Shown here one piece after another: positions 1 to 64,000 of a DNA stretch of 64,000 nucleotides. Both the position numbers and the translations under genes were made by a program. The stretch spans positions 496,001 to 560,000 of the forward strand of contig CBFDEM010000043.1 in assembly GCA_965603825.1 (NCBI GenBank). The letters run 5' to 3'. How positions within the stretch are numbered: position 1 is the stretch's first letter; each line of letters starts with the position of its first letter. The stretch is from Blepharisma stoltei ATCC 30299 (lineage: Eukaryota > Protista > Ciliophora). The notes beneath the pieces are model-generated. The model was not told the origin of the DNA. It was given only the letters and a program-made list of their open reading frames with translations, and did not search any database.

Positions 1-870
1 ATCGAGTCATTTTTAGAAATCACTCTCTCAGTTTTTCTCCAGTGAAGAGAAATCTCAGAACCAAATCAAAATATAGGCTACCTCTCATTGATTTTAAGTT
101 TTATTACTATGGCTTATCTAATACTAACATTTTTGCTTATTATTTGGCAAGTTACGCTGAAGTCAGAGGAGGAGCTTACTACAGAGGTTCATGAAGTACG
201 ATTTGGCACATTATATGAGGGCTTTAAAACTAGCTCAAAACTAACAGCATCATTCCTTTTATTACAAAATGCACGCAGAGTGCTCTTTGCTATTTTTTGT
301 GTATTTTTATATGAGTATACAATTATTCAAGTTACACTTTCAGCTGTCTTATCATTTATCTATACAATTTCATTAGTTCTATTAAGACCTTTCAAATCAA
401 AAATTTTAGGCAATGGTCTCCACATATCTAGCGAATTTTGCTATTTTTCTGCACATTGTATGATACTTAAGTTTTTAGATGACCAATTATCTGACAACGA
501 CAGGGTAAGGCTAGGCTGAATCGTTATTGCTCTATTATGTTTTTCTGTGATGCTTCATATATTTGCGCTTTTTATAACACAGATTATTAGCATTATCCAA
601 GGAATTAAGCATCTTAAAAACAATTTTATGAAAAATTTTGCTAATAAATTTGTGCACATTGGAAAGTCAAATTTAAAGTCTATTATATTAGATAATAAAG
701 TTTCACCAAAAAATCAGGAAAATGAAAGTGAAAGTTTTACTAAAAGGAAAAGAAAGCATATAGAAATTAAAGATGAAATCCACTCATTTAGAAAGACCAA
801 AATTGTCCCAATTGATGAAAGTTTATATACAGATACTATGGGCGATGAATTTTTCACAAGGAAAGAATAG
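1..870 (+). CDS. Surface receptor family copy 0: C-terminal TRP-like transmembrane region and tail (5' end outside the window)
   Basis: One frame from position 1 (IESFLEITLSVFLQ-W-REIS) through ORFs 88-519 and 547-870 when TGA=Trp. It has the same RFGTLYEGFK, LRPF and GWII motifs as the other copies and ends at TAG 868-870. Confidence 0.85.
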
Positions 871-1921
871 ATTATGTTTGGTTATTAAAATAATCATTAT
901 ATTTCATTTTTAATTTAGCCTATTATTTGAATACTCTTGTAGTTTGGGTATTAAAGAATATGACCTTTTGTATAAAAATTGGCAGACTATTTGTGTATTT
1001 TTATATTTCCTTATTGGAAAAGAGATTCATTTCTTCAGATTAATTGTTTATTATTTTCCAAGAAAATATTATTTATAGGTAAGAGTGATGGATTAATAAA
1101 ATAATAATTTGAAGTTATTAGATATATTTTTCAAAATATATGCTGAATCCTACTTGTAGCTATTTTAAAATATCCACAATAATTAAGATAAAACAGATTC
1201 TAAAAAATATTTTAATATATATTTCTTCTCCTATTTCTTAATTTTTCCCCAATAATTCTTAAATTAATATTTGTACTTGTTTAAACTTATCTGATTCTAG
1301 TTTTACAATTATTTGTATCAGCTAGCATTCAAAAGTGAGGTTTCACATCCAAATAATTTTTCAAATTGCATCTCTTAATCGAAAACTTTGGATAAATCTA
1401 GCGCAAGCTCTTTGGTAGCTATTCAATATCTCATTGGGCTTTGATTCTGATTTCTTCAATTAAATCCATGTTAAGTTTCAAAATAAAAGCTTGATTAAAA
1501 AAAATTACTATAAAATAATAATTTTTTTAAAATTTTTGCCCGCTCACTAAGGAACTGAGCCTCAAATACAGCATCACTCTTTAAAGTTATCGACTTGGAC
1601 ATATCCTATGTCAATTTTTTATATTGTATTGCATGCTAAACTTTAATCTCTAAAAAATTTAAATGGCTAATACTCATACAATCTTTTAAACTCAGCTTGG
1701 CTTCACTCTCTATACCATCTCTCTGCTTGAAGAGGCCCTGTGGGTATAGCTAAAGATGGACTGAAACTATTTAAATTGCAGGCAAGCCTCCCTTAGATTA
1801 TCGACTTCTACCAAATACCTCTCATATATTTTTAGCAATTATGAACTTTAGATTTTGATAACCTTCATGCTAATTTTCCCTCTAATTAATATTAAAAATA
1901 TATCTAAATAATATTAATTGC

Positions 1922-4900
1922 ATGGCTGTATGCGTATTTCTTTTAGTCTTTTTGTCTCAAACTGCATCAAGCTCTGATATCGTATCAATATTTCCACCGT
2001 ATCACTCTCAGTATGTTGATAGCTTTATTAACACAACAGCAGTGCAGCTTACAGAAGCAGTTTTAGGAGGAGAAGAAAAGCATACAACTTTTGGAATCTC
2101 TTTATGGGTCAAAATAATAGAACCTAGAAAGAGTGGTGATATTTTTTGATTGGAACATGGAAAGTAATTAATATTCAGAGGAGATTTTTTGCAATTTCCT
2201 TGTATTACTTATGTTTGAAAAAGTTCAGCAGCTTTCATTTTATATCTCCAGCTTTATACATTGTTCACCGAAGAAGACCAAAAATTATCTCTTCTTATTG
2301 TAAGCAATATTTAGACTCCTTCTGATAATTGAATATTTATAGCTTTCTCAGCAAGCTACGAAAAAAAATTGTTACTGTTTTATTGCAATAACTTAGGAAC
2401 TGAATCTTTCAATTCAGGAGTTTTGGAAGAGGAAGTAATTTTATCAAATGCGGTTTTATTATTTGGAATACAGAATTTCAGTGGGAGGATAGGCGACTTT
2501 AAGGTTCATAACAATATATTTAATGAGATTTCAGACTGACGTTTGCAATACTCAACTTCATGCGTAGAGGTAAGCTGTACAAGCTTGTTTCCAATTATAG
2601 AGTATGGAAAATGTGACCAACGATGTGGATCACAGCCCGAAACATTTTTGCCGATATTTCAGCCAACTTTATATTCAAAGACTCCTTATATGACTATTGA
2701 TAAAAAATCATACGTCTATAACCCGTGAAAGGAATGCAATGACTTTTCAATCACAGGGTGGATTCAAGTGCCAGCATGCCAAAATAAATCGGAAACTATT
2801 TTAGAAATTTCTAATAATGGCCATATTATAAGTATTGCAGTAAAATTAAAGAGCAGCAGCCTTTTAGCTCACTGTGATGTTTTAGAAGCAACAATTTACA
2901 GCTTTGAAAATAAAACTGATGATTCAGTTCAACTTATTTCTCCAAATTATATCGGAAATTGGTTCTTTTTTGCTATAACTTTAAATTCCACTACGAAGTT
3001 ATTTACGCTCTATTCTCAAAATAGTATTAGTGCTCCATCTGCCTCTTTTCCCTTAATTTCTTCATCAATTCCTTATGCCTACTCTGTTCTACCATTAGCA
3101 TCGTTCAGCTGGATTGTGATTGGAGGAACTCGTCTAGAGATTTATCCAGGGAATTATGCAGATTTTAGATTTTATCCTGGTAATGCTATTGATACTACTT
3201 TAATGCAATATAACAGCAATATATTCAGCGCTGCTACTTATCTTGATCCTCATTGCACTTTATGAGAGTCAATATGGTATTGCAAAGCATGTGAAATCGG
3301 GTATTTTGTTAAAAATGGAATATGCAATAGTAATTTATAAGTAGAATGCCACCCTTCATGCAATGGCTGCAGCTCTGATGACACAGAAGCTGATTGTTTG
3401 GCCTGCGCAAGTGGATATTATGCCCAGCCAGGCCATCCTTCATTGTGCTTTAATTATTGTCCATTAGGCTTTGTAAAGGATTCTTATCTTAACCAATGTA
3501 CAGGCACTCAAGGAGTTATTGCCAACATAAATTTTGACAACAATCTATCAGGTGATTTTATTTCTTCTTACGTTTATATACAATTTGGAGAATTATCTGA
3601 TGAGTATTGTCCAAAATTTGACTATTTAGATCCCTTGCCTGCCAACAAAAGAGGGATATTTATTCACTCTACATTAGTAAAAATAATCTCCCAGTCTCCT
3701 ACTCAAGAAGATAGGCTATTTAGTTCTGATTTTACTATTGAAATTTGATCGTTAGTTAATAATCATGGAACTTTATTTCGTGCAAATTGCTTCAGCAGCC
3801 ATAAATACTATGGCTACGATCTAGGCCCTCTATGAAACTTATATTTTGATTTCGGGTCAATGCTTTATGAGAAAATTTCTCTTCGCATATTAAAGCGTGA
3901 TGAAAGTCAAGAGACAATAATCTCACCATTGGAAAGCTCTTCGGAATGGGCTTTGTATTCTGTCTCTCTTACTTACGATGACATTACCAAGTCTACTAAA
4001 ATATTATTTGTCATCAATAAAAATTCATATACGGCTATTGTGTCAAATCATTATAAAGAGTTACCTGGAATGATTCATAGTATTGGAAATTTGAATGGAG
4101 ATTCATTCATAGGGTTTTTGTATAGTTTGGCAATGTATAACTATGGGAAAACTTATAATGAAATTTTGCCAAGTGTAGGCACTTGCAGCTCTTGCTCTGC
4201 TTGCCCAGCTGTCTTGAAGTCTTGTTTGCCAACTTGTAATGCAACTGAATATGTAGATGAGAATGGAAACTGCCAAAAGTGTCCAAGTGAATGCTCATGA
4301 ATATGCTCAAGGGCTGGGACTTGCAATCTTTGCTACGACGATTTATGCTATAAATGCACTAAATATGAAATTGGGACTTGCATCCAGTGTGTTGAGAATG
4401 CAGCTCTTAGCAGTGGACAATGTGAGTGCCAAAGTGGATATATAAAGCAAGGATCTCGATGTGTAGAAAAATGCAGCGATGGGTTTCATTTGGATGCAAG
4501 CACTCAATCTTGTATTGGCTGTCTTAGCAATTGTTTAAAGTGTAGCAATGGAGAAAGCTGCACAATATGTAAGACGGGATTTGTTGAGCGAAATGGAAAA
4601 TGTGAATGCTCTGACGGATATTTTTTAGACTCTTCAAATAACTGCTCAAAATGTGATATTTCATGCTTAACTTGCTCAATTAATTCCTCAAATTGCTCAT
4701 CTTGCATATGAAATTTGCCTATTCTATATGGCAATAAATGCTACCCATGCGATTCATTTGAAAGTTATTCCACCTATTTTATTATTCCGATTTCATATTA
4801 TACAGATGATTTAGTGTCTCAATTAGCCTCTAATTGCACTGAAATTTGTGGGGATGGAAGAAATATGGGACAAGCTCAATGTGACGATGGAAATAATAAA

Positions 4901-6592
4901 AATGGAGACGGCTGCTCTGAGAATTGTACAATAGAAACTGGGTGAACTTGCTCTGGAGGCAGTATAAGCTCTCCTGATATATGTAAAGATATAACTCCTC
5001 CTTTACCATTTCTTGCATATTTATTCGAAAATGGTTCAGGCTATCTTCTTGCGTTATCATTCTCAGAAAAAGTAAATATAACATCTGATTTATCAGAAAA
5101 TATTAAAATTACAATTGATGGGATAAAAATGTTTTCTTGGGCTATTTCATTAGAAAAATCAATTTATGAAGTCGCCTTAAATTTATATGAAAGCGTAGAA
5201 AGTGGGACAGGTGTGGAAATCAACTTTATTAATCCTAGTGAAATCGCTGATACGAGCGGTAATCAAATGAAAGAGAAAAAAGTAAAATCAATTTTGATTG
5301 CTCCATTCACATACAAAACTGCAGAAGCTATGAAAACTTCTATTACAACTGTAGCCATGGTTGCTGCTGCAGGAGCGGCTGCAGGATCTATATTTACAGG
5401 ATCTTTTAATTTACAAGCATTTTGGAGTATGCTCGAAATGATGCAGATACAAAATTATTTGATATTTTTATCTCCGCAATACCCTAATAACCTTATCACA
5501 TATCTTCGTACCTTAAGTATAGCAAATGGAAACTTTTTGCCTAATCCTTTTCAACTGTATTTAGTAAAAAATGACCCGTTTCCTGATCCTTCAAAAAAGT
5601 TTGCAGATGAAAATTTTAATACAGATTTCCTTATGAACGCTGGTCAGTTTGTAGCAGTATGGGCTATTATTTTGACTGGGCTCTCAATTTGTATAATTTT
5701 ATATAAAATAAGACCAAGCTTATCAATAATAAGATGGCTAAAAAGCTCCTTTTTCTATGCTATTTTACTCAGAACTGGAATCGAGTCATTTTTAGAAATC
5801 ACACTTTCAGTCCTTCTGCAATTAAGAGAATGCTCACAGCCAAACCAAGATATTGGCTATCTTTCATTGATTTTGACCTTTTTAACCATACTTTACCTGA
5901 TCTCTACTTTTGCTCTTATAGTTTGGCAAGTATCGTTAAAGCCTAAAGGACTGCTTGGGACAAAGTTGCATGAAAGAAGATTTGGAGTATTTTATCAAGG
6001 ATTTAAAAGAGATTCTAAACTAAAAGCTTCTTTCTTGCTATTCCAAAATATCCGCAGAGTCCTATTTCTTATTTTTTGTGTGTTTTTATATGAGCACACA
6101 ACTGTTCAAGTTTTATTATCAGCCTCCTTATCATTAACCTATACAATTTTATTAATTGCACTGAGACCATACGAGCAGAGATATTTAGGGAATTTTTTAA
6201 ATATAATCTGTGAAATTTTATATTTTGCTGCTCATTGCCTAATACTAAAATTTTTAGATAATCACATATCTGATGATTCTAAAACAAATCTTGGCTGGGC
6301 AATAATTGCACTCTTGAGTACTTCTTTATTACTCCATATACTATGCCTCTTTATAGTTCAGATCACAAATTTACTACAAGGAGTCAAACAACTTAAAGAT
6401 TGATTTCTTCAAAACTTTGCAAATAAGTTTTTAAAAGTCAAGAGAAGAATAATAATGAATGAAATAGAATCTAGTGACCTGAATATAGAATTAAGTAAAG
6501 AAGAAACCTATGAAGAAAAAGATTCAAGAACTCACCCTGATGGCAATTTTCTAAATATTGATACTAGTGGGGGGCAGCTATTCATAGGATAA
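1922..6592 (+). CDS. Copy 1: LamG-like x3 / Cys-rich / DUF4215-type / Ig-like / TRP-like multi-TM protein, ~1541 aa, three 15-nt introns
   Basis: ORF pieces at 1922, 2543, 2768, 3398, 3860, 4490, 4715 and 5129 share one frame and are broken only by TGA or by introns 2164-2178, 2300-2314 and 3330-3344. N-terminal signal peptide, CGDG..CDDGN..NGDGCS motif, stop TAA 6590-6592. Confidence 0.88.
2164..2178 (+). other. 15-nt intron 1 of copy 1 (gtaattaatattcag)
   Basis: GT..AG, A at position 10, contains an in-frame TAA; removal restores the frame. Confidence 0.85.
2300..2314 (+). other. 15-nt intron 2 of copy 1 (gtaagcaatatttag)
   Basis: Phase-0 GT..AG ending in an in-frame TAG; same position (just before the NWIF motif) in all full copies. 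Confidence 0.88.
3330..3344 (+). other. 15-nt intron 3 of copy 1 (gtaatttataagtag)
   Basis: Splicing gives NGICNKCHPSC; position conserved in all full copies. Confidence 0.88.
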
Positions 6593-7811
6593 GATTCTAG
6601 AATAGCATTTTCAAGATAAAAATAATTAATTTTTGTCTTATTAATATAATTCTTAAAAGATCCCTAAGCGTATTTACAATAAATTAGTCTAAGGCTTCAT
6701 AAATCAGCGCTGCAAGGTCATTATAATACCAACCTTATACTTTTGTATGCTATTCCATCATCTATTTATTTTGCAGTGATCCAATGATTTCTCCTTTTAT
6801 AGTGATTTTTCATCAGCTGAGAAACAGGCAAGATTCTTGATGTACATGGGCAGAGTTTTTCTCCGTGCCACAGGGTATAATGCTTGGAATATAGGTTTTC
6901 TCCAGATATAGAGTTGGGAAAGGGAAAAGTTGGGCCGTCATTTTCTCTAGATTAGGAACATCCTACTGGAATAGGAGATCTTGAAGACAGCAGGTGCCTA
7001 AGGCGATACTTGGAGTTTTATCTCGAACTTCAGCCCAAAGAGATAAGACGCCCTGGACTCAAGCCAGGTTGAACCAGCAAGAATGAGGAAGTCGATGCCT
7101 AGCTATGGTGGATGAGCTTTAATATGAATGAAAATCCTCTAGCTGACTTTAAATACAATGTGCATTAATTAATTTCTAAATTTTAGCAGTTTTCATAGAA
7201 AAATCCGCCAAAAAATCACTTAAGTCACAAAGGGAGGAGAAATTAAATAAAATTAAGATGAAAGAAGAAGAGAAAGGCCTGAAGACAAGATAGAATCAAA
7301 AGAATAGGAGGAATTTGAATAAGAGAAGAATTTGAGAGGATGTAGAATCAGAGAAAGGATAGGAGAGAAAAAGACAAAAGAAAAGGAGAAAATCAGCATT
7401 ACGCTGGCCAATGGCTTTTGCCGTTAATTAGGTAGCCCTTAATCCTAAAATTATCTCAGCTTGATGCGTTAGCTTAAATATTGTATAACTCTTTAAAGTT
7501 ATCGACTCGGAAATATTTATGTTGAATTTTTATATTGCATTGCATGTTAAACTTTATATCTAAAAAATTTAAATGGCTTGCACTCATGCAATCTTTTATT
7601 CTCAGTTTGTCTTCACTCTCCACATCATCTGTGGGTATCTCTAAAGACAGACTGAAAATTATTTAAATTGAGGACAAGCCTCCCTTATCTTATTGACTTA
7701 TATTAAATGTCTCTCATATACTTTTAACATTTATGAACTTCAGATTTTGATAGCCTCATGCTAGTTTTTCTCTAATTATTTATAAATATATAGATATAAT
7801 CATTAAATATA

Positions 7812-10800
7812 ATGGCTGTATGCATATTTCTTTTTGCCTTTTTCTCTCAAACTGCATCGAGTTCTGATATCATATCAATATTTCCACCGTATTACTCTCA
7901 GTATTACTCTGTGCATTTTGATAGATTTAATAATGAAACAGCAATGCAGCTTACAGATGCAGTTTTAGGAGGAGAAGAAAAGCATACAACTTTTGGAATC
8001 TCTTTATGGGTCAAAATAATAGATCCTAGAAAGAGTGGCGGCATTTTTTGACTGGAATATGGAAAGTAATTATAATTTAGAGAAAATTTTTTGCAATTTC
8101 CTTGTATTTTTTATGCTTGAAAAAGTTCAACAACTTCCTATTTATATCTATCGGTCACGAATGAAGATGAAAGATTATCTCTTCTTATTGTAAGCAATAT
8201 TTAGACTCCTTCTGATAATTGGGTATTTATAGCTTTCTCAGCAAGCTACGAAAAAAAATTATTATTGTTTTATTGTAATAATTTAGGAACTGAATCTTTC
8301 AATTCAGGAATTTTGGAAAAGGAAGTGATTTTATCAAATGCGGTTTTATTATTTGGAATACAGAATTTCATTGGTAGGATAGGTGACTTTAAGGTTCATA
8401 ACAATATATTTAATGAGATTTCAGACTGAAGTTTGCAATACTCAACTTCATGCGTAGAGGTCAGCTGTACAAGCTTGTTTCCAATTATAGAGTATGGAAA
8501 ATGTGACCGATCATGTGAATCTCAACCCGAAACATTTTTGCCAATATTTCAGCCAACTTTATATTCAAAGACTCCTTATATGACTATATATAAATATTCA
8601 TACTTTTATAACCCATGAAAGGAATGCAATGACTTTTCAGTCACAGGATGGCTTCAAGTGTCAGCATGTCAAAATAGATCGGAAACTATTTTAGAAATTT
8701 CTAATAATGGCCAAAGCATAATTATTGAAGTAAAATTAAAGAGCAGTAGCCTTTTAGCTCACTGTGATGTTTTAGAAGCGACAATTTACAGCTTTGAAAA
8801 TAAAACTGATGATTCAGTTCAACTTATTTCTTCAAATTATATTGGAAATTGGTTCTTTTTTGCTATAACTTTAAATTCCACTGCGAAGTTATTTACGCTC
8901 TATTCTCAAAATAGTATTAGTGCTCCATCTGCCTCTTTTCCCTTAATTTCTTCGTCAATTACTTATGATTACTCTGTACTACCATTAGTATCGTTCAGCT
9001 GGATTGTTATTGGAGGAAATCACCAAGAGGTTTATCCAGGGAATTATGCAGATTTTAGATTTTATCCTGATAATGCTATTGATAATACTTTAATGCAATA
9101 TAACAACAATATATTCAGCGCTGCTACTTATCTTGATCCTCATTGCACTTTATGAGAGTCAATATGGTATTGCAAAGCATGCGAGATCGGGTATTTTGTT
9201 AAAAATGGAATATGCAATAGTAATTTATAAGTAGAATGCCACCCTTCATGCGATGGCTGCAGCTCTGATGACACAGAAGCTAATTGTTTGGCCTGCGCAA
9301 GTGGGTATTATGCCCAGCCAGGCCATCCTTCATTGTGCTTTAATTATTGTCCATTAGGCTTTGTAAAGGATTCTTATCTTAACCAATGTGCAGGTATTCA
9401 AGGAGTTATTGCCAACATAAATTTTGACAACAATCTATCAGGTGATTTTATTTCTTCTTACGTTTATATAAAATTTGGAGAATTATCTGATGAGTATTAT
9501 CCAAAATTCAATTTTTGAGATCCCTTGCCTGCCAACAAAAGAGGGATATTTATTCACTTTAGATCAGTAGAAATAATCTCCCAGTCTCCTACTCAAGAAG
9601 ATAGGCTATTTAGTTCTGATTTTACTATTGAAATTTGATCGTTAGTTAATAATCCTGGAGCTTTATTTCATGCGACTCACTTCAACAAGCATAATTACTA
9701 TGGCTACGATCTAGGCTCTCTATGAACTTTATATTTTGGCTTTGAAATGTTTGATGAAAAAATTTCTCTTCACATATTAAGGCGTGATGGAAGTCAAGAG
9801 AGAGTAATCTCACCATTGGAAAGCTCTTCGGAATGGGCTTTGTATTCTGTTTCTCTTACTTATGATGATATTACCAAGTCTACTAAAATATTATTTGTCA
9901 TCAATAAAAATTCTTATACGGCTATTGTGTCAAGTCACTATAAAGAGATACCTGGAATGATTCATAAAATTGGAAATTTGAATGGAAATTCATTTATAGG
10001 GTTTTTGTATAGCTTGGCAATGCATAATTATGGGAAAACTTATAATGAAATTTTGCCAAGTTTAGGGACTTGTGATTCGTGCAGCGCTTGCCCAGGGATT
10101 TTGAAGTCTTGCTTGCCTACTTGTGGTGAAACTGAATATGTAGATGAGAATGGAAACTGCCAAAAGTGTCCAAGTGAATGCTCATGAATATGCTCAAGGG
10201 CTGGGACTTGCAATCTTTGCTACGACGATTTATGCTATAAATGCACTAAATATGAAATTGGGGCTTGCACACAGTGTGTTGAGAATGCAGTTCTTAGCAG
10301 TGGACAGTGTGAGTGCCAAAGTGGATATATAAAGCAAGGATCTCAATGTGTAGAAAAATGCAGCGATGGGTTTTATCTTGATTCTGGTTCTCAATCATGT
10401 CTCAGCTGCCCAGAAAATTGTCTAAAATGCATGGATCAAAACAGTTGCATGATTTGCAAATCTGGCTTTTTTCCACAACATGGTAAATGTGAATGTGCAG
10501 CCGGATATTTTGCTGATTCTTCAAATAACTGCTTAAAATGTGGCGCTTCATGCTTAACTTGCTCAATTAGATCTTCAAATTGTACATCTTGCCCTTTAGA
10601 AGCACCGATTATTTACAGTAATAATAAATGCTATCCTTGCGATATATTTGAAGGCTATTCTAAAAATCAAGGGATTACGATTTCAGACTTTACAGAAGAT
10701 TTATTTGAAAAATTATCTAAAAACTGTGCCGAAATCTGCGGAGATGGAAAAAATATGGGACAAGCTGAATGTGATGATGGAAATAGAAATAATGGCGATG

Positions 10801-12344
10801 GCTGCTCTTCTAACTGTTTAATAGAATTTGGATGAAATTGCTTTGGGGGGAATGCAACTTTTCCTGACAGCTGTAAAGATGAAACCCCTCCTTCACCAAT
10901 TCTTACATATTTAAGTCAAAATGATAGAGGGTATCTTCTTACTTTATCATTCAGTGAAGCTGTCACTTTTGGAGCCGAGATATCAGAAATAATTGAAATA
11001 GAAATTGCTGGAATTATTAATTTCGATTGGTCTATATCTTTAGACGACTCTATATATATAATAGCATTGGAAATTTATGAAAATGTAGACAGTAAAATGA
11101 ATGTCACTGTAAATTTTATAGATCCAAGCGCTATTGTGGATATGCGTGGATTGGAAATGAAAGAAAGGCTGGTGAAAACAAATTTGATGCACTCCTTTGT
11201 ATATGAATCAGGAAATTTAATTGAAAAAGCCATAGATATGATAGCCATATCTGCAGTTGTGGCATCGTCAGTTGGGTCAGCATTCTCAGGCTATTTTGTC
11301 AAAAATTTTGATAATCAAGCATTATGAAGCATGATAGAAATGATGCAGATGCAATACTTTTTAATATTTTTATCACCAAAATATCCTGGCAATCTTTTAT
11401 CTTATATAAGTACGCTTAGTATATCAAACGGAAGTTTCTTGCCTAATCCATTTCAATGACTTTTAGCAGGGAATATTATTATTTCTGACACTCCTGAGAG
11501 CTATCCTAAAGACTTATTTATTGGACAATTTTTATTACTCTGATTGGCTACAATAATTGGACTTCCAACTTCTTTGCTCTTATTCAAGCTCTATCCAAGA
11601 GTTTCTATAGTAAGATGGCTCAGAAAGTCTTATTTATTTTCAATCCTATTAAGAGTAGGAATTTTTTCATTTTTAGAAATCACTCTTTTAGTCTTTCTCA
11701 AATGAAGAGAAGCTTTAGAACAAGACCAAGATATAAACTATATTTCTTTGATACTAGGCATTATAGGAACACTTTATATTGTTTTAACTTTTGCACTTAT
11801 TATTTGGCAAGTTGCATTAAAATCTGAAGAGAAGCTAACCGAAAAGCTACATCTAAAAAGACTTGGGACATTATATGAGGCATTCAAAAATAGCTCAAAG
11901 ACAGCAGCGTCATTTATTTTATTCCAAAACATTCGCAGAGTATTCTTTATTGCTTTTTGTGTATTTCTATATGGCTATCCAACTCTTCAAGTAGCACTTT
12001 CAGCTCTCTTATCATTGATATACATAGCTTCTTTAGTGATATTAAAACCATTTAAAGCAAAAGTATTAGGAAATCATCTACACATAGCTAGTGAAGCATT
12101 GCATTTTTCAGCACATTGCTTAATGTTTAAGCTTTTAGATCATAATTTGTCTAGCAATAACAGGAAAAATTTTGGATGGATTATTACGACTTTACTATGC
12201 CTATCTTTATTGCTTCATGCAGTAGCACTCTTTACTAGCCAAATTAATAAAATAGCCCAAGTTCTTAAACAACTAAAAGAAAAATTGACAGAGACTTCGT
12301 CAAGCGAGCCTGATCCCCAAGATGAATTAAAATTAAATAGTTAA
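7812..12344 (+). CDS. Copy 2, ~1495 aa; introns 8066-8080, 8190-8204, 9220-9234
   Basis: Single frame with TGA=Trp. The N-half is nearly identical to copy 1; the C-half diverges after ~10375 and has a shorter tail. Stop TAA 12342-12344. Confidence 0.87.
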
Positions 12345-12772
12345 TTTTTTTCTCATCATCCTAGCTTGTCAAATAAAAATAAAAGCTAATTTTTCATTTT
12401 GTCTGCTTAAAATATTAAATAACAAATTTAGTAAGTAATATTTAAAAATAATATACTTTATTTTAATTATTTTTTGATTGTGTCAATTAATTCTTATTTA
12501 AATATTTAGGAGAAGCATCTTAATTAAGGATATTTTAGAAAATACCAATAAATTACAATATCTTGATTATAAGCTATTGTGTATAAATAACTAAATGCTA
12601 TATGACTTTTCTTGGTATAAATGTTTTCTTTGTTAGAAAAGAATCAATTAATCTATCATTCAAAATAAATCTTTTAGAAGAATAATTAACTTTAATATTA
12701 AAATTATTTTTTCTCCCTAAAATGGTTGAGTGTTGCAATTTTTAAATGTTGAAATAATATCTATTTACACTA

Positions 12773-15700
12773 ATGAATATATGGACTTTTACTCTTTTCT
12801 CGCTCTCTACAATTCTTTTAAGTGCTAGCGTTTTGGAAATATTTCCAAAACAATGCTCGCAGTATTTTTATGATAACTTAAAGTCAAAAGAAGTCTTACT
12901 TCCAGAGGCAGTTTTAAGAGAAGAAAATCATGGGACTTTTAGTATTTCTTTGTGAATGAAATTAATTGATATTACCAAGTCAGGTACAATTTTTACAATG
13001 AAGATTGCAGAGTAATTAGTAAGTAGAGAAGAATATATTTATTCACCATCCCTCATATATTATAAGAGTTCTCCAATGCGATATTTAAACTTCAGCGCGA
13101 CTCAGAAAAGCCAAACCTATGAGCCATTTTCGCTTTCTATTGTAAATTTTATATAGGCTCCTAGTGATAATTGGATATTTGTAGCAGTCTCATTAAGTTA
13201 TGAGAATAAGTCAATACTGCTTTATTATAATAACAAAGGGGTTGAATCCCATATTACAGGTATTCTTGATTTGGGAATTTCATTAAATTTTGAATCTTCC
13301 ATCACATTTGAGGGTCCGGCAACTTTTAATGGTGCAATCAGTGATTTTAGGATCTATAACAACATATATAACCAAGTTTCTGACTGAAGCTTTCAATACT
13401 TATCATCCTGTGCAGCAGAAACTTGTTCAAGCTTATCTGCAAGTGTCAGCTATGGGAAATGTGACTACCTATGTGCATCTCAAACTGAATGGTTTTTTCC
13501 AGCATTTCTTCCTGCTTTATATTCAGCTACTCCTTATATAGAAATTTCAGATAAAGCTTATTCTAATGTTGGACGTACAATTAATGTCCCAAATAGCGAG
13601 TGAAATGATTATTCTGTTACAGGGTGAGCTCAGTTTTCAGATTGCCAAGAAAAAATCGGAACATTTTTTTATCTCCATGATAATTGGGAAGAAAATTTAT
13701 TATCAATACAGCTAATCAATAGTACAAATACAAGCCACTGTGATATGCTAGAAGCTACGATATGAAGCACAGATGGAATAGATATAGCCAATGATACGGC
13801 AACTATAATTAGCTCAAGCTATATTGGAAATTGGTTCTTTTTTGCTGTGACTGTTAACTCTGGATCAAAGCTACTGACCCTTTATTCCCAAAATGGGGCA
13901 AACCCTCCATCTACTAGTGACCCTCTGATTTCATCTTCAATTACTTATACTTATGTAGCAAAAGCATATTCGTATGAAAAATCTACTTTAATTGGAGGAA
14001 AAGGGATTGAAATTTATAAAGGAAATTATGCGGATTTTAGGATTTACCCTGGGAGCAGTATTGATACCATTTTGACGCAATATAATTGCAATTTATACAG
14101 TGCAGCTACTTATCTTGACCCTCACTGCACATCTTGATCCTCAATTTGGTATTGCAGCACCTGCGAAACTGGCTATTTTATTAAAAATGGACTTTGTCAA
14201 AGTAATTTATAAGTAGAATGTCATCCTTCATGTGCTGCCTGTAGCTCAGAAGATACAGAAACAGATTGTTTAAGCTGTGCAAGTGGTTATTATTCTCAGC
14301 CAGGCCATCCTTCTATGTGTTTAAATTATTGTCCATTAGGCTACACATGAAATTTTCCTCTTAAACAATGCACAGGCGCCAAAGGAACTATAGCAAACAT
14401 TAATTTTGATAATAATCTCTCAGGGAACTTCATTTTTTCGAATTTATATTTGATATTAGGAATAAGTTCTGATGATTATTACCCAGAATTTGAGTTCCTC
14501 GATCCTTTGCCTGCTAACAAAAGAGGATTATTTTTAAGTCAAGGAATAATTAATTTTGAGCCACAGTCTTCTAATCAAGCTGGACGACTTTTTAGCTCTG
14601 AATTTACTTTAGAAGCATGAATTATAGTTAAGTCAAGTGGCTGTTTTTACTTATCAAAATCATATTATGAAGATTTATATGGACTTAACAAGTCTAAATG
14701 ATTATTGAAATTTGGGATAAATCGAAATGGTAGCCTTGAACTTTTCATAGAAAGAGATGACAAATATATTCAAGAGTATTATTCTCCTCAATGGTTGAAC
14801 TCAGGAAATTCACCTGAATGGGCGTTTTACTCAATTTCTTTTAAATATGATGATATAGCAAAGTCAACTGAAATATTATTGGTCAAAAATACCAATTTAT
14901 TTACTGCTGCAATGCCTAACTATAATAAAGAATTTCCTGGAATAACTCATACTGTAGGATCAGTAGGCTATGGGCAATCAATTTTTGGATTTTTGTATAG
15001 CCTTGCAATGTATAACTATGGGAAAAACTATAATGAATTAAAGATGAGTTTAGGGGCTTGTGATTCGTGCAGCGCTTGCCCAGCTGTCTTGAAGTCTTGT
15101 TTGCCAACTTGTGGTGAAACTGAATATGTAGATGAGAATGGAAACTGCCAAAAGTGTCCAAGTGAATGCTCATGAATATGCTCAAGGGCTGGGACTTGCA
15201 ATCTTTGCTATGATGACTTGTGCTATAAATGCACTAAATATGAAATTGGAACTTGCATCAAGTGTGTTGAGAATGCAGTTCTTAGTAGTGGACAGTGTGA
15301 ATGCCAAAGTGGATATATTAAGCAAGAATCTCAATGTGTAGAGAAATGCAGCGATGGGTTTTATTTGGATGAAAGCACTCAGTCTTGTATTAGCTGCCTT
15401 AGCAATTGTTCAAAGTGTAGCAATGTAGAAAGCTGCACAATATGCAAGACAGGATTTATTGAGCGAAATGGAAAATGTGAGTGCTCTGATGGGCATTTTT
15501 TAGACTCTTCAAATAACTGCTCAAAATGTGATATTTCCTGCTTGACTTGCTCAATTGATTCCTCAAATTGCTTATCTTGTACAGGAGATTTGCCTATTGT
15601 CTTTAATAAAAAATGCTACCCATGTGAAGCATTTGAGGGATTTTCAGATTTATTTTCAGTTCCTATTTCATACTTTACAGATGATTTATGGTCACGATTA

Positions 15701-17473
15701 TCATCTAAATGCATTGAAACTTGTGGGGATGGAAGAAATATGGGACAAGCTCAATGTGACGATGGAAATAATAAAAATGGAGATGGCTGCTCTGAGAATT
15801 GTACAATAGAAACTGGGTGAACTTGCTCTGGAGGCAGTATAAGTTCTCCTGATATATGCAAAGATATAATTCTGCCTTGACCATTTCTTGCATATTTATC
15901 CGAAAATGACTCAGGCTATCTTCTTGCGTTATCATTCTCAGAAAAAGTAAATATGACCTCTGATTTATCAGAAAATATTAAAATTACAATTGATGGGATA
16001 GAAATGTTTTCTTGGGCTATTTCATTAGAAAAATCAATTTATGAAGTAACGTTAAATTTATATGAAAGCGTAGAAAGTGGGACAGGTGTGACAATCAACT
16101 TTATTAATCCTAGTGAAATTACTGATACAAGTGGCAATCAAATGAAAGAGAAAAAGGTAAAATCAATTTTGCTTGCTCCATTCACATACAAAACTGCAGA
16201 AGCTATGGAAACTTCTGTTACAACTGCAACCACAGTTGCAGCTGCAGGAGCGGCTGCGGGATCTATATTTACAGGATCTTTTAATTTGCAAGCATTTTGG
16301 AGTATGCTTGAAATAATGCAGATACAAAATTACTTGATATTTTTATCTCCAAAATACCCTAATAATCTTATCACGTATCTTCGTGCCTTAAGCATAGCAA
16401 ATGGAAACTTTTTACCTAATCCTTTTCAACTGTATTTAGTAAAAAATGACCCGTTTCCTGATCCTCCACAAAAGTTTGCAGATGAAAATTTTAATACAGA
16501 TTTCCTTATGAATGCTGGCCAATTTGTAGCAGTTTGGGCTATTATTTTGACTGGTCTCCCTATTTGCATAATTTTATATAAAATAAGGCCAAGCTTACCA
16601 ATCATAAGATGACTAAACAACTCATTTTTCTATGCTATTTTACTTAGAACTGGAATCGAGTCATTTTTAGAAATCACGCTTTCAGTCCTTCTGCAATTAA
16701 GAGAGTGCTCACAGCCAAACCAAGATATTGGCTATCTTTCATTGATTTTAAGTTTTTTAACCATACTTTACCTGGTCTCTACTTTTGCTCTTATAGTTTG
16801 GCAAGTAACGTTAAAGCCTAAAGGACTGCTTGGAACAAAGTTGCATGAAAGAAGATTTGGAGTATTGTATCAAGGATTTAAAAGAGATTCTAAACTAAAA
16901 GCATCATTTTTGCTATTCCAAAATATCCGCAGAGTCCTGCTTCTAATTTTTTGTGTGTTTTTATACGAGCACACAACTGCTCAAGTTTTATTATCAGCAT
17001 CCTTATCATTAACCTATACAGTTTTACTAATTGTACTGAAACCTTACGAGCAGAGATATTTAGGGAATTTTCTAAATACAATCTGTGAAATTTTATATTT
17101 TGCTGCTCATTGCATAATACTAAAATTTTTAGATAACCACATATCTGATGATTATAGAACAAATCTTGGCTGGGCAATAATTGCACTCTTAAGTACTTAT
17201 TTGCTACTCCATATAGTATGTCTCCTTATCATTCAGATCACAAATTTAATACAAGGAGTCAAACAACTCAAAAATTGATTTCTGCAAAATTTTGCAAATA
17301 AATTTTTGAAAGCCAAGAGAAGAATATTTATGAATGAAATAGAATCTAGTGACCTGAATAAAGAAGTAAGCAAAGAACTAAAAGCAGAAGAAATTTGTGA
17401 AGAAAAAGTTTCAAGAATTCACACTGATGGCAATTTTCTAAATATTGATACTAGTGGGGATAGTTATTCATAG
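12773..17473 (+). CDS. Copy 3, ~1551 aa; introns 13012-13026, 13142-13156, 14202-14216
   Basis: Single frame with TGA=Trp. Divergent N-half; the C-half from ~15000 is nearly identical to copy 1. Stop TAG 17471-17473. Confidence 0.87.
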
Positions 17474-17777
17474 GATAAGAATCTAGAATAGCGATTTCAA
17501 GATAAAAATAATTAATTTTTGTCTTATAATTAATATAATTTTTAAATAGCATATGAAATACTGATTAAGATGCTGCAGGAGTTGTTTCAGATGCTATAAT
17601 TGATGCAGCGCTACTGGATATGATGCTGAAGTTGTTGATAAAATCTTGCTGAAATTGCTGGTTAGAAAATTGTACGAACTTTGAGCTTTTTAAAATTTCT
17701 TAGTAATTTAAGAGTTAATAAAAATATAAAATAAAAACAAAATATTAAATACAAAAATCTTTAAGTTTATAATATAT

Positions 17778-20700
17778 ATGGCTTGGATATTTCTTCTTTT
17801 CTTTCTCCACCTTGGCGTAAATGCAATTTCAAGTGTTTCCTCAATCTTTCCCCCTCAATACTCTCATTATTTAAACGAATATACTGAGATTGACATAAAG
17901 CTTACAGAAGCAATCTTGTCAGGTGAAGAAATTCAGCCAAGCTTTGGAATTTCCTTTTGGGTCAAAATATATGATATAACAAGGGATCGATTTATATTTT
18001 TAATAGACCAATCAAAGTCGAAATATAAATCAAATTGAAAAGCTCAAACTTATCTTTCTCTTAGAAATTCATATATTTTGGCATCATCATCTTTTTACTT
18101 CGTTTTAGAGTGGGAACAAGAAAATGCTGATCTCTCATCAATTTTGAAGCTATCTTATGTAAAAATAACATAGACTCCTTCTGATAACTGGATATTTATC
18201 GGAATATCAGCGAGCACAGAAAATAAATCTTGCCTTTTTTATTATAATAATTTAGGAACCGAGTCTTACATTTCAGAAGATTTTGATATAGAAATATCAA
18301 TACCTGTCAACTCACACTTGCAATTTTTAAAAATTTACAATTTAAAAGAAAGAATTAGTGATTTTAGGATCCACAATAACATTTACAACGAAGTTTATGA
18401 CTGAAGGCTGCAATATTCCTCATCTTGTGCCGGAGTAAGCTGTGCAAGTTTGTTTCCAAGCATAGATTATGGAAAATGTGGCCAATGGTGTGCTTCACAA
18501 ACTGAATGGTTTTTTCCTTTATTTGAGCCCAAATTATATGCAAATGCGCCTTATTTATCTTCAAATGATTTGCCATATTATTTTGATAGACAATCTTTGT
18601 TACATAATGATGTTTCTGTACCTACAAATGGATGAAGCGACTATTCAATTACAGGCTGATTTCAATTTTATATATGTAAAGAATCAACTTTTTTTCAAAT
18701 TCAAAATTCTTCTAAGATATATTTACAAGTAAATTTGGCGACTAGCACAAGCGATTGTGATATGATGAAAGCTAAAATATATAGCACAGATGGGACTAAT
18801 ATAGCTTATGATTCAACTGCCATTAATGGAACAAATTATATTGGGAATTGGATTTTCTTCGCTATCACTATTAATTCTAGCCTTAAATTGTTAAAAATTT
18901 ATACTCAAAGTAGTCCCAACCCTCCATCGACTACTTACCCTCTAGTTTCATCTTCAATTACTTATACATATACAGTACGAGCTTTTACTTCTGATAAAGA
19001 TATCTTTTTTGGAGAATATCTAGGAAATTATGCAGACTTTCGATTTTATCCTGGAAACAGCATAGATGCTACTTTAATTGAATATAATAACAACATATAT
19101 AGTGCTGCTACCTATCTTGATCCTTATTGTACATCATGATCCTCAATTTGGTACTGCAGTGCTTGTGAAATTGGCTATTATGTTAAAAATGGTATATGTA
19201 AAAGTAATTAATAAATAGAATGCCACCCTTCATGTGTTGCATGCAGCTCTGATGATACAGAAACAAATTGTTTAGGCTGTGCAAGTGGATATTATGCTCA
19301 GCCAAACCATCCTTCTACATGCTTTGATTATTGTCCATTAGGCTTTACTTCTGACTCTGCTTTAAACCAATGCACAGGAACTCAAGGCTATATTGCAAAT
19401 ATCAACTTTGACAACAATCTACTGCTGGATTATAATGCATCCACTCTCAAATTAATAGATTCTTTTAAGCCTGACAATCAAAATTATCATAGTTTGTTTC
19501 CAGCCAATAAAAGAGGAGTCTATATAGGTGCATTATGAGCTGATCAATTTGTGCTAGAAGAATCAACACAAAATAGAAAGATTCTAGGCTCTGATTTTAC
19601 GATTGAATTTTGAGTGATGCTATTTAAATCAGACTCTCAATCATTTTTCAGTACTCAAATAGATAGATCAGGCGAAGTATATATTAATTTTTGTAAATAT
19701 TATGAGAAAAATCTTAGTATTAATATCCTTACCAGAGAATCTTCGAAAATTGAAGCTATTTTATATGAAAATGAATCGAAAAATAAAGAATGAGCTTTTT
19801 ATTCTGCTTCAGTATCCTTTGATGATTCATATAAACACACTCAAGTTACTCTTGTTTGGAATGAAAAATATGAAGTAAAAATAGCTCCAAGCTACTACAA
19901 AGAAGCTTCTGGCATACAATATTTGCTAGGATCAGGATTAAATGGGTTTCTGTATAGTTTTGCGCTATATAATTATGGAAAAAACTATAATGAGATCCTG
20001 CTAAGTCTAGGCACTTGCAGTTCTTGCTCTGCTTGCCCAGGAATCTTAAATTATTGTTTGCCAACTTGTGATAAAACTGAATACGTGGATAATGATGGAA
20101 ATTGCCAGAAATGTCCAAGTTCATGCCATGGTATATGCTCAAGAGCTAGCAGTTGTAACCTTTGTTATGACGATTTATGCTATAAATGTACTAAATATGA
20201 AATTGGTGCTTGCATTCAGTGTGTTGAGAATGCAACTCTAAAAAATGGACAATGTGGATGCCAAAATGGATATAAAAGGCAAGGTGTGCAATGTTTAAAA
20301 GCATGCAATGATGGATATTATTTTGATCTAATCACAAAAGAGTGTCTTAGTTGCCCTATCAACTGCCTAAAATGCGGAAATGGGAATACTTGCATAGTAT
20401 GCAAAAGTGAGTTGAATTTATTAAATGGGAAATGCATGTGTGCAGATGGATATTTTAGCGATTCTTCAAATAAGTGCCTAAAGTGTGACATCTCATGCTC
20501 GAATTGCTCAATTATTTCTTCAAACTGTACTTCTTGCATATCAGATTTACCTATTCTCTATGATTCGAATAAATGCTATCCATGCAATTCATTTGAAGGC
20601 TACTCTATTGATTTTGCCATTTCGATTTCTTATTTTACAGATGATTTAAGGTCACAATTATCTTCTAATTGCATTGAAATTTGTGGAGATGGAAAAAATA

Positions 20701-22418
20701 TGGGGCAAGCTCAATGCGATGATGGAAATAATGCAAATTGAGATGGCTGTTCTTCTAGCTGTAAAATAGAAACTGGCTGATCTTGCTTTGGAGGGAATGC
20801 AAATTCTCCTGATGTGTGCAAAGACACAACTCCGCCTTATCCAATCTTTGCGTACTTAAGCAAAAATGATTCAGGCTATCGCCTTACTTTATCATTTAAT
20901 GAGCTTGTTACATTTGGTATTGAAATCTCTAAAAATATTGAAATAGAAATTGAAAATTTAAAATTTGACTGATCTATTACTAAAGAAAACTCAACATATA
21001 TAATTGATTTAGATATTCATGAAGATGCATCAGCTGGGACAGTCGTAAAATTAGAATTCATAAATCCTAATTTAATTATTGATATGAATGGAAATGAAAT
21101 GCAAGAAAAATCAGTTTCTACAAAATTAATGGTATCTTATTCTTATACAACAGGCCAAGTAATATCTTCTTCAGTTACAACAGCAGTAACAACTACCATA
21201 AGCATTTCTCTAGTTGTTTCAATATTATCTGCATTTTCTATAGGATTTGTTGACCTGCAATTGACATGGTGAATGATTGAAACTATGCAGATCCAAAATT
21301 ATTTGATATACTTATCACCGAAATATCCTGAAAATTTCTTATCATATCTAAAAGCACTTGGAATGGCAAATGGGAGATTTTTGCCAAACCCGTTTAAGAG
21401 ATATTTAGTAAAAACTGACCCTTTTCCAGACCCTCCACAAAATTTTGTTGATGAAAATCTAGACACAGATTTTCTTATGAACTATGGGCAATTTCTATTG
21501 GTTTGAACTGCTATTTTAATAGGATTGCTTATTTCTTTGATACTATTTAAATTAAGGCCAAGCGTTTCAATAATAAGATCCCTTAAAAGCTTATTTTTAT
21601 TTTCAATTCTCCTTAGAATTGGAATTGAGTCCTTCCTGGAAACTACACTTTCAACTTTTCTCCAATTAAGAGAATTTTCATTGCCAAGCCAGCATATCGG
21701 CTACCTTTCCTTAGCTTTGAGCATTCCGGCAGCAATTTATCTTTTATTGTTTTTTGTGCTTATTATTTGCCAAATTACATTGAAATCTTCAGAAACGCTC
21801 AATAAAACACCACATGAAAGACGATATGGAGTGCTATATGCAGGATTTAAAAGAAACTCTAAATTTGCAGCATCATTTCTTTTATTTCAAAATATCCGCA
21901 GAGTTATTTTGGTTTCCTTATGTGTATTTTTATATGACCATGTAATTTTGCAAGTGGCTTTTTTAGTAATTTCATCATTTATTTATACAGCTTTATTGAT
22001 ATTATTGAGACCATATGAAAAATCGGTTTTAGGAAACAGCCTGATTATAGTTTGCGAAATTTTTTACTTTTCTTCGAATTGTTTAATACTGAAGCTTTTA
22101 GATGATGATTTATCTGATGATAATCGAACAAATATTGGGTGGGGTCTAATATCTTTATTAAGCTTTTCTTTGCTACTTCATATAATATCTATTCTTATCA
22201 AATTGGTCCAAGAAATAAAAAAGCTATATGATTGATTTTTAAAAAGTTTTGCAAATAAATTTGTTATTAGAAAAAGAAGAGTCATTCTGAATGAAATTAC
22301 ATCGCATAAACCGAACCAGGAATGAAATCAAATAATGGAAGACAAATCCTTAAAAATTCATGGTCTTGATCATGATTCTACTGTGGCACAATGCCAAGAG
22401 CAAAGAAGCATCCAGTAG
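17778..22418 (+). CDS. Copy 4, ~1536 aa; introns 18159-18173, 19204-19218
   Basis: Single frame with TGA=Trp, lacks intron 1, stop TAG 22416-22418. Confidence 0.85.
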
Positions 22419-22948
22419 GAGACTAATGAAATAAAATAATTTAGATATAAATTTAATAATGAATCTAATATAATTAAATTTGAAAAAAGAGTCTCATAAA
22501 GGTAATGTCATTGTTGCAGAGCTAGGAATTTAAGTGCTAAAAAATAATTAGTATTGAGTAGGGTGATATTTGATAGAGTTGAGCTAAGAAAAATTTTAGG
22601 AATTTTCTTCTTTATTTTCTAGTTGATATCTAACAATAAATATTTCTCTTGCTGTTAAAATTGTATAAATTGATATTTATTAAATAGTTATTCATAACAA
22701 ATAAGCATATAGAAGTTTTATAACTGCTTAAAAATGCACTATTCTAATATAATTTTAGTGCCATTATATATTAATATTACTATTCCAAATTCACCTAAAA
22801 TCTGGCAACTTTTTATTTTTTGCAACCGTCTTGAGGTGCAAATATTTATAATATATTTTTGATTGATATAATAGCTCAAATTTTATATAGACAAGATTTT
22901 ATACTCACAATAATTAGCATTTTGCAGTTTCTTATTAATATTAGTAAA

Positions 22949-25900
22949 ATGAATGCTATGACCTATTGCATTTCTCTCCTATTCTTTGTAGAACTCAGCT
23001 GAGGAGCTAGTCCGAGTGTCTCTTATATATTTCCACCTCAATATTCTTATAATTTCGATTCATCATCTCTTCAAATCAAACTGAGCGAAGCAGTTTTAGC
23101 AGGAGACAGCATTCAGCAAAAATTTGGTTTTTCACTTTGAGTCAAAATGTTCCAGGTACTCACTCCTGGGAAAATATTTAGAATTCTCCAGCCTGATGCT
23201 AAAGAAAGTGATAATGAAGATTTTGTTAGTCTTTCTTATTCCCGCTTATCACATCAATTTACATTAGCATGGCTGAATTATGGGAACGAATTGTTTTCAA
23301 TACTAAATTTACCTTATGTATGCTTTATTTAGACTATCTCTGCGAATTGAATATTTATTGGAATATCAGCTGGCTTTGAAAATAGTCTTGCCTTTTTTAT
23401 TGCAATAATTTAGGATCAGAGTTCTATGTATCAGGATTTTTCGGATCAGAAACATCAATAAAAGTAAACTCATTTTTAATATTGGCAGGGAATAATGAAT
23501 TTAAATGAAGAATTGGTGACTTTAGGATCCATAATAATATTTATAACGAGGTTTCAGATTGAAAGTCTCAATATTCCTCATCTTGTGCTGCAGTTAGCTG
23601 TACAAGTTTATTTCCAAGCATAGATTATGGAAAATGCGATCAATGGTGCGAATCACAAACTGAAAAATTTTTTCCCTTGTTTTGTCCTGCTTTGTATTCA
23701 GATTCTCCTTATTTAACTGTATTTGATGAAGTTTACCAGTTTAACTACAGTAATAGCGTTTATTATGAGATAAACTCGGCGCTATGAGCTGACTTTTCGA
23801 TTACAGGATGGTTCCAATTTCAGTGGTGCTCATCAGGAGGCTTTACATTCTTAATGATATATAGCAAAAAATTATTTAAGGTCTATATTGAGTTAGCTCT
23901 AAGCTCATCTTCTTCTGACTGTGATAAGCTGGAAGCAACAATATATAGCACTGATGGCACTAATCATGCATATGACTCAGTATCAATAACTAGTTCAAGC
24001 TATATTGGAAACTGGTTCTTTTTTGCTATCACTCTTAACTCTGGCTCTAAATTATTGACCCTTTATAGCCAAAACGGCATTAATCCACCGTCATCACTTT
24101 TTCCGCTAATTTCATCATCTGTTACTTACACTTATGCGGCTTTACCATTTAATCATATTTATATGGATATATATATCGGTGGTTTTAACGATACAATTTC
24201 CCCTGGAGACTATGCAGATTTTCGATTTTACACTAATAATTTTATAGATACAACTTTATTGCAGTATAATAACAATATATATAGCGCAGCTACTTATCTT
24301 GATCCTCATTGCTTATTGTGGGCATCAATATGATATTGTGATATGTGCGAAACTGGGTATTTTCTTAAAAATGGGATCTGTCAAAGTAATTAATAAATAG
24401 AATGCCATTATTCATGCGCAGCATGCAGCTCTGGTGATACAGAAGCTAATTGTTTAAGCTGTGCAAGTGGATATTTTGCTCAGCCAGGCGCGTATTTTAT
24501 GTGCTTTAATTATTGCCCATATGGTTATGAATATGATTATTCTTTTAATCAATGTTCGGGTACTCCAGGATTAATTGCAAGCATAAATTTTGATGATAAT
24601 TTATCAGGAAAAATTGAAATTCCTGGAATAAAAGTGCAATTTGGAATGGAAGGAAATGATTATTACCCAAATTTCTATTTTTTAGATCCTTATCCAGCTA
24701 ATAAAAGGGGTTTATATTTTGATGGTTCGAGACATGTAGCTATAGAAGAAATTTTTCGATCTGGAGAGCTTGCAAGTATTGAGTTTACAATAGAAATATG
24801 AGCTATGCCTCTTTTAACTCTATATAAGAATTATCTTTTCTCAGCATCTACTGTTATACCAAGCTATCAATTTAGCAAAAATCTCTTAACTTATGAAAAT
24901 ATGAAAATTTATTTTTTAGATTTTTTTACAGAACCTGACATGCTTAAATTTACTATAAAAACTAAAGAAAATGATTCAGTGAAAACAGCTATGACACTTA
25001 CTGATAATATTATAAAAGAATGGAAATTTTATTCAGTTTCTCTATCTTTTAATAGTTTATCCAAAACAAGCCAAGTCCTTCTGCTAAGAAATACAAATTA
25101 TTATACAGAAACTATTTCAAGCTATTATAAAGAACCGCCTAGCATAGGTTACAGAGTTGGGAATGGAAATTCTGAAGTCTGTGCATTTAATGGATATATA
25201 TATAGCTTTGAAATGTATAACTATGGGAAAAGCTATAGTGAAATTATACAAAGGTTAGGCACTTGCAGCTCTTGTTCTGCTTGCCCAGCAGTCTTAAATT
25301 CTTGCTTGCCTATTTGTGATAAAGATGAATATGTAGATGAGAATGGAGCCTGCCAAAAATGTTCAAGTAAATGCTCATGAATATGCTCAAGAGCTGATAC
25401 TTGTAATCTCTGCTATGATGATTTATGCTATAAATGCACTAAATATGAAATTGGAGCTTGCACACAATGCGTTGCCCATGCTGTCTTAACAGATGGAAAA
25501 TGCAAATGCCAAAGAGGATATGTTAATCAGGATAATGAATGTGTAAACACTTGTGGAGATGGACACTATATTGATTTAAAGACTGAAAAATGCCTTAGAT
25601 GTCCTGATAATTGTCTTAAATGCAATGATGGAGATTCTTGCATTATATGCAAAAGTAGCTTTACTCTAAAAAATCGAAATTGCAGTTGCCCAGATGGTTA
25701 TTTTATTGGCTCTTCTAATAAATGCTTAAAATGTGACAATTCGTGTTTGACTTGCTCTGAAAATTCTTCAAATTGTACTTCCTGCACATCAAATTTGCCC
25801 GTTCTTTATGAATCAAATAAATGTTACCCTTGCGACTCATTTGAAGGTTATTCCACTTATTTTGCTATTTCTATATCATATTTTACTGATGATTTATTTA

Positions 25901-27753
25901 GTAAATTATCTTCAAATTGTATTGAAGTTTGTGGAGATGGAAGAAATATGGGACAATCTCAATGTGATGATGGAAATAATCGTAATGGAGATGGCTGCTC
26001 TTCTAGTTGTGCAGTAGAAATTGGATGGTCTTGCTTTGGAGGAAGTGCAAACTCTCCTGACGTATGTAAGGATATAACCCCGCCTACACCAGTTCTAGCA
26101 TATCTAAGTGAAAATAGTTCAGGCTACCTTCTTACATTAACATTTAGTGAAGCCGTTAATTTTGGGACTGAAGTTTCAAAAAACATCAAAATAGAAATAA
26201 AAAACACTTTAAAATTCAATTGGTCGATATCTGAAAAAAATTCTTTATATATTATCACTTTAAATATGCACGAAAGTGTGTCTGCAGGAACTAGTGTAAA
26301 GGTGACATTTAAAAATCCAAGCTCTATAGTTGATATGAATGGAAATGAAATGAAAGAAAGCTCAGCATCCACCAATTTGCTTGAATCTTTTGTTTATATA
26401 ACTGGGGAAGCTATCAAATCTTCAGTTACAACAGCAACAACAGTGACTGCTGCTAGTTCTGCTATAGGATCTTTGTCAGTAGGATTTCTTATGGGGTCTT
26501 TTAATTTTCAAGCTTTGTGGAGTATGGTCGAAATAATGCAAATCCAAAATTATTTGATATTTTTATCCCCAAAATATCCTGATAACCTTATATCATATTT
26601 AGAAGCACTTGGTATCGCAAATGGGAATTTTTTGCCAAATCCTTTCCAGCTTTATTTAGTGAAAAATGACCCATTTTCTGATCCTCCACAAAAATTTGTA
26701 GATCAAAATTTTAATACTGATTTTATTATGAACTCTGGCCAATTTATATTAGTTTGGGTTCTAATTTTACTTGGATTTCTCATAGCTTTGGTTTTATATA
26801 AGTATTGGCCTAGATTTTCAATTATCAGAAATCTTAAAAACTCATATTCATTTTCAGTCTTACTCAGAACTGGTATTGAATCATTTTTAGAAATCACCCT
26901 TTCAGTTCTACTTCAACTAAGAGAATTTTCCCATCCAAGCCAAGATATAGGATATATTTCATTGGCTTTGAGTATTTTAACACTTGTTTATCTTGTCTTA
27001 ACATTTGCACTTATATTTTGGCAGGTTACTTTAAAATCCGAACAAACACTCAATATGAAAATGCACGAACGGCAATTTGGATCTCTATATGAAGGATTCA
27101 AAAGAGACTCTAAGCTTTCAGCATCTTTTCTTTTATTCCAAAACTCACGAAGGGTTCTTTTTGTGGCTTTTTGTGTATTTTTGTGCGATTGTGCAACTGC
27201 TCAGATGGTACTTTCAGTCACATTATCATTTATATATACAATTTCTTTAATTTTACTAAAACCATTTAAAAGCTTGTACTTGGGAAATTGGTTGCATATA
27301 TCATGCGAAATATTTTATTTTATTTCACATTTCTTGATATTGAAGTTATTAGATGATAAAATATCGGATGATTACCGAGAAAATCTTGGCTGAGCTATAA
27401 TATCACTCTTGGGTATGTCATTGCTGCTTCATATTATATCAATCTTAATAGTCCAAACACTAAACTCGATAAAAGGAATAAAGCAATTTAACAGCTGATT
27501 CATGAAAAATTTTGCAAATAAATTTGCCAAAATCAGAAAAAGGGTCATTTTATTAAATAAAATAAAATCTGATGAACCAACAAATAGTGCAGAAGATATA
27601 AGTGAAAGCATGGCTTATTTTGAAGGAAAACCACCTGAAAAGTCAAATGAAGAGAGTATATGTAGACTTAGAAGCACAGGTGTGAAGACGAGTGATACTC
27701 TTTTTATTAACACTCATCAAAATCAATTTGAAATCACAGAGATGGAATCCTAA
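22949..27753 (+). pseudogene. Copy 5: full length but with a 1-nt frameshift at ~23385; introns 23318-23332, 24386-24400
   Basis: ATG 22949 starts a signal peptide. The sequence reads 'gaa aat ag tct tgc' where copy 6 has 'gag aat aga tct tgc', giving a premature TAG at 23411-23413. The rest is open to TAA 27751-27753. An assembly error is possible. Confidence 0.72.
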
Positions 27754-28706
27754 AAAAACCAAAAAAAATTGATAAAAGTCCTTAAATTATTTATTTTAAT
27801 TAATTATATCTTCAATTAGATCAAAATATTTTATTTAAGCATAATCTTTTTTACTATTATGATTTTTTTTTTCTAGTGTGAATGAATTATTAAATTTGAA
27901 CAAATATATAAAATAATAAATAAATATTAATAAATAATTTGAGGTGCATTAATTCCATTCTCATTCTGTTTTTTAATAACTTAGAAGGCTTTTAAGAGTT
28001 TTAACAATCAAATATTCATTTGCGCTAAGGAATAAGCCTGAAACACTTTAATTAAAAAAAGTGAAAGGTAGATTTAATTAAGTAATATTTGAATTTAAGT
28101 CTCAAAATAATTTAATAAAGAAGCCTTGTGCGCATAATTTGGAATTTTAATATTAAGAGGTACTATTTTGAGTTATGAGCTAATATAAAAATGATAGATA
28201 AGATAAGCACAATAAGATGTTATGAGCCGATGTGTGATTGCGAAGCTAAATTTTGGTGAACTGCACTTCCCCTTATACATATTCTTGCAAGAGCCATAGT
28301 GGAGCATTGCACATTTAATAAGAGCTTCATGATCTCAATTTTATTTTTTCAATGCTAGTTGAAGGCACAAAAAAAGCTCTCCTTAACTTTCTTGCATAAG
28401 AAAAGACGAAAGTCAGTGCACTTAAAACTTAATTAAGCCATTACAGATGCTTAAATTAACCCATTCTAATTATAGAAATTCCCTTTGATATCACAGCAAG
28501 AGAATATTTAAGGCTAGATGTCAACTAGAACATAAAGAATTCCTTATTGCAACTCTATCAATTATCATCAATAATAATTATTTTTCGCACTTAAATCCCA
28601 CTGCAACAAAGGCTTTGAAAACCTTATGAGACGCTTTTTGCAAATTTAATTATATTACAGATTAATTATTAAATTTGTATCTAAATTATTTTATTTCATT
28701 AGTCTC

Positions 28707-30222
28707 CTATTGGATGCTTCTTTGCTCTTGCATTGTGCTCACAGTAGAATCATAATCAAGATCATGAATTTGTAAGGATTTGTCTTCTATTATTTATTTC
28801 ATTCCTGGTTTGGCATATGCGATTTAATTTCATTCAAAACGACTCTTCTTTTTCTAATAACAAATTTATTTGCAAAACTTTTTAAAAACCAATCATATAG
28901 CTTTTTTATTCCTTGGACAAAGTTGATAAGAATAGATATTATATGAAGTAGTAAAGAAAAGCTTAATAAAGATATTAAACCCCACCCAATATTTGTTCGA
29001 GTATCATCAGATAAACCATCATCTAAAAGCTTCATTATTAAACAATTAGAAGAAAAGTAACAAATTTCACAAGCTATGTTCAGGCTGTTTCCCAAAACCG
29101 ATTTCTCATATGGTCTCAATAATATTAATAAAATTGTATAAATAAATGATGAAGTTACTAAAAAAGTCACTTACAAAACTACATGGTCATATAAAAATGC
29201 ACATAAGGAAACCAAAATAACTTACGGATATTTTGAAATAAAAGAAATGATACTGCAAATTTAGAGCTTCTTTTAAATTCTGCATAAAGGACTCCATATC
29301 GTCTTTCATGAGATTCTTTATTGAGCTTTTCTTCAGATTTCAATGTAATTCGACAAATAATAAGCACAAAAGTCAATAAAAGATAAATTGTTGCTAGAAT
29401 GCTCAAAGCCAAGGAAAGGTAGCCGATATTCTGGCTTGGTAATGAAATTTCTCTTAATTGGAGAAAAATTGAAAGTGTAGTTTCCAGGAAGGACTCAATT
29501 CCAATTCTAAGGAGAATTGAAAATAAAAATAATTTTTTAAGGGATCTATTATTGAAACGCTTGGACTTAATTTAAATAATATCAAAGAAATAAGCAATCC
29601 TATTAAAATAGCAGTTCAAACCAATAGAAACTGCCCATAGTTCATAAGAAAGTCTGTATTTAAATTTTCATCAACAAAATTTTGTGGAGGGTCTGGAAAA
29701 GGGTCAGTTTTGACTAAATATCTCTCAAAAGGATTTGGCAAGAATCTCCCATTTGCCATTCCAAGTGCTTTTAGATATGATATGAAATTATCAGGGTATT
29801 TCGGTGATAGGTATATCAAATAATTTTGGAGCTGCATAGTTTCGATCATACCCCATGTCGCTTGCAGGTCAAGAAATCCTACAGAAAATGTAGATAGAAT
29901 TGAAACAACTAGAGAAATGCTTAGAGTAGTTGCTGCTGCTGTTTTAACTGAAGAAGATATTACTTGGCCTGCTTTATAAATATAAGATTCCATTAATTTT
30001 GTAGAAACTGATTTTTCTTGCTATATCATATATTTTGACCCAAAATGAAATTCCAAAGCTTGGCTGAATTTCTTCACCTGGCAAGACAGCTTCTGTAAGC
30101 TTTATATCAATATCAGTATTTTCATCTAAATATTGAGAGTATTGAGGTGGGAAGATTGAGGAAACACTTGAAATTGCATTTGTGCCAAGGTGGAGAAAGA
30201 AAAGAAGAAACAGCAAAGCCAT
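28707..30222 (-). pseudogene. Copy-4/7-type pseudogene with a ~3.1 kb internal deletion
   Basis: The signal peptide and start of LamG1 are joined out of frame, at ~30020, to the end of the Ig-like domain. There are further 1-nt deletions (~29547, ~29223) and a CAA>TAA nonsense change at 29171-29173. Confidence 0.88.
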
Positions 30223-30314
30223 ATATATTATAAACTTAAAGATTTTTGTATTTAATTTTTTGGTTTTTATAAATTGATATTTTTATTTATTCCTAAATCA
30301 ATTTTTTTGCATTT

Positions 30315-33300
30315 TTAGACTTCTTTCTCTGTGATTTCAAATTGATTTTGATGAGTGTTAATAAAAAGAGTATCACTCGTCCTCACACCTGTGCTTCTAA
30401 GGCTACATATACTCTCTTCATTTGACTTTTCAGGTGGTTTTCCTTCAAAATAAGCCATGCTTTCACTTATATCTTCTGCATTATTTGTTGGTTCATTAGA
30501 TTTTATTTTATTTAATAAAATAATCCTTTTTCTAATTTCGACAAATTTATTTGCAAAATTTTTCATGAATCAGCTGCTAAATTGTTTTATTCCTTTTATC
30601 AAGTTTAGTGTTTGAACTATTAAGATTGATATAATATGAAGCAGCAATGACATGCCCAAGAGTGATATTATAGCCCAACCAAGATTTTCTCGGTAATCAT
30701 CCGATATTTTATCGTCTAATAACTTCAGTATAAAGCAATGTGCAATAAAATAAAATATTTCGCATGATATATGCAACCCATTTCCCAAGTACAAACTTTT
30801 AAATGGTTTTAGTAAAATTAAAGAAATTGTATACATAAATGATAATGTGACTGAAAGTACCATTTGAGCAGTTGCATAATCGCACAAAAATACACAAAAA
30901 GCTACACAAAGAACCCTTCGTGAGTTTTGGAATAATATAAAAGATGCTGAAAGCTTAGAGTCTCTTTTAAATCCTTCATATAAAGATCCAAATTGCCGTT
31001 CATGCATTTTCATGTTGAGTGTTTGTTTGGATTTTAAAGTAACCTGCCAAAATATAAGTACAAATGTTAAGACAAGATAAACCAGTGTTAAAATACTCAA
31101 AGTCAATGAAATATATCCTATATCTTGACTTGGATGGGAAAATTCTCTTAGTTGAAGTAGAACTGAAAGGGTGATTTCTAAAAATGATTCAATGCCAGTT
31201 CTGAGTAAGACTGAAAATGAATATGAGTTTTTAAGATTTCTGATAATTGAAAATCTAGGCCAATACTTATATAAAACCAAAGCTATGAGAAATCCAAGTA
31301 AAATTAGAACCCAAACTAATATAAATTGGCCAGAGTTCATAAGAAAATCAGTATTATAATTTTGGTCTATAAATTTTTGAGGAGGATCAGAAAATGGGTC
31401 ATTTTTCACGAAATAAAGCTGGAAAGGATTTGGCAAAAAATTCCCATTTGCGATACCAAGTGCTTCTAAATATGATATAAGGTTATCAGGATATTTTGGG
31501 GATAAAAATATCAAATAATTTTGGATTTGCATTATTTCGACCATACTCCACAAAGCTTGAAAATTAAAAGACCCCATAAGAAATCCTACTGACAAAGATC
31601 CTATAGCAGAACTAGCAGCAGTCACTGTTGTTGCTGTTGTAACTGAAGATTTGATAGCTTCCCCAGTTGTATACACAAAAGATTCAAGCAAATTAGTGGA
31701 TGCTGAGCTTTCTTTCATTTCATTTCCATTCATATCAACTATAGAGCTTGGATTTTTAAATGTCACCTTTACACTAGTTCCTGCAGACACATTTTCGTGC
31801 ATATTTAAAGTGATGATATATAAAGAATTTTTTTCCATAATAGACCAGTTGAATTTTAAAGTGTTTTTTATTTCTATTTTGATGTTTTTTGAAACTTCAG
31901 TCCCAAAATTAACGGCTTCACTAAATGCTAATATAAGAAGGTAGCCTGAACTGTTTTCACTTAGATATGCTAGAACTGGTGTAGGCGGGGTTATATCCTT
32001 GCATACGTCAGGAGAGTTTGCACTTCCTCCAAAGCAAGACCATCCAATTTCTACTGCACAACTAGAAGAGCAGCCATCTCCATTACGATTATTTCCATCA
32101 TCACATTGAGATTGTCCCATATTTCTTCCATCTCCACAAACTTCAATACAATTTGAAGATAATTTACTAAATAAATCATCAGTAAAATATGAAATAGAAA
32201 CAGCAAAATAAGTGGAATAACCTTCAAATGAATCACAAGGGTAGCATTTATTTGATTCATAAAGAACAGGCAAATTTGATCCGCAGGAAGTACAATTTGA
32301 AGAATTTTCAGAACAAGTCAAACATGAATTGTCACATTTTAAGCATTTATTAGAAGAGCCAATAAAATAACCATCTGGGCAACTGCAATGTCGATTTTTT
32401 AGAGCAAAGCTACTTTTGCATATAATGCAAGAATCTCCATCATTGCATCTAAGACAATTATCAGGACATCTAAGGCATTTTTCAGTTTTTAAATCAATAT
32501 AGTGTCCATCTCCGCAAGTGTTTACACATTCATTATCCTGGCTAATATATCCTTTTTGGCATTTGCATTTTCCATCTGCTAAGACAGCATGGGCAACGCA
32601 TTGTGTGCAAGCTCCAATTTCATATTTAGTGCATTTATAGCATAAATCGTCATAGCAGAGATTGCAAGTATCAGCTCTTGAGCATATTCATGAGCATTTA
32701 CTTGAACATTTTTGGCAGGCTCCATTCTCATCTGCATATTCATCTTTATCACAATTTGGCAAGCAAGAATTTAAGACTACTGGACAAGCAGAACAAGAAC
32801 TGCAAGTGCCTAACCCTTGTATAATTTCACTATAGCTTTTCCCATAGTTATACATTTCAAAGCTATATATATATCCATTAAATGCACAGACTTCAAAATT
32901 TCCATTCCCAACTCTGTAGCCTATGCTAGACGGTTCTTTATAATAGCTTGAAATAGTTTCTGTATAATAATTTGTATTTCTTAGTAGAAGGACTTGGCTT
33001 GTTTTGGATAAACTATTAAAAGATAGAGAAACTGAATAAAATTTCCATTCTTTTATAATATTATCAGTAAGTATCATAGCTGTTTTCACTGAATCATTTT
33101 CTTTAGTTTTTATAGTAAATTTAAGCACGTTATGTTCTGTAAAAAACTCTAAAAAATAAATTTTCATATCTTCATAAGTTAAGAGATTTTCACTAAATTT
33201 ATAGCTGGGCATAACACTAAGTGCTGAGAAAAGATAATTCTTATATAGATTTAAAAGAGGCATGGCTCATATTTCTATTGTAAACTCCAAACTTGCAAGC

Positions 33301-35119
33301 TCTCCAGATCGAGACATTTCCTCTATAGTTGCATGCCTCGAACCATCAAAATATAAACCCCTTTTATTAGCTGGATAAGGATCTAAAAAATAGAAATTTG
33401 GGTAATAATCATTTCCTTCCATTCCAAATTGCACTTTTATTCCAGGAATTTCAATTTTTCCTGATAAATTATCATCAAAATTTATACTTGCAATTAATCC
33501 TGGAGTACCCGAACATTGATTAAAAGAATAATCATATTCATAACCATATGGGCAATAATCAAAACACATAAAATACGCGCCTGGCTGAGCAAAATATCCA
33601 CTTGCACAGCTTAAACAATTAGCTTCTGTATCACCAGAGCTGCATGCTGCGCATGAATAATGGCATTCTATTTATTAATTACTTTGACAGATCCCATTTT
33701 TAAGAAAATACCCAATTTCGCACATATCACAGTACCATATTGATGCCCACAATAAGCAGTGTGGATCAAGATAAGTAGCTGCGCTATATATATTGTTATT
33801 ATATTCAATAAAGTTGTATCTATAAAATTATTAGGGTAAAACCGAAAATCTGCATAGTCTCCAGGGGAAATTGTATCGTTAAAACCACCGATATATATGT
33901 CCATATAAATATGATTAAATGGTAAAGCCGCATAAGTGTAAGTAACAGATGATGAAATTAGCGGAAAAAGTGATGAAGGTGGATTAATGCCGTTTTGGCT
34001 ATAAAGAGTCAATAATTTAGAGCCAGAGTTAAGAGTGATAGCAAAAAAGAACCAGCTTCCAATATAGCTTGAACTAGTTATTGATACTGAGTCATATGCA
34101 TCATTAGTGCCATCAGTGCTATATATTGTTGCTTCCAGCTTATCACAGTCAAAAGTAGATGAGCTTAAAGCTAATTCAATATAGACCTTAAATAATTTTT
34201 TGCTATATATCATTAAGAATGTAAAGCCTCCCGATGGGCATGACTCAAATTGAAACCATCCTGTAATCGAAAAGTCACCTCATAGTGCCGAGCTTATCTC
34301 ATAATAAACGCTATTACTGTAGTTAAACTGGTAAACTTCATCAAATACAGTTAAATAAGGAGAATCTGAATACAAAGCAGGACCAAACAAGGGGAAAAAA
34401 TTTTCAATTTGTGACTCACACCATTGATCGCATTTTCCATAATCTATGCTTGGAAATAAACTTGTACAGCTAACTGCAGCACAAGATGAGGAATATTGAG
34501 ACTTTCAATCTGAAACTTCGTTATAAATATTATTATGGATCCTAAAGTCACCAATTCTTCATTTAAATTCATAACTTCCTGTCAATATTAAAAATGAGTT
34601 TACTTTTATTGATATTTCTGAGTTGAAAAATCCTGATACATAGAATTCTGATCCTAAATTATTGTAGTAAAAAAGGCAAGATCTATTCTCAAAGCCAGCT
34701 GATATTCCAATAAATATTCAATTTGCAGAGATAGTCTAAATAAAGCATACATAAGGTAAATTTAGTACTGAAAAATTTTCATTCCAAAAATTAAGCCATA
34801 CTAATATAAATTCATGCGATAAGTTAGAATAAAAAAGACTAACAAAATCTTCGCTATCTCTTTCTTTAGCATCAGGAGGGATAATTCTAAATATTTGCCC
34901 AGGAATGAATACCTCAAAGATTTTGACCCAAAATGAAAGGCCAAATTTGTGTTGAATGCTATCTCCTGCTAAAACTGCTTCACTCAGTTTGATTTGAAGA
35001 GATGATGAATCGAAATTATAAGAATATTGAGGTGGGAATATATAAGAAACACTAGAACTAGCTCCTCAGCTGAGTTCTACAAAGAATAGGAGAAAAATCC
35101 AAGATGTCATAGTATTCAT
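30315..35119 (-). pseudogene. Copy 6 (inverted twin of copy 5) with a 1-nt frameshift at ~33805; introns 34736-34750, 33668-33682
   Basis: ATG 35119. It reads 'ttg aa tat aat aac' versus copy 5 'ttg cag tat aat aac'; ORF 33668-34213 loses homology at DTTLL|NIITIY. Downstream pieces share one frame to the stop at 30315. Confidence 0.72.
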
Positions 35120-35652
35120 TTTATTTTTATTAATAAGAAGATGCAAAATTCTGAATTTTAATTGTTGTGAGTATAAAATCATGTCTATATAAAATTTTAG
35201 ATATTATATCGATCAAAATTGGATTTTAAATATTTGCTCCCCAAAATGGTTGCCAAAATAAAATATTAATAAAAAATAAAAAAGTTGCCAGATTTTAGGC
35301 GAATTTGGAAAAGCGATATTAATATATAATGGCACTAAGATTATTAAGTAGGAGCATTAGAATAATGTATTTTTAAGCAGCTAAAAAATTTCATATGCTT
35401 ATTTGTTATAAATAAATTAATATTATACATTTTTAACAGAAGAAGAATATTTATGGATAGATGCCAACTAGAAAATTCCTAAAATTTTTCTATCAAATAT
35501 CATCTTGCTGCAATACTAAATATTTTTTCGCATTTAAATCTCCAGTTCTGTAGCAAAGGCCTTACCTTGTGAGGCTCTTTTTGCAAATTTGATTATATTA
35601 AAGATTGATTATTCAATTTATATCTAAATTATTTTATTTCATTAGTCTCCTA

Positions 35653-38600
35653 TTAGATGCTTCTTTGCTCTTGGCTTTGTGCCACAGTAGAATCATGATC
35701 AAGACCATGAATTTGTAAGGATTTGTCTTCCATTATTTGATTTCATTCCTGATTTGGCCTATGCGATTTAATTTCATTCAGAATGACTCTTCTTTTTCTA
35801 ATAACAAATTTATTTGCAAAACTTTTTAAAAACCAATCATATAGCTTTTTTATTCCATAGACTAAGTTGATAAGAATAGATATTATATGAAGTAGCAAAG
35901 AAAAGCTTAATAAGGATATTAAACCCCACCCAATATTTGTTCGATTATCATCAGATAAACCATCATCTAAAAGCTTCAGTATTAAACAATTAGAAGAAAA
36001 GTAACAAATTTCGCAAACTATATTCAGGCTGTTTCCTAAAACCGATTTTTCATATGGTCTCAATAATATCAATAAAGCTGTATAAATAAATGATGAAGTT
36101 ACTAAAAAAGCCACTTGCAAAATTACATGGTCATATAAAAATACACATAAGGAAACCAAAATAACTCTGCGGATATTTTGAAATAAAAGAAATGATGCTG
36201 CAAATTTAGAGTTTCTTTTAAATCCTGCATATAGCACTCCATATCGTCTTTCATGTGATGTTTTATTGAGCGTTTCTGCAGATTTAAATGTAATTTGGCA
36301 AATAATAAGCACAAAATTCAATAAAAGATAAATTGCTGCCAGAATGCTCAAAGCCAAGGAAAGGTAGCCGATACGCTGGCTTGGTAATGAAATTTCTCTT
36401 AATTGGAGAAAAGTTGAAAGTGTAGTTTCCAAGAAGGACTCAATTCCAATTCTAAGGAGAATTGAAAATAAAAATAAGCTTTTAAGGGATCTTATTATTG
36501 AATCGCTTGGCCTTACTTTAAATAATATCAAAGAAATAAGCAATCCTATTAAAATAGCAGTTCAAACCAATAGAAATTGCCCATAGTTCATGAGAAAGTC
36601 TGTGTTTAAATTTTCATCAACAAAATTCTGTGGAGGGTCTGGAAAAGGGTCAGTGTTGACTAAATATCTCGTAAACGGATTTGGCAAGAATCTCCCATTT
36701 GCCATTCCAAGTGCTTTTAGATATGATATGAAATTGTCAGGGTATTTCGGCGATAAGTATATCAAATAATTTTGGATCTGCATAGTTTCGATCATACCCC
36801 ATATCGCTTGCATGTCAAGAAATCCTATAGAAAATGTAGATAATATTGAAACAACTAGAGAAATGCTTACAGTAGTGGTTACTGCTGTTGTAACTGAAGA
36901 AGATATTACTTGGCCTGCTGTATAAATATAAGAATAAGACACCATTAATTTTGTAGAAACTGATTTTTCTTGCATTTCATTTCCATTCACATCAATAATC
37001 AAATTAGGATTTATAAATTCTAATTTTACGACAGTCCCAGCTGATGCATCTTCATGAAGATCTAAATCAACTATATATGTTGAGTTTTCTTTCGAAATAA
37101 TAGACCAGTCAAATTTTAAATTTTCAATTTCTATTTCAATATTTTTAGAGATTTCAATACCAAATGTAACAAGCTCATTAAATGATAAAGTAAGGCAATA
37201 ACCCAAATCGGTTTTACTTAAGTACGCAAGGATTGGATAAGGCGGAGTTGTGTCTTTGCACACATCAGAAGAATTTGCACTCCCTCCAAAGCAATATCAG
37301 CCAATTTCCACTTTACAGCTAGAAGAGCAGCCATCTCCATTTGCATTATTTCCATCATCACATTGAACTTGTCCCATATTTTTTCCATCTCCACAAATTT
37401 CAATACAATTAGAAGATAATTGTGACCATAAATCATCTGTAAAATAAGAAATCGGAATGGCAAAATAAGTAGAGTAGCCTTCAAATGAATTGCATGGATA
37501 GCATTTATTCGAATCATAGAGAATAGGTAAATCTGATATGCAAGAAGTACAGTTTGAAGGAATAATTGAGCAATTCGAGCATGAGATATCACATTTTAAG
37601 CAATTATTTGAAGAATCGCTAAAATATCCATCTGCACATATGCATTTCCCATTATATAAATTCAACCCATTTTTGCATACTAAGCAAGTATTCCCATCTC
37701 CGCATTTTAGACAGTTGATAAAGCAACTAAGGCACTCTTTTGTGATTAGATCAAAATAATACCCATCATGGCATGCTTTTACACATCGCACACCTTGCCT
37801 TCTATATCCATTTTGGCATTCACATTGTCCATTTTTTAGGATTGCATTCTCAACACACTGGATACAAGTCCCAATTTCATATTTAGTGCATTTATAGCAT
37901 AAATCATCATAACAAGGGTTACAACTGCTAGCTCTTGAGCATATGCCATGGCATGAGCTTGGGCATTTCTGGCAATTTCCATCTGCATCCACATATTCAG
38001 TTTTATCACAAGTTGGCAAACAATAATTTAAGACTCCTGGGCAAGCAGAACAAGAACTGCAAGTGCCTAGACTTAACAGGATCTCATTATAGCCTTTTCC
38101 ATAGTTATATAACGCAAAACTATACAGAAATCCATTTAATCCTGATCCTAAAAAATAGGTTAGACAAGAAACATCTTTATAATAGCTTAGAGCTATTTTT
38201 ACTTCATATTTTTCATTTCAAACAAGAGTAACTTGAGTATGTTTATATGAATCATCAAAGGAGACTGAAGCAGAATAAAAAGCTCATTCCTTATTTTTCT
38301 GCTCATTTTCATATAAACTCGCTTCAATTATCGAAGATTCTCTTGTAAGGATATTAAGACTAAGAATTTTCTCATTATGTCTTCGAAACAAGATATATGT
38401 TGCACCTGCAATATCTTGTTGGGCACTTAAAAATGATTGAGGGTCTCATTTAAATAGCATTGCTCAAAATTCAATCGTAAAATCAGAGCCTAGAATCCTT
38501 CTATTTTGTGTTGATTCTTCTAGCACAAATTGATCAGCTTCAGATTTACCTATATAGATTCCTCTTTTATTGGCCGGGAACAAACTATGATAATTTTGAT

Positions 38601-40314
38601 TATCAGTCTTAAAATAATCTATTAATTTGAGAGTGGATGCATTATAATCCAGCAGTAGATTGTTATCAAAGTTGATATTTGCAATAGAGCCTTGAGTTCC
38701 TGTACATTGGTTTAAAGTCGAGTCAGAAGTAAAGCCTAATGGGCAATAATCAAAACATATAGAAGGATGGTTTGGCTGAGCATAATATCCACTTGCACAA
38801 CCTAAACAATTTATTTCTGTGTCATCAGAGCTGCATGCAGCACATGAAGGGTGACATTCTATTTATTAATTACTTTGACATATCCCATTTTTAGCATAAT
38901 AACCAATTTCACAAGCACCGCAGTACCAAATTGAGGATCATGATGTGCAATAAGGATCAAGATAGGTAGCAGCGCTATATATGTTGTTATTATATTCAAT
39001 TAAAGTAGCATCTATGCTGTTTCCAGGATAAAATCGAAAGTCTGCATAATTTCCTGGATATTTTTGCTTCGGAGTTCCTCCAATATATATACCTTTATCA
39101 GAAGTAAAAGCTGGTGCTGTATATGTATAAGTAATTGAAGATGAAACAAGAGGGTAAGTAGCCGATGGAGGGTTAGGACTACTTTGGGTATAAATCTTTA
39201 ACAATTTAGAACTAGAATTAATAGTGACAGCAAAGAAAATCCAATTCCCAATATAATTGGCCCCATTAATGGCAGTCGAATCATAAGCTATATTAGTCCC
39301 ATCTGTGCTATATATTTTAGCTTTCATCATATCACAATTGCTTGCACTAGTCGCCAAATTTACTTGCAAATATGTCTTATGGGATTTTTCAATTTGAAAA
39401 AAAGTTGGCTCTTTGCATATAGAAAATTGAAACCAGCCTGTAATTGAATAGTCGCTTCATCCAATTGTAGGCACAGAAACATCATTATATACAAAAGATT
39501 GGCTATGAAAATAATATGGCAAATCATTTGAAGACAAATAAGGCGCATTTGCATATAATTTTGGCTCAAATAAAGGGAAAAACCATTCAGTTTGTGAAGC
39601 GCACCATTGGTCACATTTTCCATAATCTATGCTTGGAAACAAACTTGCACAGCTTACTCCTGCACAAGATGAGGAATATTGCAGTCTTCAGTCATAAAAT
39701 TCATTGTAAATGTTATTGTGGATTCTAAAATCGCTAATTCTTACTTGGAAAGAGTCAAATTCTAAAATTCGCAAGTGTGAGTTGACAGGTATTGATGTTT
39801 CTATATCAAAATCTTCTGAAATGTAAGACTCAGTTCCAAAATTATTATAATAAAAAAGGCATGATTTATTTTCAGTGCTTGCAGATATTCCGATAAATAT
39901 CCAGTTATCAGAAGGAGTCTATGTTATTTTTACATAAGATAGCTTCAAAATTGATGAGGGACCAGCATTTTCTTGTGCCCACTCTAAAAAGAAATAAAAA
40001 GATGATGATGGCAACAAATATGAATATTTAAGGCCAAGATAATTGTTAAATTTTCAATTTGATTTGGATTTCGACTTTGATTGGTCTATTAAAAATATAA
40101 ATTGGTCGCTTTTTATATCATATATTTTGATCCAAAAGGAAATTCCAAAGCTTGGCTGAATTTCTTCACCAGACAAGATTGCTTCTGTAAGCTTTATGTC
40201 AATATTAGTATTTCAATCTAAATATTGAGAGTATTGAGGTGGGAAGACTGAGGAAACGCTTGAAATTGCATTTATGCCAAGTTGGAGAAAGAAAAGAAGA
40301 AACACCCAAACCAT
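35653..40314 (-). CDS. Copy 7 (inverted twin of copy 4), ~1543 aa; introns 39919-39933, 38859-38873
   Basis: Single frame with TGA=Trp from ATG 40314 to TAA 35653-35655. Confidence 0.85.
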
Positions 40315-40390
40315 ATATATTATAGACTTAAAAATTTTTGTATTTAATTTCTTTGTTTTTATTAATTGATATTTTTATTCATTCCTAAGT

Positions 40391-40540
40391 GAAGGTAGAT
40401 ATGAAGAGGCACTAATATATTACAATGATGCAATTAGAATTAATCCAAATAATAGAAATATATATAAATAAAGAAAATGCCTGTCGAAAATTAATCATAG
40501 CGAAGAAGCTGATGAATCTATAAAGAAGCAAATATTCTGA
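40391..40540 (+). pseudogene. TPR-repeat gene remnant
   Basis: Translates EGRYEEALIYYNDAIRINPNNRNIYK*RKCLSKINHSEEADE, a TPR consensus with an internal TAA and no start codon. Confidence 0.65.
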
Positions 40541-41470
40541 AAAACGCTCACAAATAATATACTAAAATTTTATTACAAATTGTTTTCTATAGATTTTAAG
40601 CATATATAATTATAATGTTTGCTTATCATAACCAAATTTATCTGCATTTTTTTGGAGCAGCTCAATACGGTCTCGGACTAATACGCCGCTAATAAAATTG
40701 ATATCATTTCAGAAAAATTTCATCCTTGCCTGATTTTCTTGCTTCAAATTATCAGCCTTATTATAGTCCTGCAAAGCTGCTTCTTCTTGTCTGAGGTTAT
40801 TAAATACTCTAGCTCGGCTGCAGAAATACTTAATATTTTGTTATAAAATATCATTTATTATGACGAAAAGAAGACGTAAAGTAGAGAGAATGCTAAAACA
40901 TTAGAAGTAGTTTAATATTAGTTATGAGGTTTTAAAGGATTTTAAGCGATTTTTCTTATTACACCATTTATTAGTAGAAATAATTTAAGATGGATATCAA
41001 GCAGGATTAATTCGATTATTTTTGCATTATTGAAGAAGGAAATTAATTGAGTGAAGTTTTAAGCCTTTGCAAACTTTTCGAATTTAATTACCTTCAGGTG
41101 AAATCATGGTTCAATATAAAAATATTTTTTGTTGCATAAGGGCTACTACTCTACAATCCTGCCTGACTTTTCTTTTATTATAAAGGCTCTGTGATAAGGA
41201 TTTGCCTCTCTAAATCAGTTTTCTCATTGTAAACGCCCTTTTCAACAGGCTAAAATGCTTCAATCAGAAATGTATAGTATCATATTTATTATTCCAAAAT
41301 TTTCTTAAAATTTTCTGCAAATTTACTTTATATATCATGCATGCTGTGATAATAGCTTTAATCCGATAGGAGCTATATAGAAGTATCAATAATTTATAGA
41401 TAAGAATTTTTATAATTATAAATAGGCCCTTTTTAGCATTTTGCTAGTTTGAGCCAATAAAATTAATAAA

Positions 41471-44400
41471 ATGACCACAATGGGCTTTTTGGTTTTTCTT
41501 CTTTTTTTCTTTGTCTGCTTCAGTGCAGAAACCAGTCCAAGTGTCTATTCTATACTTCCGCCTCAATACTCTCTATTTTTCGGTGAATCCGCTGGTTTAG
41601 AAATCAAAATGACTGAATCATTTTTATCAGGAGACCAAATTCAACAAAAATTCGGCATCTCTCTTTGGGTTAAACTACCTGAAGTGGCAAGTGGGCCAAT
41701 ATTTACAATCCGTCTACCTAAAGCTGAAGAAAATACAATGACAAGAGGTGGAATTTTTGTTAGTCTTTCCTATTTATTTCATGTTTTAAAACTGGAATGG
41801 CTTAGTGCTGATAGTTATGGTTTTTCACTATTAACTTTACCTTATGTATGTTTTATTTAGGAATCTTCTGAAAATTGAATATTTATAGGAATATCAGCTG
41901 GCTTTGAAAATAAGTCCTGCCTTTTTTACTACAATAATTTAGGCTCAGAATTTTATACATCAGGATTTTTCTATGTAGAAATTTCAATACCAGTAAACTC
42001 ATTTTTAATATTGGGAAAAAATATGTATATATGAGGAAGAATTGGCGATTTTAGGATCCATAATAATATTTACAATGAAGTTTCTGACTGAAAGCTGCAA
42101 TATTCCTCATCTTGTGCAGCAGTTAGTTGTACAAGTTTATTCCCAAGCATAGATTATGGAAAATGTGATCAATGGTGCGCTTCAGAAGCGGAAAGATTTT
42201 TTCCTTTGTTTGAGCCTGTTTTGTATTCAAATACTCCCTATTTGACAATAGATGATAAATTTTATACTTTTGATACCGCTTCTTGGATTTATTATGATAT
42301 AAGCCCATCATTATGAAACGATTTTTCAATTACAGGATGGTTTCAATTTGAGCCATGTCCATTGGGAGGTTTTACATTCTTAATGATATATAGCAAAAAA
42401 TTATTTAAGGTCTATATTGAGTTAGCTCTAAGCTCATCTTCTTCTGACTGTGATAAGCTGGAAGCAACAATATATAGCACTGATGGCACTAATCATGCAT
42501 ATGACTCAGTATCAATAACTAGTTCAAGCTATATTGGAAACTGGTTCTTTTTTGCTATCACTCTTAACTCTGGCTCTAAATTATTGACCCTTTATAGCCA
42601 AAACGGCATTAATCCACCGTCATCACTTTTTCCGCTAATTTCATCATCTGTTACTTACACTTATGCGGCTTTACCATTTGATAGTACTGATATGGATATA
42701 TATATCGGTGGTTTTAACGATACAATTTCTCCTGGAGACTATGCAGATTTTCGATTTTATCCAAGCAATTTTATAGATGCAACTTTACTGCAGTATAATA
42801 ACAATATATATAGCGCAGCTATTTATCTTGATCCACACTGCTTATTGTGGGCATCAATATGGTACTGTGATATGTGCGAAATTGGGTATTTTCTTAAAAA
42901 TGGAATTTGCCAAAGTAATTAATAAATAGAATGCCATTATTCATGCGCAGCATGCAGCTCTGGTGATACAGAATCTAATTGTTTAAGCTGTGCAAATGGA
43001 TATTTTGCTCAGCCTGGCAACCCCTCTATGTGCTTTGATTATTGTCCATTAGGCTATGCATGAGATTACTCTCTTAATCAGTGCAAAGGCACCCCAGGAA
43101 GCATTGGGAGCTTAAATTTTGATGATAAATTATTAGAAAATTTTGATATTTCTGCTTTAAATGCAAAATTTGGTAATTATATAGATTATTACCCAGATTT
43201 TGATTATATAGATCCTTATCCTGCTAATAAAAGAGGAATTTACTTCAAGGAATTTTCATATATAGCAATAGATAAAACTTACCAATCTGGCATATTTAGT
43301 TCTGATTTTACAATAGAAGTATGGGCCTTATCATTTTCTTCAGAAGGTATACTTTTCACAGCATTAAAATTTGGTGCAGTTCATAGCTTTTACGATAATA
43401 CTGTTCAAAAAAATTTTTATCTTATTGAATTTTTACGAATTTTTATAGAAAAAAGAGCTCTTAAATTTTCAATTACAAATAAAGAAAATAGCTCACAAGA
43501 ACTAGTTTTACCATCTGCAAATGCAAATACAAGAGAATGGGAACTTTTATCTTTTTCTTTGTCTTTTGATCATTTATCTAAAACAAGCAAAGTTATAATT
43601 TCAAGAAATAGAAATTACTACCAAGAAATTATCACAAGCTATTATAAAGAAGTAGTTAACATGACTTACCATATTGGTAATGATATCCAAGGAGGCTGTG
43701 GGTTTATTGGATATATGTACAGTTTTTCTATGTATAACTATGGAAAAAGCTATAGTGAAATCATAGCAGGTTTAGGCACTTGCACTTCTTGTTCTGCTTG
43801 TCCAGGAGTCTTAAATTCTTGCTTGCCAACTTGTGGTCAAGATGAGTATGTAGATGAGAATGGAAACTGTCAAAAATGTCTAAGTAAATGCTCATGAACA
43901 TGCTCCAGAGCTGATACTTGCAATCTTTGCTACGATGATTTATGCTATAAATGCACTACATATGAAATCGGGGCTTGCATACAGTGCATTGCTAATGCCA
44001 TTTTAATAGATGGAAAATGCAAATGCCAGGGCGGATATATTAAACAGGATAATGAGTGCGTAAATAAATGTGGAGATGGATTTTATCTCGATTTTAATGC
44101 TCAAAAATGCCTCAGCTGCTCTAACAATTGCCTTAGATGCAATGATGGAGATTCCTGCATTGTATGCAAAAGCAGTTTTACAAATAATAAAGGAAAATGT
44201 GCCTGCATGAATGGGTATTTTTTTGATTCTTCAAATAAATGCTTAAAATGTGACAGCTCATGCATGACTTGTTCAGGTATTTCTTCAAACTGTACTTCTT
44301 GCGTTCCAAGCTTGCCTATTCTCTATGGCTCAAATAAATGCTATCCTTGTGATTCGTTTGAAGGCTATTCTAATTATTTTGCAATTCCGGTCTCATATTT

Positions 44401-46240
44401 TTCTGAAGATTTATTGTCTCAATTAGCTTATAATTGTATTGAAATTTGTGGAGATGGAAGAAATATGGGGCAAGCTCAATGCGATGATGTAAATAATGCT
44501 AATGGAGATGGCTGCTCATCTAGCTGTGCAGTAGAAACTGGATGGTCTTGCTTTGGAGGAAGCTCAAACTCTCCTGATGTATGTAAGGATATAACCCCTC
44601 CTTTACCAATTCTTATGTATCTAAGTGAAGAGAGTAAATGCTACCTTCTTTCTTTATTATTCAGCGAGCCTGTAGTTTTTACTTCTGAAATCTCGAAAAA
44701 TATTGATATAGAAATCGAAAGTATATTAAAATTCAGCTGGTCGATAACTGAAAAAAATTCTTTATTTATCATCACTTTAAGTATGCATGAAAGTGTGTCT
44801 GCAGGAACTAGTGTAAAAGTTATATTTAAAAATCCAAGCTCGATAGCTGATTTCAATGGAAATGAAATGAAAGAGAGCTCAGTGTCTACAAATTTGCTTG
44901 AATCTTTTGCATATACAACTGGTCAAGCAATCAAATCTTCAGTTATAACCGCAACAACAATAACTGCTGCTAGTTCTGTTTTAGGATCTTTATCAGCAGG
45001 GATTTTTATGGGATCTTTTAATTTTCAAGCTTTTTGGAATATGATTGAAATAATGCAAATCCAAAATTATTTGATATTTTTATCCCCGGAATACCCAGAT
45101 AATCTTCTCTCGTATTTAGAAGCGCTTGGTGCTGCAAATGGGAATTTTTTACCAAATCCTTTCCAGCTTTACTTAGTAAAAAGTGATCCATTTTCAGATC
45201 CTCCACATAAATTTGTAGAACAAAATTTTAATACTGATTTTCTTATGAACTCTGGTCAATTTATATTAGCCTGAGCTATTATTTTGGCAGGACTTCCAAT
45301 TTCTTTGTTTTTATATAAGCTCTGTCCAAGATTCTCATTAATTAAAAAAATCAAAAAATTATATTTTTTTTCAATTTTACTCAGAATAGGAATTGAGTCT
45401 TTTCTCGAAATCACTCTTTCAGCATTTCTCCAATTAAGAGAATTTTCACAACCAAGCCAAGATATAGGGTATCTCTCTTTAACTTTGAGTGTTTTAATAA
45501 TAGTTTACCTTGCCTCAACCTTTGCGCTAATAATTTGGCAAGTTACTTTGAAATCTAAAGAAACACTCAATATGAAGATGCATGAACAACATTTTGGAAC
45601 CTTATATGAAGGATTTAAAAGAGATTCTAGACTTAAAGTCTCTTTTCTTATATTTCAAAACTCCCGAAGAGTGCTATTTGTTGTTTTCTGTGCATTTTTA
45701 TATGATTATGCAATTATACAAATGGCACTTTCGCTCATTTTATCATTTACATATACAAGTTTCCTAATTTTATTAAGACCATATCAAAATTTGTATTTAG
45801 GAAATGGCTTGCATATATCTTGCGAACTTTTTTATTTTATTTCACATTGCTTGATGTTAAAATTTTTAGATGATAAAATATCAGATGATTATCGTACAAA
45901 TATTGGCTGGGCTATAATATCATTATTGAGTATGTCCCTGCTGTTCCATATCATAGCAATACTTATAGTTCAAGCCACAAATTTAATAAGAGGAATAAAA
46001 CAATTTAAAGAATGATTCATGAAAAATTTTGCAAATAAATTTACAAAAGCCAGGAGAAGGATTATTTTATCAAGTCAAATATCATCCAAGCCTAAAGAGG
46101 ATGCTGAGGAGATAACTGTTAATATGGCTTATTTTGAAGGAAGAACGCCTGAAAACATAAATGACGAGAGAGTATATAGTCTTGGAAGCACAGATATCAA
46201 TACTAAAGGTCCTTTTTATATTAATACTGATTCGCAATAA
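41471..46240 (+). CDS. Copy 8, ~1579 aa; introns 41846-41860, 42915-42929
   Basis: All pieces share one frame with TGA=Trp; stop TAA 46238-46240. Confidence 0.87.
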
Positions 46241-46800
46241 TTTCGAAAGCAAATTATAATGATTTAATAATGGTTTTATTATAATTAATTTATCTTAGCA
46301 AATGTTTCATTCAGGATTTTTATAAGTTATTTTAAAAAATGGTAAATTTATCAGTAACTGAACTTACAGTTTCTTGGTCATTTATATAAAAGATTGGCTG
46401 ATTTTTCTCATAACTAGCGGAAACTCCAATAAACAACCAATTTTCGAAGGATTCTATATTAAATTAGACCTATTTAGCATTTAAAACTTTCTAATATAAA
46501 TTTTATAAAAATTGAGCTTTTGTTTGTCTCCGCAAGTATTAATTAATTCAATTACAGCAATTAGAACTTAAAGTCTGACCTTTCTTTAATCTGGAAAAAA
46601 TTATTTCTTCTGATATATTTTGAAGTCTGATCTGAATTTTAATTTTCTGATCTGCATTGAGTATGAATAAAATTAACAGATCATTTTCTGGTTCCAACAT
46701 ACAGCTTAATACAGAAGTCAATTTTTTAGAAATTTTTAATCTACTTGGTAAAGATGACACTTTATTTTCTATAAAAACAGATGACTATTTTAAGTAGAAT

Positions 46801-46858
46801 ATATAGGAATTGCCCGAGGATGGCGCAAGATAGCGCCATCCTCGGGCAATTGCTATAT
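46801..46858. repeat. GC-rich palindrome/hairpin: 19-bp perfect stem (46808-46826 / 46833-46851), 6-nt loop, extended by atatag/ctatat
   Basis: aattgcccgaggatggcgc-aagata-gcgccatcctcgggcaatt; 25 of 26 positions pair including the flanks. Confidence 0.95.
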
Positions 46859-46907
46859 TAAATATATAAAATTTCGAAATTATGTCTATTTATTCATCAT
46901 CTGAAAA

Positions 46908-47480
46908 ATGATTAGATTTATTAAGCGCAGCATGGTAAGAGTTTTAGTCGCAGTGACTAATGGTTCCGAAGAAATTGAATTGCTGACTCCTTTAGATTTA
47001 TTAAGAAGATGCCAAGCAGAAGTCGTCTTAGCTGCATCAGGAAATTCTCTTGAAGTAACTCTTGGAAAAGGCGTCAGAATCATTGCAGATGATCTGATCT
47101 CAAATGTAAGCAACCAAGATTTTGATATGATTGTCGTACCTGGAGGCCCTGGGACTGGAAACTTAAGGGATGATCCGATACTTATAGAGATGCTAAGAAG
47201 GCAAAAACAAAGCCAAAAATGGTATGCAGCAATTTGTGCTGCCCCTGCTCTTGTATTTGAAACCCATGGTTTATTAGAAGGAGAAGTTGGAACTTGCTAT
47301 CCAAGCTGTGAAAAACAGCTTCATAATAAGTCAAGGGTGCATGATAGAGTTGTGGTAAGCAATAAGTGCATTACAAGCAAAGGGCCTGGGACTGCTATGG
47401 AGTTTGCACTTAAACTTGTTGAGGCCTTGTATGGGCAAGAAAAAGCTGATGAGCTCTCGCATACAATTGTCTTTCGGTAA
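46908..47480 (+). CDS. PARK7: DJ-1/PfpI (ThiJ) family protein
   Basis: Motifs NGSEEIE, DMIVVPGG, AAICAAP (nucleophile Cys) and ITSKGPGTAMEFAL. The start may be the Met at 46932. Confidence 0.9.
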   Translation: MIRFIKRSMVRVLVAVTNGSEEIELLTPLDLLRRCQAEVVLAASGNSLEVTLGKGVRIIADDLISNVSNQDFDMIVVPGGPGTGNLRDDPILIEMLRRQKQSQKWYAAICAAPALVFETHGLLEGEVGTCYPSCEKQLHNKSRVHDRVVVSNKCITSKGPGTAMEFALKLVEALYGQEKADELSHTIVFR

Positions 47481-47882
47481 TTAATTAATGAAAGGATGCA
47501 TAATTTGTATGTTTTAAAGTATAATTTTCAAAATATTGCTTTGTAAGATCTTAAGCTTGATGCCACTTTATGTAGCAAAATGCAAATTCTAATTGGCTTA
47601 AGTGTTATAAAACTTATCTTAAAATATAAAATTTATAATTCCTCCTCATTTAAAGATAATGCTTATATTCTTTTCTTTATTAGGAAATCTATTAATTTTT
47701 CCTAAAACCGATATAAAATCATTTTTTCACAGTTTTCCTCAGCGTGTCCTAAATTTGTATTCTATTTCTCAAAAAATAAAATAATTCTTTATATCTCCTA
47801 CCTCTTAAGTGTTACTTATTATATCCCATTTTATAAAATGTTCATTATTAAATTTAAATAGTCCTAAAATAAAATCTAATTA

Positions 47883-48251
47883 ATGGACTCGAAAGATGAC
47901 TCTGTCACAAAATCTGAGCCAGAGATCTTAGTCCCACCAGACATTGCTAAAGAAATTTTAGCAGAAAGTTTTGAAGTTGAGGACGGCGAAAGTATAGAGG
48001 TTGACAGCTATGAATTCCCTTATGGAAAAATTATTCTTACTATTTCATTGAGTATAGCAGTCGTTTCATTAATTATTATAGGCATTGTAGCACAAGCCAA
48101 AGCAAAATTTATAGCAGAAGGTCTCCCTTACTGAATAATTGCGGGTATTTTATCAATTCCATTAGTTTTTTATTTCTTTAACTTATTCAGAGCATATAAC
48201 GCACATCCTCTGGAAAGAAAAAGAATTTTGAACGAAATCCCTGACATATAA
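47883..48251 (+). CDS. TMEM230/TMEM134-like two-TM protein
   Basis: Extends through TGA 48132-48134 (GLPY-W-IIAGILSIP) to TAA 48249-48251. Acidic N-terminus, two TM helices, C-terminal EIPDI. Confidence 0.65.
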
Positions 48252-48279
48252 TTAAGAGTATAATAATTCTTAATAAAGC

Positions 48280-49902
48280 TTAAATAGGAATATTTATTGC
48301 ATCTTCATCTTTAGCAATCACCATGTCAATAGCATCTCCATACGAGTATTTAATATACAAATAAGGCTTCACAGAGGCATCAACGCAAGGGTTATAAAAC
48401 CCAGGCAAAGTTGACTTTGTCGTGTTTGACAAATTCAGCTTGGAATTTTCTACTAAATGTTGTATAAGATACTTGACATCAAGAATTTCCTCACTGTTAT
48501 TTTCCTCATTTCTTCTTACTTTCTCAATTATGTCACTTTTACCATAGAATGCTTCTATAACTACTAATCCTTTTTTCGCTGCTTCTTCATCAGCCATCCT
48601 TTTTGCATTTGGAATTATACTTAAGAGCTCTTGCCTATGTAGGAACTTTTTTTCTTCAATTTCGCTTTCTTTCTCCTTTTTCAGCTGAGCTTTAGGATTT
48701 TTATAGAGAACGCTGTATATCTTTTTGGTCAAAAATGACCCAAATAGTACACATGCTGCACCAATCAGTCAGCCTTTGTAAGACATTGCGTGAGAAAGGT
48801 ACAGAGGGATTTCGAAGTTTATGTGCCCGCGCTTTATTTTTGTGACAAAAAGGACGTCTTCACCTTGAGTTTCGAGGCTATAGCCCATAGCTGTTTGTTT
48901 GCTGAGCTGTAAGAGGACGCCGAGTGATGTGTGTAATTTTAGAGAATTTTCTGGAGTGTTCATAACTAAATCAACCCCAGATTTAAGCACTGTCTGTTTA
49001 TTCAATTTATATGACCCTGAAACTCCAATTGACAAATCCGACTGATTTACATTTGATTTCAAACTAACTTTTTTCTTCTCCCCAAAATTTTTGTGTACTC
49101 CTGCTTCAAATGAATTTGTGAGTCCTTGCTGAAGCTTTAAATCGCTATAACAAGTATCAGAAATCCTCCTTTGTATCATAAGTGTCCCAAGCGCTCCTCC
49201 ATTAAGCACATTAACTTGCCCTACAATTGACATTTTTTCAAAATTTTTTGTAATTGAGACTGCGCAGGCATTTCTATCTCCTACTTGGACTTGTGCTTGT
49301 GCCACATAGTCTTTCCACCTCCACATAATATTCGGCATTATGGTGCTGAATCCAAACCCTCCTTTAGTATATATCATAAATCCTATATTCCCTGACACAT
49401 TTTCAGTAAAATCATATTTAACTGATTCCTGCAATTGTAAAGACTCCAGCCTTAATGAAGGCTTCACAGGGATTTCTTTTTGTTTATAATAAGTGTGATC
49501 TAACGAGTCTATATATTTAGCGCAAGTCAAAGCCATAATAGCTGAAGATTTTGGGTTTAACTCTGCCCTGATTTCTTGTTCTTTTAGAAGTTTAATCCAT
49601 CCTTTTAATTTCCTATCTAATTTATGCTGATCATCTAGTGTCTGTATCGCATAGTTTTTATTTTTCAATAAATCGACCCCAGCCTGCCCATATCGATCAT
49701 ATGCAAATCTTTTGGCTTGGTCTAAAAGGACATCTCTGGCTTCTAAAAGCTTATTAAAAGACTGTTGGGCATTTTCTCGCAAATGAACTGGCTGCTTGTC
49801 AGGGTGTGTTAGCAAACTGAGGTTTTGGAAGCTCTCTTTTATTTCGTCAGGAGTCGCGTCTGGGTGGACGCCAAGCAGTGAGTAGTAATCATCACTTGAC
49901 AT
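48280..49902 (-). CDS. DNAJC11: DnaJ subfamily C member 11-like (J-domain plus C-terminal DUF3395-type domain)
   Basis: HPDK J-domain; C-terminal GLVVIEAFYG..KSTLPGFYNPC..LYIKY. The two ORFs join in frame via TGA 48769-48771. Confidence 0.85.
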
Positions 49903-49944
49903 TTTTAGATAAAAATTAATAAAAATTATGCAAATAATAGTTAT

Positions 49945-51081
49945 TTAGGGACGGTATTCTAATTTTCTAGGACAGCTGTAGTTTTTGGTCTTTGGGTGTC
50001 ATCTATAGCTCTTCTGCTCAAATAAATTAACCTTATAAATCGGATTTCCTTTAGGATCAATAATCTCAAATTCGACTTTTCCTTGACGTCTGCCATCCTC
50101 TAGCTGAGCACTCATCCATGGTTCTACAGGCTCAAAAACAGAAAACCTGTTTTGGACAAGCCATCCTGTTAACCCTGGCTTCTCAGCAAATTTCTGTCTG
50201 GGCTGAATAGGGTTCGCAGCTTTTTCTTCTTCTTTAGCTTGGGCAAATTTTTTAGGCGCAACTACCCTTCCTTTTGGTGCAACTTTATTCTCAGGGACTG
50301 GCTGGACTACTGGCTTATTCTCAGGGACTGGCTGGACTACCGGCTGTGGTGGCTTAGTTTCTTCTAATGAAATGATTTTTTCTGCAGCAATTGATCCTCC
50401 TGTATTATTTAAAAGTTGTGAAAAAGTTGGGTCTGGATGTTCAGAGTATTTGTAATATGTAAACTGCGTTTCTAGGTTTGGCACATCATGAAGGTTTCTT
50501 AAATTTATTTTTGACTGCGCACTAAGCTCACTTCCATCACTATAAGCTCCTTGTAAATCTGTCATCAATGCATTTCTTTCCTCAAGTTTGATTTGTATGG
50601 CATTAATTCTTTGAGTTAAATTTTGCTCGTTAACCCTCTCACTTTCTTCAATCAAAGTGTTGAATTTTTTCTTTAGATTTTGCAAGGTAGTGATTAATAA
50701 GTCAATTTTATCATTTGAGTCATCTCGGCAGCGTCTATTGTAACCTTGAGCGGCATCATAATCATTTCTAAGTGTGGAGTCTGCTTTTTGAAGTGTGCTA
50801 AGCTGTTGCTGGATTGTTTCCATGTGATCTAAGATGTATTGCTTTGTGGAACTGCCTTTGGATTTTCCTGGGCTTGAAGGGATGAGTGCATAATTCACTG
50901 TTAATGTGTTGACATTGACGTTATTATGAGTGGTTCGACAAGTAGGGCATGCTATTGAGCCTGATCTGGCTAGCCCTGTAAGGCATTCGATGCATGCATT
51001 ATGCCCACATGGCATAATAAGTGGCTTACACTCAGAATTGTATTCTTCTAAGCAAATCGGACACTCAAAGCTTAATTCCAT
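49945..51081 (-). CDS. RING-finger protein with coiled coil and C-terminal WWE-like domain
   Basis: CPIC..PCGH..C..C..CPTC RING. Reads through TGA 49999-50001 to TAA 49945-49947. The C-terminal pattern W..FEPVEPWMSAQLE..G..YKVNL..R resembles WWE. Confidence 0.75.
50285..50344. repeat. 30-nt tandem duplication encoding PVVQPVPENK x2
   Basis: ttattctcagggactggctggactac(t/c)ggc repeated twice. Confidence 0.92.
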
Positions 51082-51399
51082 TTATATGAGTTATGAAGAT
51101 TTAGAGATATGTATCAGACAGTCGCAGTGCTCACTAATAGCAGTGTGTTGTTATCATCCTCTAGTAACGAATCCGGAAAGGATTACGCTACTGATGAACA
51201 TTTTATTTAGTCATCGAGAGCTTTAAGTATGGAAATTTCATATTTTATTATGGGACACATCTTAAAATTTAATTAATTTATAATAAAATTTTGAAGGAGC
51301 TAAAAGACTTGCTTTGTATAAAAGTTTATAAGAACTTTTCATATATTAACAATTAAAAGTCAAAATATCAATAATTAAATTCTTCAATAATTTTATTAA

Positions 51400-54300
51400 G
51401 AAGATATATACATTGCAAAATACAAATTACAGACTAAAGCATTAATATTGATTCTATACTATAAGAAATTTAATTAGTATAATTTTTATTTTCAATAAAT
51501 TTATGAATATTCAAGGAAATCTCAGCATCTTTAATTTATTTCGTATCTAAAATATCTAATTTAGTCGGTTAATTATAAACAATTTAAATTATAATACAGA
51601 ACTCACAGTGAGCCAAGCAGATATTCTTAATATCACCTTTAGAATTTGGAATGATGCATCGTTAATATCAAAAACTAGAAAAGAAAAATTATATTAGAAA
51701 GTAATCACTTTTCCCTTTCAGAGAAAAAAATCATTATAATGCGTTACTGTTAGCAACAATGAACTGTGATTATTAAATTTTCAATAAAAGAGTAAAAACT
51801 CATAGAAATGGAAGAAACGTAAAGTTAAGAAATTAAGAGATCAGACTGGTTTAGTTTAAAATTTAGATAGCGATTTTTATTTAAAAGTTGATTTTTTCAA
51901 GGCCTTATAAAATACTATAAAAATAAATCGTAAGGAAAGCAATCAGTGTCTCAGAAGTGAAGGTTATGAAATATTGTTATTAATTGTGCGAAAATAAAGA
52001 ATCTCTGTTATAAGATCTAGTTATAGCCTAGATAAGATAGTTAATCGCCTTGAGCTAGAAGAGTCCTGGAAAATCTTGAGTTGGTTATGACGAGTCATAT
52101 AGGGTGATTGCTAAGCCCACTTAATATGAGACATTTGTCAATTTCCCGTTGGATAACAAGCTGGGAGTGATTCAGGATTTTTCAGCACGGGACAGTCTAC
52201 TATTTTTTCTAGGCTAGATATAAAAGTTTGCAAGCTTATTATTTTAAAAACTTATTTTAATATTTATAGTGTGTATAAATAATAATTTGTTTATTTTTTG
52301 CATGATTGCACACTAAAACTAATGATTCTTAAATTTGGCAGCTGAGCTCTATAGTGAGATATCAATTCCTAAAATAATTTTTTCGCTGCTTTCAAGAGCC
52401 ACATTTAATCTTTAACTGTTTTAATCGTTAATTATAAACAATTTGAATTAAATGGGTTTAAATTTTCTTGGATCTGCAAAGAGACTTTAAAGCTGTTTGG
52501 CTTTCTATATCTTAAAAAGATGTATCTAATGTGCAGCAAAGAAGCAAATTTAAACTTTAGTATCTGGTTTAATTTTTCTTGAGGAGAGAATGCAGCAGCA
52601 AATTTAGAGAAAACAGATGAATTCATAAACTTTAATTCAGGATTACGAACGGATGGCTAGATTTATATTTATAGCAAAAAGACATAAGCTTAATAGAAGA
52701 CTCCTTATTTAGATAAAAGGTAATTTTGTATCTCTTAACTACAAAATTTTGTTTAGTTAATCAACTTTTGAAGCCATAAACCATGCCTCTTATGCATTTA
52801 AAAGCAAAAAATGAAGCTAGATGCTCTACCTTTTATTAATTGTTTAAATTTAGAATGGAAATTCAGAAAGAAAAGATTTAACCTCAAGTTTCGAGCAAAA
52901 AGAAATTCGAATAAGATCCCAAAACGATAAAATAATTGGCAGAAATATTAGATTTCAACACTCAAGATATCTAATTTAACTCCAAATCTGCTTATGACAA
53001 AATTTTCGTTAATTTTTCAATATGAAATAAACACACCCATATCAATCCTTGCAAAAATATAATAATTCTTTTAGACACATATTTTTAATTATAAACCGAA
53101 TTTACCTTACTATTTACAAATATATAAAAATTTAGCTAACAAAATTCAAATTAAAGTTGCATTTTTAAGAAATAAAGTATCTTTAAAGTATCCTATTTTA
53201 ACCGTTATTTATAAACAATTTAAACAATAATATACGAGCATCAACTATCTTGGCAGATAGACTTTGATATTACTTCAAGCGTTTGGAAAAATTTATCGTC
53301 ACGTAGAAAGCCAGAGTAGAATATTAATATTGCTCCCGAAGAAAATGAGGGATGATCCTTCACTAAAAATAACAGAAAATTCCCCCGAACAGAGGCTTTA
53401 TATCCTGAATTGTAGAAAATTTTCCTAGTTTTGAAGACATTTACCCTTCCGCCAAGAGTTAGAGGAGATGATGATTGTCAAATATTCGGTTGTGTGCAAT
53501 CCGGTGGTACCAATGGCAGTAATAAACCGGAAAAATTCCCGAACTGAAGCAAAAGATGCCGCAGCAACTTGAATTTCAGTCCTTTACCTTCAAAAATGTT
53601 TGAGAAATAAAATAATGTCTGCTTCCTTTAGCTCAAGAGAGCAGGTTCCAACTTCCCCAAATCAGTGATACCTCGGATTTTGATCTGTTAAGAAATCTCA
53701 AAAATAGATGTGATTACTTAAATTGCTAATTAATTGAAATCTCTAATAATAAGTATGAAAAGCTTTAGAAAAAATAAGGAAGCACACCATCTTTATCCTA
53801 AATATAAATCCCAATGTCAGGAGTTCGAGACTATGCACTGACAGCTTTTACTAACATAACTGAGATAAGTTCTCTATAAGTAAGTAAGAATTGCTTGAGG
53901 AGGAATGGGGGAGTTGGTATATAAGAATCGTGATTATTAAAATTTATCAATAGTTATTATATACTTCCTGAGCATTGTGAAGATATATAACTATATCAGA
54001 AATGCAAATCACAGACTTAAATATTTTGATTGATCACTGTATGATAATATCATAAAAAAATAATTAAATGATTTATGAAAATTAAGGTAAATCAAAATTA
54101 ATATAAATTCAAAATTAAAAAGCATCTTTTTTTCGTATCTTAAAGTATCTAATTTAATCAGTTAATTATAAACAATTTACATTAGAATCAAGAACACTAA
54201 CTAGTACGGCAAACAGACTTTACATCATCTTTAGCATTTGGGAAAATTTATCATCGTATAGAACATTAAAGGAGACACAATATTTTCTAAATAAGAAATC

Positions 54301-54450
54301 GTTAAAGCATTTCAAGGAGAAATCTCTTTATTAAAACAATAGCTATTAATTTTTACGAAAGGTAACATCTTAATAGGGCAGAATCACAGATAACAGAAAT
54401 TAAGACATAGATTATCATCATTTGAAATTAAGATTGCGTAAATATAATGC
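51400..54450. repeat. Decayed repeat with four units sharing the core gtta(a/t)ttataaacaattt
   Basis: Cores near 51568, 52427, 53203 and 54161; flanking similarity extends a few hundred nt between units 1, 3 and 4. Confidence 0.7.
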
Positions 54451-54916
54451 ATAATCTAATTCAACTCAAAGCCCAGATAGCTTGAATATTTTAAAGTGAA
54501 GACATAAAGAAAACAATCTGCGCCTCAGATGAGAAGATAAAACAATGTTTATAATAATTGAGTAAAGTTAAAGATGAGTAGAGAATATGTATTATAAGAG
54601 ACAGCTATAGCCTGAATACGAGGTAATTCACCCCGCTCCATTTCAGCGCCAGCTGGTTCAAGTGCTGCTGGTAAAAAGAAGCATGAATAGCTGTCCATTG
54701 AACTAGGCCATAAATAAGTGGATTTTTGCTTCAGGTAAAATACATAGATTGAAGAAATTTGCACCAACTCAATGATGCTCATTATACACTAAAACTTCAA
54801 ATGCAATATATCATGAAGATTTTCCAAATTAACATTTTGACGACCAAAAAATAAAGATTTTTATTGCCAAATTATAAAAACATTATAATTTATATCAATA
54901 ATATTTCGTTTATAAT

Positions 54917-55762
54917 TTACATGACTGTGCAATAACAAGTATGCTCTGTTCTCCCTGATTCTTGTATTTTCTCTGATTCTGGCAGCTGAGTTGTATAGTG
55001 AGATATATCAATCCCTAAAAATGACTTTGAAACTAAGCTTGAATCGTTGTTTTTCTGGCCTTCATGGGCTGAATAAGTTAGCCTGCTAGTTTCCGCTTTT
55101 TCTGTGATAGTTTTTGTATCTCCAATTACAATTGCTACAGACTCATAGTCTAAATATTTCAATAATAGTGCAAGCAGTCCAGCCATGGCTCCATGCACAA
55201 TCGCAGCCCTATCTGGTATAATAGAAAACCCTCGCTGTGATAAATTTTGTGACACCTGGTTTTGCGTTAGTATATTTCCTCTGATATCAATCATATTAAA
55301 AGGCACAGCATCCAAGTAAAAAATTTGATGGTAAATTACTTGTTTTTTTAAAAAATCCTGACTTGTCATAACTAAATTTCTGTCAAACTGCAATTTATTC
55401 CCAGTCCGTTTCTTTAGCAGTGGGGGAGCGCCATCAGAGAGTTCTATATTTGTATTTTTGAAAAGCTTAAAACCTCCTAACAGCACGTGAATGTTAGTAG
55501 CCCCTGCTGCTCGGAAGCCTCAATAAGCTTTGCAGGAATATTCCATTCTGTCACCAGTCCCGTAACAGACTATTGCTTTATTTGAGTCTAATTCAACTGA
55601 TGCTGATTCTTTTATAAATAGATCAGGATCATCTTCAATATAAAATAGAAATGAGCCTGGGACATGCTGTGCTGGGATTTTTGACCTTGGGAGGCAATAT
55701 ATTAGCATGTAGCTTTCTGGGTTAAGCTCTTTAAGCTCTTCGTATGAAATAAAAACACTCAT
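54917..55762 (-). CDS. Tandem rhodanese/sulfurtransferase-like protein with C-terminal CaaX (CTVM)
   Basis: HVPGS and KAY-W(TGA)-GFRAAGATNIHVLLGG rhodanese motifs; the two ORFs are in frame. Start may be 55762 or 55789. Confidence 0.72.
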
Positions 55763-56181
55763 ATGGAAATCCAGCCTATTATAAAGCATTGATTACGATA
55801 TAAAATGGAATTTGCTAATGTAAAGAAATTATGAAAATATGATTAAAGCACTTGTTATGGGCAAAAATATTTGAGAATTAAAAATGTTGGTTAACTGCTT
55901 ATTTATTTATAAAATCTTGAAAAAATCACCAAAAAGATCGAAAAATATTTTTCGTATTTATCAGCTATAATCCTAAAATGAATTTCTTGCGAAGGCTGTG
56001 AAAATTTTGTGTGAGCAGCATTTCATAAAAATTAATTATAGATTGCTCAGCATTTTGCAAAGGGCTTCTGCATAAAATTTTATAGGATGTATATATATAA
56101 TTATAAATAATTTTTTTGTCAATTAAATAATAAACTGTATTCTCCTGAAATGCCATTTATCAGCGTAAATTAAATGAAATA

Positions 56182-57165
56182 ATGTGTGAAAATGACTTAG
56201 TTAAAGCAATATTTTATGTAGTTATTGGAGGAGTATGGACGCTTTATTTCATTATCTGAATGATCTACACTTATTTCATCAATCGGCAACACATAAAGCC
56301 ACTTCACAAAATCCTGACTTTTATAGTTCTTTTCAAAATGATGAATAGTGAATTTGCTGCTCTTCTTGCTTTTGCTTGTAGAGACGCAACTGGGTGGTAT
56401 CCATACTGAGGCTTAGGCTACACATCTACATATACGCTTTACAACACTTTCCTTTACACATCTCTTATTTTAATTAGCAAAGGCTTTTGCATTACCCGAG
56501 AACTTCTGGACAGAACCGAAGTCACCATTGTAGCTATCACAATGGGATCTTCTTACCTCGGCTTCAGTGCTTATATGATCCAACAAATGGAATTGTCCTT
56601 TGCCTTGCTCGCGATATTGATTATATTTTTCTATCTCAATGTAAAATACACACTCGTCAACATAAAAAACCTCCAGTGAAGATTCAGTATCCTCAGGAAC
56701 ACAAACTTGCCTGAACTTTTGGCGTCTTATGCAGCGAAAATTAATATGCTGAAATTTTACCTGCTGATTTTGCATTTGTTTTTTGTGATACAGCTGAGCT
56801 TGTTTTTAGCTGTAGAAATAGGGGATTTGGTTATAGGGGAAAATACATTAAGGGAATCAGATTTTATTACAATTCCTGATGAAATTAGTGAGAGCGTGGG
56901 GATCATGATTATTGTTATGATTTTTAGGGCAAAGGATAGAGGGCAGCTGTTTTTTTTGTCAATTTATCAGGATGAGTCTGAAGATCAGAGGCCGCCTCCG
57001 ATGATGTCAGCGAGACTACCTTTGGGATTTGATGTGCCGCGCTCAGAAGAGAAACCAATGATTGTGATGTGTCCTCAGGAGTTTAATGCTGGAAAACCTT
57101 ATAAAGCAATTATGTTGGCAACTCCATATCCTCATGGTGTTGTTTTATCTGAAGAATCTGATTAG
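56182..57165 (+). CDS. GPR107/GPR108/TMEM87-like (GOST, lung seven-TM) membrane protein
   Basis: Not shown whole in the ORF track. ATG 56182 is open via three TGA codons into ORF 56707-57165. Motifs LHKILT..K, LILISKGFCITRELL..E and YAAKINMLKFY. Confidence 0.72.
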
Positions 57166-57350
57166 TGTATTTATTTTAATTTTTTCAAAATTATTTGACT
57201 ATCATCTTAATTAATTTTTAAAAAAAACCTCATTTTCACACAAGCTGAAATCAATAAAATCCAATCTCTATACACTATATAAAATTATGTAATCATTACT
57301 TAAAAATCTCATTAAATTGCAAATATCCGATAAGCCCGACATACTTTAAC

Positions 57351-58001
57351 TTATAGCTTTAGATCCATTAACTTCCTCTTTGTAAACGCAAAAAATTTCC
57401 CTCCACACCCTCCTGTGCACGCAACCTGTTGCGCGCATCCATCACACCACTGAAACCCTGCCAAATCCTTAATAAACTGTATGTGTTTATTCAAGTCTTT
57501 TTCTAGCTTCGCTGTTTTTTCTTTGCATTTCGCATTACAAGTGTCGTTTTCCTTAATAGCTTCAATGACTTCCTGACCGAGATCCTTAATTAATTGGCTT
57601 TTGCTTGATATGATTTTTTGCTTATAAAGCTCAATCTTTTTTTCGCTATCTTGAACTACCCAATAAGTCCCAAATGTCGAGGCATAGAAGCTTATGAGGA
57701 TAAGCAGGGCAGATATAGAATAAATATAGTTATCTAGTAAGATGTTGACGTCGTGGTGGTAGATAAGAAGAAAGCCTGTTATAATATAAGCAGCTAGAAG
57801 GAATCTGGAAAACAATTGGAGCCGGGAGCAGTAGATGCTGTATTTTAGTTTCCTTTTGGCTGCTTCTTGAGAACTTTCGTTTAAACTTGATAGGATGCTG
57901 TTGTATTCTTTAAGCCCTGTCCTCTTATGAGTGAATCTCCCTATAAGAACTCCTAATGCCAATGCAACAGGAGCTATGTAATAGCACAGATCAAAGTCCA
58001 T
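57351..58001 (-). CDS. Membrane protein, possibly lunapark-like (coiled coil, two TMs, coiled coil, Cys cluster)
   Basis: First ATG at 58001; hydrophobic segments flanked by coiled coils; C-terminal WCDGC..CTGGC. Confidence 0.5.
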   Translation of the reverse strand: MDFDLCYYIAPVALALGVLIGRFTHKRTGLKEYNSILSSLNESSQEAAKRKLKYSIYCSRLQLFSRFLLAAYIITGFLLIYHHDVNILLDNYIYSISALLILISFYASTFGTYWVVQDSEKKIELYKQKIISSKSQLIKDLGQEVIEAIKENDTCNAKCKEKTAKLEKDLNKHIQFIKDLAGFQWCDGCAQQVACTGGCGGKFFAFTKRKLMDLKL

Positions 58002-58057
58002 TTCTAGATAAAAATATAAAAATGATAATAAAATTGTCAATTCACCTAAATAATTAA

Positions 58058-58831
58058 TTAAGATATGTGCCCGTTAGGATGTTTGCTTGAGATTACTCCA
58101 GCACTTGTAACGAGCTTATTCAGTCCGAAGCTAGCAAAACCTTCTCCGTCAGTTTGAAGATATGGAGTGCATTGCTCAAGAATTTTTTTCTTAGGATTCA
58201 AAGCAGGTAAGATTGGCTCATTTGAAGCAGCGCGAATATTTTCTATTCCTACCCTTTCCCCTACAGCAGACCCTACTGGTGGCCTGACTAGTTCAAAGCC
58301 AGTTGGAGTATGCAAGGCAAAGACCATTCCATTTGAGTTAAACCCAGCAAGCTTTCTTGGCTTTAAATTCGCACAGACAAGGACAAGTCCGCTCATGTCT
58401 TCGATTGGGATGTGTTTTTGAAGCCCACTGCCGATTTCTCTGAGATTTCCTTCACCAAGGTCAATTTTTTCACAGTAAAGAGCTTCGCTGCTAGGATGTT
58501 TCCAGCATTCGACAATTCTTCCTACTCTTATATCAATTTGGTTGAATAAGTTGAGTGGAGCTTCTGCAAGGTTGACCTTAATTTCTTCTTCATGATGAGA
58601 AGAGGCTGCAGATTCTGTTGCTTTTGAAGCTGTTTTAGTTTCCTCAGTCTTAGGAGTTTCTTCAGCTTTTTGTTCTTCTTTTGGAGCTGCTTGAGGAGTC
58701 TCTACAGCTGAGCTTTGAAGGGCTTTCTCTTCTGGAGTTCGCAAATTTTCATTTAGCGTTGCTTCAGTCACTCCTAGCTGATTTTCCAGCTTTTTAATCA
58801 ACAAATCTATAGCTTCTCTTGCTCGGGCCAT
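58058..58831 (-). CDS. Arc1p/AIMP1 (EMAP II-like) tRNA-binding OB-fold protein
   Basis: DIRVGRIVECWKHP..LYCEKIDLGE..REIGSGL..ANLKPRKLAGFNSNGMV; LNPKKK. Confidence 0.88.
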   Translation of the reverse strand: MARAREAIDLLIKKLENQLGVTEATLNENLRTPEEKALQSSAVETPQAAPKEEQKAEETPKTEETKTASKATESAASSHHEEEIKVNLAEAPLNLFNQIDIRVGRIVECWKHPSSEALYCEKIDLGEGNLREIGSGLQKHIPIEDMSGLVLVCANLKPRKLAGFNSNGMVFALHTPTGFELVRPPVGSAVGERVGIENIRAASNEPILPALNPKKKILEQCTPYLQTDGEGFASFGLNKLVTSAGVISSKHPNGHIS

Positions 58832-59057
58832 TTATTATTTATATTTACCTTTACCTTAATCAATTCACTAAAATCGTCATTTATATGGAATAATAATAAA
58901 AATTAATGGCAGGATCAAGGGTAAGCTCTTCACCTAGATGCTTACAAGTATTACTGCAAAAGCAAAGAAGAGACTTATTCCAGCATTATTTATTATTTTT
59001 CTGGGCCGCGTTCTTCTACATATTATTATATACAAAAATACATACCTATTAAAATTA

Positions 59058-61325
59058 TTAAGCAAGTTGCAGCTTTTGGAGTTTTTCAGCCACAGCAGAG
59101 AGTAAGGACTGCTCGTTTTTCTTTGGGATTAATAAAGGAGCGGAATAGTCTGAGTCCACCACAAAGTGCTGATTTATATCAGCTTCGCTGAGACATTTTG
59201 GCTTAAAGCAGACAAGGCCAGTTCCAGCTGAAAATTTTTGTTCAAGAGAGGAGGAAAACATGCCAGCTTTGCCGAGACCCCAGCCAAAGAGCTTAGCGCT
59301 GTCAGACAGGGCTAAGACGTGATTTTCTCCACAGATGACATCGATTATTACTTCTTCTTTTAGGGTTTCTACTCTGATGGGGTGGTCTGAGCTTGTTTCT
59401 GAACTGCCTTGGCCTAGTTGACCTTGTTCTCCATTTCCCCAGACAAGGATTTGTCCAGTTTCAGTTAAACAAGCAGAAAAAATGGACCCCGCAGAGATTT
59501 TTACTATGTTTAAGGAGTCCAATGCAGAAATTAAGGTAATTTCTTTGCTCATTGATTGGTTAGTAAGCTCATCTCGAGAGATTCCTAATTGGCCATCCTC
59601 CCCCCAGCCAAATGCAAAAACTTTGCCATTAGTATCTAATGCTAATGTATGGGCTTCTCCACATGCGATCGCTTTAATAGTGATGTTCCTTTCTGAAAAG
59701 TAATTAATTTTTAACGGGACAAGAGAGACATACCCTGTTTCATCCTTGCAGAGCTCCCTAAACGGGATCCCAAGCTGATATACATCTCCTCTACCCCAAG
59801 AATAAACAGATCCATTATTTGTTACAGCTACAGTATGATACCCTCCACATTCCAAATACACTACACTTTCTCTCGCTAATGCTTTCACTTGTCTAGGAAA
59901 ACTATGTGAATGCAAATTTCCATGCCCTAGACACCCAGAAGCTCCATATCCCCAAGTCATTACTTTTCCTTCATTTGTGACTAATACACAATGCTCATAA
60001 CCGCATGAAAGTCAGGAAACTGAAGATCTTGCGATACTTTGTAATACTTTTTCCGATAAGAGAGAAGGCCTGAAGGAGGAATTGTTGGCTATTGCTTTGT
60101 TTTGGGCGTCGATATTGGAGTACTCTAGTTGTAATGCTGAGTTGAAGCCTGAGCAGCAGACACTGGCGAGAAGTTCTAGCAGGGCAGAATAGCCTGTTTG
60201 GTCTTCAAAATTATTTGCTTGAGTGCATATAGCGATTTTTCTCATAATTGGGGAATATGGGTTGCAGCCAGTTATAGCCGCGAATGAATCAGAGCTTATT
60301 TCTGACCATGAAGAAATAGAGATTGCAAAGCTTGCGAGGACTTTAGGCTCTAGCTTTATTAAAGCAGGCTTAAAATGACGAGCAATCATAATATTTTTTG
60401 ATGCAGAAGGGCTTGAGCAATAAACTTGTAGAGGATGGGCCGTTCCTTCTTCAGCTAACGACATTATTGAGTCTTCATTGATTTTTTCGTCTCCGAAACT
60501 TTCGCTCAACCTATCATATGGCATCAATTCAAAATTTTTCTTAAAATCATTTAGCATGTTCGGCTCCCATTCAATGTCACTTGTATCTTGTAATTTTTCT
60601 TGAAAAATGTCGCTTTCTCCACTTGTTTTTTCAGCTATAACTTCATTGGTAGACCCTCTAGGAGTTAATCGCAAGTTTGACTTCGAAATGATGGAGTTAT
60701 AAGAGCTTGCTGGCGTTATGGATTGGTAAAATCTTTCATCATTAGCCTTTGCATGGAAATTCCTCTGTATTTGTAAAATCATTTCTTTATCCGCATTATC
60801 AATCACTGGCTTTTCTATTTCTTGGTCAGTTTCAGGATTAGTCTGACTACTCTCAAAAAACCTAAAATTTAACGAATTTCTTCCTAAAAACTCTTCGGAA
60901 TTCGAAATTTTTGACGAGACAGAAATGTTTATAGAGCGACTAATTTCAATAGAGTTCACTGGGACTTGATTTATCTGCATAAAAGTTACTTGACTTTCCT
61001 GGGTACTGATTCCATGACTGTCTTCACTCCCTTTGCTAAAAGGACTAGATGAGCTTAGAACTTCTAGGTTTTTCTTAATATTAATCCTGTCTGCAAAGGT
61101 CAGCTTATTTGTCAGTAAAAGTGCTCGATGGTTACTATCGGTGGAAGTCAGATATTCAGCATCTAGAATTGGGTATCGATACAAGGCATCATTTGTGAAA
61201 GATGAAAATTTGGATAGAAAAGGAGAAATAGGGGTTAAGCCTGAATATTCTTGAGATTTTATAAGCTGATAGACAGATGGAGAATCGGTTGAAATTTCGC
61301 TTGAACGAAGTGACTGCGTTTCCAT
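59058..61325 (-). CDS. RCC1-repeat (beta-propeller) protein with a long low-complexity N-terminus
   Basis: Repeats of CG..H..A..G.V..WG....GQLG; the ORFs join in frame via TGA 60012-60014 (VS-W-LSCGYEHC). Confidence 0.85.
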
Positions 61326-61687
61326 ATTTTAAATTGTGTAATCATTAGGCAGTTTTAGATAAAATAATAAGTAGATATGAAATGACGTAAGAGGGGCTGT
61401 AAGGGTTACAGATATTGGTAGAAAAGAGAAGTTTATGAAATGGCAAAGAAGCTTAATATAGGCTCTATATAAGTATATATAAATTATCTAATAGACATTT
61501 CCGATCTCAATATATATTCCTGATTAAAAATAATCAAAATTTTTATTACTTGAAAAAATTCTTTTAAAATTTACACCCAGCAGCCAATATATAATATCAA
61601 TAAATCAAGTTGAATTTTCACATTTATTCAGTACTACAAGTAAGCCACCTAATTTTAATCTCAATTTTCCATTAAATTACAATAAAA

Positions 61688-62905
61688 ATGTTGGCCAGAT
61701 CTTTAAATCTAAGCACAAGAATTTTATCTCGCCCAATTAGCAGCGTTTTAGCTGGAAATTTCAATCTGACCGAAGATCAGCTCGCATTTCAAGAAACTGC
61801 TCTCCAATTCGCTAAAGAGCATATGGAGCCTTTTGCTAATGAATGGGATAAGACCGATCACTTCCCTATCGATGTTATCAAAATGGCTGGCAATCTTGGC
61901 TTCGGAGCCATCTATTGTAGCGACAAACATGGAGGCACAGGACTAGGGAAGCTCGAAGCAAGCATAATTCTCGAAGCTTTATCCACTGGCTGCATAAGTA
62001 CAGCCTCTTATATCAGCATCCACAATATGTGTAATGGACTTCTCGATGTTTTTGGAACTGAAGAACAGCGCTCCAAATGGCAGCCAGGGGTTTCTAGCTT
62101 TGACTTATTCACAAGCTACTGCTTAACTGAGCCAAATTCTGGCTCTGACGCTGGAGCTATGTCCACAACTGCAAAACTTGAAGGAAATGACTATGTCCTT
62201 AATGGCTCCAAAATGTTTATTAGTGGAGGCGGAGAAAGCCACTTATATTTCGTCATGACAAGGACTGGACCTAAAGAAATTTCTTGTTTTATTGTAGAAA
62301 AAGACACCCCAGGACTCAGCTTTGGCAAAAAAGAAGACAAACTTGGATGGAGGACTCAGCCCACAAGACTTGTGAATTTTGATAACTGTAAAATCCCAAA
62401 GGGAAATTTATTAGGAGAAATAGGACAAGGCATGAAAATAGCTATGAGAGGCCTTGAAGGAGGCAGATTAACCATTTCTAGCTGTGCCTTAGGAGGGGCT
62501 TGGTACGCCCTAGAAAAAGCTTCTAATTATATGGGAGAAAGAAAACAGTTCGGCAAACACTTAAAAGATTTCCAATACCTCAGGTTCAAAATGGCAGAAG
62601 CTTTAGCAAGATTAACGTCTGCAAGAATGACGACCCGAGCCTGTGCACAGCTGATGGACCAGCCTATCCAAAATAAACATATTTTTGCCTCAATTGCAAA
62701 ATTAATTGCAACTGATGACTGTGCACAAATTGTGGACGACTGCTTACAGATGTTCGGAGGATATGGACTATTAAGGGAGTACGGCATGGAAAGAATGTAT
62801 AGAGAGTTGAGAGTCTTGAAAATTGTGGAAGGGACCAATGAGATTATGCGGCATACAATCGCAAAAAATCTGTTTGACCATCATCCTCATCACCACCATC
62901 ATTAA
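61688..62905 (+). CDS. ACAD8: Isobutyryl-CoA dehydrogenase-like acyl-CoA dehydrogenase (mitochondrial)
   Basis: SYCLTEPNSGSDA, LNGSKMFISGGG, RKQFG, QMFGGYG, IVEGTNEIMR; presequence-like N-terminus. Confidence 0.88.
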   Translation: MLARSLNLSTRILSRPISSVLAGNFNLTEDQLAFQETALQFAKEHMEPFANEWDKTDHFPIDVIKMAGNLGFGAIYCSDKHGGTGLGKLEASIILEALSTGCISTASYISIHNMCNGLLDVFGTEEQRSKWQPGVSSFDLFTSYCLTEPNSGSDAGAMSTTAKLEGNDYVLNGSKMFISGGGESHLYFVMTRTGPKEISCFIVEKDTPGLSFGKKEDKLGWRTQPTRLVNFDNCKIPKGNLLGEIGQGMKIAMRGLEGGRLTISSCALGGAWYALEKASNYMGERKQFGKHLKDFQYLRFKMAEALARLTSARMTTRACAQLMDQPIQNKHIFASIAKLIATDDCAQIVDDCLQMFGGYGLLREYGMERMYRELRVLKIVEGTNEIMRHTIAKNLFDHHPHHHHH

Positions 62906-62945
62906 AACGCATAATAAAATTCATATAAAAATAGTTTAATAATAT

Positions 62946-63569
62946 ATGTCAGAGTTCCCCAAGAAAACAGAAAAAATCAAATCACTTCTGAGAGCTTTGG
63001 ACTCTGACTCACGAGAATATGACCGATCTTCAGAGCTTTTCCAGAAAAAAGTCAAAGCAAGGATCACGAAAAAGCTGGCTGAGCTTGCGATTGAATTGGA
63101 TTCTTTAAATGCTTTTTTGAATTCCACAATGATGTAAAAGATATGTAGAAACCAGACAGAGCTGGAAAAAAGGAAAGTTACTATTAGCGAGCTGCAAAAA
63201 GAGTATGAAAAATATGATTTGAAATTCAATGACCATATAGTCAAGATTCAATCTGAAGAAAAACCCCCAGCAAAGACTTCGCCGTTTGAAATGCAGATTC
63301 AGCTTAAAAAAGATCAAGAAATAATGATTGATGAACTGTATGTAAGCAGTGAAAATTTGCATATGTATTGTGATAATATTGGGGAAGAGCTCGATGTTCA
63401 TAATAATCTGCTGACGAATTTTGAGAAAATGATTGATAAGAATGCTAATTCTATGGAGAGGACAAAGGCTAAGCTTGAGGCCTATATTCAACAAACTTCA
63501 AATTCTTGCCTAGGATGTGTAATTTTCGGGCTTGCTTTAATATTGGTAATTCTTTTAATTTACTTTTAA
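62946..63569 (+). CDS. Qc-SNARE (syntaxin-8/SYP5-like) with a 15-nt intron at 63134-63148
   Basis: Removing gtaaaagatatgtag joins 62946-63133 to the downstream frame. SNARE motif QEIMIDEL..IGEELDVHNNLL and a C-terminal TM anchor. Confidence 0.8.
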
Positions 63570-64000
63570 AATTGGTATTTTTAATTGATTTCATGATTCT
63601 TCACAAGGATAGCAATAATAGTTTCTTTAAAAATTTATTTTAAGTCAATAAAAATGCAGAAATAAATGATTAGAATATCTTTAGAACTGGATAAAGGATG
63701 TTGGTACAGTCTAATATTGAAGCAATTAAATTGTTTTAGTATTCTTAAATACGCTGTTTGCTAGCATTAAGTCTTATTATTAATTAAGCCATCATATGTA
63801 TATATTGATTTTTAATTCAAAATTTCTTTTAATTTTTAAACAGTTTCACTCTATTTTATTAATTCTTAAATCAATTTTTTATTATTCTTATAGCCTGCAA
63901 GCTGAAATATCCAACGACTAAAGACTTCCTATAAATCAAACACCTATTATTTTCAATGATCTCCTTCTCAACTTATTACAAATTAAAGGCTTGCTAAAAC

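Follow-up and report, generated by a model that had tools for sequence, protein, structure and literature searches.

Animal polycystin-1, PKDREJ and the sea-urchin REJ proteins carry a huge lectin-like adhesive ectodomain on a polycystin-type membrane domain, an arrangement through which contact or a bound ligand may trigger the entry of calcium. The proteins described here follow the same layout logic, with an adhesive head joined covalently to a membrane domain, but their membrane part is not homologous and they have no GAIN/GPS domain, PLAT domain or PKD repeat. The head itself resembles the LG (LNS) arrays of neurexin and laminin, in which jelly rolls are spaced by small cysteine-rich (EGF-like) modules, as the three jelly rolls are here. 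The top fold matches to these proteins cover the full 800 residues at 7-14% identity; as the host of the array is a ciliate, we read the likeness as a shared fold and not as orthology. The membrane anchor here is a multi-pass unit instead of one helix.

That unit is of the Flc/Pkd2 type (PF06011, TRP, with PF14558, TRP_N), a poorly understood and structurally unsolved family whose members, putative calcium channels, are known chiefly in fungi. The AlphaFold-predicted anatomy of S. pombe Pkd2 comprises an extracellular Ig-like domain, nine helices and a disordered cytosolic tail; the reconstituted protein shows stretch-activated calcium permeability, and yeast Pkd2 is located at the plasma membrane. 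The channel nature of the family comes from this one reconstitution, the Flc members being described as flavin carriers or calcium-homeostasis factors. According to one report (PMC9600462), fungal PF06011 proteins include Flc proteins of the ER or Golgi that are linked to flavin transport and calcium homeostasis. Compared with S. pombe Pkd2, Trp663 and Trp1322 and S. cerevisiae Flc1-3, the last ~550 residues of our proteins share the anatomy of sandwich, helices and tail. In the fungal proteins the sandwich follows directly after the signal peptide; here ~1,000 residues of LamG and cysteine-rich ectodomain precede it, the sequence similarity is marginal (24-32 bits), and the genes stand in tandem.

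Two further comparisons concern ciliates. Other ciliates have tandem, fast-evolving arrays of surface proteins, among them, by one report (PMC6564038), rapidly evolving gene families of Tetrahymena. Such arrays are likewise lineage-specific tandem expansions of large membrane proteins in a somatic genome, with different domains; in our family, by comparison, omega is nowhere significantly above 1. The same genome also encodes giant LamG-array/Pkd2-type proteins, for example P0052 (3455 aa, "Laminin G domain-containing protein"), and matches to proteins of this kind lie on contig 61. They have a LamG and cysteine-rich head on the same membrane unit and are clustered like the array, but share only ~25% membrane-domain identity with it; the array subfamily has a fixed three-LamG plan and ~1,500-1,600 residues, and its array contains an inverted duplication. 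Our literature search found no description of proteins combining LamG with PF06011 in ciliates, and the B. stoltei genome paper mentions neither the array in its main text nor these domains in its supplement.

A tandem array in the Blepharisma stoltei somatic genome

We analyzed a window of 64,000 nucleotides from contig 43 (C43) of the macronuclear, and thus somatic, genome of Blepharisma stoltei ATCC 30299. The array comprises 11 tandem copies of a gene for an uncharacterised protein of ~1,500 residues and spans 56 kb. By tblastn, positions 1-46240 of the window hold ten loci of one family: six intact and full-length, one partial (g1), two frameshifted twins and one relic. The original prediction of ten paralogs in 46 kb therefore stands as a count of family loci, two of them frameshifted and one a fragment. 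The array does not begin at position 1, as had been assumed, but at C43:486483, two genes upstream of the window. Beyond these ten loci, the genome has one more copy upstream and another two at other places, for 13 genomic copies in total.

The gene models depend on reading TGA as tryptophan, which raises the long open reading frames of the window from 32.7 to 50.3 kb and fits better than the standard code or TAA/TAG as glutamine, both of which we rejected. Pairs of reading frames sharing a frame are split by 15-nt GTA...AG introns, at positions conserved among the six complete window genes. Both features had been predicted, both agree with the genome paper (UGA = Trp, 15-nt introns), and the spliced models of g2, g3, g5 and g9 are residue-for-residue identical to deposited B. 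stoltei "uncharacterized" proteins (P0157, P0003, P0160 and P0159). Coding sequence is uninterrupted at seven window loci (six complete 1,500-codon frames and the 289 codons of g1), and the deposited annotation is corrected at four loci: g4, g6, g7 and g10. The features are as follows.

1-870, + strand: g1, last 289 codons and stop (membrane domain and tail); the complete gene, with its start at C43:492080 outside the window, encodes P0158 (1586 aa)
1922-6592, + strand: g2, intact, 1541 aa, equal to P0157; exons 1922-2163, 2179-2299, 2315-3329, 3345-6592
1922 to ~4468 and ~4490 onward, + strand: g2 as a chimera, g3-like in the first part and g4-like in the second
4232-4490, + strand: g2 junction zone, at the start of the cysteine-rich stalk
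7812-12344, + strand: g3, intact, 1495 aa, equal to P0003; exons 7812-8065, 8081-8189, 8205-9219, 9235-12344
12773-17473, + strand: g4, intact as modeled, 1551 aa (deposited P0174 is the last 1052 aa only); exons 12773-13011, 13027-13141, 13157-14201, 14217-17473
17717-27773, + strand: left arm of the inverted duplication (g5 and g6)
17778-22418, + strand: g5, intact, 1536 aa, equal to P0160, covered by contigs of putative RNA runs; exons 17778-18158, 18174-19203, 19219-22418
22949-27753, + strand: g6, full length, lacking one nucleotide near 23386 by comparison with g7; introns 23318-23332, 24386-24400; deposited as P0151, N-truncated, 1294 aa
28550-30168, - strand: g10, relic in which a short N-terminal piece adjoins a membrane-half copy with a frameshift
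30297-40379, - strand: right arm of the inverted duplication (g7 and g8)
30315-35119, - strand: g7, twin of g6 in inverted orientation (95.4% identical in DNA), lacking one nucleotide near 33805 by comparison with g6; introns 34736-34750, 33668-33682; only the C-terminal part is in the database (P0001, 1084 aa)
35653-40314, - strand: g8, intact, 1543 aa, twin of g5 in inverted orientation (88% amino acid identity); exons 39934-40314, 38874-39918, 35653-38858
41471-46240, + strand: g9, intact, 1579 aa, equal to P0159; exons 41471-41845, 41861-42914, 42930-46240
41471-41536, + strand: g9 signal peptide
41540-42070, + strand: g9 LamG1
42200-42769, + strand: g9 LamG2
42371-42679, + strand: conversion tract of 309 nt in LamG2 of g9, identical to 23842-24150 in g6
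42818-43180, + strand: g9 cysteine-rich region I
43223-43744, + strand: g9 LamG3
43763-44536, + strand: g9 cysteine-rich stalk, including the DUF4215 motif at 44417-44527
44543-44905, + strand: g9 Ig/ML-like sandwich
44918-46090, + strand: g9 helical membrane domain
46091-46237, + strand: g9 tail

Homologue searches based on words yielded proteins almost exclusively from B. stoltei, and relatives came from an exhaustive search of representatives. Relatives with the same architecture occur on other ciliate-like contigs, where they are solitary genes.

Three LamG domains on a Flc/Pkd2-type membrane unit

Proteins of the family combine three LamG domains with a cysteine-rich stalk and a Pkd2/Flc-like membrane unit. 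For the head, we modeled residues 1-800 of g9 at medium confidence (pLDDT 74, from a 19-row alignment) and obtained three strand-rich modules at residues 24-193, 239-426 and 580-745. Foldseek aligned this model to laminin LG1-3 (E 1e-15) and, over 756-809 columns, to neurexin-1alpha LNS1-6 (E 3e-18) and laminin alpha2 LG1-3 (E 2e-15), so that the beta-sandwich jelly roll of solved LG/LNS domains is present three times in the model. Profile scores of the window copies themselves are low: Laminin_G_3 (PF13385) reaches at best 13 bits on a piece, and has no match to the full-length window proteins at E 0.05. At homologous positions in relatives it exceeds its cut-off of 27.6 bits for each of the three predicted modules, namely on LamG1 of the metagenome proteins P0007 and P0008 (34 and 39 bits), LamG2 of P0161, the paralog upstream of the window (45.4 bits), and LamG3 of the paralog P0002 (46.1 bits). 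A language-model search found Laminin_G_3 in 25 of 30 matches; the same search with the whole protein was uninformative.

DUF4215 (PF13948) is above its cut-off of 27 bits in P0161 (29.9) and in the relatives P0005, P0006 and P0011 (29.4-31.6), and at 22.0-26.2 bits in the window copies. Furin-like cysteine repeats, searched with PF15913, PF00757 and PF14843, give sub-threshold scores only (Furin-like_2 on g3, 18.9 bits against a cut-off of 28), as does the VSP profile of CXXC repeats (18-27 bits against 31.4). In the g9 model short beta-hairpin modules occupy residues 452-557, and there are invariant cysteine columns. A signal peptide had been expected on each full copy; of five proteins scanned, four have a hydrophobic, signal-like segment at the N-terminus.

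The C-terminal 557 residues gave a confident AlphaFold model (pLDDT 90.8) of a beta-sandwich (strands at 9-125) followed by a helical membrane domain (helices at 133-520) and a low-confidence tail (526-557). Its best Atlas match, over residues 26-502, is a fungal cluster carrying PF06011 and PF14558 (TM 0.64/0.56), and the sandwich is matched by fold (Z 8.9), in agreement with the Ig-like domain and the Flc/Pkd2-like transmembrane region of the original prediction. By sequence, PF06011 scores 31.7 bits on g8, above the cut-off of 28.5, and 24-28 bits on other copies, with similarity limited to profile positions ~155-410; among 56 aligned relatives it matches 25 (best E 9.6e-13) and is the sole recurring family. 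PF14558 itself gives no match. The membrane motifs quoted in the earlier reading are visible in the consensus of the 56 sequences, as are near-invariant polar residues (Q, S, E) within helices. Secondary structure and hydropathy, from which helix count and topology were taken in place of coordinates, suggest that the membrane domain is multi-helix, probably with nine helices.

We also considered other membrane folds. A canonical TRP or polycystin channel (six-helix, pore-loop, tetrameric) was rejected for want of a fold match to solved TRP or PKD2 structures: the match lists of Foldseek and VIA-align include neither TRP nor polycystin chains. Foldseek of the membrane part against the PDB and a profile search of PDB sequences both gave no match, and the PF06011 fold is one without a solved structure. 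VIA-align matched the membrane part to generic seven-helix bundles only (rhodopsins and GPCRs, at Z 6.3-7.7, under the stated noise level for helical proteins), which we do not take as a sign of kinship. LamG and TRP-like structural matches, whose absence was to count against the prediction, were both found (neurexin/laminin at E 3e-18, PF06011 at TM 0.64).

We assign a probability of about one half to the reading that these are large surface membrane proteins in which a LamG ligand head is coupled to an Flc/Pkd2-type unit, encoded by a birth-and-death family. After a signal peptide, the chain would form an extracellular head of three LamG jelly rolls interleaved with disulfide-rich furin/VSP-like repeats, then a long cysteine-rich stalk with the DUF4215 motif at its end; the last ~550 residues would make up a complete Flc/Pkd2-type unit, with an Ig/ML-like sandwich, a PF06011 membrane domain and a short disordered cytosolic tail. 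The LamG tips may bind extracellular ligands, such as glycans or proteins on prey, partners, the substrate or the cell's own coat. By analogy with fission-yeast Pkd2, the membrane unit might couple ligand binding to membrane tension or calcium entry, and paralogs would differ chiefly in ligand specificity. Channel activity of the ciliate unit is putative, the model for it being fungal Pkd2 only.

A rather unlikely alternative is that the proteins serve in adhesion, in the coat or in secretory organelles (extrusome, pigment granule, cyst wall), with PF06011 having an anchoring, trafficking or homeostatic role, or being a carrier of the Flc type, instead of forming a gated channel. LamG combined with cysteine-rich repeats is characteristic of matrix and adhesion proteins, the top folds are laminin and neurexin, the fungal family includes the ER/Golgi Flc proteins noted above, and canonical TRP/polycystin structures are absent among the matches listed. 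However, the whole Pkd2-like unit including the sandwich is the best-conserved part of the protein and under the strongest constraint (omega 0.24-0.26). This constraint, together with the near-invariant polar helix residues across the 56 relatives, is more than an anchor requires, and yeast Pkd2 passes calcium at the plasma membrane.

The array is of interest in that a complete PF06011 unit here carries a large lectin-fold head that evolves faster, and has been multiplied, with recombination between copies, in a giant ciliate open to experiment. Should the head govern the membrane unit, nature would have made a receptor-operated form of the Flc/Pkd2 family, and the array would offer a route to unknown ciliate receptors for prey, partners or gamones. 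Should it not, the locus is still a clean case of birth-and-death evolution in the somatic genome of a ciliate, shaped by unequal crossover, inverted duplication and gene conversion.

Recombination, selection and transcription in the array

The array grew by direct and inverted segmental duplication. The arms of the inverted duplication measure 10.1 kb and are 92.9% identical, and at its centre lies g10, whose DNA matches the 3' half of both g5 and g8 at 91% identity. As predicted, copies have recombined with one another. The ectodomain of g2 is g3-like and its membrane half g4-like: informative sites, counted as g3-like against g4-like, stand at 703:67 to the left of the breakpoint and at 71:608 to its right, the best breakpoint falling between 4468 and 4490. 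Just upstream, g2 4232-4335 corresponds to g3 10119-10222 and g4 15107-15210, which share 104 identical nucleotides. Trees of the N- and C-terminal halves disagree for g2 with 100% support and agree for the other copies; there is only one clear module swap among 11 full-length copies. In addition, g6 and g9 are identical over the 309 nt in LamG2 while being 78.5% identical overall, and g7 differs inside the tract; we take this as recent gene conversion.

Selection on the family is purifying (overall omega ~0.35). In pooled young pairs, omega is 0.51 (0.34-0.78) for LamG1, 0.33 for LamG2 and 0.59 (0.38-0.85) for LamG3; no domain exceeds 1, and the intervals of LamG1 and LamG3 exclude it. These two domains, at about twice the omega of the stalk and membrane unit, are also the least conserved across lineages (27-37% identity), and the ectodomain as a whole diverges faster than the membrane half in branch lengths and identity profile. 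Only local windows of 30 codons reach omega 1.0-1.7, on few synonymous changes (2-10), and omega in loops is not significantly above 1. Selection is thus relaxed in LamG1 and LamG3 and net purifying. Purifying selection across the ectodomain, which had been named as evidence against a recognition system, holds overall and is loosened in these two domains. The main lineages are old, with saturated dS between them, which implies slow turnover.

These data bear on the original prediction of a variable recognition system, that is, a dedicated repertoire for prey, mates or self/non-self with diversifying LamG tips and combinatorially shuffled halves, which we consider doubtful. The faster LamG1 and LamG3, the swap exactly at the border of head and stalk, the conversion tract, the lineage-specific expansion of genes that are solitary elsewhere, and pseudogenes suggesting turnover all fit such a repertoire. 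The prediction is only partly supported, since omega is nowhere significantly above 1; moreover, the half trees agree apart from g2 and the divergence of the lineages is ancient. All copies belong to the somatic genome, nothing points to their being selectively expressed, and mating in Blepharisma involves two gamones, with no known link to this family. On the surface-receptor reading, the genes of the array form an ordinary multigene family that evolves by birth and death, remixed at times by recombination, and not a programmed generator of diversity.

A more specific and still less probable proposal would make the family a ciliate counterpart of the polycystin-1/REJ receptor-channels, in which LamG tips with paralog-specific ligands gate directly, or recruit, a calcium-permeable Pkd2/Flc-type unit. 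Candidate ligands would be prey surface glycans, the coat of a partner cell or the glycoprotein gamone 1. If this were true, Blepharisma would possess a small set of receptor-channels, recombining with one another, for sensing contact or chemical cues.

That the array is mostly decaying duplicate DNA without current function, as three damaged loci out of ten (two with a frameshift and a relic) might suggest (the frameshifts of g6 and g7 both lie outside homopolymer runs, in an assembly that the genome paper reports was built from HiFi reads), is very improbable and largely refuted by the seven uninterrupted window loci, the conserved intron positions, omega of 0.3-0.4 in all young pairs including g6/g7, the relatives of like architecture on other ciliate-like contigs and the putative RNA contigs over g5. 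Indeed, g5 appears to be transcribed. Contigs of three runs that we guess to be RNA cover 17782-22457; the spacer after the gene has no contig from these putative RNA runs, none of which covers 22500-23299, while a DNA run covers the whole region. No explicit splice joint was seen in the putative RNA contigs over g5; two of them begin to align at an exon start or no more than 4 nt from one, after a few letters that do not align.

Gene models and extent of the array

The original prediction had described ten paralogs in 46 kb, readable once TGA is translated as Trp and 15-nt introns are removed, and its observation was confirmed in nearly every detail. A tblastn search with copy g9 as the query returned ten family loci within 1-46240: g1, the copies g2-g9 and a relic, g10. 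The window is AT-rich (GC about 0.30-0.35), and its summed long ORFs increase from 32.7 to 50.3 kb once TGA is treated as a sense codon; 15-nt GTA...AG elements, each holding the sole stop, lie between same-frame ORF pairs. Both features agree with the published description of B. stoltei, in which UGA encodes Trp and introns are mostly 15-16 bp (PMC9942806).

Gene models were built by walking backward from stop codons and removing 15-nt GTA...AG introns with in-frame stops, which gave intact models of 1,495-1,579 codons for g2, g3, g4, g5, g8 and g9. Four of them match, at every residue, deposited Blepharisma stoltei proteins listed as "unnamed protein product / Uncharacterized protein" (g2, P0157; g3, P0003; g5, P0160; g9, P0159), so that the code, introns and starts are independently validated. 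The spliced full models, which are local, were used for alignments, dN/dS and trees, with the frameshifts of g6 and g7 bridged by N (X in the protein).

Copies whose models differ from the database form, and the relic
g4: 12773-17473; reads through, 1551-aa full model with three 15-nt introns; database form P0174, 1052 aa, N-terminally truncated
g6: 22949-27753; single-base frameshift near 23386; database form P0151, 1294 aa, N-truncated
g7: 30315-35119; single-base frameshift near 33805; database form P0001, 1084 aa, N-truncated
g10: 28550-30168, minus strand; relic in the 2.5-kb centre of an inverted duplication, 91% identical to the 3' halves of g5/g8

Copies g6 and g7 are inverted twins (95.4% identity), each without one base that is present in the other. 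Because both missing-base sites lie outside homopolymer runs, and because the ATCC 30299 MAC assembly (64 telomere-to-telomere contigs) was built from HiFi reads (PMC9942806), the frameshifts are probably real.

Only the last 289 codons of g1 fall inside the window; in the upstream DNA its start is at C43:492080 (contig 43), and the whole protein is P0158. A further copy, g0 (P0161), lies at C43:486483-491348, and the 8 kb preceding it are without family members. With g0 and the whole of g1, the array therefore comprises 11 loci over about 56 kb. A search of the genome (41.46 Mb in 64 contigs, the window being C43:496001-560000) located two dispersed family copies, on contigs 16 and 33, and the membrane domain at about 25% identity on contigs 61, 48, 29 and 6. 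Rightward of the array, ordinary genes occupy 46908-62902.

Genes rightward of the array
46908-47477: DJ-1/PfpI
48772-49902, minus strand: DnaJ
50002-51081, minus strand: RING finger
58061-58831, minus strand: tRNA-binding domain
59061-59960, minus strand: RCC1 repeats
61688-62902: acyl-CoA dehydrogenase

LamG heads on an Flc/Pkd2-type membrane unit

For searches, TGA-free exon pieces served as queries for the window, and database proteins otherwise. In Pfam, the exon pieces scored below threshold for Laminin_G_3 (13 bits) and DUF4215 (24 bits, cut-off 27), and matches to Furin-like_2, VSP and Big_5 were all under their respective cut-offs. At homologous positions in relatives, Laminin_G_3 passed its cut-off in LamG2 of P0161 (45.4 bits), in LamG3 of the B. 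stoltei paralog P0002 (46.1 bits) and in LamG1 of the metagenome proteins P0007 and P0008 (34 and 39 bits); DUF4215 did so in P0161, P0005, P0006 and P0011. A structural model of g9 residues 1-800 (19-row alignment; pLDDT 74.3) contains three strand-rich modules, the last two of them separated by hairpin repeats, and matches neurexin-1alpha LNS1-6 (E 3e-18) as well as laminin LG1-3, laminin LG4-5 and LG pairs of Gas6. In a language-model search with residues 1-800, 25 of 30 matches carried Laminin_G_3. The three predicted LamG modules are upheld by fold, and by the family profile in relatives; the locus is a distinct subfamily whose plan of three LamG domains is fixed. Hydropathy indicated an N-terminal signal-like segment in 4 of 5 proteins scanned.

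The membrane part had been likened to the TRP-like domain of fungal Flc/Pkd2 proteins. Exon pieces from the window reach 26-27 bits for PF06011 (TRP) versus a cut-off of 28.5, and the g8 membrane domain passes it at 31.7 bits in the whole-genome search. PF06011 was found in 25 of 56 aligned membrane domains (best E 9.6e-13), and other families were non-recurrent. A model of g2 residues 985-1541 (56-row alignment; pLDDT 90.8, pTM 0.83) consists of a beta-sandwich (9-125), helices (133-520) and a disordered end. The sandwich resembles bacterial Ig-like domains by Foldseek and VIA-align (SbsC, Z 8.9, rmsd 3.0 over 92 residues), as expected of the Ig-like domain proposed originally. The helical part retrieved nothing beyond generic seven-helix bundles (Z 6.3-7.7, under the tool's stated noise level for helical proteins), and TRP and polycystin channels were absent among the Foldseek and VIA-align matches listed. 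The best ESM Atlas match is a fungal cluster (TM 0.64/0.56, 438 residues, query 26-502) whose members carry PF06011 in 98% and PF14558 (TRP_N) in 97% of cases; further matches are clusters from protists and animals in which the Flc/Pkd2-type unit carries different Cys-rich heads. The structural half of the original interpretation therefore holds, with "TRP-like" meaning the Flc/Pkd2 PF06011 family and not canonical TRP channels.

The published AlphaFold anatomy of S. pombe Pkd2, which the model mirrors, combines an Ig-like domain termed "lipid-binding" with nine helices in the membrane and a cytosolic tail that is disordered; once reconstituted, Pkd2 lets calcium through upon membrane stretch. 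By hydropathy, the final 450 residues contain seven to nine hydrophobic helices; a count of nine would fit an extracellular head and an intracellular basic tail. Across the 56 membrane domains (P0157:985-1541 numbering), the near-invariant polar residues Q301, S316 and E432 sit inside predicted helices 291-303, 311-339 and 421-446, and the invariant prolines P189 and P417 lie directly beyond helix ends. In the PF06011 fold, these three polar positions are candidates for a role in the pore or in gating.

Recombination and selection among copies

By overall protein identity the copies fall into three groups: g2 and g3 with g4; g5 and g8; and g6, g7 and g9. In sliding profiles, g2 tracks g3 (76-97% identity) as far as about residue 790 and g4 (86-95%) beyond it; g3 and g4 are 32-68% identical to each other outside one common conserved block. 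The best breakpoint in g2 is at 4468-4490, with g3-type to g4-type informative sites of 703:67 before it and 71:608 after it. Trees of the N- and C-terminal halves, concordant except for g2, place it with g3 (100/100) and g4 (100), respectively; N-half branches are 2-3x longer.

Self-comparison identified direct segments at 1561-5062/7473-10952 (87%) and 3944-6657/14816-17546 (89%), and a 10.1-kb inverted duplication at 17717-27773/40379-30297 (92.9%). The relic g10 occupies the palindrome spacer, as if the palindrome had arisen from a break within a g5-type gene.

Copies g6 and g9 share an identical 309-nt tract (23842-24150 and 42371-42679) at 78.5% overall identity (chance about 3e-30). Since g7 differs within it, the conversion is later than the g6/g7 split. 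This tract and the g2 chimera bear out the proposed recombination among copies. At the start of the Cys-rich stalk, g3 (10119-10222) and g4 (15107-15210), elsewhere 65% identical, share 104 identical nt (g2 counterpart, 4232-4335), and roughly half of the divergent pairs have their longest identical run in this block. The conserved block may be a crossover substrate: situated some 130-250 nt before the g2 junction, it may reflect a recombination hotspot or nucleotide-level constraint.

Omega was estimated by the Nei-Gojobori method under the TGA = Trp code, with domain values pooled from three young pairs.

Omega by domain (95% bootstrap intervals in brackets)
LamG1: 0.51 (0.34-0.78)
LamG2: 0.33
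Cys-rich I: 0.17
LamG3: 0.59 (0.38-0.85)
Cys-rich stalk: 0.29
Ig-like sandwich: 0.24
Membrane domain: 0.26
Tail: 0.69

Whole-gene values are 0.32-0.39 in five pairs; the g6/g7 value of 0.32 implies that their frameshifts are recent. Loops exceed strands (0.60-0.66 vs 0.14-0.55), with intervals that span 1 or stay below it. Windows of 30 codons with omega 1.0-1.7, based on 1-10 synonymous changes, occur in LamG1 (peaks at residues about 75-115 and 160-190), LamG3 (about 574-675) and the tail only. Diversifying selection was not demonstrated by pooled domains, loops versus strands or 30-codon windows, and the selection data give no support to the "diversifying array" of the original prediction, every domain, LamG1 and LamG3 included, having omega <1. 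On these values, either the heads are relaxed or a minority of their sites is positively selected.

Expression, relatives and possible function

Contigs of sequencing runs were compared with 6,000 nt of the window; a single study supplied runs X7, X8 and X11, whose RNA label is a guess. Their contigs tile 17782-22457 across g5 (ATG at 17778, stop ending at 22418) and leave 22500-23299 empty, while the DNA run X1 covers every bin. The alignment of one X8 contig begins precisely where g5 exon 3 does (19219), after three unaligned letters, and another begins 4 nt ahead of g6 exon 2 (23333) with seven letters unaligned and one mismatch; both patterns are as would be expected from a spliced transcript. 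The run-contig alignment reported no splice joints. On this evidence g5 is very probably transcribed. Within g5, X1 has alternative letters at 20257 (G>A, 71/101 word depth) and 21317-21565, which could stem from g8 contigs aligned to the wrong copy, or from another haplotype or strain; ATCC 30299 is described as virtually homozygous (PMC9942806).

A diversifying recognition system, for prey, mates or self/non-self as originally proposed, would be a plausible role, but one that the selection data do not support. The array proteins would most likely be surface sensors of ligand or contact, their sensing heads built upon a Pkd2-type calcium-handling unit, in a family that would evolve by birth-and-death with occasional recombination. 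We found no literature description of a LamG plus PF06011-type architecture in ciliates.

An exhaustive search returned 420 proteins at E <= 0.001; those looked up were for the most part unnamed proteins from metagenomes. Their heads differ (LamG, multiple DUF4215, furin-like or none recognised) and the membrane unit is constant. In B. stoltei, the 3,455-aa "Laminin G domain-containing protein" P0052, on a contig of 640,880 bp, carries the Flc/Pkd2-type membrane unit, which spans residues 2903-3304; another six matches lie on contig 61. On the gene-dense eukaryotic contigs that carry them, P0007 and P0005 each occur as a solitary gene, which argues that the array is a Blepharisma-lineage expansion. 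P0007 (1578 aa; LamG, DUF4215, TRP), at L001:3829-8565 of an activated-sludge metagenome contig, was called as a single uninterrupted gene flanked by cyclin, NuA4 and Kelch genes; the contig may come from a standard-code ciliate with a single family copy.
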